Notes under the pieces: model-generated
Databases searched by the model: none
The model's input: only the letters and a program-made list of their open reading frames with translations
Told to the model about the DNA's origin: nothing
Shown here: piece after piece, positions 1-64,000 of the stretch
How positions within the stretch are numbered: the first letter of the stretch is position 1
How the letters are laid out: each line of letters begins with the position of its first letter
Translations under genes and position numbers: made by a program
Source of the DNA: Candidatus Bathyarchaeota archaeon
GTDB lineage: Archaea; Thermoproteota; Bathyarchaeia; 40CM-2-53-6; RBG-13-38-9
DNA length: 64,000 bases
Reading direction: 5' to 3'
Assembly (NCBI GenBank): GCA_963807605.1
Contig: CAWECG010000001.1
Location: 535,410-599,409 of the forward strand

Positions 1-148
1 GGGGTTCGCGCGTCCAATATCGAAAGTCATTATTCAAGAGGATTATGGAGGGTGACTCTTGACCGTAGTAGTTTGCGAAAGCGATGTAAACTGATGCTCC
101 ACTAAGAATAATCGATGCTAGAAGGAGGGGCGGTCGCCAGTTTATCAT
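1..148 (-). CDS. Partial CDS (runs off window): secreted/membrane-anchored hypothetical protein
   Basis: ATG at 148 overlaps the upstream stop (ATGA); open frame MINWRPPLLLASIILSGASVYIAFANYYG... with an N-terminal hydrophobic helix. Confidence 0.6.
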   Translation of the reverse strand, partial: MINWRPPLLLASIILSGASVYIAFANYYGQESPSIILLNNDFRYWTREP

Positions 149-1384
149 CGTTCTTCAGCTGAGATCTGGGTTATAGCAACTATGAGCATTGGTATCCAGT
201 AAATAAAATATGTCTGTAGTCCTCGGAACGAGAACCATAATATTAATGGTGGAAATGCCCAGAGAGCGAACTTCAATCTGTCAAAGTAGAGGTAGTAGTT
301 AAGCAAGAGGACAAAAAAAACAGTCAGAGTACAGATCGTGTAGAAGGCTGGGGGCAGAGGTACGCCACTCACTTGGGAGATCATAGACAACCCTTGCGAA
401 AGGATAACTAAACCTGCAGATACAGGAGTCAAAACGCCGTCTATCCAGGCGGGTAAGTTCCAGACGATAAAACGGATATTTGGCACTAGGAAAGCAAGAG
501 ATGTGTACGACAAAAACATCAGACAACGTCTCTTACGGAGATTATTAGGTGCTGATCTCCACTGCCAAACAAGAAGGAATGGGAAGGCAAGCCAAGTAAT
601 CTGTTTGATTGCGCATGCTAATCCATAAGCCACGCCTGCTCTCAGAGGTTTATCGATTTCGAATGCAACTATTACAAGTGGTAGAACCCAAAGGAAGTCT
701 GTTACAGAACCAGCAGTAAAATCAATGGCAAGATCTGACCCTGCAAGGATGGGGAGCAGACCAATAACCTTGAAGTGTGGAGGCAACTTCCTATACATTA
801 GAAGAAGCGTAGCGAATTCAAATGCCAAAACGACGAAACGCATGTCTCGGGATACCGATCGCGACTGCAGGCACAAATATCAAGAAATGAAGTGCAGGAT
901 AATTCATAGTTGTGATTATCTTTCCAGTAGAGGTGAGTGTAAAAAATTCTGGATCTACCGAGAAGGCTGCAAGACCTTCGTGGAGGTCCGAACCGTACGG
1001 GTTGTCTCCATGAAGCAGAACTTTGGCTGCTTGATGACTTAGAGCCATAGCATCAGTTCTATAAACGCCTTCGAACTCAACCACTGCTGTTACGTATGTG
1101 CTGACAACAATTACAAATATTATTGCCAGAAGAGCAACAGTTGAACCCAATCTCAGATTAAGCGGCCTGAGTGTAGCCAAAAAGAATAGTGTAAAAGCAA
1201 ACAAATACGTAGTTATAATAAGAATGACAACCTCAGGATGAGTTGTGATTTTGCCTCTTATCCAGTTCTGATGGCCCTCTGCGAGTAATAAGCCAGCTAG
1301 AAAGAGTAATGAAATCCTTACAACAAACTCACCAGACTTGCCGAGAGACATCATTATTGATGACCCTTCTTTGATAGTTCTCAT
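145..1384 (-). pseudogene. Polytopic membrane protein, GT-C/GT87(DUF2029)-like glycosyltransferase, split by a +1 frameshift near 852
   Basis: ORFs 818-1384 (RTDA..NPY..NYPAL) and 145-876 (AIKQ..W..PF) overlap; removing one C in atcCcga gives a continuous GIRDMRFVV. Confidence 0.6.
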
Positions 1385-1744
1385 ATCTCTTGCGCGCGCT
1401 ATGAGTAGAATTGGATTTACTGGTACTTGAAGCTTAGTAACACTTTTTCTAGCGCGCGCTAGATACTGATTGCGGATCAGGAAACGATGACGAGTGTATG
1501 TTTAAAACTCTGGCCTCTGGGGCGAGCACTACGGGACAGGGTCAACGTGGAACCCTGCGCGCGCGTGACCAGACTACTGAGATCATTATCATGAGTTTTG
1601 GTTTACCGTTGACTCTTCTTAGAAGAGTGTGTGCACCACACTGCTATACTTAGACAAGCGAATCTTTCGGACTCGTAGATTATCTTGAAGAGGATAATTC
1701 TCTCTTAATGAGCTCTTAAAAAATGGGCTCACATTCCACCTGCT

Positions 1745-2863
1745 CTAGGAAACCCAGACCTGTAGCACAAATTGGTACCAGATAAGTAAGCTCGCTAACA
1801 TAAAAAATGTGACTGCAACGGCCAAGGCTAACAGGTTTCTCATTCTAACAATCAACCAGACTGGAAAGATGAACGAGAAGAATCTTGGAAGAGAGTTATA
1901 GTTACCAAAGTACAGTAATGACAGATACACTGAGAGACTATAGATTGCAAGTTTACCGTCGATTCTAAAGACACAGAAGACTAGATACCCAGTGAAAATG
2001 ATGAACGGCAGTAGGAAAAAATCGAATTTTGGGAATGCCAAGACATTACTGCTAAGGAACGGTGTGATGTAGCGTTGGAACCATCCAAACTCGAAAGCTT
2101 GCTTTATCCAGAATGACTGTTGCGTTGCAAAGGCAAATGCATCTCCAGTTGTAAGGTACAGATAGTACATCCAGCCGAGAAGGGCAGTAATAGGCACTGA
2201 GATGATCGGAAACTGTTTGAATTTCCTCTTGAGAAGCAGATTAAGAGCTACGGGAATAACTATGGCTACTCCATACGGTCTTGTCAGGGTTGCGACGGTT
2301 GCTGCTAACATTGAAGAGATGAACCTGCCCCGAAGATGGAGATACCACGTGGCGAGTGTAGAAAAGAGGAAGAGGGACTCTGTATAAGAGACTGTTGTGA
2401 AGAGGAAGACGTAGGGGAAGGTTGCAGTCAACAATGTTGAAGCAGCCGCCTCAGCTCTTGACATGTAATGTTCAGCAACAAGCTGAAGCAAAGGAATAGA
2501 GGCCAAGCCGAGTACAAAAGAGATGATGAAGGCTGAGAGCCAAAAGTCCCCTGTCATCAGTTCAACCGCCTTGCAGAGGACTGGGTAGGCTGGGAAGAAG
2601 ACGTACATTGGAGGATAACTATACCACTCCTTGGCCAACTTGATATACCAGCCGGTGTCTTGTGCACTGAAAAGGTAGAGCCACAGTTGGGTTGGACCTA
2701 AAGTACCCCAAATACTCATCCACGGAGTTTTGAAGCTTCCCTGAATGCTGAGACGTTGATAGATAAAGAGTGAACTGAAAAGTTTCAGGAGACTAACGAT
2801 ACTAACAGGGAAGATAAGGCGCACCTTCCCCTCAAGCATCTTCGCTGCAGTATCTTGCAACAT
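1745..2863 (-). CDS. PIG-V-like (GPI mannosyltransferase 2 family) GT-C membrane glycosyltransferase
   Basis: QDTGWY..Y..FFPAYP, YTESLF and TRPYG motifs; multiple TM helices. Confidence 0.8.
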   Translation of the reverse strand: MLQDTAAKMLEGKVRLIFPVSIVSLLKLFSSLFIYQRLSIQGSFKTPWMSIWGTLGPTQLWLYLFSAQDTGWYIKLAKEWYSYPPMYVFFPAYPVLCKAVELMTGDFWLSAFIISFVLGLASIPLLQLVAEHYMSRAEAAASTLLTATFPYVFLFTTVSYTESLFLFSTLATWYLHLRGRFISSMLAATVATLTRPYGVAIVIPVALNLLLKRKFKQFPIISVPITALLGWMYYLYLTTGDAFAFATQQSFWIKQAFEFGWFQRYITPFLSSNVLAFPKFDFFLLPFIIFTGYLVFCVFRIDGKLAIYSLSVYLSLLYFGNYNSLPRFFSFIFPVWLIVRMRNLLALAVAVTFFMLASLLIWYQFVLQVWVS

Positions 2864-3154
2864 ACCAAGAGACTCCAGAAGTAACTCAGGTATTTCCTGA
2901 AGATAACAACTCCTTCTTTATGAGTTCCTTGATTGTGATGCTGAGGGTTCTTGTCGGAGCTTGCTCACGATCCTCGGAAGTGGCGTAGACTTCGAGCGCT
3001 AATAGGCGGGCCATGACCTTGAAGACTCGTTTGTAACCAAAATGCCGACCATAGCGGATCCTGCGCAGAAAGTAGAGGTCTAATCCTGAGAGCTGAAGGC
3101 CCCCTGCAGAACAAATATTCACTTAATGAAGTAAATCCGGACGCGCGCGCTTGT

Positions 3155-3357
3155 TTAGGCAATCCACTCCTTCGATACAAATTGGAACCATATAAGTAAG
3201 CTCATCAAAAGGAAAAAGGTAACCGCAACAACCAAAGCAAACAGGTTTCTCACTCTGGCGGCAAACCATACTGGAAAGATGAAGGAGAAGAATCGTGGAA
3301 GTGAACTGAGGTTACCAAATTACAGTAATAAGAGACACGGTGAAAGACTGTAGACTA
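3155..3357 (-). pseudogene. 3'-terminal fragment of a paralogue of the 1745-2863 mannosyltransferase
   Basis: Reads VYSLSPCLLLL*FGNLSSLPRFFSFIFPVWFAARVRNLFALVVAVTFFLLMSLLIWFQFVSKEWIA*, colinear with the C-terminus of 1745-2863; internal TAA; bounded by (GC)n runs at 3142 and 3358. Confidence 0.85.
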
Positions 3358-3559
3358 GCGCGCGCTAAGCAACCAAATATGAAATATCCAAGTGGAAACT
3401 TAATATGCCAAAAAAATCCAGCTTGAATAATTAAGCCGGTACCAACGTTTCTCTATGTATTCTTCTCGTTTTTTTGGGCTATTCGATCTTTTCAAAAATA
3501 ATAAGCCATCTCGGTCTACGTGAGAGCGCGTAAGGAATTGGCAGGAAAAAGGGGTCTCA

Positions 3560-3979
3560 CTATTCTCCGATGATTGTTATCAGGACTTCTCTCTCCGCAG
3601 GGCCGAGCATTTCAAGAAGATAGGCTGCCTGCCACTCTCCCAGCTGAAGTCTGCCCTTTCGAATGGGAATCTGTAAGCCACTTCCCAGGACCATGCCCAA
3701 CGTGTGGCTACGAACTATCTTAGGATCGAATCCTCGGGTTTCAAGATAATTAAGCCTCGTCTTGTCCAGAAAGTCTATTGAGTCAAAGAGCCTTGCTATG
3801 ACAGGCTCCTCGCGCTTAACCCCTGTCGTCAGGAGAGCTGTCGTGTGTTTAGCAGATCCGAATAGAATACCCTCCTTGACACCTGACTCAGCGACTGCGT
3901 TAGCCAGTTGGTCGGTCACTTCAATAACCTGTCTTCCAGTCTCGGTCTTTAACCTCAGATCCTTAGTGAAGATCTTCAT
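3560..3979 (-). CDS. YjbQ/UPF0047 family protein
   Basis: HTTA and LGEWQ..YLLE..GP..R motifs; overlaps the ppsA stop. Confidence 0.8.
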   Translation of the reverse strand: MKIFTKDLRLKTETGRQVIEVTDQLANAVAESGVKEGILFGSAKHTTALLTTGVKREEPVIARLFDSIDFLDKTRLNYLETRGFDPKIVRSHTLGMVLGSGLQIPIRKGRLQLGEWQAAYLLEMLGPAEREVLITIIGE

Positions 3980-6429
3980 TCAAATGCACTCTCCTCAGCA
4001 GTCTCAGGGCTCTGCCTCTCAACCGACAATCGCGAATGGAGGGCAGACTCCATCAGGACCTTCCGCTCGATCTGAGCCACCATCTGCCGGGTCTGCACGG
4101 CAACATCTTGATTGATGCTTATGCTATCTATCCCGTTACGTATCAGGAACTCTGTAAAGTCCGGAAACTCCGACGGTGCCTGACCGCATATCGATACCTT
4201 TCCCCCATTCTTGTGGACAACTCTGATGAAGTGTTGAATGGCTCTCAGGACCGCCTCGTCGCGCTCGTCAAAGACCTTCGACAACTTGGATGAGTCACGG
4301 TCGCATCCTAGAATAAGTTGTGTCAGATCATTACTCCCGATGCTGAAGGCATTCACGAGCTTCGCAAACTGATCTGCAAGGATGACGTTGGAGGGAACCT
4401 CACACATCATCCAGATTTCAAGATCATGACTTCGACTGAGACCCATCTCCGCCATTATCTGAAGGACTCTCCTAAGCTCGTTTGGAGTGCGGACGAAGGG
4501 GATCATAATGTGTAAGTTCTTGAATCCTCGCTCTTCACGGACCTTCTTTATTGCCTCAAGCTCAAGCCTGAAGGCAGGCTCGTAAGCTGGGTCGACGTAT
4601 CTGCTTGCGCCCCGCCAGCCGAGCATGGGATTATCCTCTTGAATCTCGTACTTCTCACCGCCCTTCAGCGAACGATACTCATTGGTCTTCAGATCCGAGA
4701 GGCGCACGACGACGGGGCGAGGAGCGAAAGCCTCAGTCACTTTCGAAATCCCGTCAACCAATCCGTCGATGAACTTTTCAGGCCTCCCAGTCTCAATCAG
4801 GTGCATCGGATGTTCTCCAACGTAGGTCGCTAGGATGAATTCCATCCTCATCAGGCCGACACCATCCACTGGGAGCTTACCGGCTTCAGCTGCACGTTCC
4901 GGAACGCCGAGGTTAACATAGATCTTGGTGCCTGTGACAGGAGCCTCGGCCTGCGTGAATGTATATGGAGTGGCTTGTCTCGCCGGTAATGTCCCCTCCT
5001 CAAGTGCGGGCTTGGGCCCTAACGCTTCAGGCAACAACCCTTCGTAGACAGTTCCTCGCGAGGCATCGACGGTGATGTACTGGCCTGTTCGAAGTTTCTT
5101 TGTCCCATCACCGGTGCCGACTACACAAGGTATGCCCATCTCTCGGGAGACTATGGCGGCATGGCAGGTCATTCCACCTTGATCTGTCACTATCGCGGCG
5201 GCCTTCCGCATGATGGGAACCCAGTCCGGAGTCGTCATATCTGTCACAAGAACCTCGCGGTCCTTGAATTCGGAGGACTTTTCCAAGTCAAGGATAATGT
5301 GAGCTTCACCCGCTGCAGTACCCGGTGATGCTGGAAGTCCAGTCAGAAGTTTTCTACGCTCGGTGGTCGGCTCGACTCTTTCTCTGATCTCCTTCGTCTC
5401 CTTCTTGACTGTGAAGATGTGCTCTTTCATCTTCTCAGTCCAGACCGTCTCCGGTCTACTCTGAACAATATACAACTTATTACTGTCAGCCTCCAGGGCC
5501 CACTCCATATCCTGTGCTATCTTGTAATGCTCTTCCAAGCTCACTGCATATCGGGCAAGTTCCTTGATCTGGTCATCGCTGAGGCAGGGCACGTTCTGAA
5601 GGTCCGCAGGAACCTGTTTTTCCTCTGTTCCACCTTCAGGCTTTGCCAGGAGCATGGTCTTCTTGACGGCTATCTTCTTGCTTGCAATCTTGAGGTCTGA
5701 CTTTGAGATGATATACTCGTCTGGAGTAATCCTGCCTTGGACGATGAATTCTCCCAAACCCCATGAGGCTTCGATGACGACAACCTTCCTATCGCCTGTC
5801 ACTGGATGAAGAGAGAACATTACCCCGCTGGCTTTTGCAGGAACCATCTTCTGCACTCCGACGCTGAGGTAGACCTTCTCATTGTCGAAGCCCTTCTCTT
5901 CTCGGTAAGTCGTTGCTCTGGGTGTGAAGAGGCTTGCAAAGCATTTCTTTACGCTCGTGAGTAATTCCTTGACTCCCTTTACGTTAAGGTACGTATCCTG
6001 CTGACCTGCAAAACTTGCTCCTGGAAGATCCTCAGCCGTCGCTGAAGATCTGACGGCGACAAGTACCTCTTTCTGCCCCTCTGCGGTGCTGAGTTTGGTA
6101 TAGTATGACGATATTTCCTCAGCAAGTCCGTCGGGCATATCGGCTGTCTCCATGATCTCTCTGACCTTTGAAGTCTTCTCGTTAAGTTGCTTGAGATCCT
6201 TTACATCAAGATCTGATAGGAGTGAAAAGACCCTGTCCCTAATGCCGCTCCTCTCAAGGAAGAACCTGTACGCATACGAAGTGACGGCAAATCCTGGGGG
6301 AACTGGAACCGCTGCCTTAGTTATCATCTCTCCGAGATTGGCACATTTGCCACCGACAAGAGCTGTGTCCTCTTTACCGATCTCAGTGAACGGCAGAACA
6401 AACCTTTTCTCTTTAGGAGTCTGGCTCAA
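3976..6429 (-). CDS. ppsA: Phosphoenolpyruvate synthase (pyruvate, water dikinase)
   Basis: GGKCANLGEM, VAVRSSATAEDL, GGMTCHAAIVSRE phospho-His, FSIGSNDLTQ, SICGQAPS. Confidence 0.97.
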   Translation of the reverse strand: MSQTPKEKRFVLPFTEIGKEDTALVGGKCANLGEMITKAAVPVPPGFAVTSYAYRFFLERSGIRDRVFSLLSDLDVKDLKQLNEKTSKVREIMETADMPDGLAEEISSYYTKLSTAEGQKEVLVAVRSSATAEDLPGASFAGQQDTYLNVKGVKELLTSVKKCFASLFTPRATTYREEKGFDNEKVYLSVGVQKMVPAKASGVMFSLHPVTGDRKVVVIEASWGLGEFIVQGRITPDEYIISKSDLKIASKKIAVKKTMLLAKPEGGTEEKQVPADLQNVPCLSDDQIKELARYAVSLEEHYKIAQDMEWALEADSNKLYIVQSRPETVWTEKMKEHIFTVKKETKEIRERVEPTTERRKLLTGLPASPGTAAGEAHIILDLEKSSEFKDREVLVTDMTTPDWVPIMRKAAAIVTDQGGMTCHAAIVSREMGIPCVVGTGDGTKKLRTGQYITVDASRGTVYEGLLPEALGPKPALEEGTLPARQATPYTFTQAEAPVTGTKIYVNLGVPERAAEAGKLPVDGVGLMRMEFILATYVGEHPMHLIETGRPEKFIDGLVDGISKVTEAFAPRPVVVRLSDLKTNEYRSLKGGEKYEIQEDNPMLGWRGASRYVDPAYEPAFRLELEAIKKVREERGFKNLHIMIPFVRTPNELRRVLQIMAEMGLSRSHDLEIWMMCEVPSNVILADQFAKLVNAFSIGSNDLTQLILGCDRDSSKLSKVFDERDEAVLRAIQHFIRVVHKNGGKVSICGQAPSEFPDFTEFLIRNGIDSISINQDVAVQTRQMVAQIERKVLMESALHSRLSVERQSPETAEESAFE

Positions 6430-6603
6430 GACTGATCTAGTTATTATTCTCAGTTTCCCGAATTAAGTCTGATCTCATTATCGCTAAATATCATTCAGAA
6501 CGCGGGACCAGATTTACGAGCTAAGCGCGCGCTTAGAAAAGGATCTTTCAAATCCTTTGCGTTTAAGGGATAATTCCTAATATTGAGAGAGTGCCTCTAG
6601 GGG

Positions 6604-7581
6604 CTATTTCTTCTTTGTCCTTGCAGTCTTCCTTCTTACTCTGTAGACTGCTGCGCTCGCGATTCCAATGGCGATTATGGCAAGTATCAGGATGGGATAG
6701 ACGGTTTCTTGGGCCGAGATCGTAAACCCTGCCTGAGGACTTTGAGTCGTCGGGGGCACGACTCCTGTGGGCGGTGTTTGAGTGGGCGATGGTGGTCCTG
6801 TGGTGGATCCGCTGCCCCATAAGGAGGTTGAGTCCAAAAAGTAGTTGTAGGTTGTTACACGTGCGCCTTTCTCACTCGTAGCCTGTAACTTGTTTGACGA
6901 TGATACTAGGAGGCCTGTGGTCCTTTCAAAGTTGAAGGTATAGTCTGCGGTGCCATTAGTGTCCAGCCATGGATCCTTTGCAGATGGACCTGAGTAGCGG
7001 AGTACTATAGCTGGGAGGCTTGACCCTTGAAAGTCTACGTTTCCAAGCGAGACGGTGCAGTTGATCTTTCCAGTGATGCTTTGGTAGGGAATGTGCTGGC
7101 CTTCTGTGAGGGATGTTGATACGAATTCGATGGCGGGCATTCCAACTATGGCAGGATCCTGTTGCGTACTATTGTCCGTCTCATTCCTTACGACGCGAGC
7201 TCTGTAGGTGAGGGTATCACTGTCGACCGCGGTTCTTTCAGTGAAGTTATAGAAATTAACTTTTGGTTCTTGTTTGAAATAGCCGGTGCCGTCTGTTGAG
7301 AAATTAGTCTCTTCGCTCTTCTCGATTACGAATGTGGAGGAGTTAAGAGGAACTATAATGGCGCGACCTCTGACCGCGATGGTATTTGTGAACACTCCCG
7401 TGTAGTTGCCTGCCCCTTGTAGTTCGCTACTTGATGTGACATGATAAGTCCAATATGCATCTTTAGCAAGAGCACCATTCGCCGCACCTGCATCTCCCAT
7501 AACTAGCATGAACATCGATAGGGCTAGGAGAAAGACGAAGATGTTAACGCAGGTGATCTGGCGCAAGCTAATCCTCGACAC
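6604..7581 (-). CDS. Secreted, C-terminally anchored surface protein
   Basis: Signal peptide, Thr/Asn-rich body with NxT sequons, Pro/Thr linker, TM helix plus basic tail. Confidence 0.7.
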   Translation of the reverse strand: MSRISLRQITCVNIFVFLLALSMFMLVMGDAGAANGALAKDAYWTYHVTSSSELQGAGNYTGVFTNTIAVRGRAIIVPLNSSTFVIEKSEETNFSTDGTGYFKQEPKVNFYNFTERTAVDSDTLTYRARVVRNETDNSTQQDPAIVGMPAIEFVSTSLTEGQHIPYQSITGKINCTVSLGNVDFQGSSLPAIVLRYSGPSAKDPWLDTNGTADYTFNFERTTGLLVSSSNKLQATSEKGARVTTYNYFLDSTSLWGSGSTTGPPSPTQTPPTGVVPPTTQSPQAGFTISAQETVYPILILAIIAIGIASAAVYRVRRKTARTKKK

Positions 7582-7660
7582 AATAGCGCTATGACAGTCT
7601 CATATCCTCTTGATTGATAGACTGGTTCGCCTCAGCAATTAGCGTTTCTGAATTCTGATC

Positions 7661-8161
7661 TTAGAGAAACATTCGCATCTCTGTCGTGGGTTTGAAGCCA
7701 AAGGACTCGTAGAGTGGTCTGCTAGCCTCGACAGCATGAAGTGTGAGAGTCTTAAACCCATTCTCTTGGCAGTATTGAACAATTGTATTTAGGATTCTTC
7801 TTGCCAGACCGCGGCGTCTGTGCTCAGGCGCTGTGTATATACTATGAACGTAGACGTAGCGTAGGGTGTCGTCTTGGGGTCGGGGAGGTTGCTCGTATAT
7901 CGAGATCCCGCCGCCTGCTACGGTTTTGTGGTCACTGGACTCTATCAGCCAAGCTTTCAAGGTTCCTGCCGGTTGAGCTTTCTCTAGGTATTTTTTGTAG
8001 GCTCTATCCATGGCGTCGAGTGCCTTCTCGTCTTTGGCCCCTGTCGCCTCTATGAACATCGCTCTTCTTTGAAATACAAGAACTGGGATATCATTCATCG
8101 TTGCTTCGCGGAGGACGTATTCGCCACGATCTTTAGCATCAGTCATTCCCAGCCTCTCCAA
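7661..8161 (-). CDS. GNAT family N-acetyltransferase
   Basis: YTAPEHRRRGLA motif A; LYESFGF motif B. Confidence 0.9.
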   Translation of the reverse strand: MERLGMTDAKDRGEYVLREATMNDIPVLVFQRRAMFIEATGAKDEKALDAMDRAYKKYLEKAQPAGTLKAWLIESSDHKTVAGGGISIYEQPPRPQDDTLRYVYVHSIYTAPEHRRRGLARRILNTIVQYCQENGFKTLTLHAVEASRPLYESFGFKPTTEMRMFL

Positions 8162-8369
8162 AGTTGCGATTCTTTGCAGATTGTTTCTTGCAGTCTCTAA
8201 AGGCTTTCCTTTGATAAGAGACCACGCTATTCATGGTTCTGGAGTTCAAAAGAACCGGATAGGCTCAAGCTCAGGAGACTAACCACCACGCAGTCCTGGC
8301 GAAGAACCAGGGAATTACCGAATTCCAACAGTAGTCGTACTGCGAAGCAGAAAACATTATTTCTGCCAT

Positions 8370-9083
8370 ATGTTAGGCTCTAAGAATATCAACAGGAATG
8401 GTATCGGTCATTTCCGACTTCGTGATAAGGACATGATGAAAAAGCAGCGGATGAAACAGTTAAAAACGAAAGAGAAGAGAAGGACAAGCCAAAAGCGTCT
8501 GCAAATCGCACTTGGAATCTTGTTCTTGGTGATATTATTGGGTGTTTACTTCTACACTTCAAGACCCAATATACTGGGTGTCAACATCCCGACCTCAACA
8601 CCGAATACAACGTCCAGATCCTCATCAAATAGGATTGCTGTAATAGAGACAAGCATGGGAACGATGGAGTTTGAACTCTTTGAAGATAAAGCCCCGATAA
8701 CCACAGGCCACTTTATCGATTTAGCCCAGAGAGGTTTCTATAACGGTTTGATATTCCACAGGGTAGTCAAGGGTTTTGTAATACAGGGCGGCGACCCCAC
8801 CGGCACAGGTAGAGGCGGCTCAGGAAAGAGCATTCCTGACGAGATAGTGCCTGAGCTGAAACACGACTCTATCGGGGTCTTATCTATGGCCAATGCGGGC
8901 CCCAATACTGGTGACTCACAGTTCTTCGTAACACTAGCCCCTGCGCCATCCCTAGACGGTAAATATTCAATTTTCGGAAAACTGATTCAGGGTCAGGACG
9001 TGCTTCTGGCAATAGGATCGGTGCCCGTGGGTGCCGGAGACAAGCCCTTGACCAATGTCACCATGAAGATCACGATCAAATGA
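8370..9083 (+). CDS. Membrane-anchored cyclophilin-type peptidyl-prolyl isomerase
   Basis: FHRVVKGFVIQGGDP, LSMANAGPNT, SQFFVT; N-terminal basic stretch plus TM helix. Confidence 0.95.
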   Translation: MLGSKNINRNGIGHFRLRDKDMMKKQRMKQLKTKEKRRTSQKRLQIALGILFLVILLGVYFYTSRPNILGVNIPTSTPNTTSRSSSNRIAVIETSMGTMEFELFEDKAPITTGHFIDLAQRGFYNGLIFHRVVKGFVIQGGDPTGTGRGGSGKSIPDEIVPELKHDSIGVLSMANAGPNTGDSQFFVTLAPAPSLDGKYSIFGKLIQGQDVLLAIGSVPVGAGDKPLTNVTMKITIK

Positions 9084-9184
9084 TGAGAATGATGTCTCCG
9101 AAGTAGAAGTTGGATGTCTGTCGATCCTAGTTCTGGAAAGTGTTATAATATTGCTTCGATCCTGTTAGTTCAGAGGATCTACTC

Positions 9185-9610
9185 TTGTCCGAGAAGGCCC
9201 GGCAATTACCAACAGTTTCTGAAGTAGTAGATGTCGATGAGAAACTCTCTGTAAGACTTCCGGAATCTGCTTGTAAAGCGCTTGAGATAGCCCCCGGAAC
9301 AAAGCTTCTTCTAACCGCGGACTCGGCCGTAGGTGAGATTGTGATGAACGTGGCTGCTCGTGCTGGGGCATTGATGGCTGAGGCTAGGATGTTGATTGAC
9401 AATCATCCAGGATCTATCGCGAAGATTACTGGAAAGATCGCACAGGAGAACATCAACATCGTGATGTTCCTATTGCCAGCTTCAACCAAGGACACAATAA
9501 GTGGAACAATGCTTTTGGATCTGTCCCGAAGCAATAAGACGCTCAAAGAGCTTGAGAGGATCCTCTCGGAACTTGATGTTGTAAAGAATGTGACAACAAG
9601 ACTCCTCTGA
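9185..9610 (+). CDS. AbrB/MazE-like plus ACT-domain protein (putative regulator)
   Basis: VDEKLSVRLPESACKALEIAPGTKL (AbrB-like) followed by DNHPGSIAKITGKIAQENINI (ACT). Confidence 0.65.
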   Translation: MSEKARQLPTVSEVVDVDEKLSVRLPESACKALEIAPGTKLLLTADSAVGEIVMNVAARAGALMAEARMLIDNHPGSIAKITGKIAQENINIVMFLLPASTKDTISGTMLLDLSRSNKTLKELERILSELDVVKNVTTRLL

Positions 9611-9684
9611 TGAACATGCTTCTATTGAAACTCGGAGCTTCCCAGAGATCTGGGACTTGACCGAAATGGAAGCGCGGACATCCC

Positions 9685-11643
9685 TTGTTTAGAACTACCC
9701 CTATGAAAAGGCTGTACGCGGCTGCTCCATTAACATGTGAGGATAGTCTGCTCAAGTCTTTAGGACGGACTGGCGCTGTCCACCTCGTGGGCGACTACTC
9801 TATCAAAGGCTTCAGGAAGGTCGAGACTGTAGAGAAATGCGATAAGTACATCAAACTCCAGCAGAGGATCGCATCTATTCTTGCCTCTATTCCGCCTGAA
9901 AGTACTGAGAGTAAGGGTTTTCTTGAGAATCTCAAGGCAAGCTTCTCTGTAATTCCTTCCGATCATCCATCAGCAAAGGTTGAATTGAAAGAGATTGAAG
10001 ACTATGTTACAGACTTTGAGGCGAAACTGAATCGCAAAGTCGGCGTCCTAGAGAACCTTCGATCAGAAATCGGGAGGCTGAAGAATCTTGAAGAGAGGCT
10101 TCTCATCCTAGAAAAACACAATTTGAAGATAGACCAGCTAGGCAATTTCAGACACATATTCGTCAAGGCGGGCCTCATTCAGAGGGAGCTTGCCCCTAGG
10201 CTTGGAAGGTACGTAGAAGGCACCAGTGTGACATTCAGATCCTTCCCTGAGAACAGAAAGGAGGACTTTGTAGTCATAACTGGCTTGATGGACGACAAAT
10301 CCCACATAGAGAGTGCCTTACCGATCCTCAACTTCAGCGAACTAACCTTTCCGAGTGACGTAGACCCTGATCCCAAGGAGGCCTTACACGAAGTCTCAGC
10401 GGCAATCAGGCAGAAGACGAACGAGGCAGAAGAGATCGAGACGGCTTTAAGAGAAATGGGCAAGGAGTTTCGGGAAAGGGCAATAATCTATGAGCCAGTA
10501 GTCCAAGGAATCTTGAGACTTGAGGAGGCCAGATCGAATCTTAGTAGAACTGAAAAGGTGAGCTTGGTCCACGGCTGGATCCCTGCTAACAGAGCGAAGG
10601 AAGTCACAGACGCGGTTCTAGATGCAACATCCGGGCTTGCTTTCGTTAAGCTCGGCGACCCAGCTCCGGATGATAACCCACCCGTCAGTATGAATAACAA
10701 AGGTCCGCTGGGACCCTTTGAGCTACTTACCAAGCTTAGAGGGACACCGGATTATAGAGAGATCGACCCCACACCCATAATGGCTTTGCTCTTTACAGTC
10801 ATGTTCGGCCTAATGTTCGGGGATATCGGTAACGGACTTGTCTTAGCCATAATTGGCTTGATCTTCTTTAATCTCCAACGTGACTTCCTCAGAATACCTG
10901 CAAGGGCTGTAAGGAAGCTTGGAGGAATTCTGCTGGCATGCGGAATATCGTCGATGATCTTTGGAGTACTATTCGGTGAAGTTTTCTTATTTGGAGGATT
11001 GATCAATCCCATCCTTTTCAGCCCATTCGACAACCAAATGGCAATCATAGTTGTTGCGCTTGTCTTCGGCGTTATACAAATAGCCTTGGGACTGGTCTTG
11101 AAAATTGTAAATATGCTCAGGAAGGGAGAAGCCCACAGAGCCATATTCGCCGCAATTGTATTAGCTTACTATGTTGTAGGGGTTTTACTGGCAGTAGATT
11201 TTGTTTCAAATATGTCGTTTTCTGTCTTCACGGATAACCCAATCCTGACGGCGGCTGCAATTGGACTGCTGACATTGATCTTTGCTTTCCCAATGATTGA
11301 GGGCCTAATGGAGGGAGAGGTTAAGATTGTCGACAATTTGACGAGAGGGTTCGCGGAGTTCATTGAGACATTCATATCTACACTCACGAATTCGATCTCT
11401 TACGTCAGGCTGGCGGCCTTCGCGATAGCTCATGGCGCTCTGGCAATGTCAGCTGTTATTCTGGCGTCAACTGTTGGAGCACCTTTGAGCTATCTAATAA
11501 TGAACTTCCTCGTGATCATGATTGAGGGCCTAGCCATCCTGATACAGTCTATGAGGCTCACCTATTACGAGTTCTTTACAAAATTCTTTTCTGGAGGGGG
11601 AAAGCCATACCGGCCTTTCACTCTGCCTCCTATCTTTACGTAA
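9685..11643 (+). CDS. atpI: A/V-type ATP synthase subunit I (a)
   Basis: EIDPTP, FGLMFGDIG, SYVRLAAF (essential Arg), RLTYYEFFTKFF. Confidence 0.95.
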   Translation: MFRTTPMKRLYAAAPLTCEDSLLKSLGRTGAVHLVGDYSIKGFRKVETVEKCDKYIKLQQRIASILASIPPESTESKGFLENLKASFSVIPSDHPSAKVELKEIEDYVTDFEAKLNRKVGVLENLRSEIGRLKNLEERLLILEKHNLKIDQLGNFRHIFVKAGLIQRELAPRLGRYVEGTSVTFRSFPENRKEDFVVITGLMDDKSHIESALPILNFSELTFPSDVDPDPKEALHEVSAAIRQKTNEAEEIETALREMGKEFRERAIIYEPVVQGILRLEEARSNLSRTEKVSLVHGWIPANRAKEVTDAVLDATSGLAFVKLGDPAPDDNPPVSMNNKGPLGPFELLTKLRGTPDYREIDPTPIMALLFTVMFGLMFGDIGNGLVLAIIGLIFFNLQRDFLRIPARAVRKLGGILLACGISSMIFGVLFGEVFLFGGLINPILFSPFDNQMAIIVVALVFGVIQIALGLVLKIVNMLRKGEAHRAIFAAIVLAYYVVGVLLAVDFVSNMSFSVFTDNPILTAAAIGLLTLIFAFPMIEGLMEGEVKIVDNLTRGFAEFIETFISTLTNSISYVRLAAFAIAHGALAMSAVILASTVGAPLSYLIMNFLVIMIEGLAILIQSMRLTYYEFFTKFFSGGGKPYRPFTLPPIFT

Positions 11644-11653
11644 GCATTAAATA

Positions 11654-12052
11654 TTGAAGGGAAAGCTTCACAATTGTATTGGCTGGTTATGTGAATTGAC
11701 TAAACAAAGACGAGGCAGAACCATATCCAAGAAGAATTTGATCCTTCTTACCCCATTCATCATAGCACTATTGGTCCTAGCCACTCAAGTGGCATCAACA
11801 TCCGCGCAAGCTGAGCAGCAACCCTCTGGGGCTGCAGGATCCAAGTCATACGGTTTGGTCGCTGCAAGTCTGGCCGTCGGCTTATCTGGGCTGGGCGCTG
11901 GAGTGGCAATCTTTGGGTCAACCTCAGCCGGCATGGCAGCAGCGGTGGAGAGGCCTGAACTGACGACGTGGGTTTTAATCTTCGCAGGCTTGGGCGAAGG
12001 GCTTGCAATCTACGGCCTTGTTGTAGCTATCATGATTCTTGGAAAAATCTAA
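11654..12052 (+). CDS. atpK: A/V-type ATP synthase subunit K (c), single hairpin with N-terminal signal-like segment (start uncertain)
   Basis: GLSGLGAGVA...ERPE...GLGEGLAIYG with the ion-binding Glu. Confidence 0.92.
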   Translation: MKGKLHNCIGWLCELTKQRRGRTISKKNLILLTPFIIALLVLATQVASTSAQAEQQPSGAAGSKSYGLVAASLAVGLSGLGAGVAIFGSTSAGMAAAVERPELTTWVLIFAGLGEGLAIYGLVVAIMILGKI

Positions 12053-12093
12053 AGCTGCGCTTAGCAATCCTCTGTTTCTGTTGAGGTTCCTTT

Positions 12094-13125
12094 TCAGATC
12101 AAGAGTCTTCTCTGGAGTTCCTCCTCGGGAACCTTAAGATCTAGTGCCGTAGCTATTGTGACTAGGTTTCTTGCCTCCCTCTCACACATGAGGAGGTAGG
12201 CAACTACATATCCCAACTCTAAGAACAAGTTCTTCAGCGCAGATGAAGCGTCTTGGTAAAGTCTTTTGGAGATGACGTTCTCCAAGCTTATGGCTGGCTC
12301 CTTGGACCTCCTAATGATCTCGTCTGCAACATCGTGATATGTGGTTCCGGCCAAGATCTCCGGAGCATCTTCCAGCCCAGCTTGAGCCAGTTTTCTCAGA
12401 TCGAATTTGCTGAGTCTGTAATAGATTGGAATCATCATTTCCTCAATGAGTCTAGGTGCAAGCGCCCTCAGCTGTAATGTAAACACCAGTTGAAGATTCC
12501 AAAGGTCGACCTCTTCACCTACAAGCGTTTTGAGACCTTCTCTTTCAATCAGCCCCTCCATCTTCTCCCATAGCTTGGTGAAGTATATTCTGTGAAGAAG
12601 TGACTCAAGAACTATGGGGGACCCCACCCTTTTGTATGTGTCCAGTCCTTCTGCTACAGATGCGTAGTCTGTTTCTCGTAGAAGTGAAACTGCTTCTTCA
12701 ACGTTCTCAGCCTTGGCGAGGGCTGGGAAGTTGACGAACGTGTGTTCTCTGCTTAATGGTATTAGGTGGTATTCCTCGATCTTCTCTTGGGCGTGTTTGG
12801 CTCTAATAATCCTTTTGAGGTTTTCAACCTCAATTCTGGCTGCATATGCGTCGAGGAACTCTTTGATTCTTCCTCTTGTATCGTTTGTGAGGGTGAAGAA
12901 TCTCTGTACAAGGGCCTTTAGGAATACGTTCTCCAACTTCACTGAATCGATCTCTTCCCTTGAGAGTTTGCTGATCTCAGCTGCATAGTCACTCCTGAGC
13001 AGTTGATCAAACATCTCTGTGAGACTTCTTGACTTCGACATTGTCTTGATACTTTCAGAAGTGAGAAGGTGGGTTCTCCTGCCATGGGTTCTTGTGATCA
13101 GGTAGATAGTGGATGGTGTTCTCAC
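12094..13125 (-). CDS. atpC: A/V-type ATP synthase subunit C (AC39/d)
   Basis: 343 aa; ENLKRIIRAK, DLWNL and EREARNL repeats typical of AC39; operon context. Confidence 0.85.
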   Translation of the reverse strand: MRTPSTIYLITRTHGRRTHLLTSESIKTMSKSRSLTEMFDQLLRSDYAAEISKLSREEIDSVKLENVFLKALVQRFFTLTNDTRGRIKEFLDAYAARIEVENLKRIIRAKHAQEKIEEYHLIPLSREHTFVNFPALAKAENVEEAVSLLRETDYASVAEGLDTYKRVGSPIVLESLLHRIYFTKLWEKMEGLIEREGLKTLVGEEVDLWNLQLVFTLQLRALAPRLIEEMMIPIYYRLSKFDLRKLAQAGLEDAPEILAGTTYHDVADEIIRRSKEPAISLENVISKRLYQDASSALKNLFLELGYVVAYLLMCEREARNLVTIATALDLKVPEEELQRRLLI

Positions 13126-13736
13126 TGGTGCGACCTCTTGATCACTTGTTTTACACGTTTGGCTCTGAAGAATTCTTCAAGAGACTCCTCTTCCAGTCTG
13201 CCTTCCACGTATCTGATGAGTTCGAGCAGCCCAGGTATCAGGACCCTCTCAAGAGCATTCACCTTGCGATTCGTCATCATCAACTCGTAGGCTATGCTTT
13301 CAATGCGTGATTCAGCTTCTGCCAACTGGATCAGGTCTTTCATCAGGGCGTTGAGTTCTGAGGCTGCCTGGTAGGCGGATGGGCTTGATATGGAGTTTAT
13401 GTTGGCTTCCTTCTCGACTAGGACTTCCGGGACTATTACTCCCATTATGCTCCAAGGCCGGAGCTGCACTTCCATCTTACTTACTATTGTAGCTTGGGAG
13501 GCTAAGCTAGAATATCCTAGATTCAGGTACGCGGCTTTGAGGGTTTCATATGCTTGCATAAGTCTGCTGTCAAGCTTGTTCCGCTCAGCTACCCTGGAGA
13601 GGAGTTTGTTTGTTTCAGATGCAAGGTGGTCTCTCTTCATCTTTAGGAGTTCTTTGCCTTTCTTTGTGAATTCGATCTGCTCTCTGAGCCTGAGTAGAAT
13701 TCCTCTTGATACTGCCGCTCTTCCAGCAGCGCTCAC
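13122..13736 (-). CDS. atpD: A/V-type ATP synthase subunit D
   Basis: LLKMKRDHL, SIMGVIVP, TNRKVNALERVLIP. Confidence 0.93.
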   Translation of the reverse strand: MSAAGRAAVSRGILLRLREQIEFTKKGKELLKMKRDHLASETNKLLSRVAERNKLDSRLMQAYETLKAAYLNLGYSSLASQATIVSKMEVQLRPWSIMGVIVPEVLVEKEANINSISSPSAYQAASELNALMKDLIQLAEAESRIESIAYELMMTNRKVNALERVLIPGLLELIRYVEGRLEEESLEEFFRAKRVKQVIKRSHQ

Positions 13737-13746
13737 AATACAAGAC

Positions 13747-15171
13747 CTACTCTGGTTGGGTCGCGGCTTCTTTCTCTGGGTAGTATTTCTCTATGTATTC
13801 TTCGTGAATCCTAGTCAATGCCTTCTCAGGAAGTATGGAGAGCAACTTCCACGCAATGCTGAGTGTCGTCTCTATAGTTCTATTCTCGTACTCGCCTTGA
13901 CTGATGAAGTGTGTCTCGAAGCTGTCTGCGAACTTAAGGTAGAGTTTCTCATCCTCACTGAGGCCTACCTCGCCGACTATTCTTGATAAATCTCGGGCTT
14001 GCCGGCCTCTCGAGTATGCACCATAGAGTTGGTCAGCCACATCGCCATGGTCATCCCTTGTCTTGCCTTTTCCTATCCCTTTCCTCATCAATCTTGAAAG
14101 TGAAGGTAGAACATTTATCGGCGGGTATATTCCTCTCATGTAGAGTTCACGGTCAAGAAAAACCTGTCCTTCGGTTATGTATCCACTCAAGTCAGGTATC
14201 GGATGCTGGATATCTCCACCAGGCATGGTCAAAATTGGCATCTGTGTAAGGGATCCCGGCAGACCCTCGATGATTCCAGCCCTCTCATATATCGAGGCCA
14301 AGTCGCTGTATAGGTATCCTGGATAACCCTTCCTGCTTGGCACCTCCTCCCTTGCAGCGCTCAGCTCTCTAAGGACCTCAGCGTAGTTCGTCATGTCGCT
14401 GAGTATGACAAGAACATGCATACCAAGCCTGAATGCGATATACTCGGCTGCTGTGAGGGCTATACGTGGTGTGAAGAGTCTCTCGATGGCAGGGTCATCA
14501 GCCAAGTTCAGGATGATGACTGAACGTTCGAGGGCCCCCGAATCTCGAAACTCGCCCATGAAGTACTCGGCCTCATCATGTCTGAGCCCCATTGCTGAGA
14601 AGACGAGGGCAAACTCCTCCTTCTCGCCAAGGACGGTGGCTTGTCTTGAGATCTGTGCTATTACCCGGTTGTGCGGCATACCGCTCTCAGAGAATAGCGG
14701 GAGTTTCTGCCCTCTCACCAAGGACAACATTCCGTCTATGGCCGAAATTCCGGTCTGAATGAAATTGTTAGGGTAGATCCTCGCTCGGGGATTTATTGGA
14801 GAGCCGTTTATGTCCTCCATCTCACTGGAGATGATTGCTGGCGACCCGTCTACTGGCTCGAAGATGCCGTTAAAGATCCTTCCTAGAATCTCGTCTGAAA
14901 GCGGGATTTTGAAGGCTGAGCCTGAGAAGCTTATGACAGAGTCTGCCTGCAAACCCATCTCGCCCCCGAAGATTTGGATCACAGCCTTTCCCCTACCCAC
15001 CTCTAAGACCCGGCCCATCCTGTCGACTCCGTCTGGCGCCCGGACGGTAACTAGCTCGTCATAACCAACATTCTCAACATTATCTATCATCAAGAGTGAT
15101 CCTCTGACTTCCTGGAGTCCACGATAAACAAGGCCATGGGTTGACGACAACATAGATTCCATGATCCTCAC
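13747..15171 (-). CDS. atpB: A/V-type ATP synthase subunit B
   Basis: [43 protein letters not shown]. Confidence 0.97.
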
Positions 15172-15174
15172 CTC

Positions 15175-17007
15175 TTAGGAGACTCCATACTCCTGCCTGA
15201 GCTTGGTCATCTCACCCTCGATCTCTTCAGATAACCTCTGTAATCCTTGGATTCCGCTCTTGTCTTCTTTGGCTCTCTCGAGCTTGGACACCTGAGGCAG
15301 GGACTTGATCCTTTCTGCTGGAACACCCTTCTGGACCAATTGACTTGCTTGGTCATAGAAGTCCAGAAGCGTCTGAAGTAATGCCGCCTGTTTCTCCATC
15401 TCGCAGAAGGCGTCGACCTCGTGGTAAGCGAACTGTCTCAAGAAGGCTTCCTTTATCAGCTCAGACTCAAGCAGAATTAATCGTTGATCATCAGGAAGCG
15501 AGCGTTCACCCATTATCCTTGCGATCGACTCTATCTCAGAGGATTCACTCAAGATCTTCAGAGCTCTTCCTCTGAGTTGGCTAAAATCTGTTCGTAGCCT
15601 CTTCTTCCAGTAGTCGGCAATCTCTTCCGCATATTGACTGTAACTCTGAGCCCATGAACCCAGTAGCCGGTCGACATAGAGACTGTAGCTTTTCAGCCAG
15701 TGGATGGCGGGGAAGTGTCTGCTGTAGGCAAGGTCTCTATCCAAGGCCCAGAAGACTCCAGTGAACCTTAAAGTGTGTATGGTGACTGGTTCGTTGAAGT
15801 CTCCTCCGGGGGGCGAGACAGCGCCTATTATCGAGACTGATCCCTGACGGTCAGGTTTTCCTAGAGCTTTGATCCTTCCGGCCCGTTCATAGAACTCTGC
15901 CACTCTGTCTGGAAGGTATGCGGGGTAGCCGCCTTCGGCAGGCATCTCTTCTAGTCTGCCTGAGATCTCTCTGAGAGCCTCAGCCCACCTTGAGGTAGAG
16001 TCGGCCATCATCGCCACGTCATAACCTTGATCTCTATAGTATTCTCCCATCGTGACGCCGAGGTAAATGCTTGCCTCCCTTGCGGCTACAGGCATGTTGC
16101 TGGTGTTGGCTATCAGGATCGTTCTCTCCATGAGAGGCCTTTTGGTTCTTGGGTCTATCAGTTCTGGGAAGTCCGTCAGGACCTCACACATTTCATTGCC
16201 TCTTTCTCCGCAACCAACATAGACGATCACCTGAGCGGCGCACCATCTGGCGAGTTGGTGAAGCATCACGGTCTTTCCAGTGCCGAAACCGCCGGGTATG
16301 CTTGCTGTGCCCCCTTTCGGAAGCGGGAAGAAGGTGTCTATGACTCTTTGTCCAGTTACAAGCGGCTCGTCCAGTGGCAATCTTCCTTGAGGGGCGAAGG
16401 GTCTTGGTATCCTGATCGGCCATTCCTGCATCAGCTTCACATCTGTCTTCTTCCCATCCTTCTCAAGAGTAACCACAGGATCCTCTACTGTGTAATCGCC
16501 TTCCTTTATCAAAACAACCCTGCCGGAGACTTTTGGAGGAATCAGTATCTTATGGGTTAGAACAGGCATCTCCTGGACAGTCCCAATGATGTCGCCTGGA
16601 CCTGCAATCTCACCTTTGCTTATTGAGGGCTTAAAGTGCCACTTCTTGTCTCGTGGGAGAGTGTTGACTCTTACACCCCTGGTTATGAAGGGCCCTGTCT
16701 GGAGTCTAATCTTGTCGAGTGCTCTTCCCAGACCATCAAGTATATTGTTCAGCAGGCCTACGCCCAGCTCGGCAACTAGACGCTTGCCACTACCAATAAT
16801 CTCTTCGCCAGGTCTCAGACCTGTTGTGTTCTCGTATAATTGGGCGGTGAACTCTTCGACTCCAACTCTTATGACCTCGCCTATCAGGCCTTCCTTTCCA
16901 ACTTCAACTATTTCGCCCATCTCGATGTCTTTGATTCCGGAGCCTACCACTATAGATCCACTGATCCACCTTATCTTTCCAATTCTGGATTTCGTCAACT
17001 TGCTCAC
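15175..17007 (-). CDS. atpA: A/V-type ATP synthase subunit A (no intein)
   Basis: GGFGTGKT P-loop, [30 protein letters not shown]. Confidence 0.97.
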
Positions 17008-17008
17008 C

Positions 17009-17629
17009 TTATCTGAAGAGTAGACTGTAGAGTTCTCCGCTCAAACTCTGTCTGGCTCCTGTGAGTCGAGCATCTAGCGTGTTATTGTAGTATTGATGTT
17101 TGTCATAGGAGTGGATTATGACCCCGGGCGGGAAATCTGGTTGGCTTTCAATTTGCAGCTCAACCTCTTCGCCTTTTTCTTCGGTGATCCTTTTTGTTAT
17201 CGCCTTCAGGTTCTTCCTTAGCAGTTCGCTTGCTTGAGGGTTAGACTGAATCGTAAACGTGGAACCTTTCATCTTGGTAGTGCCCTCAACGACGAGACTT
17301 GTGAGGAAATCTCTGTAAGCGGGAGAGTCTGCTTCTTCTGCTAACACGTCAAGTCTCTTCCGGGCCTCATTGAATATACGATCGAGCCATTCCGCCTTTA
17401 CTTTGGTCAATTCTCCCTTCTGATTCATTCGTAGGATAGCAAGCTCAGACCTCTCCCTCGAAAGATTCTCCATGGCCTGTTTTTGTTTATGTTCCTCAAC
17501 AAGTGCGGCTGCTTTCTTCTTCGCATCTTCAATGATTGTTCTAGCTTCAGCCTGAGCTTTCTGGAGGATATCTTGGACTTCAGACTCGGTCTCCTTCTCG
17601 ATGTGGGATCTTATCTGTAGGATACTCAA
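17009..17629 (-). CDS. atpE: A/V-type ATP synthase subunit E
   Basis: N-terminal coiled coil, GVII..YNNTLDARL; position upstream of atpA. Confidence 0.85.
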   Translation of the reverse strand: MSILQIRSHIEKETESEVQDILQKAQAEARTIIEDAKKKAAALVEEHKQKQAMENLSRERSELAILRMNQKGELTKVKAEWLDRIFNEARKRLDVLAEEADSPAYRDFLTSLVVEGTTKMKGSTFTIQSNPQASELLRKNLKAITKRITEEKGEEVELQIESQPDFPPGVIIHSYDKHQYYNNTLDARLTGARQSLSGELYSLLFR

Positions 17630-17946
17630 GACCCCACCTTCATAACGTCTTCAATAATCATCTTCACGGCTCGATCGAGGTTTTTCTCAGCCAGTTTCTT
17701 TAGAGAGATTATCTTCTGCTGGTGGTCTTGCTCGATCTTAAGCTTCTCTTCCTCAAACTCTCTATGTCTGTATGCTTGCGGTTCTGTCGATGAGACAGAA
17801 CTCTGAGCCTCAACAATGACACTGCCCGCTTCTTCCCTTGCTTTCTTTATTACTTCTTCTGCTGTGCTGCGAGCTTGTTTAATCCTATCCTCAGCCATCT
17901 TCTCTTCCTCGACAAGTCTTGTCAGTTCTTCTACATCCGCAGACAA
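17626..17946 (-). CDS. atpH: A/V-type ATP synthase subunit H/G (peripheral stalk)
   Basis: 106-aa charged coiled coil ending NLDRAVKMIIEDV; operon position. Confidence 0.75.
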   Translation of the reverse strand: MSADVEELTRLVEEEKMAEDRIKQARSTAEEVIKKAREEAGSVIVEAQSSVSSTEPQAYRHREFEEEKLKIEQDHQQKIISLKKLAEKNLDRAVKMIIEDVMKVGS

Positions 17947-17949
17947 ATT

Positions 17950-18276
17950 CTAAACCTCAAACTTCAATTCTGCCCCAACAGATTCGCTTATTAAATCATG
18001 CAGCTCCCGGGTTCGTTGACCTGTAGGTCCTTGAAGATCCGGAATCACCGCGAAGACCGGTCTCCCTTTGCCCAAGGACACAATCTTCGCTTTTTCTCTA
18101 TGAAGTTCTCTTGAAAGCCGCTCAGTGAGGATGATCACGTCATATTTTCCTTCAGAGACGAGATTAGAAAGAAGAGTCCTCGCCTCGTCCGTACTCTTTA
18201 TGGGGAAAGCTTCAGCTCCCGCAAGTCTAAATCCTGCCGCAAGGTGTTTGTCAGCTATTATTGCTACTTGTGTCAA
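17950..18276 (-). CDS. atpF: A/V-type ATP synthase subunit F
   Basis: VAIIAD...GFRLAG, IP, ISESVGAEL. Confidence 0.9.
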   Translation of the reverse strand: MTQVAIIADKHLAAGFRLAGAEAFPIKSTDEARTLLSNLVSEGKYDVIILTERLSRELHREKAKIVSLGKGRPVFAVIPDLQGPTGQRTRELHDLISESVGAELKFEV

Positions 18277-18356
18277 TTGCGGCTAGCTTCACCTCAGACC
18301 ATTGTTAACTATGGCGACATATGTTTGTTGAGGCTTTGATTCCCAGTTTTCTAAAG

Positions 18357-18611
18357 CTAGCGGCGCCTCGACTTTCTGTATCTTTGAGGTGCCTGCTCAG
18401 TCTGATATACAGGACCGTAAGACGCAACGTCTGTTAACCCGACGTGACTGGTCATGCCTGCTGTGGGCGAGGTTTGATATACTCCCCAGTCTTGATGTTG
18501 CCTCTCCCAACTCATATGCACGCTATAGCAATCTGAACAGAATTGTTTCTTGCAGTAAGGGCATTCCTCTAACTTGTCCGGCTTCTTGCCACACTTCTCA
18601 CAGAGGTCCAA
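18357..18611 (-). CDS. Small AN1-like zinc-finger protein
   Basis: CEKC...CPYC...FCSDC..H. Confidence 0.6.
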   Translation of the reverse strand: MDLCEKCGKKPDKLEECPYCKKQFCSDCYSVHMSWERQHQDWGVYQTSPTAGMTSHVGLTDVASYGPVYQTEQAPQRYRKSRRR

Positions 18612-18694
18612 ATTCTAACCCCAATCAGTTTTGTGTCTGGGCAGATTTAAGACTTGTAGCATATCGATGGTCGAATTCAGATCTGCGAAATTTC

Positions 18695-19159
18695 TCACCA
18701 AGGACTGTTTATGACGGTCACAGGGCAGGTTGAGTTAAGAATTATCTTGTCTGAAGTGGTTATTCCAAAACGCCTCTCGAATTCACTTTTCCTTCGAACA
18801 CCCAGCACGATAAGGTCTACATTCTCTTTCTGCGCTATCCTAAGAATTTCCTCAGGGGGGTAGCCTTCCAGCAGTATCGTGCGAGACCTTACCGACTCTC
18901 TTGAACACATCCTCTCAACCTGCTTTAGGTACTCCTCACCTTCCTTCCGGTATTGGCCGGCGAAGTCGTGGGAGACCTCTCCCAGATGGCGTCTCTCCTC
19001 GAATACCCTGGATACTTGGCTTGGCAAGACATGGACACCTATAATCTCTGCGCCCGTTATCTTGGCCAATCCAGCTGCATATTGACAGGCCTTGATTGAG
19101 TGAGCCAGCCCAGTGGTCGGAACAAGTATCTTCCTTATGGAGATCGAGCCGTCAACCAT
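18695..19159 (-). CDS. Universal stress protein (UspA family)
   Basis: KILVPT, GYPPEEIL, DLIVLG, SDKIILNSTCPVTVI. Confidence 0.9.
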   Translation of the reverse strand: MVDGSISIRKILVPTTGLAHSIKACQYAAGLAKITGAEIIGVHVLPSQVSRVFEERRHLGEVSHDFAGQYRKEGEEYLKQVERMCSRESVRSRTILLEGYPPEEILRIAQKENVDLIVLGVRRKSEFERRFGITTSDKIILNSTCPVTVINSPW

Positions 19160-19401
19160 TTTTGTTCACAACTAGAGATTGACCCGATATCTATGTTAAC
19201 ACAGCAAAACAAGTATTTTCTCTATCTTAGCTAATATCAGTTTTGTTGAACAGCCCTGGCGCGCCTTTCCAGCTAATGTGGTCACACTTGCCATTTCAAA
19301 GCTCGTAGTCCTTCCGTAAGCACATACTTTTGTCTGATCAGCAAGTTGCATGAGCTCATTCCGTACGTGTGAACCTGTTATCAACTGTGGAGACATTGTT
19401 C

Positions 19402-19751
19402 CTAGGTCATCTGGAAAAAACAGAGTCTCTCTACAGATGAGCTGGATATAATGTAGCCTCCATCTGAAGACATTGTGGCAGTGTATCCGGAATAGTTCCC
19501 CACAAAATTGCCTTGCTTATCAAATACGGTTATTGCGGAAACGATAGCACCGGATTTCACCTCTTTTATGATTTGTATCATGACATTGCCAGTATCTGCT
19601 GAGAATGAGAAGGGAAGCGCCACTCCCCCCTTGTTCCACAACATCTTTCCCGCTTTATCGTAGAAGCACAGTTGGGAAGACCATCCATGATAATAGCTCG
19701 CGTTCGTGCCTACGGCGGCTATGTAGCTCCCGTTCACGGTCGAGGCTGCTT
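19402..19751 (-). pseudogene. C-terminal fragment of a beta-propeller (WD40/PQQ-like) protein
   Basis: NGSYIAAVG, FYDKAGKMLW and MSSDGGYI blade-like repeats; coding signal begins at the (GC)n run at 19752. Confidence 0.5.
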
Positions 19752-19985
19752 GCGCGCGAGCAAAGATCCTGAAGTACAATCAAGAGATAGGATACAAAGC
19801 ATCTGATCTTTCACATGTCTTTGATTACACGCAGCCACATCGATCGTGGGCGTGGACTAGAAGATCATTGAGGTAATGGCTTTGATACAGATAAGACTGC
19901 CCAAACATGCGCGTACCCCACCTAACATGTAACAAAAACAGTCATGGAATATTTTGACTCTTCAGAGCAACTTCGTAGATTGTAT

Positions 19986-20285
19986 TCAGGTTACTCTAGT
20001 TATGAGGGCTGTTACCCCACCGATCAAAACCAGAAACCCGCCAAGATTTCCACCGACTATTCCAATCACAACCAAAACTAGGGTCCAATGGAAGGTCCCA
20101 GTCTTCGGGCTGAGGACCAAGGCCGCTATACCGCAGAACAGCACGCGTGCTATTTGTACATAGGCCATTGCGGCCAGAGTCGCTGAAGGGTAGAAAAGCG
20201 AAGATAATGCTAAGACCATCATCAGTACTGCTCCCACAATCACGAAAAGTCTGGCAGCTTTAAGGAGTGACTTCTTGTCCGTCAT
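19986..20285 (-). CDS. Small membrane protein
   Basis: Three to four hydrophobic helices; likely start MTDKK. Confidence 0.6.
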   Translation of the reverse strand: MTDKKSLLKAARLFVIVGAVLMMVLALSSLFYPSATLAAMAYVQIARVLFCGIAALVLSPKTGTFHWTLVLVVIGIVGGNLGGFLVLIGGVTALITRVT

Positions 20286-20424
20286 CTTGACGATTCCCCC
20301 TCTGACCACTACTGGATCCCTATTTATTCTATACTCCAAATCTTCTCAGGATCAAAAAAGTGGACTGGCGATCATTACAATTCATATACCGATTACTCTG
20401 GTAGTATGGACGAGGCGAGTCACA

Positions 20425-21381
20425 ATGAGCATAAAGAATGTTGCATGCGTCGGAGTCGGGACGATCGGCCACAGTTGGGCAACTCTATTCGCGATCAAAG
20501 GTTATGATGTCACTGCATATGATATGAGTCCGGAGTTGCTCAGGAGCGCTATGGACAGAATCAAGGCAAGTGCAGAGTTCCTCGCTGAGAAAGGTCTGAT
20601 AGCTAAGAGAGATGCAGAGGCGGCGCTGGGCAGGATTAGAATCACTTCTGAAATGTCCAAGTGTGTTTCAGGAGCAGACTATATTCAGGAGTCGGCCTTT
20701 GAAAGCTACGACGTCAAGAAAAAGATTTTTTCAGAGATTGATAGAGTAAATAGTTCCGCAATAATAGCTACAAGCTCCTCAGGCTTACTGATGACTGAGA
20801 TTCAGAAAGCTGTCACAAAGCCTGAGAGATGTCTTGTCGCCCATCCGTGGAACCCTCCTCTTTTGTTAAGGCTTGTCGAGCTTGTGCCTGGAGAGAAGAC
20901 CTCACAAGAGGCCATTCAGACAACTTATGAATTTATGGAGAAACTGGATAAGACGCCTGTTGTGGTCAAGAAAGAAGTTCCAGGATTTATAGGAAACCGC
21001 CTTCAGGCTGCCCTCTGGCGTGAAGCCCTAAACCTGGTTAATAATGGTGTGGCGTCTGTTGAGGATGTTGATAGAGCCTGCTGGGCTGGCCCTGGATCAA
21101 GATGGGCGATCATGGGACCTTTTCTGACTCTTCATCTTGGAGGAGGGCCTGGAGGTTTGAAGTACCACATAGATACTATTCAAAACGGCTTCAATGAATA
21201 CTGGAAAAGCATGGACGACTGGAAGCAGCTACCCTATCATGCAGCCAAGAAGGCAATTGATGGCGTGGAGCAATTACCGATAGTCAAGGAGAAGACCCTT
21301 CCGGAGATGGTCAAATGGAGAGATGACAAACTGGTGAAGATAGTTAAACTTCAGGAGAGAACGGTGAGAACCAATGAGTAA
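20425..21381 (+). CDS. 3-hydroxyacyl-CoA dehydrogenase family (lambda-crystallin/carnitine dehydrogenase-like)
   Basis: GVGTIG Rossmann motif, TSSSG, HPWNPP, GFIGNRLQ. Confidence 0.9.
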   Translation: MSIKNVACVGVGTIGHSWATLFAIKGYDVTAYDMSPELLRSAMDRIKASAEFLAEKGLIAKRDAEAALGRIRITSEMSKCVSGADYIQESAFESYDVKKKIFSEIDRVNSSAIIATSSSGLLMTEIQKAVTKPERCLVAHPWNPPLLLRLVELVPGEKTSQEAIQTTYEFMEKLDKTPVVVKKEVPGFIGNRLQAALWREALNLVNNGVASVEDVDRACWAGPGSRWAIMGPFLTLHLGGGPGGLKYHIDTIQNGFNEYWKSMDDWKQLPYHAAKKAIDGVEQLPIVKEKTLPEMVKWRDDKLVKIVKLQERTVRTNE

Positions 21382-21808
21382 AGACAAATCTGGAAGAAAG
21401 ATAAAGTTCCACCATGTTGCCATATTGGTCAAGACTCATACCATAGAGGATCTGTTAACAGGCTTCATCAACCTGCCAGGGCGCACTTGGTACAACAAGG
21501 ATCAGGGTGTAGATGTTACATTTCTGCCTCTGGGGAATGCTTACATTGAGATGGTCTATCCCCACGGCAACGAGGGCTTGGAGAAGTCCCTGCAGAATCG
21601 TGGCGAGGGAATTTATCACTTCTGTTTTGAGGTTGACGATCTGGATTACTGGGCTAAGAAGTGTGATGAGAGGGGCTACAAGGTCGTCAGCAGAGACAGC
21701 AGATGCTTCTTCATACACCCTAAGACCTTCGGCGGAATCTTGGTGGAATTCGTCAACTGGCCAGAAGGCGACCCCATGGGTGAACTAACTCTCATGGACA
21801 AGACGTGA
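21374..21808 (+). CDS. VOC family protein, methylmalonyl-CoA epimerase-like
   Basis: HHVAI, IEMV, GEGIYHFCFEVDD, FIHPKTFGGILVEF. Confidence 0.85.
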   Translation: MSKDKSGRKIKFHHVAILVKTHTIEDLLTGFINLPGRTWYNKDQGVDVTFLPLGNAYIEMVYPHGNEGLEKSLQNRGEGIYHFCFEVDDLDYWAKKCDERGYKVVSRDSRCFFIHPKTFGGILVEFVNWPEGDPMGELTLMDKT

Positions 21809-21852
21809 TAACGAACGGACAACAATACAGTTACGGTCAGTCGTCGATCATC

Positions 21853-22206
21853 TTAGCCGTGATGATTGGAAATATCATCGCTGACTGAGAGGAATTGCTT
21901 CACAAACCTCTCAGCATTCTTGTCCGTTCCAGCGCCCTTCAGCGTTGTCTGTGATACCAGGTGATGATAGAACTCGTGGAGGACAACGGCAGGGTTACAT
22001 AAGATCTCACTATTCGCAAAGACGATTATTCTCTGTTTTTCCACGTAACAGGCTGCGACGTTTCGATGACCTTTGACAGTCCCAACTCGAAACTGTGGAG
22101 ACGAGACACCGTAACCAGAGCTGAGTGAGTCGAGCGCTGAACTCAACTCGCCATCAAGTATCTTCCGAACTACTGAAGCTCTTAACGTGATGTCTAGAGT
22201 CCTCAT
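21853..22206 (-). CDS. Small HExxH zincin-like protein
   Basis: VVLHEFYHH motif, then xKNAERF. Confidence 0.65.
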   Translation of the reverse strand: MRTLDITLRASVVRKILDGELSSALDSLSSGYGVSSPQFRVGTVKGHRNVAACYVEKQRIIVFANSEILCNPAVVLHEFYHHLVSQTTLKGAGTDKNAERFVKQFLSVSDDISNHHG

Positions 22207-22219
22207 TCCATGTAGATCC

Positions 22220-22957
22220 TCAACGATCCTTCAGACCTTCCAACTTTCCAAGTTGATGAACGACTTCGCCGATCTCACTGACGAGAAGGTCAAGAATGAC
22301 TTCACCCTTTAGACTTGTTGCTTTAGTAGCGTCACCGATTATTCCGAGTTTCATAAAGTCTTTAGGATTCCTTGAGACAAGGTGTGGGGGAAATGACGGG
22401 ATCTCTGACGCAGCCTTCTCCATCTTTACATGTTGGGGTGCGAGAGCTAGCATTATCGACGTCTCAACCTCACCCGCGTGGCCGAATGGCTCCTCTATGA
22501 ATCCGTCAGGCAGCTTCTTCAGCATCTCTGGGAGTCTGGTTATTGCGATGTTCAGATCATCATGCTTCTTGAGGAGTTCTTGGGCCGAAACCTCTAGGCC
22601 CACAAGCTGAGCGGACCCAAGATGCCCTGGCAGAAAGATCATGTTCCTCAGGCCAGCGGAGTACAGGCTCTCGACAATATCAACGACTAGTAATCTTAGA
22701 GTGTCTAGGCTGATCGTTACTGTTCCGGGAAAAGACTCACTTCTTCTGCAGACTCCGTAGCATATGGGCGGTGCAACAAGAGCTGCGGTCTTCGCTCCTA
22801 CACGTTTTGCTATTTCGTAGGCCACCAGGTAGTCTGTGGATAAAGGGAGATGATGCCCGTGCTCCTCAGTCGAGCCGAAAGGAATGATTACGGTCTGTGT
22901 CTCCTTGATCTTCGTCTCGAGTTCTTTCCAAGTCATGTCCTCCATAAGATAGAGCAC
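22220..22957 (-). CDS. Creatininase/ArfB family amidohydrolase
   Basis: GSTEEHGHHLPLSTD, GH, HAGEVETS. Confidence 0.92.
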   Translation of the reverse strand: MLYLMEDMTWKELETKIKETQTVIIPFGSTEEHGHHLPLSTDYLVAYEIAKRVGAKTAALVAPPICYGVCRRSESFPGTVTISLDTLRLLVVDIVESLYSAGLRNMIFLPGHLGSAQLVGLEVSAQELLKKHDDLNIAITRLPEMLKKLPDGFIEEPFGHAGEVETSIMLALAPQHVKMEKAASEIPSFPPHLVSRNPKDFMKLGIIGDATKATSLKGEVILDLLVSEIGEVVHQLGKLEGLKDR

Positions 22958-23480
22958 CTGAAATGCACCTGTTCTCTGTGAGAATGAATTGTTGCGTTTT
23001 GTTCTTAAATGGTATATGAGAGCTCAAGAAGCTCAAGTAACTTGTTGACCGTTAGATGAAAGAAGAGAACGCGCGCGCTTTACCGCATGGAGGGCACTTG
23101 GCATTAATTGATTTTGAGAATGATATTTTAAGATTCAAGAAGTAAGAATTGTCTTTTCGTGAACGAGTTCTAATGGAATTTGAAGAGGAGACGAGTTCAT
23201 CAAGAAATAGCCGGCAGCCCGGCAGTGGGTAGAGCGTTACCGCAAATCACTAAACACAGAAATTGACCTTCCTGCTATTGTGGGAACGGTTGATACGCTT
23301 ACTGGAATTGAAAGCACGCGAGTATTTGTTAGGGTCGGCAATGGCTAAGCGTATTATGTCGACTGTTAGCCAGAATAATCTGCTGTGGGGATGCCGATAT
23401 GCTACCCATTCGTGAGCGTCGAGTTGAGTAATCAATAATAATAGCCACTGAAACTCTCGAAGCGAATGCGAAGGTAACCT

Positions 23481-24650
23481 GTGATGCGACGCCCCAACCA
23501 CGAAGACATAGCCTCTGAAAGGCCACGTTACCCACCGAAGTTTTCCTGGTGGTCTCCTCTAGTCACAAAGCTTGTTCAAAAAGAGGACTTAAGCTTCAAA
23601 GAGGTTGAGGATGCCACTCTCAGGATCTTGAAGCTGATCGAGAAGAGGGATCCTAATGCACCTGTCGTGATGGCGAGTTTCTTTGGAGGCCTATCCACGA
23701 AAGGGTCGACTGTCGAAGAACTTGCGGCCATGAACTCAGCTATGGAGAAGACGAAGCGTGTTAGATTCAACTTCCTGGTCAAGAAGCCCATAGTCACGGC
23801 GGGAGGGACTGGTGGAGATACGCTAAAGACAATCAACGTGACCACCCCCGCAGTTCTCCTAGCCTCAGCAGCTGGAGCTATCGCCGTGAAAAGCGGCGCA
23901 AAGGCGTTCAGCTCAAAGACAGGCGCCACAGATCTGGCTCTGACCATGGGGATAAACGTCAACGCGAAACCCCAAATTGTCAAGAGGTGCGTGGAGAGGA
24001 CTGGAACAGCAGTATGGTCCTCTGCCGTAGTTTATCCTTGGATGAACCCTCTTGTGGACCTGAGAAACAGCGCCTCTGCACCCGTATTCTTCCCTTTGAT
24101 GGGGTCACTGAGATTGATGATAGCAACGTCTCTGAATCCTTTCTCAACCAAGCGTCAGGTTAGAGGGATCTCTACACCTCAGACCCAGCTTGTGGCCGAT
24201 GTATTCTCAAAGGTAGGGTACGATCGAGCATTGATTCCTCTAGGTTATGGCGACGATGAGAACATACGGATAGATGAGTTCTCAAATCTCGGAAAAACTG
24301 TTGTCTCTGAGCTCTTTTCCAACGGCAAGATCGAGACCTATCAAGTCGGACATGAAGATCTAGGTGTAAGAAGAGGATCCCCCAATGAGATAGTGGCCAG
24401 AGAGACACATCGGGAGAATGCGAAGGTTGCCTTGAACATTCTTTCTGGTAGAGATCACAGTAGTCGGAGGGATCTTATCACGATCAATGCTGCGGCAATC
24501 CTGTATCTTGCAGACGAAGCTGGCTCAATTAAGGAAGGACACGAGCTAGCCTCAAATGCTATTGATGAGGGGAAAGCGATCATTAAGGTTGAGGAGTTGG
24601 TCGGTTGCAGCCGTGGAGACCCTAAGAGGTTTGCAAAACTCCTAGTGTAA
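23481..24650 (+). CDS. Anthranilate phosphoribosyltransferase-like (divergent TrpD paralogue)
   Basis: GGTGGD, NVTT, KSGAKAFSSKTGATD, DE metal motif, NAAAILY. Confidence 0.85.
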   Translation: MMRRPNHEDIASERPRYPPKFSWWSPLVTKLVQKEDLSFKEVEDATLRILKLIEKRDPNAPVVMASFFGGLSTKGSTVEELAAMNSAMEKTKRVRFNFLVKKPIVTAGGTGGDTLKTINVTTPAVLLASAAGAIAVKSGAKAFSSKTGATDLALTMGINVNAKPQIVKRCVERTGTAVWSSAVVYPWMNPLVDLRNSASAPVFFPLMGSLRLMIATSLNPFSTKRQVRGISTPQTQLVADVFSKVGYDRALIPLGYGDDENIRIDEFSNLGKTVVSELFSNGKIETYQVGHEDLGVRRGSPNEIVARETHRENAKVALNILSGRDHSSRRDLITINAAAILYLADEAGSIKEGHELASNAIDEGKAIIKVEELVGCSRGDPKRFAKLLV

Positions 24651-24687
24651 AATCTAACCCGGCCCAGATCATTGTTCTGAATAGGCA

Positions 24688-25358
24688 TCAATTCTTAGAG
24701 ACCTTGTACTCTAGAATTATTGTGTCGCCCACAATTTCATGATTCTTCAGGGAGAGTTTCAGAGAGTGCTCAATATCTAGGTAGCCTTCCCCGCCTACAA
24801 ATGTCGGGGCTGCTCGACCTCCCCACACTGAAGGTGTGATCCAGACTGAAGATTCTCATCAACCAATCGCTCTTTCACGAAGCTCCATCTGACCTCTGAT
24901 CCACCCTCCACAAGCAACTTCCTCACACCTCTTCGGTAGAGAAGATCAAGTAATCCTTCTAGGGGGATCGTTCTTTCACAGTCGAAACGCATCACTTCAA
25001 CACCTCTCTCCACCATTTTGGCGGTCCTTTCGGCCGGCGCGGCAGCAGACACCGCGACGATAGTGGCCGCGTCCTCGATTTTGAATATCTCCGACTGCAA
25101 AGGTGAAGAGGCCATGCTGTCGAGAACTACTCTTAAAGGATTCTTACCGCGGACGGCTCTAACAGTAAGACGCGGATTATCCTCAATGACTGTTCCAGAA
25201 CCAACAAGAACAGCGTCAACCTCCGCTCGAAGCTGATGCAGCCTGCCAAGCAACCTCTCTCCCATGAGCTTGGCAAGGAGCCTACCGTTCCTGTTAGCCG
25301 GCGCAGTCTTGCCGTCTAGGCTCATAAAGCCCCCGAGAATAACGTATGGCCTAGTCAT
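24688..25358 (-). pseudogene. RibD C-terminal-type pyrimidine reductase (ArfC-like), frameshifted near 24850
   Basis: MSLDGK, LVGSGTVIEDNPRLT, LLVEGG; the C-terminus VWITPSVWGGRAAPTFVGG continues after two extra A bases (gagAatcttcAgtc). Confidence 0.85.
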
Positions 25359-25513
25359 AGTACCCCGACACACAGTACTAGTACTACGGGCCTAGATTCT
25401 AAATGTATATCGTGCAGTGTTGCCAGTGACTTGCCAACATTGCAGAGTCCACACTTGTCACGAAACCTTTTACTAGCTAAACATTGCAGCAAACGGAACA
25501 AGAGTTGCATTCC

Positions 25514-26902
25514 ATGGGAAGCCTAGACATTTTCTTCAAACCAAAGAGTGTTGCAGTAGTAGGAGCATCACCAAAACCTGAGAAACTAGGATACATTGTC
25601 ATTGAGAACCTTCTCAAGATGGGATACCCCGGCAAGATCTATCCGGTGAACCCAAATTACACTGAGATCCAAGGTTTCAGAGCTTATCCTAGCGTGAAAG
25701 CCATCCCCGGATCCGTGGACGTCGGCATTATCCTTGTTCCAGCCGAAGCCGTTGTCGAGGTTTTGAGGGAGACTGCTGAGAAAGGAGTAAAACATGTGGT
25801 GATAAGCTCAGGGGGATTCAGTGAGGTTGATGAGCAAGGGGTCGAGAGACAGCGGGAGATTCTTGAGATCGCTAAGAAATCAGGGATGAGGATTATTGGG
25901 CCGAACACGACGGGCATTGTGAGTATCCCAGATCGTTTCTCCACCACCTTTGTGAGGGGCTACATTAGACCAGGCCTAGTTGCCTATGTTGCCCAGACAG
26001 GCATATTCGCAGGTTTAACTTCCAGTTTGATATCTTCTCGAGAATACTTTGGAATCAGCAGAATCATAGGACTGGGGAATAAGGTAGATGTGGACGACTC
26101 CGAAGCTTTGGAGTATCTGGAGAATGATCCTGAGACTAGGGTCATACTCATGTATATTGAGGGATTGAAAGATAGCAGGCGATTCATGGAAGTCGCCAGA
26201 AGGGTCTCTCGGAAGAAGCCTATACTGGCATTGAAATCCGGGAGGACAACCGCAGGCGCGAAGGCTTCGCATTCTCACACTTCCTCGCTCGCAGCCAACG
26301 ATGCAATTGTAGACGGGGCATTCAAGCAAGTTGGCATAATTCGCGTGAGTAATTATATGGATCTTGTGAACTACGCGAAAGCCTTTGTCTATCAAAAACC
26401 GCCCCGTGGCAAACGTGTAGGAGTCATCACACCTTCCGGCGGACTGGGTGTCATGGCGGCTGATGTATGCCAGACAGTGGGCTTGGATTTGGCGAGTTTC
26501 TCGGATCAGACGCAGAATAATCTCAAAGAGGCAAGTCCCTCATATATTGAGATTGGGAATCCCTACGATATTTGGCCCTCAATCGTGAAGATTGGTGCAG
26601 ATGCCGCTTACAAGATTGGCTTGGAATCCATGTTCAGGGATCAGAATATTGACGCAATCCTCGCTGGGTTCGGGCCGGCAGAGGGCTTCGAGCTAGAGGA
26701 TCCATCTTTCATCTCTGCTACGTCAAAGGAGAATCCGGACAAGCCAATCGTGACTTTTGCAACAGGCGATTGGGGTAAGGTCGAGAAAATCCGTGAGACT
26801 CTCGAGAAACAAAGCATTCCAGTGTATTATTCACCAGAGGAAGCAGCTCAAGCGTTAACTGTCATGCATAGGTATTCAAGAATAAGGTCGGGCTCCAAGT
26901 GA
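25514..26902 (+). CDS. acdA: ADP-forming acyl/acetyl-CoA synthetase alpha subunit
   Basis: PKSVAVVGAS, IIGPNTTG, GNKVDV, KSGRT..SHTSSLA phospho-His, NPYD. Confidence 0.9.
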   Translation: MGSLDIFFKPKSVAVVGASPKPEKLGYIVIENLLKMGYPGKIYPVNPNYTEIQGFRAYPSVKAIPGSVDVGIILVPAEAVVEVLRETAEKGVKHVVISSGGFSEVDEQGVERQREILEIAKKSGMRIIGPNTTGIVSIPDRFSTTFVRGYIRPGLVAYVAQTGIFAGLTSSLISSREYFGISRIIGLGNKVDVDDSEALEYLENDPETRVILMYIEGLKDSRRFMEVARRVSRKKPILALKSGRTTAGAKASHSHTSSLAANDAIVDGAFKQVGIIRVSNYMDLVNYAKAFVYQKPPRGKRVGVITPSGGLGVMAADVCQTVGLDLASFSDQTQNNLKEASPSYIEIGNPYDIWPSIVKIGADAAYKIGLESMFRDQNIDAILAGFGPAEGFELEDPSFISATSKENPDKPIVTFATGDWGKVEKIRETLEKQSIPVYYSPEEAAQALTVMHRYSRIRSGSK

Positions 26903-27176
26903 ACTATGCACACGCAGACCATGCAACATGCTTTGAAGTGTTGCGCGTGCGTTTAACCGTCAGATTATGTTATTGTGTGGATAGCGCGCGCTTTAGAGTA
27001 TCAGAATTTGAACTATGATTTGTGTGCGTTCACAACCATAGCGACGACAACATACCCTGGTGCTAACATGCGCACTACTCATTGTCAACTCAATCAGGAA
27101 AAGCCCAAATCGATATTAGTTACTGACGTTGTAATAGTCGCTGCTAAGCCACTGGTACAGATAGTATGAACGACTT

Positions 27177-27282
27177 GGGCCGGTAGTTCAGCTTGGTATA
27201 CATATTGGCCAATGAACGTCCGGTTCGCATGAACCTCTGAGAAACCGGAAGGTCGCGGGTTCAAATCCCGCCCGGTCCACCA
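27177..27282 (+). tRNA. tRNA-Ala(CGC) with two 14-nt introns (D-loop 27200-27213; canonical 37/38 at 27230-27243), CCA encoded
   Basis: Acceptor stem GGGCCGG/CCGGTCC with G3:U70; D stem GTTC/GAAC; anticodon stem TCCGG/CCGGA; T arm GCGGG-TTCAAAT-CCCGC; both introns fold into BHB motifs. Confidence 0.92.
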
Positions 27283-27547
27283 CCATGAATCCTAGGCTGT
27301 CGGAATATTCGAGTTTTACGCTTGGATGCGCCTCATGTCTAGGTTCTAATGTTTGAATGTTTAGGGTCTAAGGATACGAATCACGGCCGCTGTTTAGATT
27401 AGCGTGCCCTCTCTATCAGATTCTTTCTCTGACCAGCGTAAGTTTAAGACCCCAGTCCTTATTTGAGATTGTTTCAGAACCCAGTACGCGCGCGTCGTAG
27501 AAGAATCGGATTTTGCTCAAGTTGAATAGGCCTCTCGCCTTGGTTAG

Positions 27548-28768
27548 TTATCTGGCCATTGCTCTGTTGAAGATTGGCACAGCGATTGCCATAGTGACCA
27601 CTGAGTATGCTAGGAGCACCAGCAGATCAGGCATGATGATGTTCACACTCGCATTCAGTATGACTACTTTTTTGAGAGCATCCGCGGCGTAGTAGAGAGG
27701 GAAGGCTTTGCCGATGTATTGTACGGGTACAGGTAACTGGTTGATTGGGAACAGTATCCCGCTGAGAAACATCATTGGGAACTGAAGTAGCGTTGTCATC
27801 ATCTGTGCTGTTTCCTGTTCAGGAGCGAGAGAGGTCATGATTATGCCGACGCCGATGAAGCTGGCTACACCAAGCACCATGACAAGAAGCATGATAACAG
27901 GACTGCCGTAAATCACTACTCCGAACAATAACATTGATAACCCAAGTATTAGGAATCCTTGAATTAATCCCCGTGTTGTTTGCGCTGCAATCTTCCCTAT
28001 GATAACGGATTGTCTGGGAATGGGTGCGACAAGTAATCCGTCCATTGTTCCTTGTTCTTTTTCTCTAGAGATGGCGGAGCTGACTCCGTTTAATGCTCCT
28101 GTGATAACGGTTAACGCCATGAATGACGGAGCTAGATATTCGAAGGATGTTGGGACACCTGGGATTAATGGAATGTTCGTCATGCTGATCGGTTGAAGAG
28201 CGAATGTTGGGTTACCTTTTGGGTCTAAGTTTTGCTGAAGGTATTGTGTTGATATTTGGCTTTCGATTGCTCCGAGAATTTCTGCGACTTCACTTTGAAC
28301 GGCGGCGGCTACTGTTGGATTTGTTTGGTCAACTGTTATTTGTATTGTGGCCTGCGCGTCAGCCTGAATTGCAGCGCTGAATCCTTGGGGTATGATCACT
28401 ATTCCTGACAGGTGGCCTTTCACAATTCCGTTTCTGGCTGTTGAGTAATCGGTCATTTCATTTACTCTGAATATTCCTTGGGATTCAGCAATGTGAATGA
28501 ATTGAGCGCCAACATTACGCGCTATTTGTCCGCTATCCTGTTGAATCATGGCTAACTCCAAGTTTGGGTATGGTGACGGTATTTGGCCACTGTACGGATT
28601 TACTTGAACTGGGGGTGGGTAAATGAAACCGAACATTGTCATGAAAAGCAGGGGCATCATGATGAAGAAGACGAGAAGCATCTTTGCTCGCCATAAATCG
28701 AGCAGGTCGCGTTTAGCGATTTCAGTGGTAACTTTCCATCCGCTCACCTGCCTTGCTTTAGTTTGCAC
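27548..28768 (-). CDS. ABC-2 type exporter permease
   Basis: REKEQGTMDGLLVAP, FLSGILFP; six TM helices plus an extracellular loop. Confidence 0.92.
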   Translation of the reverse strand: MQTKARQVSGWKVTTEIAKRDLLDLWRAKMLLVFFIMMPLLFMTMFGFIYPPPVQVNPYSGQIPSPYPNLELAMIQQDSGQIARNVGAQFIHIAESQGIFRVNEMTDYSTARNGIVKGHLSGIVIIPQGFSAAIQADAQATIQITVDQTNPTVAAAVQSEVAEILGAIESQISTQYLQQNLDPKGNPTFALQPISMTNIPLIPGVPTSFEYLAPSFMALTVITGALNGVSSAISREKEQGTMDGLLVAPIPRQSVIIGKIAAQTTRGLIQGFLILGLSMLLFGVVIYGSPVIMLLVMVLGVASFIGVGIIMTSLAPEQETAQMMTTLLQFPMMFLSGILFPINQLPVPVQYIGKAFPLYYAADALKKVVILNASVNIIMPDLLVLLAYSVVTMAIAVPIFNRAMAR

Positions 28769-28770
28769 GT

Positions 28771-29583
28771 TTACATTCTCCCTACAGCTTTCATACTAAC
28801 GCGGTCTGAAGCTGAATCACGTAGCTCTCGGCCTGTAACAGTCAGGAAAACTTCAAGCATCGACTCTGTACCATACTCGTTCTTAAGACCCGCAACAGTC
28901 CCCGTTGCCATGATTTTTCCATGATCCATAATCGAAATGCAATCCGATAATTCGTCTGCTTCTTCCATTATGTGGGTAGTCAGAATGATCGTATGTCCCT
29001 TCTTCTTCAGGTCTAGTATTGTGTCCCTGACAAACTTCGTGCTTTGCGGGTCAAGCGCAGTGGTTGGCTCATCTAGAAAGATGATTTCAGGATCGTGAAT
29101 TAAGGCGCGGATCACATTCATTCTTTGTCTCATCCCGCTTGAGAAGCCACCTACGCTTCGGTCTTTGAAGGGCGTCAGCTTCACCATATCCAATAATTCC
29201 TCGACCTTCGACTTCAATTCTGCCTTATCTATTCCGTAGAGTTTGCCGAAGAAAATTAGGTTCTGTTCAGCCGTCAATCGTGTGTACATGATTAGTTTCT
29301 CTGAGACTAGTCCGATTCGTTTTCGAACCTCATTGGCTTCACTATCAATGTTAAATCCTGCAACCCTCCCTGTGCCTGAAGTTGGCTTAAGTAACGTGCA
29401 AAGCATACGAATGGTAGTACTTTTTCCTGCGCCATTCGGCCCAAGAAACCCATAGATTGTCCCCCTTCGGACGGCAAGGTCGACGTGGTCGACTGCTGTG
29501 AAGCTACCGAATTTCTTCGTCAGACCATGAGTCTCAATCGCATACTCGGATAGTGGAGCCAATTCGGTTCTCTGGGGAGTCAT
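28771..29583 (-). CDS. ABC exporter ATP-binding subunit (DrrA-like)
   Basis: GPNGAGKST, FSSGMRQR, LDEPT, TTH. Confidence 0.95.
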   Translation of the reverse strand: MTPQRTELAPLSEYAIETHGLTKKFGSFTAVDHVDLAVRRGTIYGFLGPNGAGKSTTIRMLCTLLKPTSGTGRVAGFNIDSEANEVRKRIGLVSEKLIMYTRLTAEQNLIFFGKLYGIDKAELKSKVEELLDMVKLTPFKDRSVGGFSSGMRQRMNVIRALIHDPEIIFLDEPTTALDPQSTKFVRDTILDLKKKGHTIILTTHIMEEADELSDCISIMDHGKIMATGTVAGLKNEYGTESMLEVFLTVTGRELRDSASDRVSMKAVGRM

Positions 29584-29673
29584 TATGATGCCTCTGTCGA
29601 TTGTTATTGTGTCTCCGAGTGCATTACGTTTAGCAGGGCTATCGTGTTATTCCTTATTCGTGCGGTTTGATAC

Positions 29674-29743
29674 ATCGATACGATACTATCTTATCGATAG
29701 TTGGTAATATTTAAATACGTCGCCTGATGTATCGATACGATAC
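29674..29743. promoter_or_regulatory. Putative PadR operator repeats in the divergent promoter
   Basis: ATCGATACGATAC at 29674-29686 and 29731-29743, plus TATCGATA at 29692, around TATA-like TTTAAATA. Confidence 0.55.
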
Positions 29744-29753
29744 AGGTGCGGCG

Positions 29754-30155
29754 ATGCTCATGGCGAAGGGATTCCAGACGGGCCCTTATGAGGTAATGTT
29801 CTTTCTGGCGTTGAAGGATGGACCCGCCTATGGGTATGAACTGGCCACACGATTCAAGAGGATGACTAGGGGCCACATTAAGGTTAGTTTCGGTACCATA
29901 TACCCTTTCCTACGTCGCATGGAGCGGAGAGGAATAATCAAATCGAGTCGAAAGGAAAGGTCTGGCAGAGTATACTATGCACTAACTCCGAAAGGCCGAA
30001 CGGCTCAAGAAAGGGTTTTGAAGCAAATCAAGAAGTCTCAAAAGGAATGGGAGGAGAAGTTGCTGGGTATTCTAGCAATGCATGCAGAAGTGTTTGGACG
30101 TAGAGCGCTTCACGACCTGTTGGAACGTGGAAAACTCTTGGCGAAAACGTCATGA
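29754..30155 (+). CDS. PadR family transcriptional regulator
   Basis: GPAYGYEL, GTIYPFLRRME, YYALTPKG. Confidence 0.9.
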   Translation: MLMAKGFQTGPYEVMFFLALKDGPAYGYELATRFKRMTRGHIKVSFGTIYPFLRRMERRGIIKSSRKERSGRVYYALTPKGRTAQERVLKQIKKSQKEWEEKLLGILAMHAEVFGRRALHDLLERGKLLAKTS

Positions 30156-30240
30156 TAGGATGTCTGGTGAAAGCATGAAACTGCGGGGCCCCTTGGAGGA
30201 GCAACGGGCACCCAATCGCCGGTCGGTCAGTTTTTTTGCA

Positions 30241-30500
30241 TCAGCAATGGGCCTTTTTCTGTTCTGTAGGTTCACTGATGAGTAATGGTTTCTTGTTCCA
30301 TCTGATCACCCAATCGGCGAGTTGGAGTAGCAGTGCATGCAGCTCCCGGCCTTTCTTGGTGAGTGAGTACTCGACTCTTGGAGGAGTTTCAGGGTACACT
30401 CTTCTCTGAACTATTCCCCGTTGTTCCAGCTCCTTTAGCCGCTCCGTTAAGCTGGTGGCACTTATCGAGCCAAGCCTCTTCTTCAGCTCGTTGAATCTAC
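30241..30500 (-). pseudogene. HxlR family wHTH regulator, 5'-truncated
   Basis: RFNELKKRLGSISATSLTERLKELE..PPRVEYSLTKKG; the upstream frame is not HxlR-like. Confidence 0.75.
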
Positions 30501-30501
30501 A

Positions 30502-30645
30502 CCAGAAATGATGAAGAAATTTCCACAGGATCTGCCGCCGATGATTTCCAAGATGGAGGAGATCATGGCAGGAGTGGAAACCTATGATCTCAAAACTTAC
30601 CGAGTCAAAATAGAGGAGGATAGTATATTCGTGAAAGTTGAATAA
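30502..30645 (+). pseudogene. C-terminal fragment of a probable Rieske-type ferredoxin
   Basis: PEMMKKF...VETYDLKTYRVKIEEDSIFVKVE*; the Cys/His ligand part is missing. Confidence 0.5.
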
Positions 30646-31067
30646 CAAGCACATCCTAATTTGGACATTTTTTATTCATAATCTTAGACCCTAGACATCC
30701 TAAGATTCAAAACTTTAGAACCTAAGCGAATTGGCCTCCTGAATGTAAAGTCTGAATATTCCGACACCCTGTGAATCCCTACTTTGGGCTGTTTTTCAGC
30801 CTGTCCCCAACCTTCTTTCTGCTCTTTCTTAGCTGAAACTCTGCTTGGTTGACAGTTCAAAACTATAGTCTAAAGCTATCCTGGCCCACCAAAATTCTTG
30901 AAGTATGCCATATGCCCCTGCACCAAGTCCTGGTACAACGATGCCCATCATGACGCGCGCCAGCCCCGTCCGATCATGGAATTGGAAACGATGTGTGGTC
31001 GTGCTAGCCAAGATTTGTATTGGCTATTCCTTTAATACGGTCGTCGCAAATTTCATCACGAGACAAG

Positions 31068-31958
31068 ATGAGATTAGAAGACATTAAGAGAGTGGGTGTG
31101 CTCGGATGCGGATTAATGGGGAGCGGCATTGCTCAAGTATGTGCGCAGAATGGATACTATGTGTACGTACGCGAATTGAGTTCTGACCTTTTAGCGCGTG
31201 GGCTAGGTTCGATTAAGGAATCAATCTACAAGCATATGGTGGAAAAAGGAAAAATTAGGAGCGAGCAGGCTGAGGCCATACTATCCAGAATTAAAGGAAC
31301 TGCCGATATGGCCGAAGCTGTTATGAATGTCGATATCGTCATAGAGACGACCCCGGAAGATTTGGAGACGAAGAAAGAAGTCTTTGCGGAGGTGGAGAAA
31401 TTTTCGCCCCACCATACCATCTTCGCCTCAAATACCTCATCACTAATGATTACTGAGATCGCTTCAGCCATCAAGCGAAAAGAGAAACTCATAGGTATGC
31501 ACTGGTTCTATCCACCACAAGTCATGAAATTAGTGGAAGTAACCAGGGGTATGCTGACCTCTGACGAGACCTATAACATAATCAACGAGTTTTCAGTTAA
31601 GCTAGGAAAAGTTCCGGTTACTTCGAGAGACTCTCCAGGCTTCGTAGTCGTGAGGCTGCTGGCCGGATTTATGGCTGATGCCATACGATGCGCTGAGGCG
31701 GGAGTAATGAGCCTAGAAGATATCGATAAAGCCTGCAAGCTGGGACTTAACCATCCTATGGGACCATTCGAACTTATGGACTTTACAGGGCTAGATACAT
31801 ATTTGAGAATCTATGAGTATATCTACAAGAAAACAGGGGACCCAAGATTTCATCCACCATTGCTTCTGGAAAAAATGGTTGCCAGCGGACATCTGGGAAG
31901 AAAAAGCGGCAGAGGCTTCTATCATTACGATTCAGAACGGCCCACCAACGAGAAATAA
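31068..31958 (+). CDS. hbd: 3-hydroxybutyryl/3-hydroxyacyl-CoA dehydrogenase
   Basis: GCGLMGSGIAQ, ASNTSS, GMHWFYP, HPMGPFEL, GRKSGRGFY. Confidence 0.9.
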   Translation: MRLEDIKRVGVLGCGLMGSGIAQVCAQNGYYVYVRELSSDLLARGLGSIKESIYKHMVEKGKIRSEQAEAILSRIKGTADMAEAVMNVDIVIETTPEDLETKKEVFAEVEKFSPHHTIFASNTSSLMITEIASAIKRKEKLIGMHWFYPPQVMKLVEVTRGMLTSDETYNIINEFSVKLGKVPVTSRDSPGFVVVRLLAGFMADAIRCAEAGVMSLEDIDKACKLGLNHPMGPFELMDFTGLDTYLRIYEYIYKKTGDPRFHPPLLLEKMVASGHLGRKSGRGFYHYDSERPTNEK

Positions 31959-32282
31959 ATGGCGCGCGCGTCTCGCTACAAGAGAATCAAGGTCACAAAG
32001 AAGATTCAAGAAATACGTGTCGGAATCGCTGAGCAGCAGCCCCCAGAAAGTGAAGCGGGCCCCCACATTTTTCGACATAATCATCCTTGTAGAGTCTTGT
32101 TTCGAGTTTTGGCGAGGATGAAATGTGGTCTTTGAAGAGTTCGAACAGGTTTGTGTACTTAGCTAACCGGTCCAAAATGCGCTGTTTGATGTTCTGGTTG
32201 TCCATGATTCTACTACTGCCTCCATTCAGCCATAGTTCACGTTCCGAAACTGGGTTAAAGTTTCACGATCAAATATGATATT

Positions 32283-32891
32283 ATGCGTGATGGGATGGCC
32301 GTGAAACAAGAAACCGATGATGTCCGAAAATTCAACCGCAGATCAGCGACGTACGAGAATTCATTTGAACAGTGGCTCATCTTCGATCGAGTGCAAAGAG
32401 CGGTGCTGGGCTTGGTCGAAGGCGAAGCTAATCCAGAAAGTATCTTGGATGTCGGCTGCGGAACTGGGCGACTGCTACGCAAAGCTAGGGAGCGTTGGCC
32501 TAATGCGCGACTGATTGGTGTTGACCCTGCGGAAGGAATGATAGAGAAGGCTCGTCTCTTGACACCCAACGCCACCTTCTATGTGAGCATGGCAGAGTCT
32601 CTGCCTCTAGCCGATGCGTCAGTCAACCTAGTTTTTAGCACTTCCTCTTTTCACCACTGGCGAGACAACGTTCAGGGAGTGCGTGAAGTCAGGCGTGTTC
32701 TGCGTCCTGGGGGGCGCTTCTTCTTGGCGGATATTTGGCCACCCTTGGGATTGTCTAAGATCTACCGTCACTTCAGGCCTAATAACCCCGCCAGAGTGCG
32801 AGATGTTTTTGTTCAGACCGGCTTGAACATTCAAGCGCAACGAAAGTTAATGGGGCGATTCCTACTCGTTACAGCTGGGATACGACAGTAA
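32283..32891 (+). CDS. Class I SAM-dependent methyltransferase (UbiE-like)
   Basis: ILDVGCGTG, SFHHW, RVLRPGG. Confidence 0.9.
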   Translation: MRDGMAVKQETDDVRKFNRRSATYENSFEQWLIFDRVQRAVLGLVEGEANPESILDVGCGTGRLLRKARERWPNARLIGVDPAEGMIEKARLLTPNATFYVSMAESLPLADASVNLVFSTSSFHHWRDNVQGVREVRRVLRPGGRFFLADIWPPLGLSKIYRHFRPNNPARVRDVFVQTGLNIQAQRKLMGRFLLVTAGIRQ

Positions 32892-32912
32892 CTTAGCGGG
32901 GTATGCCGTATA

Positions 32913-33602
32913 CCTAGCTGGTGAGCACACACAATCAATACCTAACGGTTCAGAGTATCCCTACGAGAGTCAGAATTCCCAGTACCATGAATATGATAGC
33001 TGACACTCTTTTGACTTTGTCAATTGAAACTCGCCTGCTTAATTGGTTCGCTAAAACTATGCTCAACCCACTGACAAAGGCTAATGCCGACAATGCGCCC
33101 AGAAATACAGCCAGTGGCTCCACAAAACGCGCGGCAAGGGCGATTGTCACAATTTGGGTTTTGTCGCCAAGCTCTGTCAATATTACCATTGCTGATGAAG
33201 CGAGAAAGGGGTTTTTCACATTGGGTTGTTTGAGACCTGTTCTAACATTCGCCTTGAGCATAATCAACCCAATGACTAGGAACATCAAACCAGACGCGAA
33301 CTTTAGTATCGAAAATGGAATCATCGTTAGAAGCGCTTGTCCTATTAGAACCGCCGAGCCTTCCATAATAGTGAAACCAAGAATTATGCCTAGGAAGATC
33401 GAAAGGGGTTTCTTAGTGCTTGCGGCCAGCGTAATCATGCCGAGCTGGGTTTTGTCACCAAATTCAGCCATCGCGATAGACAGCAAAGATATTACGAAAG
33501 CCTCAACTATTCGATCTAAGATTTTTATCTCCCAACCCTGGGGATTTCTGAAGTTGTTCTACTCCCTTAAGAATCTACACCCTGGCTGGTGAGCACACAC
33601 AA
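32913..33602 (+). repeat. 22-bp direct repeat CCT(A/G)GCTGGTGAGCACACACAA flanking the UPF0016 gene
   Basis: Copies at 32913-32934 and 33581-33602, one mismatch. Confidence 0.85.
32950..33486 (-). CDS. TMEM165/GDT1 (UPF0016) Mn2+/Ca2+ transporter
   Basis: Two E-x-GDKTQ motifs. Confidence 0.92.
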   Translation of the reverse strand: MLSIAMAEFGDKTQLGMITLAASTKKPLSIFLGIILGFTIMEGSAVLIGQALLTMIPFSILKFASGLMFLVIGLIMLKANVRTGLKQPNVKNPFLASSAMVILTELGDKTQIVTIALAARFVEPLAVFLGALSALAFVSGLSIVLANQLSRRVSIDKVKRVSAIIFMVLGILTLVGIL

Positions 33603-33664
33603 AAAAAATAACCTGCTTAGCGCGCGCTAATAATCTTATAAACGCAATGCAACCATAGCATATT

Positions 33665-33898
33665 TTGTGGATTAATTTGAACGAGATCTTTTCTATGGTA
33701 GCGCCTTTACTTCAGGCTTCTGCGTCATCTATGCTGAATTCTGCTTACAAGTGGTTGCTGACACTGAATCCAATCGTTCTGATAATTCTAGGCGTGATCG
33801 TATTCTTCGCGGGCAAGCTAGCGAAATGGGTTGGCGTCATAATGGTTATCGTAGGAATAATCTTCCTCGCCTTGCCCTACCTATTAAAACTCATTTAG
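33665..33898 (+). CDS. Small membrane protein
   Basis: Two TM helices; TATA-like TTATAAA upstream. Confidence 0.6.
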   Translation: MWINLNEIFSMVAPLLQASASSMLNSAYKWLLTLNPIVLIILGVIVFFAGKLAKWVGVIMVIVGIIFLALPYLLKLI

Positions 33899-33923
33899 GC
33901 CACAACGCGTGTGATTTCTGTTA

Positions 33924-34312
33924 TTACTCGAGGAGCCGCCAGACAAGTGCGGCGATGAGTCCTCCAATGATAGGGGCGACCCAGAATAACCAGAGCTGGC
34001 TCAAGGCGACACTCCCAACTACGACTGCTGGACCCAGGCTTCTAGCCGGATTCACAGACGTGCCCGTTACCGGAATCCCGACGAGGTGGATGAGGACAAG
34101 ACTCAGTCCAATGGAAATACCCGCGAAACCCTTGGGAGCTCTCTCCCCAGTCGATCCATAGATAACAAGCAAAAAGATGAATGTCAAAATGACTTCCGTG
34201 GCGAATCCGGAAATCATAGAGAATCCGCCTGGCGAGGCCTGATCGTATCCGTTCTGACCTAACCCATTAACAGCGAGACTGTATCCGGGATTTCCAACGG
34301 CAACGCCATAAA
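33924..34312 (-). pseudogene. aqpZ: Aquaporin Z, C-terminal half only
   Basis: ALYGVAVGNPGY...GQNGY..SPGGFSM...GTSVNPARS..QLWLFWVAP; first NPA half absent; cut at the 12-bp (GC)n run 34313-34324. Confidence 0.9.
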
Positions 34313-34378
34313 GCGCGCGCGCGCTAACCTAATGGTACACAAAAAAATAAGAGAGGCCAGAAGCGTGCGCTAATTGTG

Positions 34379-34573
34379 CTAAGCTGGTTTGATAGCGCTC
34401 TGTAACTTGGACATTAAGTCCGGGGAAAGGGCAGCCATTCCATGAGTCTTAGCGTGTTCCATCCCTTGTTTAAGTAGATCGTCTTTGGTCTCCGCATTCA
34501 ACTCAGTGGTGCACCCTGATATTGGACACTTCAATTTGAAAGCCACAGTAGTCACCTCGCTAATAATAACCAC
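34379..34573 (-). CDS. DUF1059 small metal-binding protein
   Basis: LKCPISGC...AETKDDL...EHAKTH. Confidence 0.75.
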   Translation of the reverse strand: MVIISEVTTVAFKLKCPISGCTTELNAETKDDLLKQGMEHAKTHGMAALSPDLMSKLQSAIKPA

Positions 34574-34798
34574 TTATGCAGCGTATATAGGATGCCTCTA
34601 GTTGGCTGATACATGCTACGATTCGGGGTACGTCCAAAGGACTTCTGTTAGTTCTTCGCTCAACTGAGCCTCGTACGCCATCAGGTTTCTGAGGGCTTTG
34701 ACTATTGAGATTCCCTTGAAGGGCGCGCGAATTTGAATTGCCGTTCTAGTGGACGCGTCAACTCTGCTTAGTCCGTACAAATATCCGATGGACGTTGA

Positions 34799-36267
34799 CT
34801 ATTCTTCTTGGACAATCCACGCTTTCGGGATATTCTTCGCCTTGTAGAATTGCCATTTGATGTGACGAATGATATTCGCTAGAAATACTTCTCCTTGATG
34901 GTAAGTTCTCTCCAGAACCGCGTCTCTGGACAGAAAGACTTCCTTCAACTCTTGTTGTTCTTTCTTCGGCGCGAAGAACACGTATATGGGAACACCAATC
35001 GCGAACAGAATGGCAGAGGTTAGGATCTGTTGGCCATTTACTTGTGTCATCAAGAAGAGCGAAAAGATTACACCCAACGCTGGGATTACTGTGACTTGCC
35101 AAGTTCTGGTTCGTGCATTTGTATGCCTCCTTTCAAGCAGAAAGGCGGATATGCACGTTGCTAAATAAGCGAAGGAGAGCAGAAACACCGAGCTGTTGAT
35201 TAGCGCAACAAGCTGTTCGTAATGCTTGCAACAAAAGCCGTTGCGCACAGAACAATTATGCCTATGTACGGTGTGTGATATGATCTCTGCAATCGGCTGA
35301 ATGCTCTAGGTAGCAGTCCGTCGATTGACATTGCAAAGGCTAGCCTAGACGTCCCAATACTCCCGGATTCGTCTGCCCCGAGAATGGAGACAAGTGCACC
35401 TATCGTCAATATCAGTCCTCCAAGCATTGCCGCGGTCGACGAAACGCCCAACACGTTCGCAGCAGCAACGGCCAACGGTGCTGATGACGAGGCCAGAGTC
35501 CGTTGATCTACCACCCCGATCACAACAACATTAGTAACAATATAGAACACTGCGACGATCAGCATGCCCAAAATAAGAGCCTTAGGTAGAGTCTTCCTCG
35601 GATGTTGAATTTCATCCGCTGGCAGACTGGAAAGCTCAAAACCAGCATAGGCCCAGAAAATCAGCACTAACGTTTGTCCTACGTTCGAAAGATCACCGTG
35701 CAGGAACGGTTGGAAGTGCGCAGCCGCTAAACTGGGCTGCAATCCCATGAATACCACGCCTAAACATATGAGAAGCAACAGAGGACCCAGTTTCACAATA
35801 GTCAAGAAGTCATTGAACTTCCCGGCCGTCTTGACTCCGTAAATGTTGGTCAAAATGATCGTAACAATAAACGCTCCTTTCAGTAGCAATTGAGATAGCG
35901 GATCCAAGTTCGGATCCAATGCAAGAAAATATTGAGTGAAGGCGACTGGAAATACTGCTAATGAAAACCATTCAGCCAAAAGAAGGGCCCAGCCTACCAT
36001 GAAACCCCCAAATGACCCTGCCACCTCTTTCGTGTAAGCATAGGAGCCGCCGACCCTGGGTAGGTAAGTGGCGCAGTAAGCGAAACATAGGGCGATCACA
36101 ATTGCAATGATTCCCCCAACGATCCAAATCAGAAGGGAAGCAGGTCCAAGAAGTCTAGCACTAAGTGCGGGGACCACAAAGATATCCGCACCAATAGCTG
36201 AACCAATCACGAGACTTGTAGTGTCAAACGTGTTCAGCTGCCGGCGTAGAGTCACTTTCCTAGTCAA
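34799..36267 (-). pseudogene. APC family amino acid permease, frameshifted near 35210
   Basis: GSAIGADIF, GGSYAY, FWAYAGFE; C-terminus LVALINSSV.. in another frame (one base missing). Confidence 0.85.
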
Positions 36268-36322
36268 ATCAACTCACGCAGCAGGATCAACACCAAAGAT
36301 CCACCATAGAGAAGAGCGTATG

Positions 36323-36617
36323 CTACCTGTTCGTGGGATGCCTTACCGCGCTGCTGGTTCCGGTTTGACACTGGTTCCGTGCTAATGAACACAGGGGGTC
36401 CCAGAAAGACAAGACTGCGGGCACCGTATCAAGGATTTTCAGGAGTTCTGGAGGCAGATACTCTTTCCTCACAATAACCTCGTAGAAATATTCGTCGAAC
36501 CATTCATCCATCAAGTACATGTATCCTTGATCCCCCTATCGCGGGTCCCCAGCCGTTTTCAACTCGCCATTTCCTTGGCTTGCCATGCTCATCGAGGTCA
36601 ACCCTCGTAATCACCAT
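36323..36617 (-). pseudogene. pepC: Aminopeptidase C/bleomycin hydrolase (peptidase C1B) C-terminal fragment
   Basis: AMVITRVDLDEHGKPRKWRVENGWG..(frameshift)DQGYMYLMDEWFDEY..WDPLCSLA; begins at (GC)n run 36618-36626, just after the catalytic His position. Confidence 0.85.
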
Positions 36618-36772
36618 CGCGCGCGCTTTCCTGTGTAGTTTTCGATTGGGTACGTTTTCCTGTCGGTGCTATTGGCTTAGGTGTTTAGGCGCTAATTGCT
36701 TAAGCCCTTTCGAGTTGTGCGCCCTCAGCCGTGCTACTTGCGCTTGCTGAGTTAAACAACCAAACCTCTATA

Positions 36773-37336
36773 CTATTTTTTTTCATTCAATAGGATTTCG
36801 ACAGTCCACTTTGCAGTTTTCCCCACAACATTTTGGCACTTGTCTCCCTTTGCCTTGTTGAATTCTTCATGTTCCTTGGGGTCCCAGAGGTTGAAAGACC
36901 TTCCAATAATTTTCGTCTGGACATCTTTGCAGATGGCGCTTCCAAACTCTTCTATGAACCGGTCATGGAGCTTCTTGCCCAGTACCATGCCCTTCTCTCT
37001 TTCTCCAAGATTCGAGAAATCTGCCCTGCCATACCTTTGGCTTATCGCTGCCACTCCGCCTGACAAGGCGCCACATGTGCCATCTCCTGCACGGACCAAT
37101 CCTCCAGCTAGACCGTCCATCGTCTTAAAGATCTCACGGCTTCGACCTCCCAAGACTTCGCTCACAGCTGCAAAGGCACATTGTGAGCAACCTCCATGAG
37201 CCTTGGTATAGTTGAAACCCAAATCATAAGCACGTTTCATCAAGTCTTCTTTGCTTGATTTCACCAAATATGTCACCAGACCACTTTGCATTCGCACTGT
37301 TTGGCCAACGGTAGCATTAGCAATCTCTAAAAACAT
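36773..37336 (-). CDS. C_GCAxxG_C_C family redox-active protein (true start probably downstream)
   Basis: GCSQ, TCGALSGG, FGSAIC, KC. Confidence 0.85.
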   Translation of the reverse strand: MFLEIANATVGQTVRMQSGLVTYLVKSSKEDLMKRAYDLGFNYTKAHGGCSQCAFAAVSEVLGGRSREIFKTMDGLAGGLVRAGDGTCGALSGGVAAISQRYGRADFSNLGEREKGMVLGKKLHDRFIEEFGSAICKDVQTKIIGRSFNLWDPKEHEEFNKAKGDKCQNVVGKTAKWTVEILLNEKK

Positions 37337-37632
37337 TTTGGATAGTGTGTACGCGTGGATACCTGCGGAATGTGAAGGTCAAGGATTTGACTCTTGGGCG
37401 CCTGACGCGCACGTCATTTATATGGGTAATCAGTCAGAGGATAGAGCGCGGGCTATCACCGCATCGACGATAGAACAAACCTAAGCCAGATAATCGAGTT
37501 TCGTCGTCGCTCACGAAAAGAGTTGCACACACAATTTCGTTACACTAGGAAAAAGAACCGCAGGTCTGGGATGCGGATCCAAGACATACGCGCGCGAAAC
37601 GTTAAGTAAGCATCAGGAGCACGTTTCTAGAG

Positions 37633-37818
37633 GTGATGAGCTTAGTGATTACTTTGAAATGTCCTATTGGCGAGTGTATCTTTGAGATAGATGCTCACAC
37701 CTTTGAAGAAGCAATTAGGAAGGCTAGAGATCACGCGAAGGCACAACACAAAATGACTGATCTCCCTCCACACATTATAGAAAAAATTGCACAAGCGTTT
37801 AAGCCCACAATATGGTGA
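37633..37818 (+). CDS. DUF1059 small metal-binding protein (second copy)
   Basis: LKCPIGEC...DHAKAQH. Confidence 0.75.
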   Translation: MMSLVITLKCPIGECIFEIDAHTFEEAIRKARDHAKAQHKMTDLPPHIIEKIAQAFKPTIW

Positions 37819-38262
37819 GCTCGCGCACAACTAACACTACGGACGCGCCCCTCGGATTCCACTGAGGGTCAACAAAGACAAATCATGTTTTTGCCGAGTT
37901 GCGATGTCCCAAGAATGACGAATTCACCTAATTATCCAATTGCGTACGGGCGGCTCACTATAATCTGCTTGTTGAACACCTGCGAAATTGTTTGCCCGCA
38001 TTACGTGGGTTACAATTGTGGCTACACTCTGTGCAGATTAATCCTGATTGGTCTCGCCAGAGGATATCACGCCGAGACGATGTTCTCCAAAAGGACCGCA
38101 CACACAAATCGTAGGAGCCAGCCCGCAGGATATAAGCGGAGTTTAAGCTTCTTTCAACACCAGAGGTCATCTTCAGAAAACTTAATGATAGCAAGGAAAG
38201 ATGAGAGAATTTCAAACATGAATATAATCAACCAATCGTTTTGTTATCCCTATTAAGATCGT

Positions 38263-39201
38263 TTAGAACAAGATGTGGTAAACTCCTACCAATATCAAAG
38301 CTGCACCGATTAATCTAGTCAAGTATGTGCGAATGGAATGGTTTTCGCCCAAGACCTTCGGATTTATTCTGGACACCAAAACACCGATGATAACCGTGAA
38401 AAGCCCCTGCGTGGCAACGAAGGCTTCGGTTAATGATACTGAAAATTTCACAGCGAAAAACATTGCAGCAAGGCTAATGTAAAGCAGAGTGATTTCCAGA
38501 ATGGCAGACGGTATTGCTTGTTTCCATTTCTCCTTGAAACTTACAATTTCATTTTTCTTCATCACGAAAGGCATGAAAATCAGAAGCAGAGGAATCTGCA
38601 TAATGTGAAACCAGCTAAGATAATTGATGTAATCCATTCCCTGTAGTACAGGTTTGCTTGCAATGCCCATGAAAGCGAATATGAGACAGGTTGCGAAGAA
38701 TAGACCAAGAGACTTGCTCTTGATCAGATTCTTGAAAGTTATACCCTCATTCCAAGAGGTCAACATGGCGCCGAAAACAATCAACAAAATCCAGCCAATT
38801 ATTTGGAAACCGTAAAACTCATGTAACAAGATGAAACTCAACGGAATTACGAATATTGGCCTTGTACTCAAAACAGGATTGGCAGTTGTAATATCGCCAA
38901 TGCTTAGACCATACACGAAAATCAATCCTCCAGTGAAAGCCGCTGATGATGCGATTGTTGTAAGAACCAAGGAATTTACGGATGGAAATACTATCGGAGA
39001 TATTGACCAAGAGACGACTGGGAACACCGCAAGGCTTAGTGCAGTGTAAAGATAGAACCAAGAGACGGCCTGCATTTTGTTTTCTATTGCATACTTGCTT
39101 ACAAGGTTACGGAGAGCAAAGAACAGGCCTGCTACGATAGCCGCAATCATGAAAAATTCCATTGAACCACTACAAGACATTTTGGAGGTTGGGCAAGACA
39201 C
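38263..39201 (-). CDS. EamA/DMT family transporter
   Basis: About 10 TM helices; two EamA-like repeats ending LLIVFG and LILVG. Confidence 0.8.
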   Translation of the reverse strand: MSCPTSKMSCSGSMEFFMIAAIVAGLFFALRNLVSKYAIENKMQAVSWFYLYTALSLAVFPVVSWSISPIVFPSVNSLVLTTIASSAAFTGGLIFVYGLSIGDITTANPVLSTRPIFVIPLSFILLHEFYGFQIIGWILLIVFGAMLTSWNEGITFKNLIKSKSLGLFFATCLIFAFMGIASKPVLQGMDYINYLSWFHIMQIPLLLIFMPFVMKKNEIVSFKEKWKQAIPSAILEITLLYISLAAMFFAVKFSVSLTEAFVATQGLFTVIIGVLVSRINPKVLGENHSIRTYLTRLIGAALILVGVYHILF

Positions 39202-39413
39202 GGGCCTTTTCTACAAGGCTTCGGGTCATCTATTAAAATGTTTAACATTTTGATTTCAGATTTGGGCGCGAGGTCATGAAAAGGACTCCTATTGATAGTG
39301 CGTGGCGAGCTTCCTCCGCGCGCGCGTAAGATAACGATACAATTCGCCATCTGCACACGGAGTCGAAGCAAATTTAGTAGGCCCTTTATAGGCGAACTTG
39401 CCAACTCAAAGTC

Positions 39414-40361
39414 ATGATCAAATTCGGCTTCCAACATCCTAGCTTTACATACGATGGTGAAGGCCACAAAATTTTTGCTTCGGTGAAAACAAAAGCCAAA
39501 CTCGCAGAGGAACTAGGCTTCGACAGCTTCTGGGTCATGGATCATTTCTTTCAGATTCCAAGAGTCGGCGAAATTGAAGAGCCGATGATGGAGGGCTGGT
39601 CGACCATATCGGCCCTCAGCCAAGTTACCGAGAAGATAAGAATAGGGACCCTCGTGTCAGGCAACATATACCGCAATCCAGCCCTTCTTGCCAAGATGGG
39701 TGCCACAGTGGACATTATTTCGAATGGTCGGCTGAACATGGGCGTAGGGGCAGGCTGGTTCGAGACCGAAGCCAAGGCATACTCGATACCCTACTATAAC
39801 GTGGGTGAGAGACTCAAGAGACTCAAGGAAACCTTACAGATAATCCGAGGAATGTGGAGCTCCAAGAAATTCTCATTCAAAGGGGACTATTATCAGATTG
39901 AAGATGCTCTCTGCGAACCAAAGCCAATCCAGAAACCTTACCCGCCCATATGGATCGGAGGGAACGGTGAGAAGGTCACCTTAAAGCTGGTTGCGAAGTA
40001 CGGTGATGCTTGCAACCTTTTCGGAGGACCTAAGACTATTAAGCGCAAACTGGATGTTCTGGCTGCACACTGCAAGACTGTTGGAAGAAATTACAACGAG
40101 ATTCAGAAGACACGTTTAGGCCACATTATCTTGGGCAAGAACGAGTCTGAAGTGAAGGTCATGCTTGCAAAGGAACGCCATCCCGGGGTGAGTGACGAAG
40201 AGTACACAGCCTACGCCACCTATGGAACTCCCGATCAGGTAGTCGGCAAGGTACAGGATTTAGTCGACGCAGGTTTGGATTACCTCATTTTCAATGCCCA
40301 CTTTCCCAACGAAGAGAAGATCCTCCGTCTCTTCGCCGAGAAGGTGATTACCGAATTTTAA
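39414..40361 (+). CDS. LLM class (probably F420-dependent) oxidoreductase
   Basis: GFDSFWVMDH, YRNPALLAKM, PPIWIGG. Confidence 0.92.
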   Translation: MIKFGFQHPSFTYDGEGHKIFASVKTKAKLAEELGFDSFWVMDHFFQIPRVGEIEEPMMEGWSTISALSQVTEKIRIGTLVSGNIYRNPALLAKMGATVDIISNGRLNMGVGAGWFETEAKAYSIPYYNVGERLKRLKETLQIIRGMWSSKKFSFKGDYYQIEDALCEPKPIQKPYPPIWIGGNGEKVTLKLVAKYGDACNLFGGPKTIKRKLDVLAAHCKTVGRNYNEIQKTRLGHIILGKNESEVKVMLAKERHPGVSDEEYTAYATYGTPDQVVGKVQDLVDAGLDYLIFNAHFPNEEKILRLFAEKVITEF

Positions 40362-40797
40362 CACGGCGTGCAGCTGAAGCCGTACCAAACTAAACATGAA
40401 GGGCACTCGGCGTTGCGCTACTCTCTCTTACGTCGAATCGTGCGCCCCAGCATATTCCAGCGCTAAGCTCTTGTACTTCAAACTCTTGTGCGTTGAGATC
40501 CACGTGAGAACCCAGAGACGGCGTCTTGCACATATTTCCTATCGGCTTGTGAACGCACACAAATCATAGTTCAACCTCTGCACTCACTACAGGACACGCA
40601 CATCATATCTAACGGTTCAAATTACGACCCTCTCTCACCAGCTAAGGCACACACGATGGTGTCCGTATTGTTCGGTGTGACTAGAGAAACCACAATCCTT
40701 CATGCTCGTACATAATTAGTGGGTTAACATTGTTCACTAACAATGTTCCACAACGTACATACCTAGAGATTTATTATCGTTACAGCATGGTGAAAAA

Positions 40798-41379
40798 ATG
40801 AGTGTAAAAAGTAAAATCACCCCACTTACGATGGCAGTGATCATCATAGTGGTTATAGGCTCAACGCTAGCGATGAGCGTCACATTTACAACGGTAACAA
40901 ATGCAGCGCCAGATAAAACAAGCACATCGGGGAGCAGATACCTTAACACGGCTCACCGCATGCATGGAAACTTCTCCGCATCCAGACACGGAAATCAAAG
41001 CAGGTCTTGGAACGTGACAACTACTTCTGCGCAGGCCCAAGCAGTAGTTACCGCAGCTATCCCCAGTTTCACTATCGGGGGGGCGAAGGACAGTGGCAGC
41101 TTATGGATGGTGAACGTCACATACAATAGTACAGTGGTTATGAACGTGCCCGTAGCAAAGGTCAATACCCCAACGTCTGGAGATTCTGTGAATGCTGTCC
41201 AAGCCTCTCAGGGTAATGGCTGGACCGCTGGGACTCCAAAGCAATTCGCATTCATGTACAACGTGCCCATCGTAGATTCAAACGGCAACACTATCGCGAG
41301 TGTCAGGGTAGACGGTAGGACCGGTCACATCATTACTGGAAAGATGTCTGCCGGATTCCGAATGCCTGCGCATGCGTAA
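40798..41379 (+). CDS. Secreted PepSY-like hypothetical protein
   Basis: Signal/TM helix; VRVDGRTGHII PepSY-like tail. Confidence 0.55.
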   Translation: MSVKSKITPLTMAVIIIVVIGSTLAMSVTFTTVTNAAPDKTSTSGSRYLNTAHRMHGNFSASRHGNQSRSWNVTTTSAQAQAVVTAAIPSFTIGGAKDSGSLWMVNVTYNSTVVMNVPVAKVNTPTSGDSVNAVQASQGNGWTAGTPKQFAFMYNVPIVDSNGNTIASVRVDGRTGHIITGKMSAGFRMPAHA

Positions 41380-41932
41380 GCACCCAGACCAACTAGTTCA
41401 CACTCGGACCGAAACCTCCACGCGCGAAGCCTTCTGATCCATGCTGCCAAATCCTCGTTTTCTTTCTGTTTCAATTGTTTCGGATCCTTTTCATTTGTTT
41501 CCGTTTGTTTCACCCCCGTTTCGACTGTTCGGGAAGGCTATACGCATTTTTTTTCTTTTTATTTTTGCATACAAATTAGTCAGCTCCTGTTAACTTAATC
41601 TGGATATTCTAGTGTGAAACAATGGTAGTGTTTCACGTAACACATTGACAACAAGCATGTGTTTCATTGAACATACCCTTGATAATTACTGTAACTCTCT
41701 TTGGCTTGGGGCGTTTCAGATGTTCTAGCGCGCGATTGTCTGTCAAGAGGTAATCTATCCAAATAGGAGCTTCTGTAGTGTTATCTTACCCGCCGAAGTT
41801 TGACGATTGCGTTTGTGGAGACGGCGACGTGTCGCACAATAACTCGTTACAGAACTGGCACCGTCTTCGTATCAATTATGGAGCGAGCTTAACCTCGATG
41901 AAGAGATCTCACTCTTGGTACTCTAGTGCGCG

Positions 41933-43126
41933 CTAGTTCTTTCTCAGTATTCTGAGACTCATAAGGCCGCCTAGAACTGCCACTGAGGAGGATAGCAGGA
42001 AGGCCGACGTGAAGGTATTAGTTTGATCTGCAATGTAGCCGGCAGCAGAAGGACCAAGAGCCTGTCCAATGCCGAAGAACAAAGTAAGGAACCCTAAGAC
42101 TGAGAAGGCTAGTTTAGGTCCGAAATGATCCCCTGAATAAGCGGCTAATATCGATGGGATACTCCATGCAGTTATACCGAACAGGAGCACCGACGCGTAA
42201 ATGGCTTCAGCTGCCCTACTTTGGGCGAAGAGAAAGAAGGAGACAGATTGAATAAAGTATACAAGAGCAAGGCTATGACCTCTACCAAACGCATCCGAGA
42301 TGTGCCCCCAGAAAGGACCGCTGACCAAACTCAGGCCTCCGACAAGCGCCCATAACATGCCGGCAGACTGGACTGTGAACCCGGCCTCTTTGACCAGGTA
42401 CGCCCCGAAGAAAGTTATGTATATCACGTAAGAGAGGCCGAACAAGGAATAGATCAGACCTATCTTCCAGAGCAATGTGTCTTTGCCCACGCGCTTCCAC
42501 CCCGAGTCCCCGCTATGCTTATTCATCATTGATACTTCCACTGGAGAGTTTCTAATAGTGGCGCCACAAAAGAAAGCGAAAATGAGGGTTATCGCCCCAA
42601 AGATCGCCCAAGAGTACCTCCACCCTTCTACGCCAAACGTTTCGTTGAGCTTAGGCACGAGGAATCCTGTGACTATCAGTCCTACACTGCTTCCGGAAGC
42701 AATAATTCCTGAGGCCAGTCCTCTCCTTCTAGGTGAAAACCACGCAGCCGGCAGCATAATAGCCGACACATTAGCTCCTCCGGACCCGACGCCAGTCAGA
42801 CTTCTCAAGAATAGCGCCTGAGGGAAACTGACGACAAAGCCAGTCAGCAGCATTGACGCTCCCGCTAGGCTGAGTGACAAAGTGATTACGATTCTAGGGC
42901 CATATTTCGACGCCAACATGCCACCTAAAACAGCGAAGACCACATACCCAGTGAAGTTCCCCGATGCCATCAAGCCCATTTGAGTGTAGGTGAGAACAAG
43001 AGCGTCTTTCATCCCGGGTAAGATCATAGAATATCCGAACCGCGCGAATCCGAGACTCCCTAGGACAGCCATAAGCCCCGAGATAACAATGAGATAGGCG
43101 GGTACGGCTCTCTTACTCTTCTCCAC
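41933..43126 (-). CDS. MFS transporter (YbfB/YjiJ-like)
   Basis: GFARFGY, motif A (LASKYGPR; ISDAFGR); about 12 TM helices. Confidence 0.9.
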   Translation of the reverse strand: MEKSKRAVPAYLIVISGLMAVLGSLGFARFGYSMILPGMKDALVLTYTQMGLMASGNFTGYVVFAVLGGMLASKYGPRIVITLSLSLAGASMLLTGFVVSFPQALFLRSLTGVGSGGANVSAIMLPAAWFSPRRRGLASGIIASGSSVGLIVTGFLVPKLNETFGVEGWRYSWAIFGAITLIFAFFCGATIRNSPVEVSMMNKHSGDSGWKRVGKDTLLWKIGLIYSLFGLSYVIYITFFGAYLVKEAGFTVQSAGMLWALVGGLSLVSGPFWGHISDAFGRGHSLALVYFIQSVSFFLFAQSRAAEAIYASVLLFGITAWSIPSILAAYSGDHFGPKLAFSVLGFLTLFFGIGQALGPSAAGYIADQTNTFTSAFLLSSSVAVLGGLMSLRILRKN

Positions 43127-43216
43127 GACTAGTAAGCCCTCTTTGATCTGCGGAGCCTAATTCCTTCAACCGCTCACAAAAGAAGTTATGGGAAACATAA
43201 ATCTGGCACATGTTCA

Positions 43217-44125
43217 ATGGCCAACGAAAAAACTATAATACGCGTCAAGGGCGAATCACAGCCACAAGGAAGTAAAAGCAATATGAACTGGAAAATCCAT
43301 GTCTTGTACCTAGGAGAGATAACTACTCCTAAAGGTGTTTCCACACCAGGCCTCGACGCGAACCTGCTTCTTACAGTGCCATACCTTGGATATCTACTGG
43401 TTTCCGGGTCGAGGAAGATCCTTGTGGACACCGGCATCAACTCGCGTTTCATCATCGATGGAAAAGCATGGGCTGGAGCTCCTGCAAAAGGAGGAGAGAA
43501 ATATCTCCTCGACGCATTGGAGAAAAATGTTGCCCGCCCTGAAGAGATCGAGGCAGTGATCTACACTCATCTACATAACGATCATGCAGGGAACTGCCAT
43601 CTCTTCCCCACGGCCCGACACGTTTTTCATTACGATGAATGGGATGAATTAGTAAACCCGCTTCCCTCGATGCGGATCCGAAAGGACTTCGACCCCGACG
43701 TCATTCCTGTTCTTCAAAAATCTCGCTACTTCAAAATAACTGATGACGGCGAGTTTACAGAAGGTATTCGACTTTATCATACCCCTGGTCACACCATCGG
43801 GGGACTGACGGTAGCCGTGGATACCTCCAACGGAACATACATCATCCCCGGAGACATCGTGAATATCTATCAGAATCTCTTCCCCAAAATGTCGTGGATG
43901 TTAGATCTGCAAGCAAAGCGCATCAAGATAACGCCCGCTCCAGAACCTTACGGCCCATTAGGCGTCCCCTCGGGGATTCTGTACGATCACTATGCCTGGT
44001 ATCGGAGCATCTGGAAAATCCGCGGTATGCTCAAAAGCCCAAAGCACCTGTTGCCCTGCCACGAACCCGCAATATCAGGCAAAACCTTCCCAGGCGATTC
44101 AATAGACCTCGAGATTCCTGAATGA
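43217..44125 (+). CDS. Metallo-beta-lactamase fold hydrolase (AHL-lactonase-like)
   Basis: LVDTG, THLHNDH, TPGH, GD, PCHE. Confidence 0.88.
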   Translation: MANEKTIIRVKGESQPQGSKSNMNWKIHVLYLGEITTPKGVSTPGLDANLLLTVPYLGYLLVSGSRKILVDTGINSRFIIDGKAWAGAPAKGGEKYLLDALEKNVARPEEIEAVIYTHLHNDHAGNCHLFPTARHVFHYDEWDELVNPLPSMRIRKDFDPDVIPVLQKSRYFKITDDGEFTEGIRLYHTPGHTIGGLTVAVDTSNGTYIIPGDIVNIYQNLFPKMSWMLDLQAKRIKITPAPEPYGPLGVPSGILYDHYAWYRSIWKIRGMLKSPKHLLPCHEPAISGKTFPGDSIDLEIPE

Positions 44126-44353
44126 GAGAAAACATAGGGAGCGCTGAATTAACCATCAACAGGATCAGTTTCAAGATTCCATAGCGTTTGAAGCCTGAAG
44201 ACTTACTAGTGAGTTTGAATTAGGTCCTGAGTGAAAGGTGCAACTTCCAGCTCGCTGATAATCAGGGCAAACATCCGTAAATGTAGCTGGTGGGTTAGCA
44301 CGCAATAGTTAATGTTATATTTTCAGATGTAACGTATAACGTGTGGAACGACC

Positions 44354-44716
44354 ATGGCTTTTGATGCTGGTTCAGTAATAGAACTGATCGTCAGCATAAT
44401 CATCGTAGCTCTGGTCTTCTGGATCGTCGGTCGCATACTGGTTGGAAAACAGAAAGCAAACATCGGACATGCCTTTTGGATAGCGATCCTGGGAATAATC
44501 ATCAATTATATCTTACAGATGTTTATTCCTGGCATCATCGGCTTCATAGTAACGTGCATAGTCTGGCTGTGGCTGATAAAGCACTTCTTCGAGACAGGCT
44601 GGCTCCATGCAATAATCATAGCTGTTGCAGCGATAATTGTCCTAGTAATCGTAGAGGCGATCCTTGGGGCTCTAGGCTTCGGAATGCTGGCAGGATATCT
44701 CCACGCGCGCGTGTAA
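44354..44716 (+). CDS. Four-TM hypothetical membrane protein
   Basis: Hydrophobic helices; IKHFFETGW. Confidence 0.7.
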   Translation: MAFDAGSVIELIVSIIIVALVFWIVGRILVGKQKANIGHAFWIAILGIIINYILQMFIPGIIGFIVTCIVWLWLIKHFFETGWLHAIIIAVAAIIVLVIVEAILGALGFGMLAGYLHARV

Positions 44717-44966
44717 GAGCGCGCTTTTTTTGTCAACTCGCTAGCGGAGCTTAAATCGCGTCTGGGAATACCCTATTACCCACAAAATAACATGGTCCCG
44801 ATACACGCAAACAATATGTTGACAGAGCTTCGGTTCGAGATCTCGCTACGTCTTACACAGTTCAGACTTCCTTTGGCGTTGCTCAGCACGCACTTGACAA
44901 CTTCTTAACGCATGAAATAAAAGAAGGCTATGAAAAAAAGGAATGAACTTCTGGCTGGCAGAAGTT

Positions 44967-45155
44967 CTATTTGGTCATATCAACAATTTTGGCTTTCGAA
45001 GCGTTGGTCTTGACTGATTCGACTCCCTTCGTGCATTCTTCCTTCGATTCGTAGCCTTGACCAGACGCTATCTCTTCACCATTTGAAGCTATCAGTTTCC
45101 ATCTGAACTTGCCGACATGGTCTTTGTATATCTCAACTTTTGGTTCCGCTGGCAT
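44967..45155 (-). CDS. YegP/DUF1508 family protein
   Basis: FRWKLIASNGEEIASGQGY..GVESVK. Confidence 0.9.
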   Translation of the reverse strand: MPAEPKVEIYKDHVGKFRWKLIASNGEEIASGQGYESKEECTKGVESVKTNASKAKIVDMTK

Positions 45156-45367
45156 GAATTATTCACCTCACTAATCATTCTGTACTAAATAGTTAGCCGA
45201 CGATTTCCGATATTTCTTTTTCAATCTCGCCTTCAACACGCACGTTGGCAAGAAAACCAAGGCGAGATGGGTTGTCTCTCTGGGTGGAGAATCTGCTGCG
45301 GACGTTGACACCTATTAACTGCAGATGCATAACCTTTTCTAATTGTCCGGCTCCTGAAAGGCGCGCG

Positions 45368-47967
45368 CTAGGTTATCATGCTTTCAGGTATAGTAAAGGT
45401 GAAAGTTGCGCCTTTCCCTTCGCCTTCTGTTTCCGCCCATATTTTGCCTCCGTGAGCTTCAATCAATGCTTTTGAAACGCTCAGACCCAGGCCTGTACCC
45501 TTTATGTACGAGGGCTTTTGGATGGCAGCGAAGGGCTCGAAGACTTCTAGCTGAGATCCTCTTTCTTCATCCCAATGCCTTTGTCTTGGATTGAAAGCTC
45601 TATAACGTTGTCTCTCTTCTCCGCTCTGAGGGTGATCTGCCCGTTCTCACCGGCAAACTTCGAGGCGTTGCTGAGGAGATTCATAAATACTTGAACGAGC
45701 CTTGTGCGATCTCCACGGACAGGTAACGGGCTCTCCGTGACATCAAGAAAAAGTGTCTGCTTCTTCTTTTCGATAAAGGGATCTATCTCCTTGGCGCATG
45801 TATTGATGATGTCTTTCAAGTCGAGAGCGGTCAAGGTCAACTGGAACTTTCCTGAGGTGAGGCGTCGATAATCAAGCAGTTCATCGGTCAAGTCTAGAAG
45901 CCTGTCACTCTGGTCCTTCACTACTATCATCCCATGTTCAACTTTCTCAGGTAAAGTTCCCAGGTTTCCTGAGAGGATGTAGTCCACGTACCCTTTGATC
46001 GAGACCAGAGGCGTTCGAAGCTCATGAGTGACGGCGGCGATGAATTGGTCCTTCAGCGTTTCCATTCTCTTGCGTTCTGTGATATCTGTTGCATAGAGAT
46101 TGACATATCCAGCATCCATTGTTGGTGAGACGATGAATGAGTAGACTTGTTCACCGACCCCAAGTTCCAGGTTTTTGGTTATCCGGTTTGTGAGAGCTTC
46201 AGTGGCCAAGTCTTGCCAAAACTTTGGAGCCTTGCTGCCGACGGCACATCTCCAATGTCGGAGTATTGCCGAACCCGCGTCGTTTGAGTAGAGAATCGCC
46301 CCTTCAGAACTCAGGCGTAACACGGGGTTTGGATTCTCAGCAGGAAATCGAGCAAGACTCCTAATCTCTTCCTCCATCCTTCTCCGTTCAGTTATGTCAC
46401 GGGCTATGCCTTGAACGGCTTGTTGACCTTTGTAGGTGAAGGGGGTTGCTTCAGTCTCCACATCGACGTATGACCCGTCTAGGCGTCTGTACTTCACTTC
46501 CAGAGGCGGCGCTGGAACTCCTTCACGTGCCCTTTTGATGTGTTCTCTGACAGTTTCACGATAATGAGGGTGAACTATATCCAATATCTGTTTTCCAATG
46601 AGCTGATCAGTGTTTTTCGCTCCTAGAAGTCTTGCCCCCGAATTATTCACGAAGACAAGTTTGCCCCCTCTATGAGCAAAGATCATATCGGGAGCGGACT
46701 CCACAAGCTGACGGTAACGTTCCTCGCTCTCACTTAGTTCTCTGGTTTTCGCCTCAACCAGCTCTCTCAAATGTCTGCTGTAACGCCTAAGCTCCTCTTC
46801 CATCCGCTTACGCTCTGTGATGTCTCTTGCGGCGGCAAATAGGCCCTGAATCTTTCCAGACCCGTCTTTGTATACAGTTGCATGGTAGAGTACGTCAGTG
46901 ACTTTGCCTGATTGGTGACGTATCGTCAGAGGATAGTCCCTTACGTGCCTTTCAGAGAATGCCTTCTGATAGCCTGCCCTTGCTTTCTCAGGCTCTGTAA
47001 AGTACTCGGAGAAGTCACTGCCTATCAACTGGTCACGAGGAACACCTGTCACCAGCTCGGTAGCCTCATTAACGTCGGTTATCTTACCCTCAGGGCTTAT
47101 CGTCACTAAGGGGTCAAGGCTGGCTTCGATCAGCCTTCGAGTGTACAGTGAAGTTGCACGCAGTTTCTCCTCTATTTTTTTACGCTCAGTGATGTCTGTG
47201 GAAATGATTCCGAGTCCATCTCCGGCCTTGAAAGCCTTCAGACTGAAATACCTATTTCCGAATTTCGGATGGGAGTGCAGCTCGTCAATGGAGAAGGGTT
47301 TTCCTGTCCTGATGACTTCCAGATACTTAGCATACCGGCCCGTCTTCATCGCGTCGGGGGATATTTCCGACAGATTTCTCCCCAACAATTCTCGTCGACT
47401 TAGACCTGTAAACTTCAGTAAAGCGTTATTTGCTTCAATATAATTCAGTCTCGAATCATAAAGGGCATATAGTTCTGGCGCAGAGGCGGTAAAACTTCGG
47501 AGCCTATCAACGTACTCTGTCAGATTTCTCTCTGCCTGTGTCCTCTCAGCAACTCTGGCAAGCCTCTTGGCAATAGTATTGATTAGGTTTCCTTCTTCTT
47601 TTAGGAAAGGCCCTTCGTCACTGGCGGGTTTCTTTTCCAGATAGTAGACTTCAATGATGCCTACTTTTCTTCCATCCGACTTTATCTCGGCTGATTGCCT
47701 CCATCTAGTCTTCTTGAAGTTGGCTGTTTGAAACGTTTGACTCTTGTAGATTATTCTGGTACATGTAGCATCTGGGTATTGCCAAGCACGTGGAATAACA
47801 GAGGTAGCAGATTTTAGAATGCCATTAAGATCTCCACAGTGTCGTTCTATCAGTCTCTCAATATCGTACACGCATCTAAGTTCTTTGACTCGCTCTCGTA
47901 GTCTCTGCTGAGCCCGTGCGGACGAACTAGATGATCCGCTAGAAACTGAGCGACTCCTCTGTCTCAT
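45368..47967 (-). pseudogene. Multi-PAS sensor histidine kinase, frameshifted in the HATPase domain near 45545
   Basis: PAS/PAC repeats (DITERK), THELRTP, NLLSNA, DKGIG; G2 box GTGLGL and GKGATF continue after two extra A bases to TAG at 45368. Confidence 0.9.
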
Positions 47968-48195
47968 TTCGTCACTTCCGTCGTATCCATAACATTCGCA
48001 ATTCTTTCGAGCATTTGACTATAAATGAGTGGTTGGGCTTTCTGTAAATATTTATGTTCAGTCGGTCGTTGTTGACCATAGTGTACTCTTGACTAACAGT
48101 ATTTGCAGTTAGCCGACATAGTTGTGGCAAGGACATTTAGGATCAATAAGGGCTCCAAGTAGCGTGCTATTGAAAGATTCTGCAATTTGTGTTTT

Positions 48196-48669
48196 TCAAC
48201 GTTCTTTCATATATTCAATAGTTCTTTCGTAGAGTTTTTGGAAATGTTCTCCAAAAGTCTTGTCCGTTTTTTCTTTTCTTAAGGCCATTATCCAAGGCTC
48301 TAATTTCTTCCAGTTTGAGATTATGTACGAGCCTAGGCGGTCGTCTATCACATCAAGGTCGACAAACTTCTTTTGAACTAAGAAGCCTACTTGCTCAAAA
48401 AAGGCAGCAACCTCGTAGGGATAATCGCTTGCTTCGAAACTGGTTTCTTTATGAGTTTGGTACTTTTCATAATCTCCAAATTGGGATTCTTCTTCAATCC
48501 ATCTCAAGGCCTTGCGAAGTCTATCGCTTTCCGCCCATTCGAAGAGCTTCATCGAAACCTCGACGTTTCTATGTTTCTCCATATGCCTAAGTTCTAGCAA
48601 GACAAATACCGTTAGAAAGATGCCGGTCACGGCTGAAAATACTGCTGCATAATCGGTTACAGATAACAA
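48196..48669 (-). CDS. DUF4760-like protein with N-terminal TM helix
   Basis: TM helix then FFEQVGFLV..D..WKKLEPWI..R..FQKL. Confidence 0.65.
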   Translation of the reverse strand: MLSVTDYAAVFSAVTGIFLTVFVLLELRHMEKHRNVEVSMKLFEWAESDRLRKALRWIEEESQFGDYEKYQTHKETSFEASDYPYEVAAFFEQVGFLVQKKFVDLDVIDDRLGSYIISNWKKLEPWIMALRKEKTDKTFGEHFQKLYERTIEYMKER

Positions 48670-48971
48670 TCCTGTGCCTCCGCACGCATGTTGAAAATAG
48701 ATTGCTATATTAAGACTAGCGCTGAATTTCGGAAGCTGACTCCCAAGAGCTCCGTCTAATCTGTCTTGAAAAGTGCGCGCTGATTCGTAAAATATCGTAT
48801 TGATATCAATATACAATTTGAAGAAAATGTATATAGTGCCACTTGTCGTGTTTGTTCTGACACTTGAGTCAAATATTTGAGGTGTCGAAAGAATAGTCAG
48901 ATGACTTTAATGTTTTGAAAATGGATTCTGGGACAAGATTTGAGAACGAATTGGTTCGCTGGTATTTGAGG

Positions 48972-49859
48972 ATGGTAGCAGATAGTGTCTTGGATCTGAT
49001 AGGGAACACGCCCTTGGTAAGAATAAGAAGATTGACTGAAGAAAATCATGCAACCATCTTAGCCAAACTTGAAATGTTCAACCCATCCGGTTCGGTAAAA
49101 GACAGGTTGGTTAAGTACATAGTCGAAGATGCAGAGAGAGCTGGAATCCTGAAAAGAGGCAGTGTCATAGTTGAAGCTACCTCCGGCAATACTGGAATCG
49201 CACTATCTATGATTGGTTGCATCAAAGGCTACAAAGTCAAGGTTATTTTGCCAAGATCTGCGAGCGAGGAAAGAAAGAGGATGATTCAGTCTTTTGGTGC
49301 TGAACTGATACTTACAGGCGATGAGTATGAAGCTATAAGATTGGCTGAAAAGTTGTCCCGGGAAAATGACTAGTACTTATTGAATCAGTTCGGAAACAAC
49401 CTCAATGTGGAGGCCCACTACCAGACCACAGGAAGAGAGCTCCTAGAGCAGAGTGGTGGGAACCTAGATGCTCTTGTCGCCGGCATAGGAACAGGAGGCA
49501 CAATTATGGGAGTTGGCAGGAGATTGAAAGAGCATAGCCCCGAAATAAAGATCATAGGTTGTGAACCAGACCTATATAGCAAGATTGAAGGCATGCTGAA
49601 TTTCACGGATTCCAACTACAAGCCACCAATACTAGACCTTGAATTAGTTGATGAACTAGTTAGGGTGAAAGATGAAGATGCGTTACGGACGACCAGAGAG
49701 ATCGCAAGAAAAGAAGGCCTATTTGTAGGAATCAGTTCAGGAGCTGCCTTGCATGTTGCATTGCAAAAAGCGAAGGATCTCGGTAGGGGAAAGACTATCG
49801 CACTTATTTTTGCTGATGGAGGAGGACGATACTTGAGTACGCAGGCATTCGCAAAATGA
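48972..49859 (+). pseudogene. cysK: Cysteine synthase family PLP enzyme with in-frame TAG at 49371-49373
   Basis: IGNTPLV, SGSVKDR, ATSGNTG, then in the same frame NQFGN, GIGTGGT, GISSGA, RYLST. Confidence 0.88.
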
Positions 49860-49906
49860 AATTAAACACATGCTACTGGTGAGCGTTAACCCGTCTTTCT
49901 CCTTCG

Positions 49907-50056
49907 TCAGAAACGCGCGCGCGTGATCGCAAAAACCATTACGGGAACAACATTCCACGTCGCTCCGAACTTCTGTATCAGCAGAATCGCCGTCACCACT
50001 GAAATAGATACGGTAACGGCGGCCACGATAAGCAATCTAGTAACGGGACTTATCAT
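49907..50056 (-). pseudogene. Short membrane ORF/fragment ending at a (GC)n run
   Basis: MISPVTRLLIVAAVTVSISVVTAILLIQKFGATWNVVPVMVFAITRARF*. Confidence 0.4.
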
Positions 50057-50099
50057 TCAAATCATTTCTCTCTTTGATAGCGCCCTGTCTTCTTCCATT

Positions 50100-50819
50100 T
50101 CACATCGGGTTTTGTTGAGTTCGTGGGGGTTGCTTTCGCTGTTGTGTCGGGGGTTCATGTCTGAACTTTGGGATGAATCGTGGGGTTCGTTTCATGTATT
50201 CACAATATTCGTCGCCGAATCTATCAATTAACATGGCCTCCTCCTCATCTATTGAGGTGTATAACATGGCGAGTAGGGCAAGTGTGGGCAAAAGAATGAG
50301 CAAATTAGCGGCCACAAGGGTCAGAGCGGCCAGGAAGATGAAAGCTCCCAAGTAAATCGGATGCCTGACAAAACCATAGAGTCCAGTCGTTACGAGGACT
50401 GTATCTTTCTTTACTCCACTTACGGAAGGAGCCCAATTCTTACCAAGCGCCCAATACCCACATGATACGAATGAAATGCCTAGAGCAGCTAGGCCGACCA
50501 TAACTACTCGGAACCAATCTGGCAACAGAATCGAGAGAAACATTACCAAACTAGGAAGTAGTGCGTAGAGTAATGCTCCCCCAAAATAGAGGCCAGCCAA
50601 AGCAAGAGCTGCGATACGCAACCGTCTTGCACGTCGAGTCGTCTGTTTGCCCGCAGACCCCTTTGTCGAGTAGCTTACCCATATCACATTAGCGAAGAAG
50701 ATAACCCAGAAAGCAGAGAAGATAACTCTGAAAAGCAGTTCATTCGTCACATTCACGACCCCCATTAGTGACGAGACATCATATGCCCCTTCGTGTTTGC
50801 CATTCAACTCACCTCTCAT
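50100..50819 (-). CDS. Isoprenylcysteine carboxylmethyltransferase (ICMT/PEMT) family
   Basis: LVTTGLYGFVRHPIY, EEAML..FG.EY..Y..RTPRFIP. Confidence 0.9.
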   Translation of the reverse strand: MRGELNGKHEGAYDVSSLMGVVNVTNELLFRVIFSAFWVIFFANVIWVSYSTKGSAGKQTTRRARRLRIAALALAGLYFGGALLYALLPSLVMFLSILLPDWFRVVMVGLAALGISFVSCGYWALGKNWAPSVSGVKKDTVLVTTGLYGFVRHPIYLGAFIFLAALTLVAANLLILLPTLALLAMLYTSIDEEEAMLIDRFGDEYCEYMKRTPRFIPKFRHEPPTQQRKQPPRTQQNPM

Positions 50820-50969
50820 TTCGGCTTTGACTATGTTAAGATCATGGGCGATCAGGTTTGAAGATGACTACTGATGTATCAGAGCTACTTAGCCATATCT
50901 CGACGATCTAATGTAACTTAGCGATGCCGGAAGGAAGTTAGAACTCTGATGCCCTTCCTTTAGCGCGCG

Positions 50970-51476
50970 CTAATAGTCTCCAGTAGTGACGGGATAAACA
51001 AACGCAGATGTGGAATAATTTTGTTTTCTTGATGGGTCTCTGCAGAGATCTATGGCTTCCGAGATAATGTTAGGTAGGCTCTCTGGATTTCCTCTACCTA
51101 TTCCGGGACACACAGAGTTCGCATACGGATTCAAGTAGACGTAGTACTCCTCGCTTCCATAACAGAATCGCGCTTCCCTTGGGCTGAACGATTTTGGTTC
51201 TCTTGAAATTACGAGAGGCCACACTTTGCATGGAAGTGGTTTGAGGTTGAGCTGTTGCAGACCACATAATCCATACTCATTAAGGAAGATGCACCTTGAG
51301 CCATTCTTTCTTAGGTATATTCTGCCATAACTGTCTGATTCTACGGCCTCTGGCGCGAACTCAAGGATTCTCACATACTCGTATGTCCTGAGATACACTG
51401 TAAAGCCACGTTTGCAGCAGTTGCCACAACCCAGGCAACTCCAAGACTTCACCTTGCTCCAAGGCTTGAAGCCCAT
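50970..51476 (-). CDS. YkgJ/CxxCxxCC cysteine-cluster protein
   Basis: CLGCGNCC, CIFL, C..KPLPCKVWP. Confidence 0.85.
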   Translation of the reverse strand: MGFKPWSKVKSWSCLGCGNCCKRGFTVYLRTYEYVRILEFAPEAVESDSYGRIYLRKNGSRCIFLNEYGLCGLQQLNLKPLPCKVWPLVISREPKSFSPREARFCYGSEEYYVYLNPYANSVCPGIGRGNPESLPNIISEAIDLCRDPSRKQNYSTSAFVYPVTTGDY

Positions 51477-51625
51477 GCTCTCATCCTAGAATTCAATGAA
51501 TTTGAGCTCTTACTCCTTCTTAGAGCCCTCTTACTGTGATCTTGTTGTCGGTCTTATAGACCTGGCCAGAAGAGGGGGGTCTAGCGTCTGAGACACAAAG
51601 ACACGTTTTGCGTACTAAGGTGGAA

Positions 51626-52036
51626 TTATTGCTTCTTGAAATATTCTTTCAGCGGCTTCCAGTAGAAATCCATCCAACCCTTTCCAACATCATCGGCCTG
51701 CTCTGCAGGAACGTTCGAATGCAGCATTGTTATTTCAGTACCGTCTTCGACCTTCTTGAAGGTCAACTCTAGCCTGGAGGCTGAATAATCATTCGGCCAT
51801 TCCGTCGTCATCCATTCCTGAACAATCTTCTTCCCCTTATCCAACTCAAGGATCTTGCCAAAAATATATCCATCCCAAGCCGTAAACTTGCCCCCGATCT
51901 CAGGATCACAGGTTGCTTTGCTGCCAGTAAATGCGGAATGTTTGTGCGCATCTATTAGGGCATCATATACTTCGTTAGGTGTGGCCGAAACAACTACGGT
52001 CTGTCTTATAGTTGTCACATTCAATTCAGAAGGCAT
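51626..52036 (-). CDS. SRPBCC/AHSA1 domain protein
   Basis: VYDAL, GGKF, KIVQEW, GW..FYW..LK. Confidence 0.88.
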   Translation of the reverse strand: MPSELNVTTIRQTVVVSATPNEVYDALIDAHKHSAFTGSKATCDPEIGGKFTAWDGYIFGKILELDKGKKIVQEWMTTEWPNDYSASRLELTFKKVEDGTEITMLHSNVPAEQADDVGKGWMDFYWKPLKEYFKKQ

Positions 52037-52082
52037 ACTCTAATCGTCTAGACTTTGCCTAATAATGCTTCGGATAGCGCGC

Positions 52083-53187
52083 TGGGTTGTCCCGATATTA
52101 GCGTTTTCATGTTAGGTTTGTCCAGTGTGTTATGCTTCTGGTTTTGGTGGGTTGTTTGGTGTTGTGTGAGGCTTCTATGGTGTAGAGTAGGCATAGTATG
52201 CAGTAGCTGGTGTGGATGGTGATGTTTTCTAAGCCTCTTGTTTTGTGATTGTTGAGGGTGAGGTGTTCTTTGAGTGATGCGAAGACGAGCTCTATGGTTG
52301 AGCGTTTCTTGTAGATGCGTTTGAGGTTTTCTGGGCCGTGTGTTTTGAAGTCGCTGGTTACTCTGAGGATGTTTTGTCTTTCAGGGTTCTGGTTGGCTGG
52401 GTAGGGTATCGCGGTCTTGATTTTGTGTCTTTTAGCGGTCTCTCTGAGTCTGTTGCTGGAGTATTGACTGTCAGCGGTTAGCTGTCGGATTCTGATTGCT
52501 GTGGTTTTAACTGTCATTTTGAGGAGTGGTATGCTGAGTTTCTTCTCGTTAGTGTTTGCTGGTGAGATGAGGAAGGCTAGGGGTGTCCCTGTGTCTGCAT
52601 CGACTGTGAGGTGTAGTTTGTAACCTAGGCTGTATGTGCGGTAGGCTCTTCCTACACGGGCTTCAGGGTCGCTGAAGCCTGTTCTATTGTTTATGTTGCG
52701 TCTGCTGTAGGCTTTGATGAAGGTAGCGTCCATAGCGACTATCCTGGGTTTTGCTATGTGTTTCTTCAGCAACTTCTTGACCTGTTTGTTTACTATGCGT
52801 CTTAGTCTTCTTGCGCCTAGCCGCTGGTTGAATCTTGAGAGTACCGTCCTACCGTACGCTGGCTCCTCATATCTTATGCCGCATATGTCACGTAGCCTCT
52901 CATCATGACATAAGTGGCGTTCAAGATCACGCAGACTGCTCATTCTCAGGTAGCGTCTGGCGAGGTGTGCCTTGAAGAGTCCTAAGGGGTTTCGTGGAGG
53001 TTTACCTGGACCGTCTTGATGATAGCAGCTAACAATGAGGCGTTCAACAAACGATAAATCCAGATTACTCAGCAGTGACTCCAGAGTCTCGTACCCTTCT
53101 ATCTGGAATCGCCTCCAAGTAGGAGGGTGTGGGGCTCAAACCATATGGATCTTTCCGTGTCAACTCAAAGAATATCGGGACAAGCCC
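52083..53187 (-). mobile_element. Insertion sequence (IS1182/IS5-like DDE)
   Basis: TIR GG(G/C)TTGTCCCGATATT at 52084-52099 and 53171-53186; flanks are themselves inverted repeats ending in GCGCGC. Confidence 0.88.
52107..53135 (-). CDS. DDE transposase (start region apparently frameshifted)
   Basis: GPGKPP N-terminal motif, MDATFI, GYKLH, TADSQY, YKKRSTIELVF; frame stays open upstream of the annotated M at 52943 to a TGA near 53137. Confidence 0.85.
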   Translation of the reverse strand, partial: APHPPTWRRFQIEGYETLESLLSNLDLSFVERLIVSCYHQDGPGKPPRNPLGLFKAHLARRYLRMSSLRDLERHLCHDERLRDICGIRYEEPAYGRTVLSRFNQRLGARRLRRIVNKQVKKLLKKHIAKPRIVAMDATFIKAYSRRNINNRTGFSDPEARVGRAYRTYSLGYKLHLTVDADTGTPLAFLISPANTNEKKLSIPLLKMTVKTTAIRIRQLTADSQYSSNRLRETAKRHKIKTAIPYPANQNPERQNILRVTSDFKTHGPENLKRIYKKRSTIELVFASLKEHLTLNNHKTRGLENITIHTSYCILCLLYTIEASHNTKQPTKTRSITHWTNLT

Positions 53188-53406
53188 GCGCGCTATCCGA
53201 ATCTCTAAGCCTTCTAGGTAGAATCTCTATTGCGGCCTGTTCCGGTTCCTCAATAGGAATTACAACTATCTTAAGGCTCAAATCTTGAGTCCGACCAGTA
53301 AGTAGAAAGACATAATGTCCAACAAATGTATTAACGCGCGCGCTATAGATCTCCTTGATAAAATAATCTGGTTCATCATTTGAAAGCTGCCTTTTGTGCA
53401 CGTTAA

Positions 53407-54147
53407 CTATAGGAGCTTCGCCAGCTTTGCTGCGTCCGTGGGAGGGTGGCCTGAATAGTATTTGCTGAAGTAGACGAATACTTCTGCATGGCTGTCTCGG
53501 TACTTCTTTATTTTCTCTGCCCATTTTTTGATGTCGTCTGTTCGGTCAACCTCAACCTTGCCTAGAGTCCCCTTTACTTTAGCTCTATCACCTTCCAACC
53601 TTACGTAGACGAAATTGGCCGTCAATTCTTCAATACTGGGCATGAAGGGGCTGCTTACCAAGGTCAAAGCGATCTCATTTTTCCGGAGAAGAGAGAAGAG
53701 TTCATCCCCCAGCAATTTCTGGTTTCTCACTTCTACGGCAAAACGACACTCTCTGGGTAGCGTGGACAGGAAATCCTTCAACATTTGAATATGCTCTTGC
53801 TTGAATCTGGAGGGGAATTGAAGAAGCAATGGACCAAGTTTCTCTTGTAACTCAGAGAGTCTTCCAACGAACCTTTCCAAGAGCTCCTCGCAGTCTTTCA
53901 ACATCTTGATGTGAGTTATTATTCTGGGAAACTTGGCGGCGAATAGAAAACCCGTCGGAGTCTGATCCTTCCATTCGATGACTGTCTCACGTCGGGGGAT
54001 CCTGTAGAATGTGCTATCCAACTCAACAGTATCGAAATGCTTTGAGTATTCTGTTAGGAACTCTCTTGACTTGAGACCTTTAGGATATAAGTTGCCGAGC
54101 CAGAAGCTGTAGCTCCAACCCATTGTGCCGATGTGAACCGTGCTCAT
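53407..54147 (-). CDS. DUF72 (UPF0759) protein
   Basis: GTMGWSY, VELDSTFY, LLQFP, AVEVR, YVRL. Confidence 0.92.
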   Translation of the reverse strand: MSTVHIGTMGWSYSFWLGNLYPKGLKSREFLTEYSKHFDTVELDSTFYRIPRRETVIEWKDQTPTGFLFAAKFPRIITHIKMLKDCEELLERFVGRLSELQEKLGPLLLQFPSRFKQEHIQMLKDFLSTLPRECRFAVEVRNQKLLGDELFSLLRKNEIALTLVSSPFMPSIEELTANFVYVRLEGDRAKVKGTLGKVEVDRTDDIKKWAEKIKKYRDSHAEVFVYFSKYYSGHPPTDAAKLAKLL

Positions 54148-54208
54148 TCTACGCGCTGCTCCCCTGACTGGGAGCTCCGGGATCCCAGCGCATGGTCTGT
54201 TTCTGAGG

Positions 54209-55160
54209 TCATCCCCGTTTCACTTGGTCGAGAGTGCATTCGTGTGGAGTCTTATCAGCTTTCAGCCCCCGGAATCTTGGCATCCGTAACTTGTCGTCTT
54301 TGGTGACTGTCTGATAGGCGACTTCGCATACAAGCTTCGGCTTTAGCCAGACAACTTCCTGAGGGACTTCAACCTCATGAAGAGTCTCCTTCCGGACCTC
54401 CAGTCCTTTGAAGATATTTTTCAGAAGGTCCGTGTCGCCCTGGGAGAAGCCTGTCCCCACTTTGCCCACGTAGACCGGTCTGTCGTCATCGTATAATCCC
54501 AGGATCAGCGCTCCGAAGGTCTCCTCTCTAATGCCTTCCCCAGTGGTATATCCGAAGATCACACAGTCGCAGGATGTCACCTTTTTTATCTTCAGCCAAT
54601 TGCCACTGCGTCTTCCGGGCTCGTAGGGACTGTCTCTCCTCTTCGCCATTATCCCCTCCAGAGCCCTTCGAACAGATGCCCTGTAGTATTTTTTCCCTTC
54701 TTCCTCTATGAAGAGTGAAGCTAGGACGTGTCTGCCCTCCTTGAGGGAATCCTTCAGGATCATCTTCCTGTCAATTAAGGGAAGGTTGATGAGAGTCTTC
54801 CGGTCCTTCTCCAGTATGTCGAAGACAACATATGTTGCAGGATATTTGCGCGACATGTATTCGATATCGGTTGGCGAAGTAGTCTTACCCCTTTCCAGGA
54901 GGGTCTGGAAGTCTGGTCGCCCACGCCTCAGTGACGACTATTTCGCCGTCGAGGACAGCTCCCCTTGTCAGATTCTTCAGTTCTTCAAGTTCTGGAAAAT
55001 TGATCTTTAGCTCCTTATCATTCCTGCTCTTTATGTTCAGCCTTCGATCGATGTAGCTGATAGCTCTGAACCCATCCCACTTGATCTCGAAGATCCAGCC
55101 CTTCGAGTTGAAGGGCGCGTCTGCGGTCTGGGCGAGCATCGGCTTATAGTGCCGGTTCAT
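54209..55160 (-). pseudogene. ligD: NHEJ ATP-dependent DNA ligase (LigD ligase domain), +1 frameshift near 54933
   Basis: EIKWDG (motif I), LDGEIV, then GRPDFQ, VFDIL, EGIMAK, WLKIK, GKVGTG, LRMPRF in the next frame. Confidence 0.9.
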
Positions 55161-55957
55161 TTCTTCTTGATCTGTTTGAGAGTCTCTTGGAGAGCTACCA
55201 TAAGCTCCTTAGCCTCTTCCTTTACGGGCTTCTCCTCGACGACGATGGCCTCTCCCTTCATCTTTTTCTGGACGAGTGACTCGACTTTCTCTCTGTAGCG
55301 GTCTCTGTACAGTGTTATATCGAATTCCCCTGAGAGATCGGCGATAATCTTCTTAGTGAGCTCCAGCTCCTCCTTATTCGGCTCCTTGAGCCCCCTGAGC
55401 TCTTTGTTCTCAGCTGGATCAGCAACCTCGTATTGATAACGAAGAGCCGTCAGAACCAAGGCGTTCTTGTAGGGGTGGACTATAACCGGGTACTCCTTTG
55501 TCCTGAGAGTAACCCTTCCGATTCCGGCTTTGCCCATTGCCTGTAAGGCAGTCAGAAGGAGGCTGTAGGCTTCCTCACTCTTGTCCGGTATCAGAAGGTA
55601 CGACCTCTCGAAGTATATCGGATTAACCGAGAGGTAATCGAAGAACTTGTCTATGCGGATCTTCTGGGTTGATTCTGGCTTGGCCGCCTCAAGTTCCTTC
55701 TGCTTGAAGATGATAAACTTGTTCTTGCTTATCGGGTATCCTTTCTCAACATCCTCCCAAGGAACGATCTTATTCTCTTTGATGCAGACTTTTTCGTATC
55801 TTAGTGGCTGACCGTCCTTCTTATGCAGAAATCTGAAATGGAGACTGTGATCGAATATCATGGGGTAGAGCTTGATCGGAACATTAACTAGGCCTATTGT
55901 GATACTTCCGCTCCACATGGGTCTCTTAGAGACTTGGCCTCTTATTTTCTTGGCCAT
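55157..55957 (-). CDS. ku: Prokaryotic Ku DNA end-binding protein
   Basis: RPMWSGSITIGLVNVPIKLY, KGY, YFERSYLL, YRDRY, LMVALQETL. Confidence 0.95.
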   Translation of the reverse strand: MAKKIRGQVSKRPMWSGSITIGLVNVPIKLYPMIFDHSLHFRFLHKKDGQPLRYEKVCIKENKIVPWEDVEKGYPISKNKFIIFKQKELEAAKPESTQKIRIDKFFDYLSVNPIYFERSYLLIPDKSEEAYSLLLTALQAMGKAGIGRVTLRTKEYPVIVHPYKNALVLTALRYQYEVADPAENKELRGLKEPNKEELELTKKIIADLSGEFDITLYRDRYREKVESLVQKKMKGEAIVVEEKPVKEEAKELMVALQETLKQIKKK

Positions 55958-55958
55958 T

Positions 55959-56822
55959 TCAACTCACTTTTAGTTTCTGTTTCTCTTCGAACAACCCTTC
56001 CCAAGGGTCCTTCCGAATCTTGACTACACTGAATATATTGAACGCGTCGGGGTCTAATACTTTCTTAATATTCTTCCATTCAAAGGGCGTTGAGACAGTG
56101 GCCTTGGGAGTGGCTCTCAAGCTGTACGCGCATATCATGGTTCTACCGTGAGAGTTCTGCAGATAATCTATGAAGACGGTTCCTGGCTCTCTTGATCTGG
56201 AGAACTCTGAGACGATGATCTCCGATTCCTTCTCGAGACTCTTGCCAATTTGATGCGCAAATTCTCTGACCTGTCGGAAGGAGTATCCTTTGGTTAGAGG
56301 GATGACAACGTGTAGTCCCTTCTTCCCCGAGGTTTTGATGTAGGATCTCAGGCCTAATGTGTCCAGCTCCTCCTTCAGCAGAAGAGCTACATCAACGGCG
56401 TCGGAAAATTTGGCCGGTGGCTCAGGATCGATATCGATTAAGACTAGGTCGGGGCTCTCGAAGGAATCCATTCCGGAGAGAGTGACATGGATCTCCAAGG
56501 CAGCCAGGTTAGCCAGCCAGATGAGCGTATCGACGTCGTTGCAGATTATGTAGTGCAGGTCTCGCTGCGCTGTCTCGGAATATCTCTTGAAGGTTTTCAC
56601 CCAAGACGGGGTTCCAACAGGAACATCTTTCTCATAGAATCCCTCCTTATCCACTCCATCAGGAAATCTTGTCAGAACCGCTGGTCGCATAGCTAACAGG
56701 TCCAGCATCCTCGGGGCTATTCTGATATAATACTCGATAACCTGTCGCTTTGTGACTCTCAGCTCTGGATAGAGCAACTTGTCCAGGTTGGTGAACTCAA
56801 CCTTAGTGAGCCTTTTGGACAA
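55959..56822 (-). CDS. NHEJ primase-polymerase (LigD Pol domain, stand-alone)
   Basis: TNLDKLLYP, RFPDG, DIDP, KTSGKKGLHV, VFIDYLQN, AYSLRA, VSTP. Confidence 0.95.
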   Translation of the reverse strand: MSKRLTKVEFTNLDKLLYPELRVTKRQVIEYYIRIAPRMLDLLAMRPAVLTRFPDGVDKEGFYEKDVPVGTPSWVKTFKRYSETAQRDLHYIICNDVDTLIWLANLAALEIHVTLSGMDSFESPDLVLIDIDPEPPAKFSDAVDVALLLKEELDTLGLRSYIKTSGKKGLHVVIPLTKGYSFRQVREFAHQIGKSLEKESEIIVSEFSRSREPGTVFIDYLQNSHGRTMICAYSLRATPKATVSTPFEWKNIKKVLDPDAFNIFSVVKIRKDPWEGLFEEKQKLKVS

Positions 56823-56890
56823 ATCGATCCGAGACCCAAGTCAAAGACTTGCTCTACAATAGCAGCGCGCGCTTCAGGATTTGATCGGTT

Positions 56891-58021
56891 TCAATTGCCA
56901 AGAATTGTCGTTCTCCGCAGCTGATCGATAATCCTCGTTATTTCCTGACTTTCCGCCTTATCTAAAATCGCCTCCTCAGATTCGAGCATAACTTTTGGAG
57001 CTTCCTCACCGGTAATCGTTCTGTAATACTCACGCCAGTCACTAGGCAACGCTGCTGGAAGTTTGGTCTTAATGAATGTGCTGAAAAGACTGGCCCAACA
57101 TCTGGCTACATTACCTAGGTTATACCCTCCCCCGCCGAAGACAATGATTCTCCCACCACAATACTCATGCGCTAGCCCATGCAACGTGGACGCAGCGCCA
57201 TTATAGGTCCTGACCGTAATGGAGAGGTGTGAGAGACGATCTCCCCTGTGGGAGTCGGCTCCAGCCTGGAGAAGGATGAACTCCGGCTTGTACCGTTCGA
57301 GTGCGGACGGGACTACCATGTTGAAAGCCTTAAGGTAGAGCTCATCACCTGTCCCCGGTGGCAATGGAATGTTTATCTTCAGCCCCTTAGCCTCGCCCTC
57401 ACCTACCTCATCAGGAAATCCAGTTCCAGGGAAGAGATAGCGGCCATTCTCATGAAAGTCTATATCCAGCACTGATGGGTCGCTATAGAAACCGTACATT
57501 ACTCCGTCACCTTGATGTGCATCGATATCGATGTATGCAACCCTCTTGATTCCAAAATTCTTCTTGAGGAAGGCGACGCAGATCGCTGGATCATTGAATA
57601 TGCAGAATCCAGACGCTCTCTCGGGACGTGCATGATGGAGCCCCCCGCTGAAGTTGAAGGCATGATCAGCCACTCCTCTCATAATCGCCTCGATACCGGC
57701 AAGGGAGGCTCCAGCAACCCAGCTTGTGGCTTCGAAACAACCTTTGAACGCCGGTGTGTCCCCCTCATCCAGAAGGCCATAACCCCGCTTGCTGTAATCT
57801 TGGACTCTCTTGAGATACTCCTCTGTATGGAAGAGACGAAGTTCATCTGGCTTCGCAAGTCTTGGTGGCAAGAGATCGGCGGAGGTTATGAGACCGTAAG
57901 ATTTCATCAGGGCCAAGGCAACCTTGAGACGTTCAGGTCTAAGGGGATGAGTTGGTCCAAGGTTGTAGGTGAGAAGCTCATCACCTGTTACGATAACTGA
58001 TCTCCCGACTATGTCACTCAC
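56891..58021 (-). CDS. Histone deacetylase family / AcuC protein deacetylase
   Basis: HPLRPER, GGLHHA, GFCIFND, DIDAHQGDG, GGGGY. Confidence 0.95.
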   Translation of the reverse strand: MSDIVGRSVIVTGDELLTYNLGPTHPLRPERLKVALALMKSYGLITSADLLPPRLAKPDELRLFHTEEYLKRVQDYSKRGYGLLDEGDTPAFKGCFEATSWVAGASLAGIEAIMRGVADHAFNFSGGLHHARPERASGFCIFNDPAICVAFLKKNFGIKRVAYIDIDAHQGDGVMYGFYSDPSVLDIDFHENGRYLFPGTGFPDEVGEGEAKGLKINIPLPPGTGDELYLKAFNMVVPSALERYKPEFILLQAGADSHRGDRLSHLSITVRTYNGAASTLHGLAHEYCGGRIIVFGGGGYNLGNVARCWASLFSTFIKTKLPAALPSDWREYYRTITGEEAPKVMLESEEAILDKAESQEITRIIDQLRRTTILGN

Positions 58022-58123
58022 ATCCTGATGACAGGCGAGTACCCACTATGAGAAGTTCATGCTGCATCCTAACTGGCGGATTCTAGCGCTCCCGGAGTTA
58101 CGAAAGTCTGGAGGCTGGGACTG

Positions 58124-58531
58124 CTACTCAACGGTTATTTTGTGACCCTTAACCGATTTGGGGATCTCGATAGATAACACGCCGCTCTTGAATTTAGCCT
58201 TGGCTTCTTCGGGATTGACTCTTGCCGGAAGCCTTAGAATCTTGTAGAATGACCTGAACTCGAACTGACTTTGAATTCTCCAGCGTTCATATTTGACACA
58301 CCTCTGGAGAGAGGCCTCTACCTTAACGTGATCCTCCTCGATTGTAAGGTGGATATCTTGCTTGTGGACCATCGGGAGATCCATCGTCACGATTATCTTA
58401 TCCAGAGTCTCGGTGACCTGAGTCAGCGGTTCAAGTCTGCCCGTAGAGGAATCCCACATTGAGTGACCGGAAAGCAACCCTTCGAAAGTCTCCTCGATCT
58501 CTTTCTCAACCTCGTCAAAGAATCTGAACAA
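58124..58531 (-). CDS. Small heat shock protein (Hsp20)
   Basis: DLPMV, AKFKSGVLSIEIPK, ITVE tail. Confidence 0.9.
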   Translation of the reverse strand: MFRFFDEVEKEIEETFEGLLSGHSMWDSSTGRLEPLTQVTETLDKIIVTMDLPMVHKQDIHLTIEEDHVKVEASLQRCVKYERWRIQSQFEFRSFYKILRLPARVNPEEAKAKFKSGVLSIEIPKSVKGHKITVE

Positions 58532-58564
58532 TCTCTTATCTCACCTCATAATAATCCTAAAACC

Positions 58565-59311
58565 TCATCCATACATCGCTGGAAGTTCCTGCTCCTGACC
58601 CTTGGCCATCCCCTGCATTGACCTAGTGGTCCTCTGCATGAGTTCACGCGTTTTAACCCTAATCTCTTCAGCCTGCTCAATAAGCTCCTTCACATCAACA
58701 TTCAGCTTGAGAAGTTTATTGACCGCAGCGATTGCGGAGGCTGCAGCACCAGGGTCAGGGTACTGGGAGTGTGACTGAGCAAGAAGAACAAGGTTGTTCA
58801 AGCCTTTCGACATGGATTCTCTCAGGATCATCGCGTGAGGACCCACCATGAATCCCTCCTCGAGTAGAGATATGCCAGCGTCCTTCAGCAGCGTCTTACC
58901 CTCTTTGGTTGTTGAGACTCCGAAGACCTGAGGGGTCTCGATCTCCAATCTGTTCTGGATTGCCACACCGCTTACAGAGATGAGCATCTCAACCTTCTTT
59001 GAAACCGCCCAATCAACAAGAGTCCGTGAGAGAGGAGCCACTGCCATTGTATTGATGGGCATCTCGGAAGTCAAGACTGCGAGCTTGGAATCGCCAAACA
59101 ATCTGATCGGGACTTGGGGGTCACCTTCATGAATAACCATCACAGGCGGAAGGAGATCTGACTCGATATGACCGATCTCCGGCAGATCTAATGCGTGAAC
59201 TATATGACTTACAGCGATCATGCCGGTCAATCCTGTGTCCGGCATACCCACTAGGCAGTACTTAACCGAGGAGAGCGGGTTGCGTTCGATAATATGCATC
59301 TCTTCACTCAT
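58565..59311 (-). CDS. Proteasome assembly chaperone, PAC2 family
   Basis: GMPDTGLTG, PDPGAA, LIEQAEEI; C-terminal HbYX (MYG). Confidence 0.9.
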   Translation of the reverse strand: MSEEMHIIERNPLSSVKYCLVGMPDTGLTGMIAVSHIVHALDLPEIGHIESDLLPPVMVIHEGDPQVPIRLFGDSKLAVLTSEMPINTMAVAPLSRTLVDWAVSKKVEMLISVSGVAIQNRLEIETPQVFGVSTTKEGKTLLKDAGISLLEEGFMVGPHAMILRESMSKGLNNLVLLAQSHSQYPDPGAAASAIAAVNKLLKLNVDVKELIEQAEEIRVKTRELMQRTTRSMQGMAKGQEQELPAMYG

Positions 59312-59444
59312 GAATGAAACCTTGCATAAAATTACTGATGCGCATTCATTAACCTTTTCTGAAAAACAGTGAACAAACAGTCCTTGGCAATCTTTGACAG
59401 TAACTTTAAGTCCTTGCTCGGGTTGCCGTTGATAGGGACTTCAA

Positions 59445-60377
59445 ATGGAGCCTATTGTGAACGCCAAGACAAGAATACTGAAGACCGTGCTGATAATAAG
59501 TATCCTCGTCAACGTCACGATGGCCATAATCTTTGTTTCAAACATCCAGAGTACTCAGGCCCCAGACAATCAATATCTTATTCTGGCATCTCAGAATCAG
59601 AATCTAACGAGAAACGTCGACTCTTTAAAACAGGAATTAACAATCCTCCAGAGCCAACTCTCCTACTATAAGGCTCAAGCAGAGTACTACTCTCGCCTTT
59701 CAAGATCTAACGGGACAAGCAACGGTAGCATAGTAGGCAACTCGGAGATCAACATAGTTGCGGTGCGTGAGGTTACAACTTCAACGGGTGAAACAGGATA
59801 TGACGGGATTGTCCTGACTGCACATTTGGAGTTGAGGGATGGCGAAGGCAGACTTCTCATCAACACCAGCCCAAAGATCGGAATAGACCTCCAAACAAGT
59901 GCGAACACAGCTATCCTCATCGCTGAGAACGTAACAGGAAGGTCTCTTAGAAACACCGATGTCATACTCACCGTCACAGCCGACAATGAAACCGATGTTC
60001 TGGATGGCCCAAGTGCTGGAGGGGCAATAACTGTCGCCTTGATTGCGGCAATAAATAACCGGCCAGTCAATCCAAACATCTTCATGACTGGGACTATCAA
60101 CCCCGACGGAACTGTTGGAAAAGTTGGGGGAGTCCTGGAGAAAGCCTTGGCGGCGGCAAGATTTGGCGCGAAGAGATTTGTAGTGCCGGAAGGGCAGAGT
60201 GTAGCTGTTACTTACCAGACCCAGGAGAGTCACCCCGCGCCAGGATTAACTATAATTACAACGAAGCCCGAATCGATCAATGTTCAGGAGTACCTCAGCA
60301 AAGAGGGCTACAATCTTCGAGTACTCGAAGTTGGCAATATCACCGATGCTTACAACCTGATCGTCTCTCAAAACTAG
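59445..60377 (+). CDS. Membrane-anchored Lon-like (S16) protease domain protein without AAA module
   Basis: TM helix, coiled coil, DGPSAG (Ser), TGTI..VGGV.EK (Lys). Confidence 0.88.
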   Translation: MEPIVNAKTRILKTVLIISILVNVTMAIIFVSNIQSTQAPDNQYLILASQNQNLTRNVDSLKQELTILQSQLSYYKAQAEYYSRLSRSNGTSNGSIVGNSEINIVAVREVTTSTGETGYDGIVLTAHLELRDGEGRLLINTSPKIGIDLQTSANTAILIAENVTGRSLRNTDVILTVTADNETDVLDGPSAGGAITVALIAAINNRPVNPNIFMTGTINPDGTVGKVGGVLEKALAAARFGAKRFVVPEGQSVAVTYQTQESHPAPGLTIITTKPESINVQEYLSKEGYNLRVLEVGNITDAYNLIVSQN

Positions 60378-60478
60378 AATATCGAATCAATCGATTACTA
60401 TGCACCTACTGAAGTGTAGGGTAACGAGGCCGGCCCAAACTCTGAATCTTTAGGTTTGGTTAGACGTTACCCGGGCGT

Positions 60479-60841
60479 GACGATCTCTACAGGATTCAGA
60501 AAGATATCGAATTCTCAGGAAGATCCGGAGCCATCAAAGCAGGCATCAGAATGCTTCTGTCAGATCTCAAGGAGAAGGAGACGCTGATTGGGGGCGGTAT
60601 GAGGGGCTCTCCTAGTAATTCATGAACATGAGGTAGAGACTTTCACAAAGATGAAACACAACTTTCCGGACATAATCCACACACACAACTTCACAACCGC
60701 TTCAAGGAAGATAAATGCTTGGAACTCGTCATAATGGACGGGAAAACAGATAGAATAAGACACCTGAAGTAGACATCTCAAAAGAATGAGAACATTGAAC
60801 GCCTGAAGCTGATCGTGACCCAGACCTCGGACTTAGACTGA
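60479..60841 (+). pseudogene. Degenerate NikR/CopG-family regulator
   Basis: FSGRSGAIKAGIRMLL..(fs)LLVIHEH..KH..(fs)QLH..KCLEL..*..LKLI; two frameshifts, one internal stop, no start. Confidence 0.7.
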
Positions 60842-60856
60842 ATGGAGTACTTGAAC

Positions 60857-61549
60857 TCAGCTTATCCAGTAACCGATAATGGTTACAATGATCCGGTAAC
60901 CCGCCTTTACACTACCTATTAGGGATCCCGAGATCTTAGATCTTCCAATTCTTTTTCTATAGCTGACATCGACTTCGAGTATACGCATGTTGGACTGCAA
61001 GGCTTTGATCATCATCTCGACATTCCACCCGTATGTCCGATCCTTCATACCCAACGTCTGGAGACTTTCCCACGTAATAGCTCTGAAGGGACCCAGATCG
61101 GCGAAAGAACGCCCGTAGAAGCGCTTGAGAAGACTGAGCGCAAGCCTATTTCCCAACTTGGCATGGACAGGCATAGCACCTTGCTCCATCTTAGAAGAAA
61201 CACGGCGACCAATCACCAAGTCAGCGTCACCCTTCAAGAGTGGCCTTACAAGCTCACCAATCTCCCCTGCGTCACTACTGTGATCTCCATCCATGAAGAC
61301 CACTATCTCAGGCCGGATAGTCTCAAGAAATCGCATGGCTGCCAAACAAGCGTTGCCATAGCCTCTTCTCGGTTCAGACAAAACTTCGGCATTATGGGCT
61401 TTGGCTACCTGGGAGGTATCATCAGTGCTCCCATTGTCAACGACAATCACTTCATCGATTAACTCACCCGGAACTTCATCCAGAACTCCGCCTATAGCAG
61501 AGGCCTCGTTAAGCACAGGGATCACCAGACAGATCCTCGGTCTCGGCAA
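60857..61549 (-). CDS. GT2 family glycosyltransferase
   Basis: VIPVLNE, VVDNGSTD, GYG, FMDGD, DLGPFRAI, SKISG; likely TTG start at 61549. Confidence 0.92.
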   Translation of the reverse strand: MPRPRICLVIPVLNEASAIGGVLDEVPGELIDEVIVVDNGSTDDTSQVAKAHNAEVLSEPRRGYGNACLAAMRFLETIRPEIVVFMDGDHSSDAGEIGELVRPLLKGDADLVIGRRVSSKMEQGAMPVHAKLGNRLALSLLKRFYGRSFADLGPFRAITWESLQTLGMKDRTYGWNVEMMIKALQSNMRILEVDVSYRKRIGRSKISGSLIGSVKAGYRIIVTIIGYWIS

Positions 61550-61620
61550 AGGGAGGACACCTCTTCTCCTATCTCTTAGGAGACCTTCACTATTTGAACT
61601 AGGTGTGCATTCTAAGTCCA

Positions 61621-62944
61621 GTGACATCCTCCCACGGCTAAAGTCGTGGGCTTCCCGCTTCAACATCTTTGCTTACCATTCTTCTTAGGGATGGCAGAGG
61701 CTTGGACTCTACGGGCGTATTCACCCACCGTCCGTGGGCATAGTCGGGTTTGAAGCCCGACAGACCAATCTTCTTAATTAGTTTAGCTGAATTCTCATCT
61801 CTTGAAATCGACTCACCGCAATTCGGGCATATATGATCTCTCTCACTCAGGTCTTTCGGCACCCATGATAGGCAGTTGTGACAGAATTGTGTGGTACCCC
61901 ATGGATCGATTGGTATGAACCATTTGCCGAGTAGGTTGGCTTTGAAATGGGTTTTCCGTATGAATGTTCCTGGTGAGGCGTCTTGAATGCTTTTGGCTAG
62001 GTGGTGGTTTCTCATCATGTTGATTACAGACAGTTTCTCCAAGAATAGGATATCAGTGGTTTTGTACAGTGTTGCTAGTGTCTTGTTTTGGTGGTCGTCT
62101 CTCTGACATGTCACATGATGGTGTTGCTTTGCCAGTCTCAAAGCCAATTTTCTCTTATTTCTTGAGCCCTTCTTTGCTCTTGACATTACTCGCTGCAGCC
62201 TCTTGATCTTTTCCTCAGACTTTCTCAGAAACTTTGGTGGCTCCGTCGTGGTTGCATCTGAAAGCGTTAGGAACTTAATCAGCCCCATGTCTCCACCTTT
62301 GATCCGCTCACCTGGAATCTGCGTGATGGGGGTCTTCTTCTGATCTGGAATTTTGCAGGCGAATACCACATACCACTGTCCAGCATTGTACTTCACAGTC
62401 AAGGTCTTGACTTCACCTTCCATCGGCCTATGCATGAAGATTCGGATATGTCCTATCCCCGAGAGGTACAGTTTATTATTGCACAACTTGAAGCCTGATT
62501 GTGGATAGGTGAAGGAGAGGTACTTCCTCGGATGTTTCTGCTTGGGGAATCTTGCTCTACCCTCAAAGTAGTTCTTGAATGATCTCGCAAGCCTTGTGGC
62601 AACGCTCTGGACAACCTGACTATGTATTCCCCGAAGATTCTCGTCTTCTCGTCTAAACTCTAGCGCCTTCAGCCTCAAGTCGGTTCTGCTCAGGCTGACA
62701 TGCTCCTGTTTCCAAGTACCGATCTTCAGGTCCCTAAGTTTATTGTATAGCTCACACAATGTGGGTAGGTGGCTTTTCATCAGCCTTCCCTGCCACGCTT
62801 TAGGGTATATACGGTACTTGTAGGCTAGAAGCATTTCAGCACCTCACAAACATATGTTGGCCTAAAAATTTAAACATCTGGCATCTCATTCTGGAATGCA
62901 ATTCATCCCACAGCTAAAGCCGTGGGTTTTCTTGCGCATTTTCT
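61621..62944 (-). mobile_element. IS200/IS605-family element, TnpB-only (IS1341-like)
   Basis: Left-end hairpin CCCACGGCTTTAGCTGTGGG (~62907-62926), right-end hairpin CCCACGACTTTAGCCGTGGGAGGATGTCAC ending at 61621; TTTAT upstream of the left end; no tnpA. Confidence 0.88.
61638..62834 (-). CDS. tnpB: TnpB RNA-guided endonuclease
   Basis: AYKYRIYP; RuvC D (GDMGL), E (LEKL), D (RDENS) intact; CHNC/CPNC zinc finger. Confidence 0.93.
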   Translation of the reverse strand: MLLAYKYRIYPKAWQGRLMKSHLPTLCELYNKLRDLKIGTWKQEHVSLSRTDLRLKALEFRREDENLRGIHSQVVQSVATRLARSFKNYFEGRARFPKQKHPRKYLSFTYPQSGFKLCNNKLYLSGIGHIRIFMHRPMEGEVKTLTVKYNAGQWYVVFACKIPDQKKTPITQIPGERIKGGDMGLIKFLTLSDATTTEPPKFLRKSEEKIKRLQRVMSRAKKGSRNKRKLALRLAKQHHHVTCQRDDHQNKTLATLYKTTDILFLEKLSVINMMRNHHLAKSIQDASPGTFIRKTHFKANLLGKWFIPIDPWGTTQFCHNCLSWVPKDLSERDHICPNCGESISRDENSAKLIKKIGLSGFKPDYAHGRWVNTPVESKPLPSLRRMVSKDVEAGSPRL

Positions 62945-62974
62945 ATAAATCTTTGACACGGTTGCAACGATTTG

Positions 62975-63101
62975 GTCGTGAATTGCCCGAACTAGTACTG
63001 TGCGACTATACTCGAATCTACTTTCGAAGAATAGAAGAGCGAATTAGATTTAAAAAAGGTGAGCGGGAAATCCCCCACCCTTTAGGGGTGGGTAAGTTCA
63101 C
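62975..63101 (+). mobile_element. Orphan IS200/IS605 right end / omegaRNA-like remnant
   Basis: GGAAATCCCCCACCCTTTAGGGGTGGGTAAGTTCAC right-end hairpin with TCAC terminus; upstream reads GRELPE like a TnpB tail. Confidence 0.65.
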
Positions 63102-63223
63102 TGAGATCAGCTTCAACGGTTTGCGCGGGGTGTCAGTGGGCGCAGCCTAACCCCGAATTTCCATGAGCCGAGTCGTAGAAACATATCTTTCGGACCTATG
63201 AAGTGCGTCAGGTTCGATGTGTA

Positions 63224-63952
63224 TCAGAGTTTCTTCAGCTTCTTAAGTGCCCCCCGAGTGTGAGGGGCTAGGGCAGAATTCTGGGAGAGTTCCTCTCTCA
63301 AGGTCTCCAGATCTTTGGGGGCATCTATATCATAGTGAATACTCGTCTTGAATAGTTGTGTGTGCAGTTCACGTGCTTTGTTCTCTAGTGTTGAGAGTGA
63401 GACATCACGCTCGTCTCTTTTTTGGAATACGCCTTTGAAATTGAAGGATGTTCCTTTTCGGAGGCCTATCAAGTATATGCCTCCGTCAATTCCTGGTCCA
63501 ACAACAGCTATTTCTTTGTCGGAGTTTCGTGTGGTGCACAGTAATCTGAAGGCCTCATCGAGATGCTCTTCCCTCAATGTAGGCGAATCGCCGCCTATGA
63601 TCACGACGGCTTCATAACCCAGTTCAAATGCACTGCTGAAAGCGTCATTTATTCTATCATCAAATGTTTCCCCTTTCTGAAGATGAAAATCTGCAACCAT
63701 CAACTGCGGTCGCAGATTCTTAACAATCTCAGCGACCCTGTCTAAACCCTCTTGCGGCGTATAGGAGATGATAAGATCAGAAGACTTACTCGAAATGTAT
63801 CGCCCTACAGTCTCAAGGACGTCGCTGAGAAAAGCTTCATAGATCATCGTGGCTTGGTTGGTATCCAGAACCCCGCCTCGTACCAACCTAGTCTTAACCT
63901 GATTAGGTAGAGGAGCCTTGGTGAAGACTATTATGCAATTCACGGATTTCAT
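63224..63952 (-). CDS. DUF2064/CofC-like nucleotidyl/glycosyltransferase
   Basis: FTKAP..VKTRL, Q.G, IGGDSP, GPGIDGG.YLIG, YDID...DL. Confidence 0.88.
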   Translation of the reverse strand: MKSVNCIIVFTKAPLPNQVKTRLVRGGVLDTNQATMIYEAFLSDVLETVGRYISSKSSDLIISYTPQEGLDRVAEIVKNLRPQLMVADFHLQKGETFDDRINDAFSSAFELGYEAVVIIGGDSPTLREEHLDEAFRLLCTTRNSDKEIAVVGPGIDGGIYLIGLRKGTSFNFKGVFQKRDERDVSLSTLENKARELHTQLFKTSIHYDIDAPKDLETLREELSQNSALAPHTRGALKKLKKL

Positions 63953-64000
63953 TCTGAGCCTCTCTACTTAGTGAATACTCAAGGACAACTTCCTTTCAAG

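Follow-up and report, generated by a model that had tools for sequence, protein, structure and literature searches.

The window, a stretch of 64,000 nucleotides from the genome of an uncultured soil member of the Bathyarchaeia (G000), carries short alternating runs of C and G scattered among its genes. Exactly 21 runs of at least 8 bp were counted between positions 1392 and 56872, and their lengths are 8 bp (twelve runs), 9 bp (six), 10 bp (two) and 12 bp (one). A sequence-only reading of the window had listed at least 21 such runs of 8–12 bp, together with a perfect 16-bp palindrome at 6521–6536, and had placed them between genes or at gene ends; all of this was confirmed. By our own gene calls, which are based on a simple hexamer model, 19 runs lie outside genes, two touch a 3' end (44704 and 50963), and none falls inside ppsA or the ATPase genes. 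The form of the motif was described only partly correctly. The alternating runs are real, but the exact 12-mer TA(GC)4TA is found at only four of the 21 sites (1452, 3358, 33620 and 50963), and the sole strong consensus is an A before the run and a T after it (85%), with no consensus past one or two flanking bases. The run count and gene calls place (GC)4 runs at 1392–1399 (intergenic) and, with TA on both sides, at 1452–1459, 3358–3365 and 33620–33627; 9-bp runs at 1557–1565 and 3142–3150; a (CG)4 run at 27487–27494; and (CG)5 runs at 39317–39326 and 49914–49923. The longest run of the window, (GC)6, occupies 34313–34324.

Such a number of runs is not expected from base composition. Simulations of the window with Markov models of order 1–3 gave means of 0.4–1.5 runs and a maximum of 6. 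The whole genome contains 320 (CG)n runs, an approximately 15-fold excess, and at Markov order 3 the alternating motif is over-represented (596 against 35 expected and 428 against 30), so that the proposed k-mer enrichment survives correction. Coding DNA is avoided: the density is 1.5 runs per 100 kb in coding sequences versus about 50 in intergenic DNA, a difference of about 30-fold. Divergent, convergent and tandem spacers hold 44, 68 and 47 runs per 100 kb, respectively, and spacers between conserved genes are poorer in runs (2.5 versus 5.4 per 10 kb). Runs keep no fixed distance from starts or stops, and few lie within 30 bp of a start. Their lengths peak sharply at 8 bp and extend to 15 bp, and perfect palindromes of at least 16 bp occur at 4 of the 320 sites. 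The sites are not conserved among relatives at about 92% identity. The run at 6525 is also present in an independent short-read contig (99.96% identity) and the JGI relatives have runs of their own, and for this reason an assembly artefact can be dismissed. An enrichment of (CA)n was considered as a second Z-DNA signal and rejected, as it comes mostly from a separate repeat family, TAGCTGGTGAG.

Comparison with related contigs and strains shows what the runs replace. At 6525–6532, a (GC)4 filler stands in place of a 2,910-bp segment with three genes, and both parental ends (L024, 6995/9906) are run-free. The outgroups G001 and G003 still have the first of the lost genes next to an unchanged neighbour, which polarises the event as a deletion in this lineage; the two arms of the 16-bp palindrome come from parental sites 2.9 kb apart. 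A second (GC)4 filler, at 50963–50970, faces a 5,981-bp segment of L028 with run-free ends, the direction of this change being unpolarised. The Ku/LigD operon of the window is cargo, absent at the same place in L028. A 9-bp run (53335–53343) marks its downstream edge and a (GC)4 run (56865–56872) its upstream edge, where homology to the run-free L028 starts exactly. The 9-bp run at 23070–23078 also lies at a breakpoint, where L025 and L029 continue run-free with about 0.5–0.9 kb of extra DNA, and the spacer with the (GC)4 run at 26984–26991 is replaced in L029. A further 9-bp run (36618–36626) terminates a duplicated segment of 820 bp, the second copy of which lacks a run, and it doubles as the right end of a strain joint. 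The (CG)4 run at 37589–37596 ends a 97-bp strain joint and is common to a paralog in C3. Another (CG)4 run (44704–44711) begins 5 nt ahead of the stop of an open reading frame (44354–44716) whose homolog in L112 stops matching at residue 116 of 120, and in the spacer holding the (GC)4 run at 45361–45368, L112 has a 6-bp run.

The sister strain X1 provides both a new run and a reused one. It has lost a segment of a 3-hydroxyacyl-CoA dehydrogenase gene that is intact in the window (31050–31855, window ends run-free), and its joint bears a new CG run of 12 bp, accompanied by ATA and TT. The polarity of this 804-bp loss follows from the intact gene, and the joint is seen in a single contig at a low depth of 4.6. 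Nearby, the old 9-bp run at 31962–31970 served as the left boundary when X1 lost 860 bp, including most of a methyltransferase gene.

The same association holds across the compared sequences. Of 123 arms, 73 lose homology to a paralog or sister strain within 0–2 bp of the run. In 68 of the 87 close cases the partner is without any run, and in 53 it has no run base in common; a run is shared with the partner in the remaining 19. Paralog alignments end with a run no more than 5 bp away in 28 of 192 cases, versus 2.2 in a shifted null (maximum 7 in 1000), and in 27 of these 28 the run is present in one copy only. In at least eight joints neither parental end carries a run, the replaced lengths ranging from 1 bp to 6 kb: apart from window 6525, window 50963 and the X1 joint, they include C3 253659, L024 12936, L029 10992, L029 9772, and C1 353532 and C3 74808, where 6 nt were swapped for a 10- or 9-bp run. 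Only window 6525 and the 804-bp loss are polarised, both as deletions; for the one-sided cases, the direction is mostly unpolarised. Where an extra base separates parent from run, it is most often a single A (13/68). In one screen, new runs accompanied five of ten clean indels of at least 50 bp and none of ten shorter ones. Microhomology joints coexist with run joints. An origin by slippage from a seed can be rejected for the majority of sites, as the partner shares at most one run base in 63 of 68 cases; one site in G073, a genome from another order, does have a CGCG seed.

Because runs stand exactly at breakpoints, the partner is usually run-free and at least eight joints have run-free parents, most runs are newly written junction filler and not pre-existing sites. 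The run is new at the joint, whatever length was lost. The expected coincidence with synteny breakpoints was thus borne out for paralogs and sister strains, and among the options first offered for the runs, that of scars fits best. Breaks occur inside genes as well, which speaks against the gene-aware capture system first suspected; for this reason, the gene-boundary pattern is probably the result of selection, joints in needed genes or promoters presumably having been purged. Existing runs, in turn, are reused by later deletions and, apparently, as targets by two IS elements.

The evidence suggests a hitherto undescribed mode of rejoining for broken DNA and not a gene-cassette system. We consider it probable (about 0.65) that the runs are filler from error-prone rejoining of broken DNA in some lineages of Bathyarchaeia. 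Each broken 3' end would receive untemplated bases, often a single A followed by alternating G and C. Since such tails would be self-complementary, any two ends could pair over about 8 bp, followed by filling and ligation. A tail could also pair with an old run laid bare by resection, which would account for the deletions that end at old runs. Afterwards, the runs would decay as neutral scars. It is possible, and suggested here tentatively, that some Bathyarchaeia possess a dedicated activity for end joining, which would write A(GC)n tails to act as universal sticky ends, join any two ends and patch in unrelated DNA without homology; a 152-bp piece flanked by runs at both ends, from a run-free source (C3 796158–796309), may be an example.

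An explanation to which we give a low probability is that the runs are pre-existing recognition sites or fragile, Z-DNA-prone sites that anchor rearrangements, survive them and pile up in variable DNA. The 19 arms with a shared run agree with it, as do three strain joints that terminate at existing runs and the position of all 7 IS-A and most of the 10 IS-B copies inside runs. Nevertheless, such a model keeps runs and cannot generate them. Z-DNA fragility fails as the source because at least eight joints, among them the 6-nt replacements, which anchoring cannot produce, have two parents without the run; it may contribute to the reuse of existing runs. Divergent spacers show no excess, (TA)n is not enriched, no gyrase was found in five genomes tested, and GC8 patterns are generally suppressed in prokaryotes (PMC4060949). 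A Z-alpha search gave no match, with its control silent as well.

It is also improbable that a short self-complementary piece (approximately A(GC)4T) that a primase or polymerase has synthesised de novo is captured and ligated whole between broken ends. The sharp peak at 8 bp and the A and T flanks, the A often non-parental, would suit capture, but runs reach 15 bp, and odd-length runs retain the A and T flanks (65% and 78%). Parity classes bear on this question, with the reservation that the 8-bp cut-off biases the test. In G073 (39.8% GC), GC-even, odd and CG-even runs number 174, 90 and 14, which fits the 173, 93 and 12 expected if both ends start independently. The corresponding G000 counts (161, 82 and 77, runs of at least 8 bp) fit poorly unless 7-mers are added, the GC-even and CG-even classes exceeding the expectation for independent tails, an excess that would favour capture.

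An origin of the runs in transposon footprints is very unlikely. GCGC-targeting IS1182/IS5-like elements would make runs at insertion or excision; GCGCGC does flank both sides of each IS-A copy, and excision could account for the rare GC runs of 10 and 12 bp. However, only 17 copies stand against 320 runs, and among the 12 motif-rich genomes only 4 yielded the transposase family (by one protein query, which could miss extinct or distant elements). It was found in none of five f28 genomes, including the single-contig G073, yet in 22 of 35 motif-poor f22 genomes. The window's own element, a DDE insertion sequence on the minus strand (52083–53187) with GCGCGC on both sides and IS1182/IS5-like below every family cut-off, is a user of runs and not their source. 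A role as a promoter element, a terminator or a binding site for a regulatory or structural protein would suit intergenic palindromes but is hardly credible for runs that lie in every spacer orientation, are scarce within 30 bp of starts, keep no fixed distance from genes, are rarer between conserved genes and are not conserved in close relatives.

Several known systems resemble the runs in part. In end joining, N-nucleotides or filler are added by TdT, Pol mu/lambda, Pol theta or the LigD polymerase domain, in a nearly random sequence or as a copy of neighbouring DNA. The runs are likewise non-parental bases at deletion and insertion joints, beside microhomology joints, but their sequence is fixed and self-complementary, and neither Ku/LigD nor PolX co-occurs with them. 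Integron attC sites, with long imperfect arms, R boxes and orientation, punctuate cassette arrays, as the runs punctuate accessory DNA. The runs, however, lack these features and any cassette structure, breaks fall within genes, and the parents are run-free, so an integron-like site is not supported. The cyanobacterial HIP1 (GCGATCGC) occurs preferentially within ORFs, where it is conserved, and is linked to methylases (PMC5861425, PMC4390886). It shares with the runs a hyper-abundant, GC-rich palindromic octamer, a patchy lineage distribution and a strong excess after Markov correction, whereas the runs tend to lie outside ORFs, have variable lengths, show no conservation and lack a co-occurring C5 methylase; with the partner usually run-free, a HIP1-like site is not supported either. 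A DRT-type system is reported to synthesise dinucleotide repeats de novo on a protein template (PMC13174585). The runs also appear to be an enzyme-written dinucleotide repeat, but they differ in being short and embedded at chromosomal joints, and a reverse transcriptase, of which none was found in four motif-rich genomes, does not track the trait. Closest is the primase-mediated microhomology end joining (PADT) by PriSL of Saccharolobus islandicus, which adds untemplated bases and anneals on 2–4 GC pairs, with reported insertions mostly of 1–2 bp and G/C-biased (PMC12019639). It shares with the proposed origin of the runs Ku-independent archaeal rejoining, untemplated 3' addition, annealing on few GC pairs and the G/C bias, but shows no 8-bp alternating filler and no genome-wide scar. 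No description of such filler was found in the literature, in which subscription journals were thinly covered.

Rejoining of double-strand breaks without Ku is an open question in archaea. A fixed, countable scar makes it testable, and every genome from these lineages lends itself to the mapping of joints. If the reading is correct, an enzyme adding self-complementary tails would represent a new polymerase behaviour and possibly a tool for homology-free DNA joining. The trait is found in 12 of 151 genomes of the class and switches on and off between sister genera, G005 being motif-free at equal GC content, so a comparative hunt for the enzyme is possible. Independent switches lie at g5 (in f1), g63 (in f17), f26 and f28; the ratio of AGCGCGCGCT to TCGCGCGCGA is proposed as a per-genome score.

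The leading guess for the writer, itself doubtful, is a lineage-specific behaviour of the replicative primase PriSL. PriS is universal, and therefore its presence is uninformative; in a five-sequence comparison with one negative genome only, 7 residues are private to G005, no more than in other rows. Other candidates were rejected. Ku occurs in 36 of 151 genomes but in only two of the 12 motif-rich ones, and Ku/LigD does not co-occur with the filler. PolX is present in four of the 12 motif-rich genomes, in two of them as a short fragment, versus 34 of 35 motif-poor f22 genomes. DinB, XPB-Bax1 and the IS-A/IS-B transposase family do not track the trait, PolB counts are uninformative, and a Pol-beta-like nucleotidyltransferase is present in G005 too. 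A methyltransferase, suggested as a possible companion of the motif, does not track it: in a search confined to C5 methylases, PF00145 was found in 2 of 14 motif-rich genomes, once as a fragment. No recombinase was seen among the window proteins scanned. A ppsA search of genome contigs, a metagenome scan and a luciferase homolog search yielded no close relatives. Subtraction of G005 from G000 and G073 left 119 candidates, screened by eye, and covered no more than 61% of G073 and roughly 65% of G005, so the writer may lie outside the DNA compared. An orphan-domain/SSB fusion is present in 11 of the 12 motif-rich genomes, but also in 46 of the 139 others.

An exact count gives 21 alternating C/G runs of 8–12 bp in the window (GC content, 47.5%), in the range where the sequence-only reading had placed them. 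Simulations of the window with Markov models of orders 1–3 yielded a mean of 0.4–1.5 runs and a maximum of 6, so the suspicion that the runs exceed chance was well founded. Nineteen lie outside called genes (the calls come from our own hexamer model) and the other two touch gene 3' ends, as had been described from the sequence. An archaeal 16S gene and close homologs labelled Candidatus Bathyarchaeia identify the organism as a member of the Bathyarchaeia. The excess is shared by its whole 2.65-Mb genome, in which 320 runs of at least 8 bp were found, with a length distribution peaking at 8. Both octamers occur 14–17 times above the order-3 expectation; (TA)n showed no enrichment genome-wide. 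Coding DNA carries 1.5 runs per 100 kb and divergent, tandem and convergent spacers carry 44–68; spacers flanked by two conserved genes contain half as many runs per base. Such an excess is unusual, because prokaryotes usually suppress GC8 patterns (PMC4060949). The sole flank signal is an A before and a T after the run, weakly TA..TA, and no constant distance to gene starts or stops was observed. One-mismatch variants are enriched 2–5-fold, with transitions highest, as would be expected of decaying scars.

Comparisons with related DNA show that the runs are made at joints. Alignments to JGI relatives (~92% identity) end exactly at runs, a coincidence that the sequence-only reading had suggested looking for. 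The run at 6525 stands where one relative's piece (L024) has three genes in 2,910 bp, and the run at 50963 stands where another (L028) has 5,981 bp; both ends of each of these segments are run-free in the relative. The first of the three L024 genes is kept beside the same neighbour in two other genomes of the class (G001 and G003), and therefore the window lineage lost these genes. At two sites, just 6 nt were exchanged for a 9- or 10-bp run, in one case in frame within a gene. In sister-strain contigs, 804 bp was excised from the window's intact dehydrogenase gene, leaving a joint with a new 12-bp CG run, while neither end of this segment in the window has a run. The two-sided and polarised run-free joints hold up as cases. 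Genome-wide, 28 of 192 alignment ends of paralogous segments have a run at most 5 bp away (null, 2.2), and 27 of these 28 runs are present in one copy only. Of the 123 run arms with a homolog elsewhere, 73 lose homology 0–2 bp from the run, and in 68 of 87 close cases no run is present in the partner; the bases between homology end and run are most often none (37) or a single A (13). The pattern first noticed is real and non-random but is not a cassette-type capture system.

The indels agree that run-writing joints are one route among several. Half of the ten clean non-IS indels of at least 50 bp have a new run; one has a 5-bp run, two have a run only at the long-allele end and two have none, and no new run accompanies any of ten shorter indels in the same screen. 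A 153-bp strain joint at 34642 is a microhomology joint, and three strain joints finish at pre-existing runs, which are reused. Breaks also occur inside genes, so the apparent marking of gene-module boundaries is best read as the survival of harmless joints.

We consider it likely, at roughly two in three, that the runs are scars left by a variant of end joining that has not been described. Each broken 3' end would be lengthened without a template, by roughly a single A followed by alternating G and C; such tails would anneal to each other or to an old run left exposed, and the paired joint would then be filled and ligated. In G073, a genome of another order, the run classes (174/90/14) are close to those expected for two independently started tails (173/93/12). 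In the window's own genome the fit is poor unless 7-mers are included, and for that reason insertion of a ready-made palindromic oligo at the joint keeps an outside chance. The nearest described route to the end joining favoured here is PriSL end joining, in which terminal transfer is followed by annealing on 2–4 GC pairs; its reported insertions are 1–2 bp (PMC12019639), whereas the window runs are 8–12 bp. PriS does not differ clearly between motif-rich and motif-free genomes (five sequences, a single motif-free genome).

With a reversed-word control, 12 of 151 Bathyarchaeia genomes scored as clearly motif-rich. Family f28 contributes all five of its genomes, f1 also contributes five, and f26 and f17 supply a single genome each. 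Kin are not independent, so a few trait switches rather than twelve are indicated. G005, from the family of the window's genome (45% GC), has no run of at least 7 in 1.05 Mb; in G073 (39.8% GC), 278 runs were counted over 1.2 Mb, again with the A flank.

The runs resemble filler-adding end joining in action, yet not Ku/LigD NHEJ. An NHEJ operon occupies 53407–56822 on the minus strand, with a LigD polymerase domain (55959–56822), Ku (55157–55957), an ATP-dependent ligase in two frameshift-split pieces (54885–55160 and 54209–54856) and DUF72; the frameshift may stem from misassembly. Runs at 53335 and 56865 bound the operon, which is missing at the same place in L028. Ku was found in 36 of the 151 genomes, in only 2 of the 12 motif-rich ones yet in 34 motif-poor ones, and Ku/LigD was rejected as the writer. 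PolX, DinB, RT and C5 methylases also fail to track the trait, as do three candidates that emerged when parts of the genomes were subtracted from one another, and no gyrase was found in five genomes tested. Transposon footprints had also been offered as a source. An IS1182/IS5-like DDE element (52083–53187) has seven genome copies, all with GCGCGC on both sides, and about 10 copies or fragments of a related element likewise lie inside runs; the presence of this family does not track motif-rich genomes, and its position within runs probably reflects reuse. HIP1-like and integron-like sites do not fit: HIP1 is conserved inside ORFs (PMC5861425) and the runs avoid coding DNA, nor do they belong to the integron system.

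Several further features were recorded. A PolX-PHP gene (C1:345194-346909 in the window's genome; L192:6551-8263) is 67% identical between this genome and G073, where it is interrupted by a stop; it is absent from other f1 genomes searched, and a recent transfer is possible. Only two family-B polymerase matches (910 and 793 aa) were found in the window's whole genome, and a high-scoring ~790-aa type that many Bathyarchaeia have was seen neither there nor in G073. A ~200-aa protein joining an orphan N-terminal domain to an SSB-like OB fold (L159:11251-11841, L200:3233-3799) has five copies in the genome and occurs in 57 of 151 genomes. It adjoins LigD in G070, G125 and G151 and a TBP-like gene in the window's genome, and is possibly a DNA-damage module. 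A TnpB (IS605-type) gene at 61638–62834 lies within an element missing from L028; several such families have 11–17 genome copies. The TAGCTGGTGAG repeat family with CACACAC tips (about 32915 and 40633; 75 sites genome-wide) explains most of the (CA)n excess. GGCC, CCWGG, GTAC and GGAC/GTCC are under-represented genome-wide, a pattern suggestive of restriction-modification pressure in the past; GCGC and CGCG show no avoidance. Of the widely used 21F and 515F primer patterns tested, neither finds an exact match in the 16S gene (L002:1501-3001). A PLP-dependent enzyme gene (48915–49859) is broken into two parts; the amino-acid permease at 35200–36267 is shorter than its homologs. In the A/V-ATPase operon (9685–18276), subunits I and K are encoded on the other strand, an arrangement shared with relatives, and a second ATPase A/B pair is located on contig C3 at about 474–477 kb.

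Follow-up and report, generated by a model that had tools for sequence, protein, structure and literature searches.

A transposase-less cargo transposon behind a tRNA-Ala gene in an uncultured Bathyarchaeia archaeon and the family to which it probably belongs

The window, meaning the whole 64-kb stretch of DNA that was analysed, belongs to an uncultured Bathyarchaeia archaeon. An element of 3,479 bp with imperfect inverted ends of about 100 nt was identified in it at positions 27293-30771, directly behind a tRNA-Ala(CGC) gene (Table 1). No transposase gene was found inside these limits, where Pfam matched only ABC-2, ABC_tran, PadR and HxlR families, in agreement with the original prediction of a cargo made up of an ABC exporter and a PadR regulator. 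The flanking genes were the tRNA gene and metabolic genes, and no adjoining transposase was revealed by Pfam.

Two direct repeats of TGATRYATCGATACGATAC (29668-29686 and 29725-29743), located between the ABC operon and padR, are probable PadR operators, and a diverged paralogous PadR-ABC module was present at C3:159895-162099 of genome G000. The rest of the cargo had been described as two gene fragments, which did not hold. The HxlR-like ORF covered nearly the full profile and looks close to whole, although it may be slightly decayed and its start codon is uncertain, while the small ORFs 30082-30285 and 30508-30645 matched no Pfam family.

Table 1. Coordinates of the element, its cargo and its host site in the window
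Feature	Position	Strand	Remarks
tRNA-Ala(CGC) gene, encoded CCA	27177..27282	+	ARAGORN cloverleaf after removal of two inserts
Putative 14-nt introns of tRNA-Ala(CGC)	27200-27213 (D-loop); 27230-27243 (position 37/38)		
Left target-site duplication TGAATCC	27286..27292	.	+7 to +13 after discriminator base 27279; read from sequence
Left (L-type) terminal inverted repeat	27293..27392	+	tip TAGGCTGTCGGAATATTC
Left-end subterminal motifs	27340-27349; 27362-27371		TAGGTTCTAA; TAGGGTCTAA
ABC-2 type transporter permease, 406 aa	27548..28768	-	Pfam ABC2_membrane_3, 1.1e-41
ABC transporter ATPase, 270 aa	28771..29583	-	Pfam ABC_tran, 9.7e-31
Divergent control region, ABC operon / padR	29584..29726	.	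direct repeats
PadR-family regulator, 142 aa	29727..30155	+	Pfam PadR, 1.2e-17
HxlR-like winged-helix regulator	30241..30654	-	Pfam HxlR, 1.8e-24; profile positions 15-88 of 91
Right (R-type) terminal inverted repeat	30672..30771	-	minus-strand tip CAGGGTGTCGGAATATTC; one additional 9-nt block
Right-end subterminal motifs	30684-30693; 30715-30724		TAGGGTCTAA; TAGGTTCTAA
Right target-site duplication TGAATCC	30772..30778	.	read from sequence
Remainder of interrupted ~125-nt repeat unit	30779..30900	+	ends in tRNA-3'-end-like CCTGGCCCACCA

The two ends shared an exact 13-nt core, TGTCGGAATATTC, at 27298-27310 (plus strand) and 30754-30766 (minus strand), and these were its sole two matches in the 64 kb, where 0.12 were expected. 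The motif TAGGKTCTAA occurred four times in the window, always within the two ends (27340, 27362, 30684 and 30715), against 0.23 expected, and a count of four was reached in 0 of 100 shuffles. Both the identical core and the two TAGG(T/G)TCTAA repeats per end had been predicted. The alignment of the left with the right end spanned about 100-110 nt at a likeness of only ~70%, with a 9-nt block present in the right end and missing from the left. The imperfect inverted ends stood as predicted, with a length of about 100 nt instead of about 85 bp. The common tip of both ends could be written (T/C)AGG(C/G)TGTCGGAATATTC, accompanied by TTAGGNNCTAA-type subterminal motifs. The perfect 7-bp duplication TGAATCC, also foreseen just past the tRNA gene, could be read at both tips and abutted TAGG... 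and ...CCTG directly. It began 7 nt past the discriminator base of tRNA-Ala(CGC) and reached 8 bp only when one mismatch was tolerated.

The sequence 27177-27282 was detected as a gene neither by ARAGORN nor by the Rfam tRNA model when left unspliced, the Rfam matches being confined to its tRNA-like ends. After removal of both 14-nt inserts, ARAGORN folded it into tRNA-Ala(CGC) with G3:U70, and two-intron tRNA-Ala orthologues sat before tips of the same transposon family in other genomes. The tRNA genes of this lineage, with their two introns, evade the standard tRNA finders, so associations between tRNA genes and transposons are easily overlooked.

An uninterrupted site with a single TGAATCC, as expected of an empty site, was found on contig C46 of a MAG of the same genus (G001), in which CCCACCATCATGAATCCTTGCTTTGGGCTGG consisted of the left flank of the window element, one TGAATCC and the right flank. 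It was located behind a pseudo-tRNA end and not behind the orthologous tRNA-Ala gene. The remainder of the ~125-nt repeat unit on the right side is host or att-type DNA outside the transposon, and units 83-85% identical to this repeat were present at G000 C3:313600-313671, G001:C46, G001:C334 and G002:C17. The 3,479-bp unit was inserted as a single piece with a 7-bp staggered duplication, and the intact G001 site with its one TGAATCC rules out that the two ends are independent MITE remnants. The ends, the duplication and the G001 site together supported the prediction of a non-autonomous cargo transposon located 3' of tRNA-Ala.

Elements of similar build are the mobile insertion cassettes, such as MIC231 of Bacillus cereus and the qnrD mic elements (PMC3913671). 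Like the window element, they hold passenger genes between inverted repeats of an IS family, without transposase and with a target-site duplication, and their mobility hangs on a transposase acting in trans, which is also predicted here. The window element differs in being archaeal, in its far longer (~100 nt) and asymmetric ends with subterminal motifs, and in its undescribed parent IS family with a preference for sites behind tRNA genes. The segment 27293-30771 is probably such a non-autonomous cargo transposon, or mobile insertion cassette, of a Bathyarchaeia family. For the autonomous members of this family, the most likely enzyme is a DDE_Tnp_1/DUF772 transposase from the IS4/IS5/IS1182 superfamily.

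The 18-nt tip AGGSTGTCRGAAWATT was present in 16 of 401 Bathyarchaeia genomes, with 32 matches in comparison with 3 for the reversed control. Seven clear family ends and several distant ones were found in the window's genome. L-type copies were located at G000 C5:73945 and G001 C138, and R-type copies at G000 C1:394809, C3:747006, C3:765538 and C3:452172. Most other family ends in the window's genome were solo and without duplications, and MITEs of about 135 nt existed in G333. A complete member of 16.4 kb with both tips was identified in G229 (C1:1552260-1568707), bounded by a perfect duplication of 8 bp, ACTGAATA, whose start was likewise at +7 behind tRNA-Ala(CGC), and it carried genes for a PD-(D/E)XK/Cas4-like protein and a HerA ATPase. 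Extra genes that recurred in the family encoded a winged-helix-like ORF, a SWIM/zinc-ribbon protein and a PD-(D/E)XK nuclease. On C4, TnpB-like genes were enclosed by the same tips as the window element, and two elements of the window's genome held nothing except a TnpB-like gene between family tips, so RNA-guided nucleases are among the cargo of this transposon family. For TnpB elements, symmetric ends of the DDE type are known from the DDE branches in Altae-Tran et al. 2023 (PMC10691335), where the case described at length concerns IS630 and not this family, and the window element itself has no TnpB. The 18-nt tip defines a transposon family of Bathyarchaeia that was undescribed before, with members carrying TnpB nucleases and defence islands.

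In G229, a gene located 0.5 kb inward of the tip and not bordered by its own inverted repeats encoded a protein of 348 aa with DDE_Tnp_1 and DUF772 domains, and a 64%-identical homologue was encoded 0.5 kb inside a tip in G323. Homologues existed in five genomes, four of which also had family tips; in G319 the homologue (40% identical) and the tip were 4.8 kb apart, and the one in G168 had no tip nearby. The link from enzyme to ends is thus drawn from two genomes of one genus, G229 and G323, together with this co-occurrence. The best NCBIfam matches were IS1182 (116-131 bits, cut-off 270) and IS5_4 (64-75 bits, cut-off 140), so the protein stayed below all equivalog cut-offs and its similarity is at superfamily level only. 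The best candidate for the family enzyme is this DDE_Tnp_1/DUF772 protein of the IS4/IS5/IS1182 superfamily, and the family may tentatively be placed alongside IS5/IS1182-like DDE_Tnp_1 elements. It shares DDE_Tnp_1 and DUF772 with them, but departs from them in the scores under the curated cut-offs, the 7-8 bp duplication, the element size of up to 16 kb with large cargo, and the added conserved genes (winged-helix-like ORF, SWIM/zinc-ribbon protein, PD-(D/E)XK nuclease). To our knowledge, no IS5 or IS1182 element that targets a tRNA flank has been reported. An ISH6 transposase adjoining another family copy was rejected as family enzyme, as it belonged to an unrelated nested IS.

No close homologue of the candidate was found in the window's genome, so this copy would need an enzyme in trans, by cross-mobilisation, or is a fossil. 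The IS5-like elements resident in this genome fell into the same NCBIfam profile group as the candidate, with 29% identity to it, and their tips, TAGCCTCTTGCAATATTC, agreed with TAGCCTGTCGGAATATTC at 15 of 18 positions and with the left tip of the window element at 14 of 18. Their duplications were apparently very short, with flanks ending in TA, and not of 7-8 bp, which makes cross-mobilisation by them doubtful. The search for autonomous partners proposed with the original prediction thus yielded a complete member with a candidate enzyme in G229, but in no autonomous copy did the likeness to the ends of the window element extend beyond the 18-nt tip and the type of motif.

Another source of the enzyme could be the archaeal IS6-like transposases of the same genome (376-386 aa, with SWIM finger, zinc ribbon and IS240-type DDE domain), which would make the element a cargo transposon of IS6/IS26 type. 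Four intact genes and many fragments of them were present, one fragment being within the C3:765538 copy, although that fragment was surrounded by other IS debris. At their N-termini, these transposases showed 26-35% identity to the stand-alone SWIM/zinc-ribbon proteins of the family, in which such zinc-finger DNA-binding modules recur; longer, DDE-fused relatives were looked for and none was found. The IS6/IS26 consensus GGTTCTGTTGCAAA has GG at positions 1-2 and G at 7 (PMC6807381). The window tip TAGGCTGTCGGAAT is loosely alike in style (CTGT...G..AAA), has C5-T8, G10 and A12-A13 in common with this consensus (PMC6807381), and includes G7 as well as G10, but the defining GG at positions 1-2 is missing, and the tip is nearer to the resident IS5-like tips (14-15/18) than to the IS6 consensus (8/14). 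The duplication was 8 bp in G229, as in IS26, and 7 bp in the window copy. The resident IS6-like elements have another, clearly different tip, GGYTCTGTCAAGTC..., with a 9-bp duplication in one of them, and no IS240-type DDE gene adjoined a family tip at about 30 loci. Mobilisation by IS6-like enzymes is therefore unlikely, and the DDE_Tnp_1/DUF772 protein is preferred.

About 12 of 44 tips were located 10-14 nt (one 25 nt) past the discriminator base of a tRNA or pseudo-tRNA, mostly tRNA-Ala, in genomes that are related to each other, so that the counts are not independent. Seven of these, spread over seven genomes, followed complete tRNA genes with two introns, and the spacing between tip and tRNA end ranged over 8-14 nt. 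In the window's genome, a family tip occurred at 5 of about 13 CCCGGTCCAC(C/T)A sites and an autonomous IS5-like element at one. The orientation to the tRNA varied: in the window the tRNA is faced by an L-type end, and at C3:765538 it is an R-type end that faces the tRNA-like end. With so many tips behind tRNA or tRNA-like 3' ends the target choice looks directed, and the repeated landing of relatives at the same kind of spot suggests that they are directed to it, in line with the earlier suspicion of target selectivity.

The same adjacency could come without directed targeting, from one or a few ancient inherited insertions or because insertions survive nowhere but in harmless spacers, the window element then being an old decayed transposon. 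Several matches were indeed behind orthologous-looking tRNA-Ala(CGC) genes of related genomes, one ancestral insertion is probably common to G004 and G007 since the flanking ORFs are 72% identical, the spacing is spread over 8-14 nt, and the likeness between the two ends of the element is no more than ~70%. However, the tRNA-adjacent copies had unrelated interiors past the 17-nt tip and unrelated spacers, and the duplications of the window and G229 elements were both perfect and both started from +7. Five different tRNA or pseudo-tRNA ends in the window's genome bore diverse tips of differing subfamilies and orientations, an autonomous IS5-like copy sat behind tRNA-Ala(TGC) in that genome, and landing by chance in a 5-nt window behind about 50 tRNAs was estimated at about 1e-4 per insertion. 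Untargeted origin is on these grounds quite improbable, and directed insertion remains the preferred reading.

A site-specific tRNA-homing system of another class, that is a Tn7-like element, a casposon or a tyrosine-integrase island, would also explain the position at a tRNA 3' end. Casposons use a Cas1-type integrase and duplicate about 14 bp of their target; no Cas1 gene was found between the ends, and the duplications of the window and G229 elements were 7-8 bp. Tyrosine-integrase islands have an integrase gene and, at their far end, a direct repeat of the 3' portion of the tRNA; neither was found for the window element, which was inserted fully outside the tRNA, with inverted ends and only the 7-bp spacer sequence repeated. 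tRNA-homing Tn7-like elements, among them archaeal representatives and the type V-K, I-B2 and I-D CASTs, make a 5-bp duplication, and one of those beside archaeal tRNA genes is known from Bathyarchaeia (bioRxiv 10.1101/2025.07.27.667033). They share with the present family a non-damaging insertion at a short set distance 3' of the tRNA gene, several subterminal repeats per end (as also in IS21) and large, often defence-related cargo, and the PD-(D/E)XK/Cas4-like and HerA genes of the G229 element could point the same way. But TnsB (rve), TnsC, TniQ, IstA/IstB, Cas1 and integrase were all absent from the window element and the complete G229 member; the family has no TnsA/B/C or TniQ, its orientation toward the tRNA is not fixed, and its probable enzyme is a single DDE_Tnp_1 protein. 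The resemblance to Tn7, IS21 or casposons in the original prediction was not borne out, as no Tn7, IS21 or Cas1 parts occurred in any member examined and the duplication was not of 5 or 14-15 bp. The element is not Tn7-like, IS21-like or a casposon, and another homing class is highly improbable overall.

For the preferred cassette of a DDE_Tnp_1 family, a transposase from elsewhere would have bound the tip and the subterminal motifs at both ends and integrated the element through DDE chemistry. The family would be directed to a zone 10-14 nt downstream of tRNA genes (chiefly tRNA-Ala) and of tRNA-3'-end-like sequences, which may be a harmless place for insertion, and its recurrent SWIM/zinc-ribbon protein is one candidate target selector. 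It is conceivable, though rather unlikely, that this amounts to a two-part homing system new to archaea, in which an IS5/IS1182-like DDE transposase, steered by the SWIM/zinc-ribbon protein or by itself to the acceptor/CCA end of tRNA-Ala, inserts at a fixed 6-7 nt downstream. This would be a Tn7-like safe-harbour strategy without TnsC/TniQ, able to move as much as 16 kb of cargo, defence islands and TnpB nucleases among it.

The locus is a case of ordinary operon movement in uncultured archaea, with an efflux pump and its regulators carried on a transposase-less cassette. What is unusual is that family members have inserted repeatedly 10-14 nt past tRNA-Ala genes and tRNA-like ends. With the ends, target and candidate genes now set out, this is open to direct testing. 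Should a simple IS5-like transposase, or a small partner protein with a zinc finger, prove to read the end of a tRNA gene, the family would offer a compact, naturally occurring means of site-directed DNA insertion.

No transposase gene was identified between the two ends of the window element, which was examined in its source genome (G000, 2.65 Mb in five contigs). On the left side the order was a tRNA-like gene, CCA, TGAATCC and the tip TAGGCTGTCGGAATATTC, and on the right side GAATATTCCGACACCCTG finished the element and was followed by TGAATCC again, so the duplication noted beside tRNA-Ala was confirmed. The 13-nt core of the inverted ends had two matches in the window, both at the ends of the element (0.12 expected). 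TAGGKTCTAA occurred four times, always inside the ends (0.23 expected; none of 100 shuffles reached four), and both the inverted ends and the two TAGG(T/G)TCTAA repeats per end thus held. Left and right ends could be aligned over ~100-110 nt, with a 9-nt block missing from the left one. The tRNA gene was detected neither by ARAGORN nor by the Rfam tRNA model on the intact sequence; after removal of two 14-nt inserts it gave a tRNA-Ala (CGC) fold with G3:U70 in ARAGORN. Genes for tRNA-Ala with two short introns (in the D-loop and at 37/38) were also observed in four loci from other sites (L117, L119, L124 and L153) and on contig C3 of G000, and because of these introns the two tools miss or misname the tRNA-Ala genes of this lineage.

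Coordinates of the window element, its flanks and the related loci
Feature	Location	Size	Remark
Window	G000:C1:535410-599409	64,000 nt	
Window element	window 27293-30771	3,479 bp	L-type end left, R-type end right
tRNA-Ala, two introns	window 27177-27282		
Left TGAATCC	window 27286-27292	7 bp	
Right TGAATCC	window 30772-30778	7 bp	
Repeat unit of right flank	window 30779-30900	~125 nt	
Direct repeats TGATRYATCGATACGATAC	window 29668-29686 and 29725-29743		
IS-A, IS5-like	window ~52075-53195	1.12 kb	
IS-A copy, autonomous	G000 C3:1083302		
tRNA-Ala, two introns	G000 C3:1083325		
PadR-ABC paralogue	G000 C3:159895-162099		67-76% identical
ISH6-family IS	L010:4320-5640 (G000 C5:~74318-75640)	~1.3 kb	
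IS6-like transposon	G000 C4:158106-160975		
R-type end adjoining IS6-like tip	G000 C1:394764-394824		
Second copy of that IS6-like tip	G000 C1:401466		no adjoining family end
Locus of empty site	G001:C46 (L107:1490-1680)		
Complete family member	G229:C1:1552260-1568707 (L155)	16.4 kb	both tips present

The right flank carries on in a repeat unit terminating in the tRNA-3'-like CCTGGCCCACCA, which was found again in G000 and in relatives. In the same-genus MAG G001, contig C46 contained CCCACCATCATGAATCCTTGCTTTGGGCTGG, in which the left flank of the window, a single TGAATCC and the right flank were uninterrupted. This is the empty site implied by the original prediction; therefore both ends moved together and 7 bp were duplicated, or the duplication may be an 8-bp one with one mismatch. 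The empty site sits behind a pseudo-tRNA end, not behind the orthologous tRNA gene. After the ~125-nt unit with the pseudo-tRNA 3' end, this locus had a second tRNA-like end as well as an ORF, which by eye resembled a tyrosine recombinase. The palindrome GTCGGATTCCGAC, which preceded the repeat unit in G001, may represent either a mini T-arm or a pair of collapsed transposon tips.

The genes between the ends encoded an ABC-2 permease, an ABC ATPase, a PadR regulator and an HxlR-like regulator. The ABC exporter and PadR were present as noted, and the two gene fragments also proposed as cargo were not confirmed. Both the paralogue of the PadR-ABC module in G000 and its counterpart in G001 indicate that this cargo is an ordinary operon of the lineage which has been captured. 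The stretch from which the ABC operon and padR diverge holds the direct repeats TGATRYATCGATACGATAC, probably operators for PadR.

The ~100-nt end was present in G000 in seven clear copies, along with several distant ones. They sort into L-type and R-type, each conserved, therefore the ends are asymmetric by design. Most were solo ends beside unrelated genes; apart from the C5 copy with its ISH6-family neighbour (below), the genes next to every end in G000 were either cargo or host genes, and none of them encoded a transposase. Two elements on contig C4 had TnpB-like genes only between the same tips, and a parallel for TnpB carried by elements with DDE-type ends has been published (PMC10691335). 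The R-type end listed in the table adjoins an IS6-like tip (GGTTCTGTCAAGTCT...) at its 45th base, while the second copy of this tip stands alone; the pair points to nested or stacked insertions.

The whole ~110-nt end had no match in viral contigs, one true match in genome contigs and none further in 401 genomes of the class (a sample treated as Bathyarchaeia), and was thus restricted, in these searches, to G000 and its genus-mate. The 16-nt tip pattern was present in 16 of the 401 genomes, with 32 matches versus 3 for the reversed control. The cargo of other members included helicases, Fic, MazF, HerA-NurA and methylases. The complete member, in the Bathyarchaeia genome G229, had subterminal motifs TTAGGCCATAAG and was flanked, behind tRNA-Ala (CGC), by a perfect duplication of 8 bp (ACTGAATA), and no empty site for it was found within its genus. 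It is a defence-type island, carrying an MvaI/BcnI restriction enzyme with a methylase, DruA, HerA-NurA, an IrrE-like peptidase and a weak PARP-like match. No partner tip was found for G319:C48, and contig G323:C135 stopped short of any second tip. In G333, ~135-nt miniature copies existed at three sites (L118, L137 and L149; 83-97% mutual identity), with GAGGCTGTCAGAAAATTC as their tip and a 3' end resembling an inverted tip.

A candidate enzyme was revealed in G229, where a 348-aa DDE_Tnp_1+DUF772 gene without inverted repeats of its own lay half a kilobase inside the left tip, with a conserved small ORF coming next. A 64% identical gene had the same placement relative to a tip in G323, and family tips were present in four of the five genomes having homologues. 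Among NCBIfam models the nearest were IS1182 and IS5, under every cut-off. Relatives in G000 were 26-29% identical at most; they belonged to IS5-like elements of 1.1 kb, present in 14 copies and falling in the same profile group, whose tips share 14-15 of 18 positions with that of the family. The gene inside the tips, its NCBIfam placement and the IS5-like tips place the family, with moderate confidence, among the IS5/IS1182-like DDE_Tnp_1 elements, and the window copy is read as dependent on an enzyme missing from G000. In addition, G002, G319 and G229 each encoded a SWIM/zinc-ribbon protein of 170-196 aa at a distance of 0.5-1.1 kb from a tip (adjoined in G229 by a PD-(D/E)XK/Cas4-like nuclease), and another lay ~1 kb from the sole tip on a short contig of G001. 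Longer, DDE-fused relatives of this protein were searched for and none was found. The 18-nt tip, the TTAGGNNCTAA motifs and GGGTTCAAATCCCGCCCGGTCCACCA would be candidate recognition sequences for the transposase or the SWIM/zinc-ribbon protein.

As a weaker rival, the window element could be mobilised by the IS6-like transposases, which have SWIM, zinc-ribbon and IS240 DDE domains and are active in G000. However, these elements possess another tip, GGYTCTGTCAAG, one of them with a 9-bp duplication, and the window tip is only loosely like IS6 ends (PMC6807381). The IS6-like transposon on C4 encoded a SWIM/zinc-ribbon/IS240-DDE transposase and two small extra ORFs between 51-nt inverted ends GGYTCTGTCAAGTC..., with the 9-bp duplication CTTGTGGCA; about 30 similar tips were scattered across G000. 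The resident IS5-like elements are doubtful as cross-mobilisers, since their flanks indicate a very short duplication, and are therefore probably not the mobilisers of the window family. One of them, IS-A, has tips TAGCGCGC(G/T)GG(G/C)TTGTCCCGATATT and at least seven copies (~99.8% identity in the two pairs compared), and its flanks mostly finish in TA. An ISH6-family transposase adjoining the C5 copy was rejected as a partner, because it belongs to a self-contained IS with its own repeats GTGCCGYGCAGTGAYGGGTTAG, nested in that copy, as judged from metagenome copies (80-95% identical). It matched NCBIfam NF041731 (289.5 bits) in a 412-aa frame with one in-frame TGA, 120 nt before the contig end.

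Among known systems, the window element is a mobile insertion cassette by definition (PMC3913671), which would be mobilised in trans. Archaeal Tn7-like elements adjoining tRNA genes exist (bioRxiv 10.1101/2025.07.27.667033), but the window element differs from Tn7-like elements in lacking TnsB, TnsC and TniQ and in a duplication which is not 5 bp, and it fits neither casposons nor integrase islands. The resemblances to Tn7/IS21-type ends and casposons suggested earlier were thus not borne out, while the rest of that first reading was supported.

Other copies were also tRNA-adjacent: 12 of ~44 credible tips lay directly downstream of the acceptor end of a tRNA or tRNA-like sequence, a count that overstates independence since the G004 and G007 cases probably have common ancestry and the genomes are akin. 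Counted from the flanks, 11 of the 12 were at 10-14 nt from the discriminator base and one at 25 nt. Seven, in seven genomes, stood behind full two-intron tRNA genes, five of which were tRNA-Ala (CGC, TGC or GGC). The chance expectation of such adjacency is, by our own estimate, ~1e-4 per insertion. These copies showed no sequence relatedness past the tip, their spacers were likewise unrelated, and family insertions had no fixed orientation relative to the tRNA. The duplication started at +7 from the discriminator base in both the window element and the G229 member, and within G000 a family tip followed CCA by 9-10 nt at 5 of ~13 CCCGGTCCAC(C/T)A sites. The autonomous IS-A copy on C3 was also 9 nt after CCA, behind tRNA-Ala (TGC). 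Even so, directed landing behind tRNA ends is the simplest reading of these positions, and such homing to the tRNA flank is what makes the window element of interest.

Follow-up and report, generated by a model that had tools for sequence, protein, structure and literature searches.

Comparison of a 64,000-nucleotide stretch of archaeal DNA (hereafter the window; C1:535410-599409) with the rest of its 2.65 Mb genome in five contigs (G000) and with related genomes makes it rather probable that some archaea possess a primase-based, telomerase-like ribonucleoprotein, which would write programmable self-complementary tails on broken DNA, allow any two ends to be joined and so bring about deletions and the capture of pieces of foreign genes at hundreds of sites in each genome. 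The candidate components are a stand-alone archaeo-eukaryotic primase (AEP) and a structured RNA at the 3' end of its gene, and the candidate products are short alternating G/C runs, here called patches. The genome was assigned to the Bathyarchaeia by its relatives and homologs.

The window contains 36 alternating G/C runs of at least 6 bp. Genome-wide, (GC)n runs of at least 8 bp number 320 versus 16 (AT)n runs of the same minimum length, and the run lengths peak at 8 (198 8-mers versus 127 7-mers), so the (GC)n runs are not a product of chance. In ~78% of the runs an A stands directly 5' and a T directly 3' of the repeat, and only 31 of the 320 lie wholly inside open reading frames (ORFs) of at least 150 amino acids, although such ORFs make up 73% of the genome; ~90% of the runs thus fall outside long ORFs. 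The repeats (GATC)n, (TGCA)n and (AGCT)n occur in this genome at background level, and no junction is marked by any of them. Runs of (GC)n are common to most of the family to which the genome belongs (119 in G001, 5-63 in others and 0-4 in some) and rare in the rest of the order. Patches decay mostly by C>T changes at CpG (51 versus 28 and 22 for other changes, counted genome-wide; compare the X7 joint at 37498-37596), hinting at CpG methylation or a plain transition bias, and TG/CA versions of patches are seen in paralog pairs. Another motif, CACACAC with an A-tract after it (CTGGTGAGCAC core; window 33580-33610 and elsewhere), occurs more often in the genome than expected and is frequently close to patches or to att-like ends.

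The patches are almost certainly new sequence written at joints. For 97 run ends with a testable paralog elsewhere in the genome, homology stopped at the run in 65 and read through it in 9, versus 6-7 stops and 53-64 read-throughs at shifted control positions, which bears out the view of an earlier note on this DNA that the run is a mechanistic scar at a deletion or capture junction and not a regulatory site. That note had the run "created or used" at the junction, with a donor carrying GCGC or GC at the site. At the 65 stop junctions the parent shares no base with the run in 34 cases and at most two in 51, and the run must therefore have been written at the joint; the expectation about the donor is mostly wrong, and it is creation that stands, on the evidence of the parents without a run and of a newly sealed deletion in a sister strain. 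In two paralog pairs ~6 bp have been swapped for a run of 9-10 bp with both flanks intact, and in one a 252-bp deletion has been replaced by 8 bp.

The runs are palindromic, over-represented and mostly intergenic, as might suit pre-existing motifs (regulatory elements, HIP1-like sequences or Z-DNA fragile sites) at which the DNA breaks; this reading, or one in which the runs are assembly joins, is nevertheless highly improbable. The unbroken parents lack the runs, which decay and are not conserved. HIP1 of cyanobacteria is a GC-rich palindromic octamer that is over-represented, conserved between genomes and present also in coding regions (PMC5861425), whereas the patches arise anew at joints, differ in length, decay and in 90% of cases lie outside long ORFs, and are not conserved at orthologous sites. 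Assembly joins were rejected on general grounds: runs are present at their own joints in independent assemblies and in strain and Logan contigs, although no listed contig spans the two exact joints of the window.

Within the window, the earlier note described the aqpZ frame as intact up to the run at 34313-34324 with nothing aquaporin-like beyond, and this was borne out. Compared with the intact archaeal orthologue L009 (78% identical in amino acids), 37 of 59 nucleotides match on the gene side, 3 of 12 within the run and 15 of 48 past it; intact orthologues extend upstream through TM3, and the N-terminal half is absent from the whole G000 genome. A close donor at useful identity was not found among 40 relatives, the nearest reaching 78% in amino acids. 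The bases flanking this patch are those predicted by a GCGCUA template of the RNA described below. In the sister strains X1 and X2 the stretch 34371-36626, which extends to the pepC patch, is skipped or replaced.

The pepC fragment, as had also been noted, begins directly after the catalytic His position at the run 36618-36626. An intact paralog 62 kb away (C1:509.5-511 kb) encodes T-H-A-M where the window has A-R-A-M, and the pepC contigs of other strains diverge from the window at 36621 on the pepC side, strain contigs on the other side diverging at 36627. Because the Ala codon lies inside the run, three to four of its bases may be donor-derived. In the C3 copy of the adjoining 820-bp segment, homology begins exactly at 36627, the first base past the patch; at the patch position that copy has no GC and continues into tRNA-adjacent sequence. 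An intact pepC-permease donor was not found in 20 relatives. The fragment carries an extra base near 36532; this shift and the one in the permease at 35207, both relative to strain contigs, result either from degeneration of the captured segment or from errors in long reads.

Other sites in the window behave similarly. The short membrane ORF at 49914, which lies on the minus strand, does break at a run as the note had claimed, and its paralog reads on for 17 more codons where the window enters the run and stops. For the fragment at 19402-19758 no parent was found in Pfam, in a search for longer homologs or in the Atlas, a weak WD40/beta-propeller lead being the sole trace. Neither end of the 804 bp lost in X1 and X2 carries a run in the window, and that deletion is a fresh event sealed by a new run. 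Coordinates of these features, and of the AEP and RNA loci discussed below, are collected in the table.

Table. Features of the window, with the AEP and RNA loci of the same genome (window positions unless a contig is named)
Feature	Coordinates	Strand	Remark
Orphan fragment, frame opening at 7-bp run 19752-19758	19402..19758	-	
804 bp deleted in sister strains X1/X2 (31050 to 31855)	31051..31854	.	Replaced by 17-base filler with 12-bp (CG)n run
aqpZ 3' half (from end of TM3 through the stop codon; contains second NPA; lacks a start)	33924..34313	-	Pfam MIP 119-222
12-bp (GC)n patch at aqpZ break	34313..34324	.	Flanks TA (minus strand), A (plus strand)
DUF1059 small protein, inside segment between aqpZ and pepC patches	34379..34573	-	
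APC amino-acid permease, between the two patches, split by 1-base shift near 35207	34799..36267	-	
pepC (bleomycin hydrolase-type) 3' fragment, first residue Ala after catalytic His position	36323..36620	-	Peptidase_C1_2 match from position 362
9-bp (GC)n patch joining pepC fragment to unrelated segment	36618..36626	.	At least 5 bases without source in either parent
820-bp segment (C_GCAxxG_C_C gene)	36627..37446	.	98% identical to C3:578311-577492
One-mismatch patch, far end of 820-bp segment	37446..37453	.	Absent from both parents
Short membrane ORF cut at 10-bp patch 49914-49923	49907..50056	-	Paralog at C1:351 kb continues
DDE_Tnp_1 insertion sequence in centre of older 8-bp patch, 4-bp duplication	52076..53195	-	
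LigD Prim-Pol, Ku and ATP-dependent ligase, one operon	54209-56822	-	
Stand-alone AEP, outside window	C3:73133-72237		
RNA copy 1, over AEP 3' end	C3:72372-72274		
RNA copy 2, behind broken AEP	C1:380346-380246		

At least 14 insertion sequence (IS) copies of three DDE families sit in (GC)n runs, one of them in the window, as would be expected if the patches were footprints or target sites of IS5/IS4-like DDE elements and the deletions came from transposition. Each insertion, however, duplicates the central 4 bp of a pre-existing run of 7-10 bp, so the elements exploit patches and do not make them; DDE_Tnp_1 copies occupy patch centres in the window (52076-53195) and at C1:359516-360652 and C1:343573-344712. 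The uninterrupted junction parents, moreover, lack a target sequence (at most two shared bases in 51 of 65), and IS elements leave unexplained the (GATC)n, (AGCT)n and (TGCA)n patches that follow the RNA template in other genomes. An IS origin of the patches is accordingly very improbable. DDE_Tnp_1 elements appear to use repair scars as safe landing sites.

The enzyme that we propose as the maker of the patches is a stand-alone AEP, whereas the replicative PriS of the genome lies separately at C3:1.005 Mb; no PriL is found near the stand-alone gene. Its family comprises ~265-residue proteins (194 homologs) in which the predicted catalytic residues D98, D100, H156 and D207 are invariant, and it carries the hallmarks of the AEP superfamily, namely motifs I (DxD), II (SGxxGFH) and III (D) and the PriS fold. 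The structural model (pLDDT 88) has this fold, with best PDB matches to 1g71, 9f28 and 1zt2 at 13-22% identity, and the sequence matches DNA_primase_S and not LigD_Prim-Pol. No RVT_1 reverse transcriptase was found in the genome. We fetched 105 AEP loci through an alignment query, a locus scan with a single protein having returned none.

A conserved element of ~100 nt, a putative RNA, overlaps the 3' end of the AEP gene in 53 distinct loci. Its predicted parts are a hairpin, two GAUGA-type motifs and a stem ending in a 3-bp hairpin, the 8-nt loop of which pairs with the 5' end to form a pseudoknot; a variable single-stranded stretch, the putative template, precedes an A-tract. Its GA-tandem motifs are reminiscent of kink-turns, which makes L7Ae a candidate partner. 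The alignment indicates that the RNA structure is conserved: in the four helices 90% of cells pair, versus 42-51% in slid controls, and 18 of 23 pairs have changed on both sides, far above the same kind of control. Rfam covariance models gave no match at E≤1 over eight loci. Copies of the RNA were searched for with a covariance model, sequence patterns being too strict or too loose.

Judged from sequence comparison, the putative template and the patch co-vary across archaea, and the AEP-linked RNA very likely specifies the patch sequence. Repeats were counted in the DNA flanking each locus with the RNA itself masked. Loci with a GCGCU template have 119 (GC)4 observed versus 2.0 expected; the variant classes, resting on 1-3 loci each with kin that are not independent, give 8 (AGCT)2 versus 0.2 for the AGCUAGCU locus, 4 (TGCA)2 versus 0.1 for the GCAUGC locus and 8 (GATC)2 versus 0.4 for the CGAUC locus. 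In the genome of the CGAUC class (G401) the 10-bp (GATC)n pattern occurs 344 times, compared with 4, 7, 9 and 25 times in four other genomes; a (GATC)n patch also seals the second, broken copy of the AEP in G401. The base before the run varies with the template as well: 107 of 182 ends have A where the template reads GCGCUA, and 47 of 88 have T where it reads GCGCAA/GCAU. The templates of G000 end in GCGCGUAA and GCGCUAA, the complements of which are the two commonest patch ends; TA abutting GC accounts for 152 and TA abutting CG for 75 of its 640 ends. G001 likewise carries both kinds of template. A blind prediction for G404 (the genome of locus L218), which has 80 (CTAG)n 10-mer matches and 18 GC-patch matches, went unconfirmed, since only an AEP scrap and no RNA were found there; for the CGGCCG template of G031 a single patch lies nearby, and the repeat is not in excess across the genome; and the predicted repeat was not seen for L298 and L231.

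One operon of the window also encodes LigD Prim-Pol, Ku and a ligase whose frame is interrupted near 54900 by a 1-base shift, either genuine or an assembly error. LigD polymerases are able to add bases and synapse ends (PMC4538821). This end-joining polymerase, or another host polymerase, might therefore write (GC)n without a template, the RNA loop then mirroring the scar. We consider this scarcely likely, since Ku is present in four genomes with 0-2 patches, whereas no other family member that was searched gave a match, among them 15 with as many as 119 patches, nor did 17 genomes of a second lineage; further, in every RNA the putative template falls in the same column, and with a length of frequently just 5-6 nt it is shorter than a patch. 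A LigD phosphoesterase domain and also a PriS-like AEP, the third in the genome, are encoded elsewhere, at C3:314.9 kb and 317 kb.

That AEP and RNA add palindromic tails through which broken ends anneal and are joined is, on the comparative evidence, a likely mechanism and the best explanation of the patches. The AEP would seat a broken DNA 3' end on the RNA beside the A-tract and copy the 5-8 nt template into DNA, resetting to add repeats as telomerase and DRT10 do. Two palindromic tails would then anneal (the minimum seen is 8 bp), and host enzymes would fill and ligate them, leaving a palindromic patch of 8-15 bp between non-homologous sequences. Such joining could seal deletions and stitch in foreign fragments, cutting aqpZ, pepC and the 49914 ORF. 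All five repeat classes are self-complementary, and since every template encodes such a repeat, any two tailed ends could anneal. We infer that the RNA is transcribed, that the AEP copies it into DNA, that the tails anneal and that the system serves break repair; end joining is probably its purpose.

The same enzyme and RNA might have another purpose, making repeat DNA, as DRT10 does with tandem repeats, for antiviral defence or for their own mobility, with the patches as by-products captured at breaks by host repair. The distribution of the AEP is patchy (9 of 401 genomes of the phylum), many copies are broken and the loci lie in variable regions, as this reading would have it. Against it, self-complementarity of all the template classes is required for joining and not for defence, no effector gene recurs beside the AEP, and the only recurring partner is radA, coupled to the AEP in 13 loci, with an overlap of the radA 3' end in a second lineage; a defence or mobility role is on this account unlikely. 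The overlap is seen in L199-L210, L239, L247, L250 and L258, and several radA-linked loci have a decayed RNA with a second, intact copy elsewhere in the genome.

Returning to end joining by AEP and RNA, family f42, the second lineage just mentioned, has 8-135 patches in its seven AEP-positive genomes and 0-21 in its ten AEP-negative ones. Patch-rich f42 genomes measure 2.0-2.3 Mb versus 0.6-1.8 Mb for patch-free ones, a comparison confounded by completeness; larger genomes would be in keeping with a system that promotes the accretion of DNA. Several members of the G000 family with 16-63 patches have no intact AEP or RNA, only AEP scraps ending at patches, and therefore loss or incomplete bins must be assumed.

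Telomerase, composed of TERT and telomerase RNA, adds repeats at internal breaks as well as at chromosome ends. By comparison, the AEP system shares with it a protein, a structured RNA with a pseudoknot and a short putative internal template, and repeats that would be added to DNA 3' ends. It differs in that the AEP has the PriS fold and no TERT-type reverse transcriptase domain, and in that its repeats are palindromic, 8-15 bp long and located at internal chromosomal joints, with no capping of linear chromosome ends. In the bacterial antiphage system DRT10, a protein-primed reverse transcriptase in a tripartite arrangement with SLATT, a noncoding RNA whose template loop is poorly conserved determines the tandem-repeat DNA that is made, and a change of template changes the product (10.1101/2025.10.16.682844). 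Dictation of repeat DNA by an RNA template is what we propose for the AEP RNA too; DRT10, however, combines a reverse transcriptase, the RNA and SLATT, whereas the AEP system has no reverse transcriptase and only radA as a recurring partner, and the DRT10 product is not described as filler of chromosomal junctions. Because its enzyme is not a reverse transcriptase, the AEP system is neither telomerase nor DRT10.

Nonhomologous end joining by the LigD polymerase domain with Ku, and microhomology-mediated joining by polymerase theta, resemble the proposed system in that an AEP-fold polymerase adds bases at breaks and promotes end annealing (PMC4538821). They use no dedicated RNA and no fixed sequence, whereas the AEP patches would be microhomology that is manufactured, not found, and patch counts do not follow Ku. 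The stand-alone AEP shares its fold and catalytic motifs with PriS and with PolpTN2, the AEP domain of which is capable of reverse transcription (PMC4538821, PMC5862659); PriS, at 13-22% identity, differs from the stand-alone AEP, which carries its own RNA and has no PriL nearby. A literature search of incomplete coverage found no description of an AEP-RNA patch system.

If our reading is true, this would be the first primase-polymerase known with its own template RNA, and telomerase-style repeat addition would have been invented independently. With ~265 amino acids, 100 nt of RNA and natural template variants, the system might serve as a programmable end-tailing tool. The patches provide a readable record of rearrangements. 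If the reading is true, they also mark a new way of joining ends, in which the system itself produces the microhomology, and may explain how breaks are rejoined and unrelated DNA is acquired in archaea that lack Ku.

What the first reader, a model, noticed from the sequence alone, without database searches (positions are those of the whole stretch)
52069..53201. IS inserted in the centre of a palindrome that reconstructs to the (GC)n consensus
Seen: left flank TTCGGATAGCGCGC and right flank GCGCGCTATCCGAA are perfect inverted repeats outside the 16-17-bp TIR. Removing the IS and a 4-bp GCGC duplication gives TTCGGATAGCGCGCGCTATCCGAA, containing the same TAGCGCGCGCTA seen elsewhere. Established: some IS1182-family elements target palindromes. 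Inference: the IS either targets the motif or generates it (insertion at GCGC, duplication, excision and end-joining leaves GCGCGCGC; repeated cycles lengthen the run; adjacent deletions explain the truncated genes). Alternatively the outer palindrome belongs to a ~31-bp TIR.
Basis: partly seen in the sequence, partly recalled or inferred. Interest (0 to 1): 0.8.

Follow-up and report, generated by a model that had tools for sequence, protein, structure and literature searches.

The report
Jumping gene inside a GC palindrome
This is a young 1.1-kb insertion sequence of an uncultured Bathyarchaeia archaeon that lands, like every relative I could collect, in the middle of the short GCGCGCGC palindrome that litters this genome and duplicates four bases of it; the element uses the palindrome and does not appear to make it, and only the unusually long palindrome at this one copy remains unexplained.

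Summary
The flanks at 52069-52082 and 53188-53201 are perfect 14-nt inverted repeats outside a 17-bp terminal repeat.

- **The 31-bp-repeat alternative is refuted.** The genome holds 7 copies. All are flanked AGCGCGC|IS|GCGCGC(T in 6 of 7), but beyond TA the flanks are unrelated.
- **The element is 1105 bp (52083-53187).** It is an IS5/IS1182-like DDE insertion sequence (IS). A second family in the genome and about 50 complete relatives from metagenomes (39-90% protein identity, different terminal repeats) all abut GC runs.
- **The four bases at each end are a target-site duplication.** They are GCGC/GCGC almost everywhere. In two copies they are non-palindromic direct repeats (GAGC/GAGC, ACGC/ACGC). 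The run outside those four bases varies from 4 to 9 nt, so it is host DNA.
- **The element targets the motif and probably does not generate it.**
  - No copy sits in a bare GCGC.
  - (GC)6 footprints are rare.
  - Seven related genomes carry 16-63 motifs with no detectable transposase, while one with 8 transposase hits has 2 motifs.
- **The 24-bp perfect palindrome at this copy is unexplained.** None of 238 empty sites comes close. It is probably an optimal symmetric target.

Other agents of this scan reached the same targeting conclusion on other copies. No empty site for this copy was recovered.

The parts
52069..52076 (.). Outer left arm TTCGGATA of the 24-bp palindromic target (host DNA)
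   Evidence: Not found beside the five other copies that lack it. Related TTCNNATA half-sites occur at copies B1 and B2 and at two empty sites.
52077..52082 (.). Left half of the split GC run, GCGCGC; the last four bases (52079-52082) are one copy of the GCGC target-site duplication
   Evidence: Non-palindromic 4-bp direct repeats in L097 and L123 fix the duplication at 4 bp.
52083..52099 (+). 17-bp terminal inverted repeat at the transposase C-terminal end, TGGGTTGTCCCGATATT
   Evidence: The first base is specific to each subfamily, so it belongs to the element.
52107..53102 (-). Transposase reading frame (DUF772 + DDE_Tnp_1). The frame is open from 53135. ATA at 53102-53100 aligns with the Met of relatives. 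The first ATG is at 52943.
53065..53139 (-). Short TTG-started frame (LSPTPSYLEAI...) in another reading frame. It matches the N-terminus of a 75%-identical relative. One extra C at 53106 separates it from the transposase frame.
53171..53187 (-). 17-bp terminal inverted repeat at the transposase N-terminal end (GGGCTTGTCCCGATATT on the minus strand)
53188..53193 (.). Right half of the split GC run, GCGCGC; the first four bases (53188-53191) are the second copy of the duplication
53194..53201 (.). Outer right arm TATCCGAA of the palindromic target (host DNA)
53335..53343 (.). Neighbouring unoccupied GC run (aaCGCGCGCGCta), 133 bp from the element
50963..50970 (.). Unoccupied TAGCGCGCGCTA site at a gene end

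Best explanation
An active 1105-bp DDE insertion sequence of an undescribed IS5/IS1182-like clade of Bathyarchaeia inserted into a pre-existing host GC-run motif (consensus tA-GCGCGCGC-Ta). The staggered cut spans the central GCGC, so repair leaves GCGC on both sides, giving the flanks AGCGCGC|IS|GCGCGCT. The transposase recognises the alternating G/C run, not just GCGC, with a weaker preference for palindromic TA..TA flanks and, for this subfamily, TTCRRATA flanks. The site in this window carried the preferred flank on both sides, that is a 24-bp perfect palindrome. This is why the flanks look like an extension of the terminal repeat. What is shown: the copies, their flanks, the 4-bp direct repeats, and the variable outer run. 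What is inferred: the order of events (motif first, IS second), and that the 24-bp palindrome existed before the insertion.
For: - **Copies in the genome.** There are 7, in two subfamilies. Three copies of one subfamily are identical over 1105 bp; the three copies of the other differ from one another by 1-3 bases. All have GCGCGC on both sides and unrelated sequence further out.
- **A second family.** It has the terminal repeat NAGCYTCTTGCAATATT and 7 full copies. It abuts GC runs of 5, 6, 7 or 9 nt.
- **Relatives elsewhere.** Among about 50 complete relatives from metagenomes and other Bathyarchaeia genomes, with six different terminal-repeat types, the four bases next to each end are GCGC/GCGC. 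The exceptions are GAGC/GAGC (L097) and ACGC/ACGC (G000:C3:246508-247631). These are direct, not inverted, repeats, so they are a duplication and not part of the terminal repeat.
- **Short flanking runs.** Several copies have only 4 run bases on one side (L042, L064, L069).
- **Preference for long runs.** In this genome, 13 of 14 full copies lie in reconstructed runs of 7 nt or more. Only 17% of GCGC positions do, giving P about 1e-9.
- **The motif is independent of the IS.**
  - There are 106 AGCGCGCGCT sites against 14 IS copies, and no wider conserved context.
  - Seven family members carry 16-63 motifs and no transposase hit; G012 has 8 transposase hits and 2 motifs.
- **TTC..ATA half-sites.** These occur in 4 of 14 IS-1 flanks against 2 of 572 others. 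P is 3e-6, or 0.003 if counted conservatively.
Against: - No true empty site for this copy was recovered:
  - the metagenome pattern scan found nothing;
  - the flanks have no DNA or protein match in relatives;
- A palindromic duplication next to an inverted repeat is inherently ambiguous. The boundary therefore rests on two non-palindromic cases and on the variable run lengths.
- Four copies have one-base mismatches between the two 4-mers (L005, L007, L116, L122).
- Four elements have 8 run bases on both sides (L003, L049, L077, L119). That needs 12-nt targets or another history.
- Absence of transposase from short-read MAGs is weak evidence, because repeats assemble badly.
- A 24-bp perfect palindrome is improbable a priori, with about 0.04 expected in this genome.
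Confidence: 0.78

Rival explanations
1. The element makes the motif. It inserts at GCGC and duplicates it. Excision with retention of both copies leaves GCGCGCGC, and repeated cycles lengthen the run. A variant is that breaks left by excision are patched by the host with a GC run, which then becomes a new target.
For: - The run-length spectrum has a hump at 8 nt.
- A few long runs exist (12-15 nt, 6 in all), and four elements are flanked 8|8, as re-insertion into a footprint would give.
- A truncated copy at G000:C3:384655-384716 is bounded by TAGCGCGC and GCGCGCT.
Against: - None of more than 50 copies sits in a bare A-GCGC-T, which would be the required first step.
- Excision from the usual (GC)4 target should leave (GC)6, but only 3 pure (GC)6 runs exist against 147 pure (GC)4.
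- Motif counts do not follow IS counts across relatives.
- There are 106 exact motif sites against 14 copies.
Confidence: 0.1
2. The GC run, or the whole TTCGGATAGCGCGC, is part of the element (a 23-31-bp terminal repeat). The isolated motifs would then be scars of lost copies.
For: - GCGCGC is constant at all 14 ends of the 7 copies.
- IS relatives in the motif-poor genomes G012 and G014 still abut short CGCGC runs.
- A paralogue of one IS-2 flank lacks the run altogether.
Against: - The outer 8 nt are absent from five copies.
- The run length beside the ends varies from 4 to 9 nt.
- GAGC/GAGC and ACGC/ACGC are direct, not inverted, repeats.
- No consistent duplication exists outside the run. 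TA/TA fails in 3 of 7 copies that differ from their sisters by 0-3 bases.
Confidence: 0.05
3. The outer 8-nt arms arose after or during insertion. One route is templated repair that copied one flank across the element's inverted ends. Another is fold-back synthesis on a self-complementary GC-ended break. In that case the target was an ordinary 12-bp motif.
For: - The 24-bp palindrome is unique among 238 empty sites.
- A second IS copy, from a different subfamily (L069), also sits in a 24-nt near-palindrome with 8-nt arms. That makes 2 of 52 occupied sites against 0 of 238 empty ones, P = 0.03.
Against: - The two mismatches inside the terminal repeats were not converted.
- An empty site at G000:C5:32998 (CTTCACATAGCGCGCGCTATCCG) resembles the reconstructed target, and TTCAAATA half-sites exist without an IS. 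This favours a pre-existing sub-motif.
- No mechanism was tested.
Confidence: 0.2

Closest known systems
IS5 family, IS5 group (E. coli IS5)
   Same: About 1.1-1.2 kb, one transposase of about 330 aa with DUF772 + DDE_Tnp_1, a 16-17-bp terminal repeat that starts with G residues, and a 4-bp target duplication of a short palindromic tetramer. IS5 itself duplicates CTAG or YTAR; that point is from my own knowledge of ISfinder descriptions.
   Different: The target here is GCGC inside a long alternating G/C run. The score against the NCBIfam IS5 models is below their cut-offs (96.6 against 140). The host is archaeal.
IS1182 family (e.g. IS1272)
   Same: It is the best-scoring NCBIfam model (NF033551, 136.5 bits). 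Some members target palindromes or inverted repeats (PMC5678879, citing Siguier et al.).
   Different: The score is half the cut-off of 270. The protein is 331 aa against a 488-position model. IS1272 replaces the target inverted repeat and leaves no duplication (PMC5678879), whereas this element leaves a clean 4-bp duplication.
REP-targeting insertion sequences (IS1397, ISKpn1, IS621, ISPpu9/10, ISRm22, ISNm1106)
   Same: They insert specifically into a short, highly iterated intergenic palindrome of the host. REP targeting is reported in five IS families, including IS5 (PMC1525189).
   Different: The target here is a 10-12-bp alternating GC palindrome with little hairpin potential (-1 kcal/mol), not a 20-40-bp REP stem-loop. 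The specificity is shared by a whole clade down to about 40% protein identity. The host is an archaeon.

Membership tests
IS5 family | DDE transposase of the DDE_Tnp_1 type with an N-terminal DUF772 domain | tested here: met
   Pfam PF01609 at 93.1 bits and PF05598 at 36.1 bits, both above their cut-offs. D125, D211, E271 and the Y-R-E-K spacing are conserved in alignment A1.
IS5 family | Curated NCBIfam IS5 family models reach their cut-off | tested here: not met
   The best is NF033581 at 96.6 bits against a cut-off of 140.
IS5 family | Short terminal inverted repeats and a 4-bp target duplication (IS5 group) | tested here: met
   17-bp terminal repeats. 4-bp direct repeats flank about 50 copies, including the non-palindromic GAGC and ACGC.
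IS1182 family | Curated NCBIfam model NF033551 reaches its cut-off; transposase of about 450-550 aa | tested here: not met
   136.5 bits against a cut-off of 270, matched in three stretches. The protein is 331 aa. PF13751 (DDE_Tnp_1_6) scores 21.2 bits, below its cut-off of 25.1.
Host-repeat-targeting IS (REP-targeting type) | All or nearly all copies lie inside one iterated host palindrome that also occurs unoccupied in large numbers | tested here: met
   7 of 7 IS-1 copies and 7 of 7 IS-2 copies lie in GC runs. There are 106 unoccupied AGCGCGCGCT sites.
Host-repeat-targeting IS (REP-targeting type) | An empty site shows the intact repeat before insertion | tested here: inconclusive
   No allele without the element was found. 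Earlier notes of this scan report empty sites for other copies, which I did not check.

The most novel reading that the evidence does not exclude
The IS clade and the GC motif form a feedback loop. Earlier agents of this scan argue that the host writes GC runs at repaired breaks. The clade has specialised on these scars, and breaks made by its own excision are patched with new GC runs. The occasional long palindromes (this copy, L069) would then be fold-back products of self-complementary GC-ended breaks.
Probability: 0.12. Interest if true: 0.75.

Novelty: new member of a known kind. Interest (0 to 1): 0.4.

Why it matters
This is a clean archaeal example of a transposable element that uses a host's iterated palindrome as a landing pad. 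The specificity has been kept across a whole clade down to about 40% protein identity. The insertions are also useful markers. They show that the GC runs are host DNA that existed before the element arrived, which bears on the larger open question of what makes these runs in Bathyarchaeia. The element itself is ordinary in architecture.

Tried and rejected
- **Empty sites.**
  - A DNA search of the window flanks in 40 relatives matched only the IS.
  - The tRNA-side flank of copy A2 has an orthologue in G001 with neither motif nor IS, and the spacer cannot be aligned.
  - The G001 MITE locus has an orthologous gene pair in G000, but the spacer is unrelated.
  - An exact-pattern scan of metagenome contigs for the empty site found nothing.
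  - The neighbouring gene has no orthologue in five relatives.
  - Metagenome records cannot be searched by handle.
- **Paralogues as empty sites.** Two paralogous flanks (I2b, B2) end exactly at the GC run, so they do not span a site.
- **General flank sharing between motif sites.** Shared 7-mers are at the chance level (about 11 pairs expected, about 12 seen), so I dropped template switching between motif sites as a general process.
- **Hairpin or cruciform recognition as the general rule.** Ordinary 12-bp sites fold at only -1 kcal/mol, although the 24-nt site folds at -9.2 with a GCGC loop.
- **Resemblance of the outer arm to the TCCCGATA part of the terminal repeat.** It is 6 of 8 at one offset, which I judged not significant.

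Full report
**What is there.**
- TTCGGATAGCGCGC (52069-52082) and GCGCGCTATCCGAA (53188-53201) are perfect reverse complements.
- They bracket the 17-bp terminal repeats TGGGTTGTCCCGATATT (52083-52099) and AATATCGGGACAAGCCC (53171-53187), which match at 15 of 17 positions.
- Between the repeats, on the minus strand, lies one open frame with DUF772 and DDE_Tnp_1 domains.
- The window is G000:C1:535410-599409 of a 2.65-Mb, 5-contig genome. Record titles of its relatives name them Bathyarchaeia.

**Copies and the 31-bp alternative.**
- BLAST against the genome finds 7 full copies in two subfamilies that differ at 88-91 of 1105 positions.
- Three copies of one subfamily are identical; the fourth differs from them by 2 bases. 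The three copies of the other subfamily differ from one another by 1-3 bases. Transposition was therefore very recent.
- All 14 ends abut GCGCGC, preceded by A at 7 of 7 left ends and followed by T at 6 of 7 right ends.
- Beyond (T)A the flanks are unrelated, except for the cases noted below under "The outer palindrome".
- The base between the run and GGG is constant within a subfamily and differs between the two ends. It therefore belongs to the element, which is 1105 bp (52083-53187).

**Is the GC run target or terminus?** A palindromic duplication next to an inverted repeat cannot be resolved from one copy, so I collected more.
- A second family in the same genome (terminal repeat NAGCYTCTTGCAATATT, 7 full copies, about 40% protein identity to the first) abuts runs of 5, 6, 7 or 9 nt.
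- One scan of species genomes and one of metagenome contigs gave 90 loci.
- In about 50 complete elements, with six terminal-repeat types that align to one 17-nt frame, the four bases touching each end are GCGC/GCGC.
- Two cases are informative because they are not palindromic:
  - L097 has GAGC on both sides.
  - The copy at G000:C3:246508-247631 has ACGC on both sides.
- Those two cases are direct repeats. As parts of an inverted repeat they would have to read GAGC...GCTC.
- Several copies have only four run bases on one side (L042, L064, L069).
- So the element ends where I place it, the duplication is 4 bp, and everything outside it is host DNA.
- Four copies have one-base mismatches between the two 4-mers (L005, L007, L116, L122).
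- Four elements have eight run bases on each side (L003, L049, L077, L119). I cannot explain these beyond 12-nt targets or re-insertion.

**Targeting.** If any GCGC would do, only 17% of insertions should fall in runs of 7 nt or more. In this genome 13 of 14 do (P about 1e-9). Reconstructed targets are mostly (GC)4 with A..T flanks, which is the host motif.

**The motif without the element.**
- GCGCGCGC occurs 298 times, against 7-25 for other all-G/C octamers.
- Its logo is tA-GCGCGCGC-Ta, with no wider conservation.
- Across 15 other members of the same family, AGCGCGCGCT counts range from 0 to 119.
- Seven of them have 16-63 copies and no hit to the transposase profile. G012 has 8 transposase hits and 2 motifs.
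- MAGs lose repeats, so this is supportive and not decisive.
- The excision-footprint model also predicts first-step insertions in bare GCGC (none seen) and many (GC)6 runs (3 pure ones against 147 pure (GC)4).
- I conclude that the element exploits the motif and does not make it.
- What makes the motif is outside this finding. Earlier agents of this scan argue for a break-repair patch; I did not test that.

**The outer palindrome.**
- The reconstructed 24-bp perfect palindrome is exceptional. Pure (GC)4 sites extend by at most 4 nt.
- None of 238 empty even runs of 8 nt or more scores above 4 of 6 on positions 3-8 beyond the run.
- One metagenomic copy of another subfamily (L069) sits in a 24-nt near-palindrome with 8-nt arms. 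That makes 2 of 52 occupied sites against 0 of 238 empty ones (P = 0.03).
- Half-sites of the form TTCNNATA next to the run occur at both sides of this copy, at copies B1 and B2, and at two empty sites. One of the empty sites is a 60-bp paralogue of the B2 flank. The other, G000:C5:32998, resembles the reconstructed target.
- They are enriched beside IS-1 (P = 3e-6, or 0.003 if counted conservatively).
- B1 and B2 are identical elements, but their shared flank differs by indels. The flank similarity therefore predates the insertions.
- My best reading is an extended, symmetric target preference, with this site the optimum.
- Later symmetrisation by templated repair remains possible (about 0.2).
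- As single-stranded DNA the 24-mer folds into a 10-bp stem with a GCGC loop (-9.2 kcal/mol). Ordinary sites barely fold (-1), so structure cannot be the general signal.

**Family.**
- Pfam domains, size, terminal repeats and the 4-bp duplication are those of the IS5 group.
- NCBIfam scores are highest for IS1182 (136.5 bits, cut-off 270), then IS5_4 (96.6 bits, cut-off 140). Neither reaches its cut-off.
- Sources that name the homologues call them IS5 family transposase, transposase or hypothetical protein.
- REP-targeting by ISs of five families, including IS5, is documented (PMC1525189).
- IS1272 of the IS1182 family targets inverted repeats but leaves no duplication (PMC5678879).
- This is a new group with a new target within a known kind of element.

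**Earlier notes of this scan.** Other copies of this IS in this genome and a related IS in another genome were given the same reading, including reported empty sites. My data agree, but I did not check their empty sites.

Noticed in passing
window 53100-53139 (minus strand): The transposase frame has no ATG, GTG or TTG before residue 85. The codon that aligns with the Met of relatives is ATA (53102-53100). A TTG-started frame upstream (LSPTPSYLEAI) matches the N-terminus of a 75%-identical relative (P0004: MSLAPSYLEAIQIEGYE), and one extra C at 53106 puts it out of frame. ATTCCAG is conserved in both subfamilies and in the relatives examined (L001, L036, L041). This suggests a non-AUG start or a +1 shift that keeps expression low.
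   Followed up: partly
G000:C1:343581-344706, C1:359522-360646, C1:381542-382667, C3:246508-247631, C3:1079172-1080296, C4:41602-42726, C5:37846-38971: A second IS family (about 1126 bp, terminal repeat NAGCYTCTTGCAATATT, 348-aa transposase about 40% identical to IS-1) has the same GC-run target and the same 4-bp duplication.
   Followed up: yes
G000:C3:255955-256014 and C3:256771-256830: A 60-bp direct duplication 815 bp apart ends exactly at a GC run in both copies. It contains TGTGTGTGC...GCGCGCACACACA, which looks like a GC run decayed by C-to-T transitions. The second copy carries IS-1 copy B2.
   Followed up: partly
G000:C3:384655-384716: A truncated IS-1 or MITE remnant: about 45 nt of internal sequence plus the right terminal repeat, bounded by TAGCGCGC on the left and GCGCGCT on the right. 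The left terminal repeat is missing.
   Followed up: no
L021:1329-1541 (G001, same genus): A 213-bp MITE with IS-1 terminal repeats, flanked GAGTAGCGCGC|...|GCGCGCTAGG. The orthologous spacer in G000 (C4:613346-613747) has neither the MITE nor the motif.
   Followed up: partly
L005, L007, L060 flanks: Three unrelated copies have (T)GCACGC next to an end where GCGCGC is expected. G-to-A or C-to-T transitions in the run could reflect deamination of methylated GCGC.
   Followed up: no
window 53202-53334: The 133 bp between the element and the next GC run (53335-53343) read on the minus strand as the tail of a protein (...KIVVIPIEEPEQAAIEILPRRLRDSD) with no start. It looks like a gene fragment bounded by two GC runs.
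   Followed up: no
G000:C3:149500-149800 and C3:329950-330250: Another repeat ends in AGCCTCTTGCTAAAATGGCTAAAAA next to GCGCGC. Its end resembles the terminal repeats of this IS clade. I did not translate or classify the sequence next to it.
   Followed up: no
L017:2627-3200 (G000:C3:1083311 onward): Copy A2 lies 12 bp from what looks like the 3' end of a tRNA gene (TGGTGGACCGGGCGGGATTTGAACCC on the complementary strand). ARAGORN did not call it, perhaps because of an intron. The gene is conserved in five relatives.
   Followed up: partly
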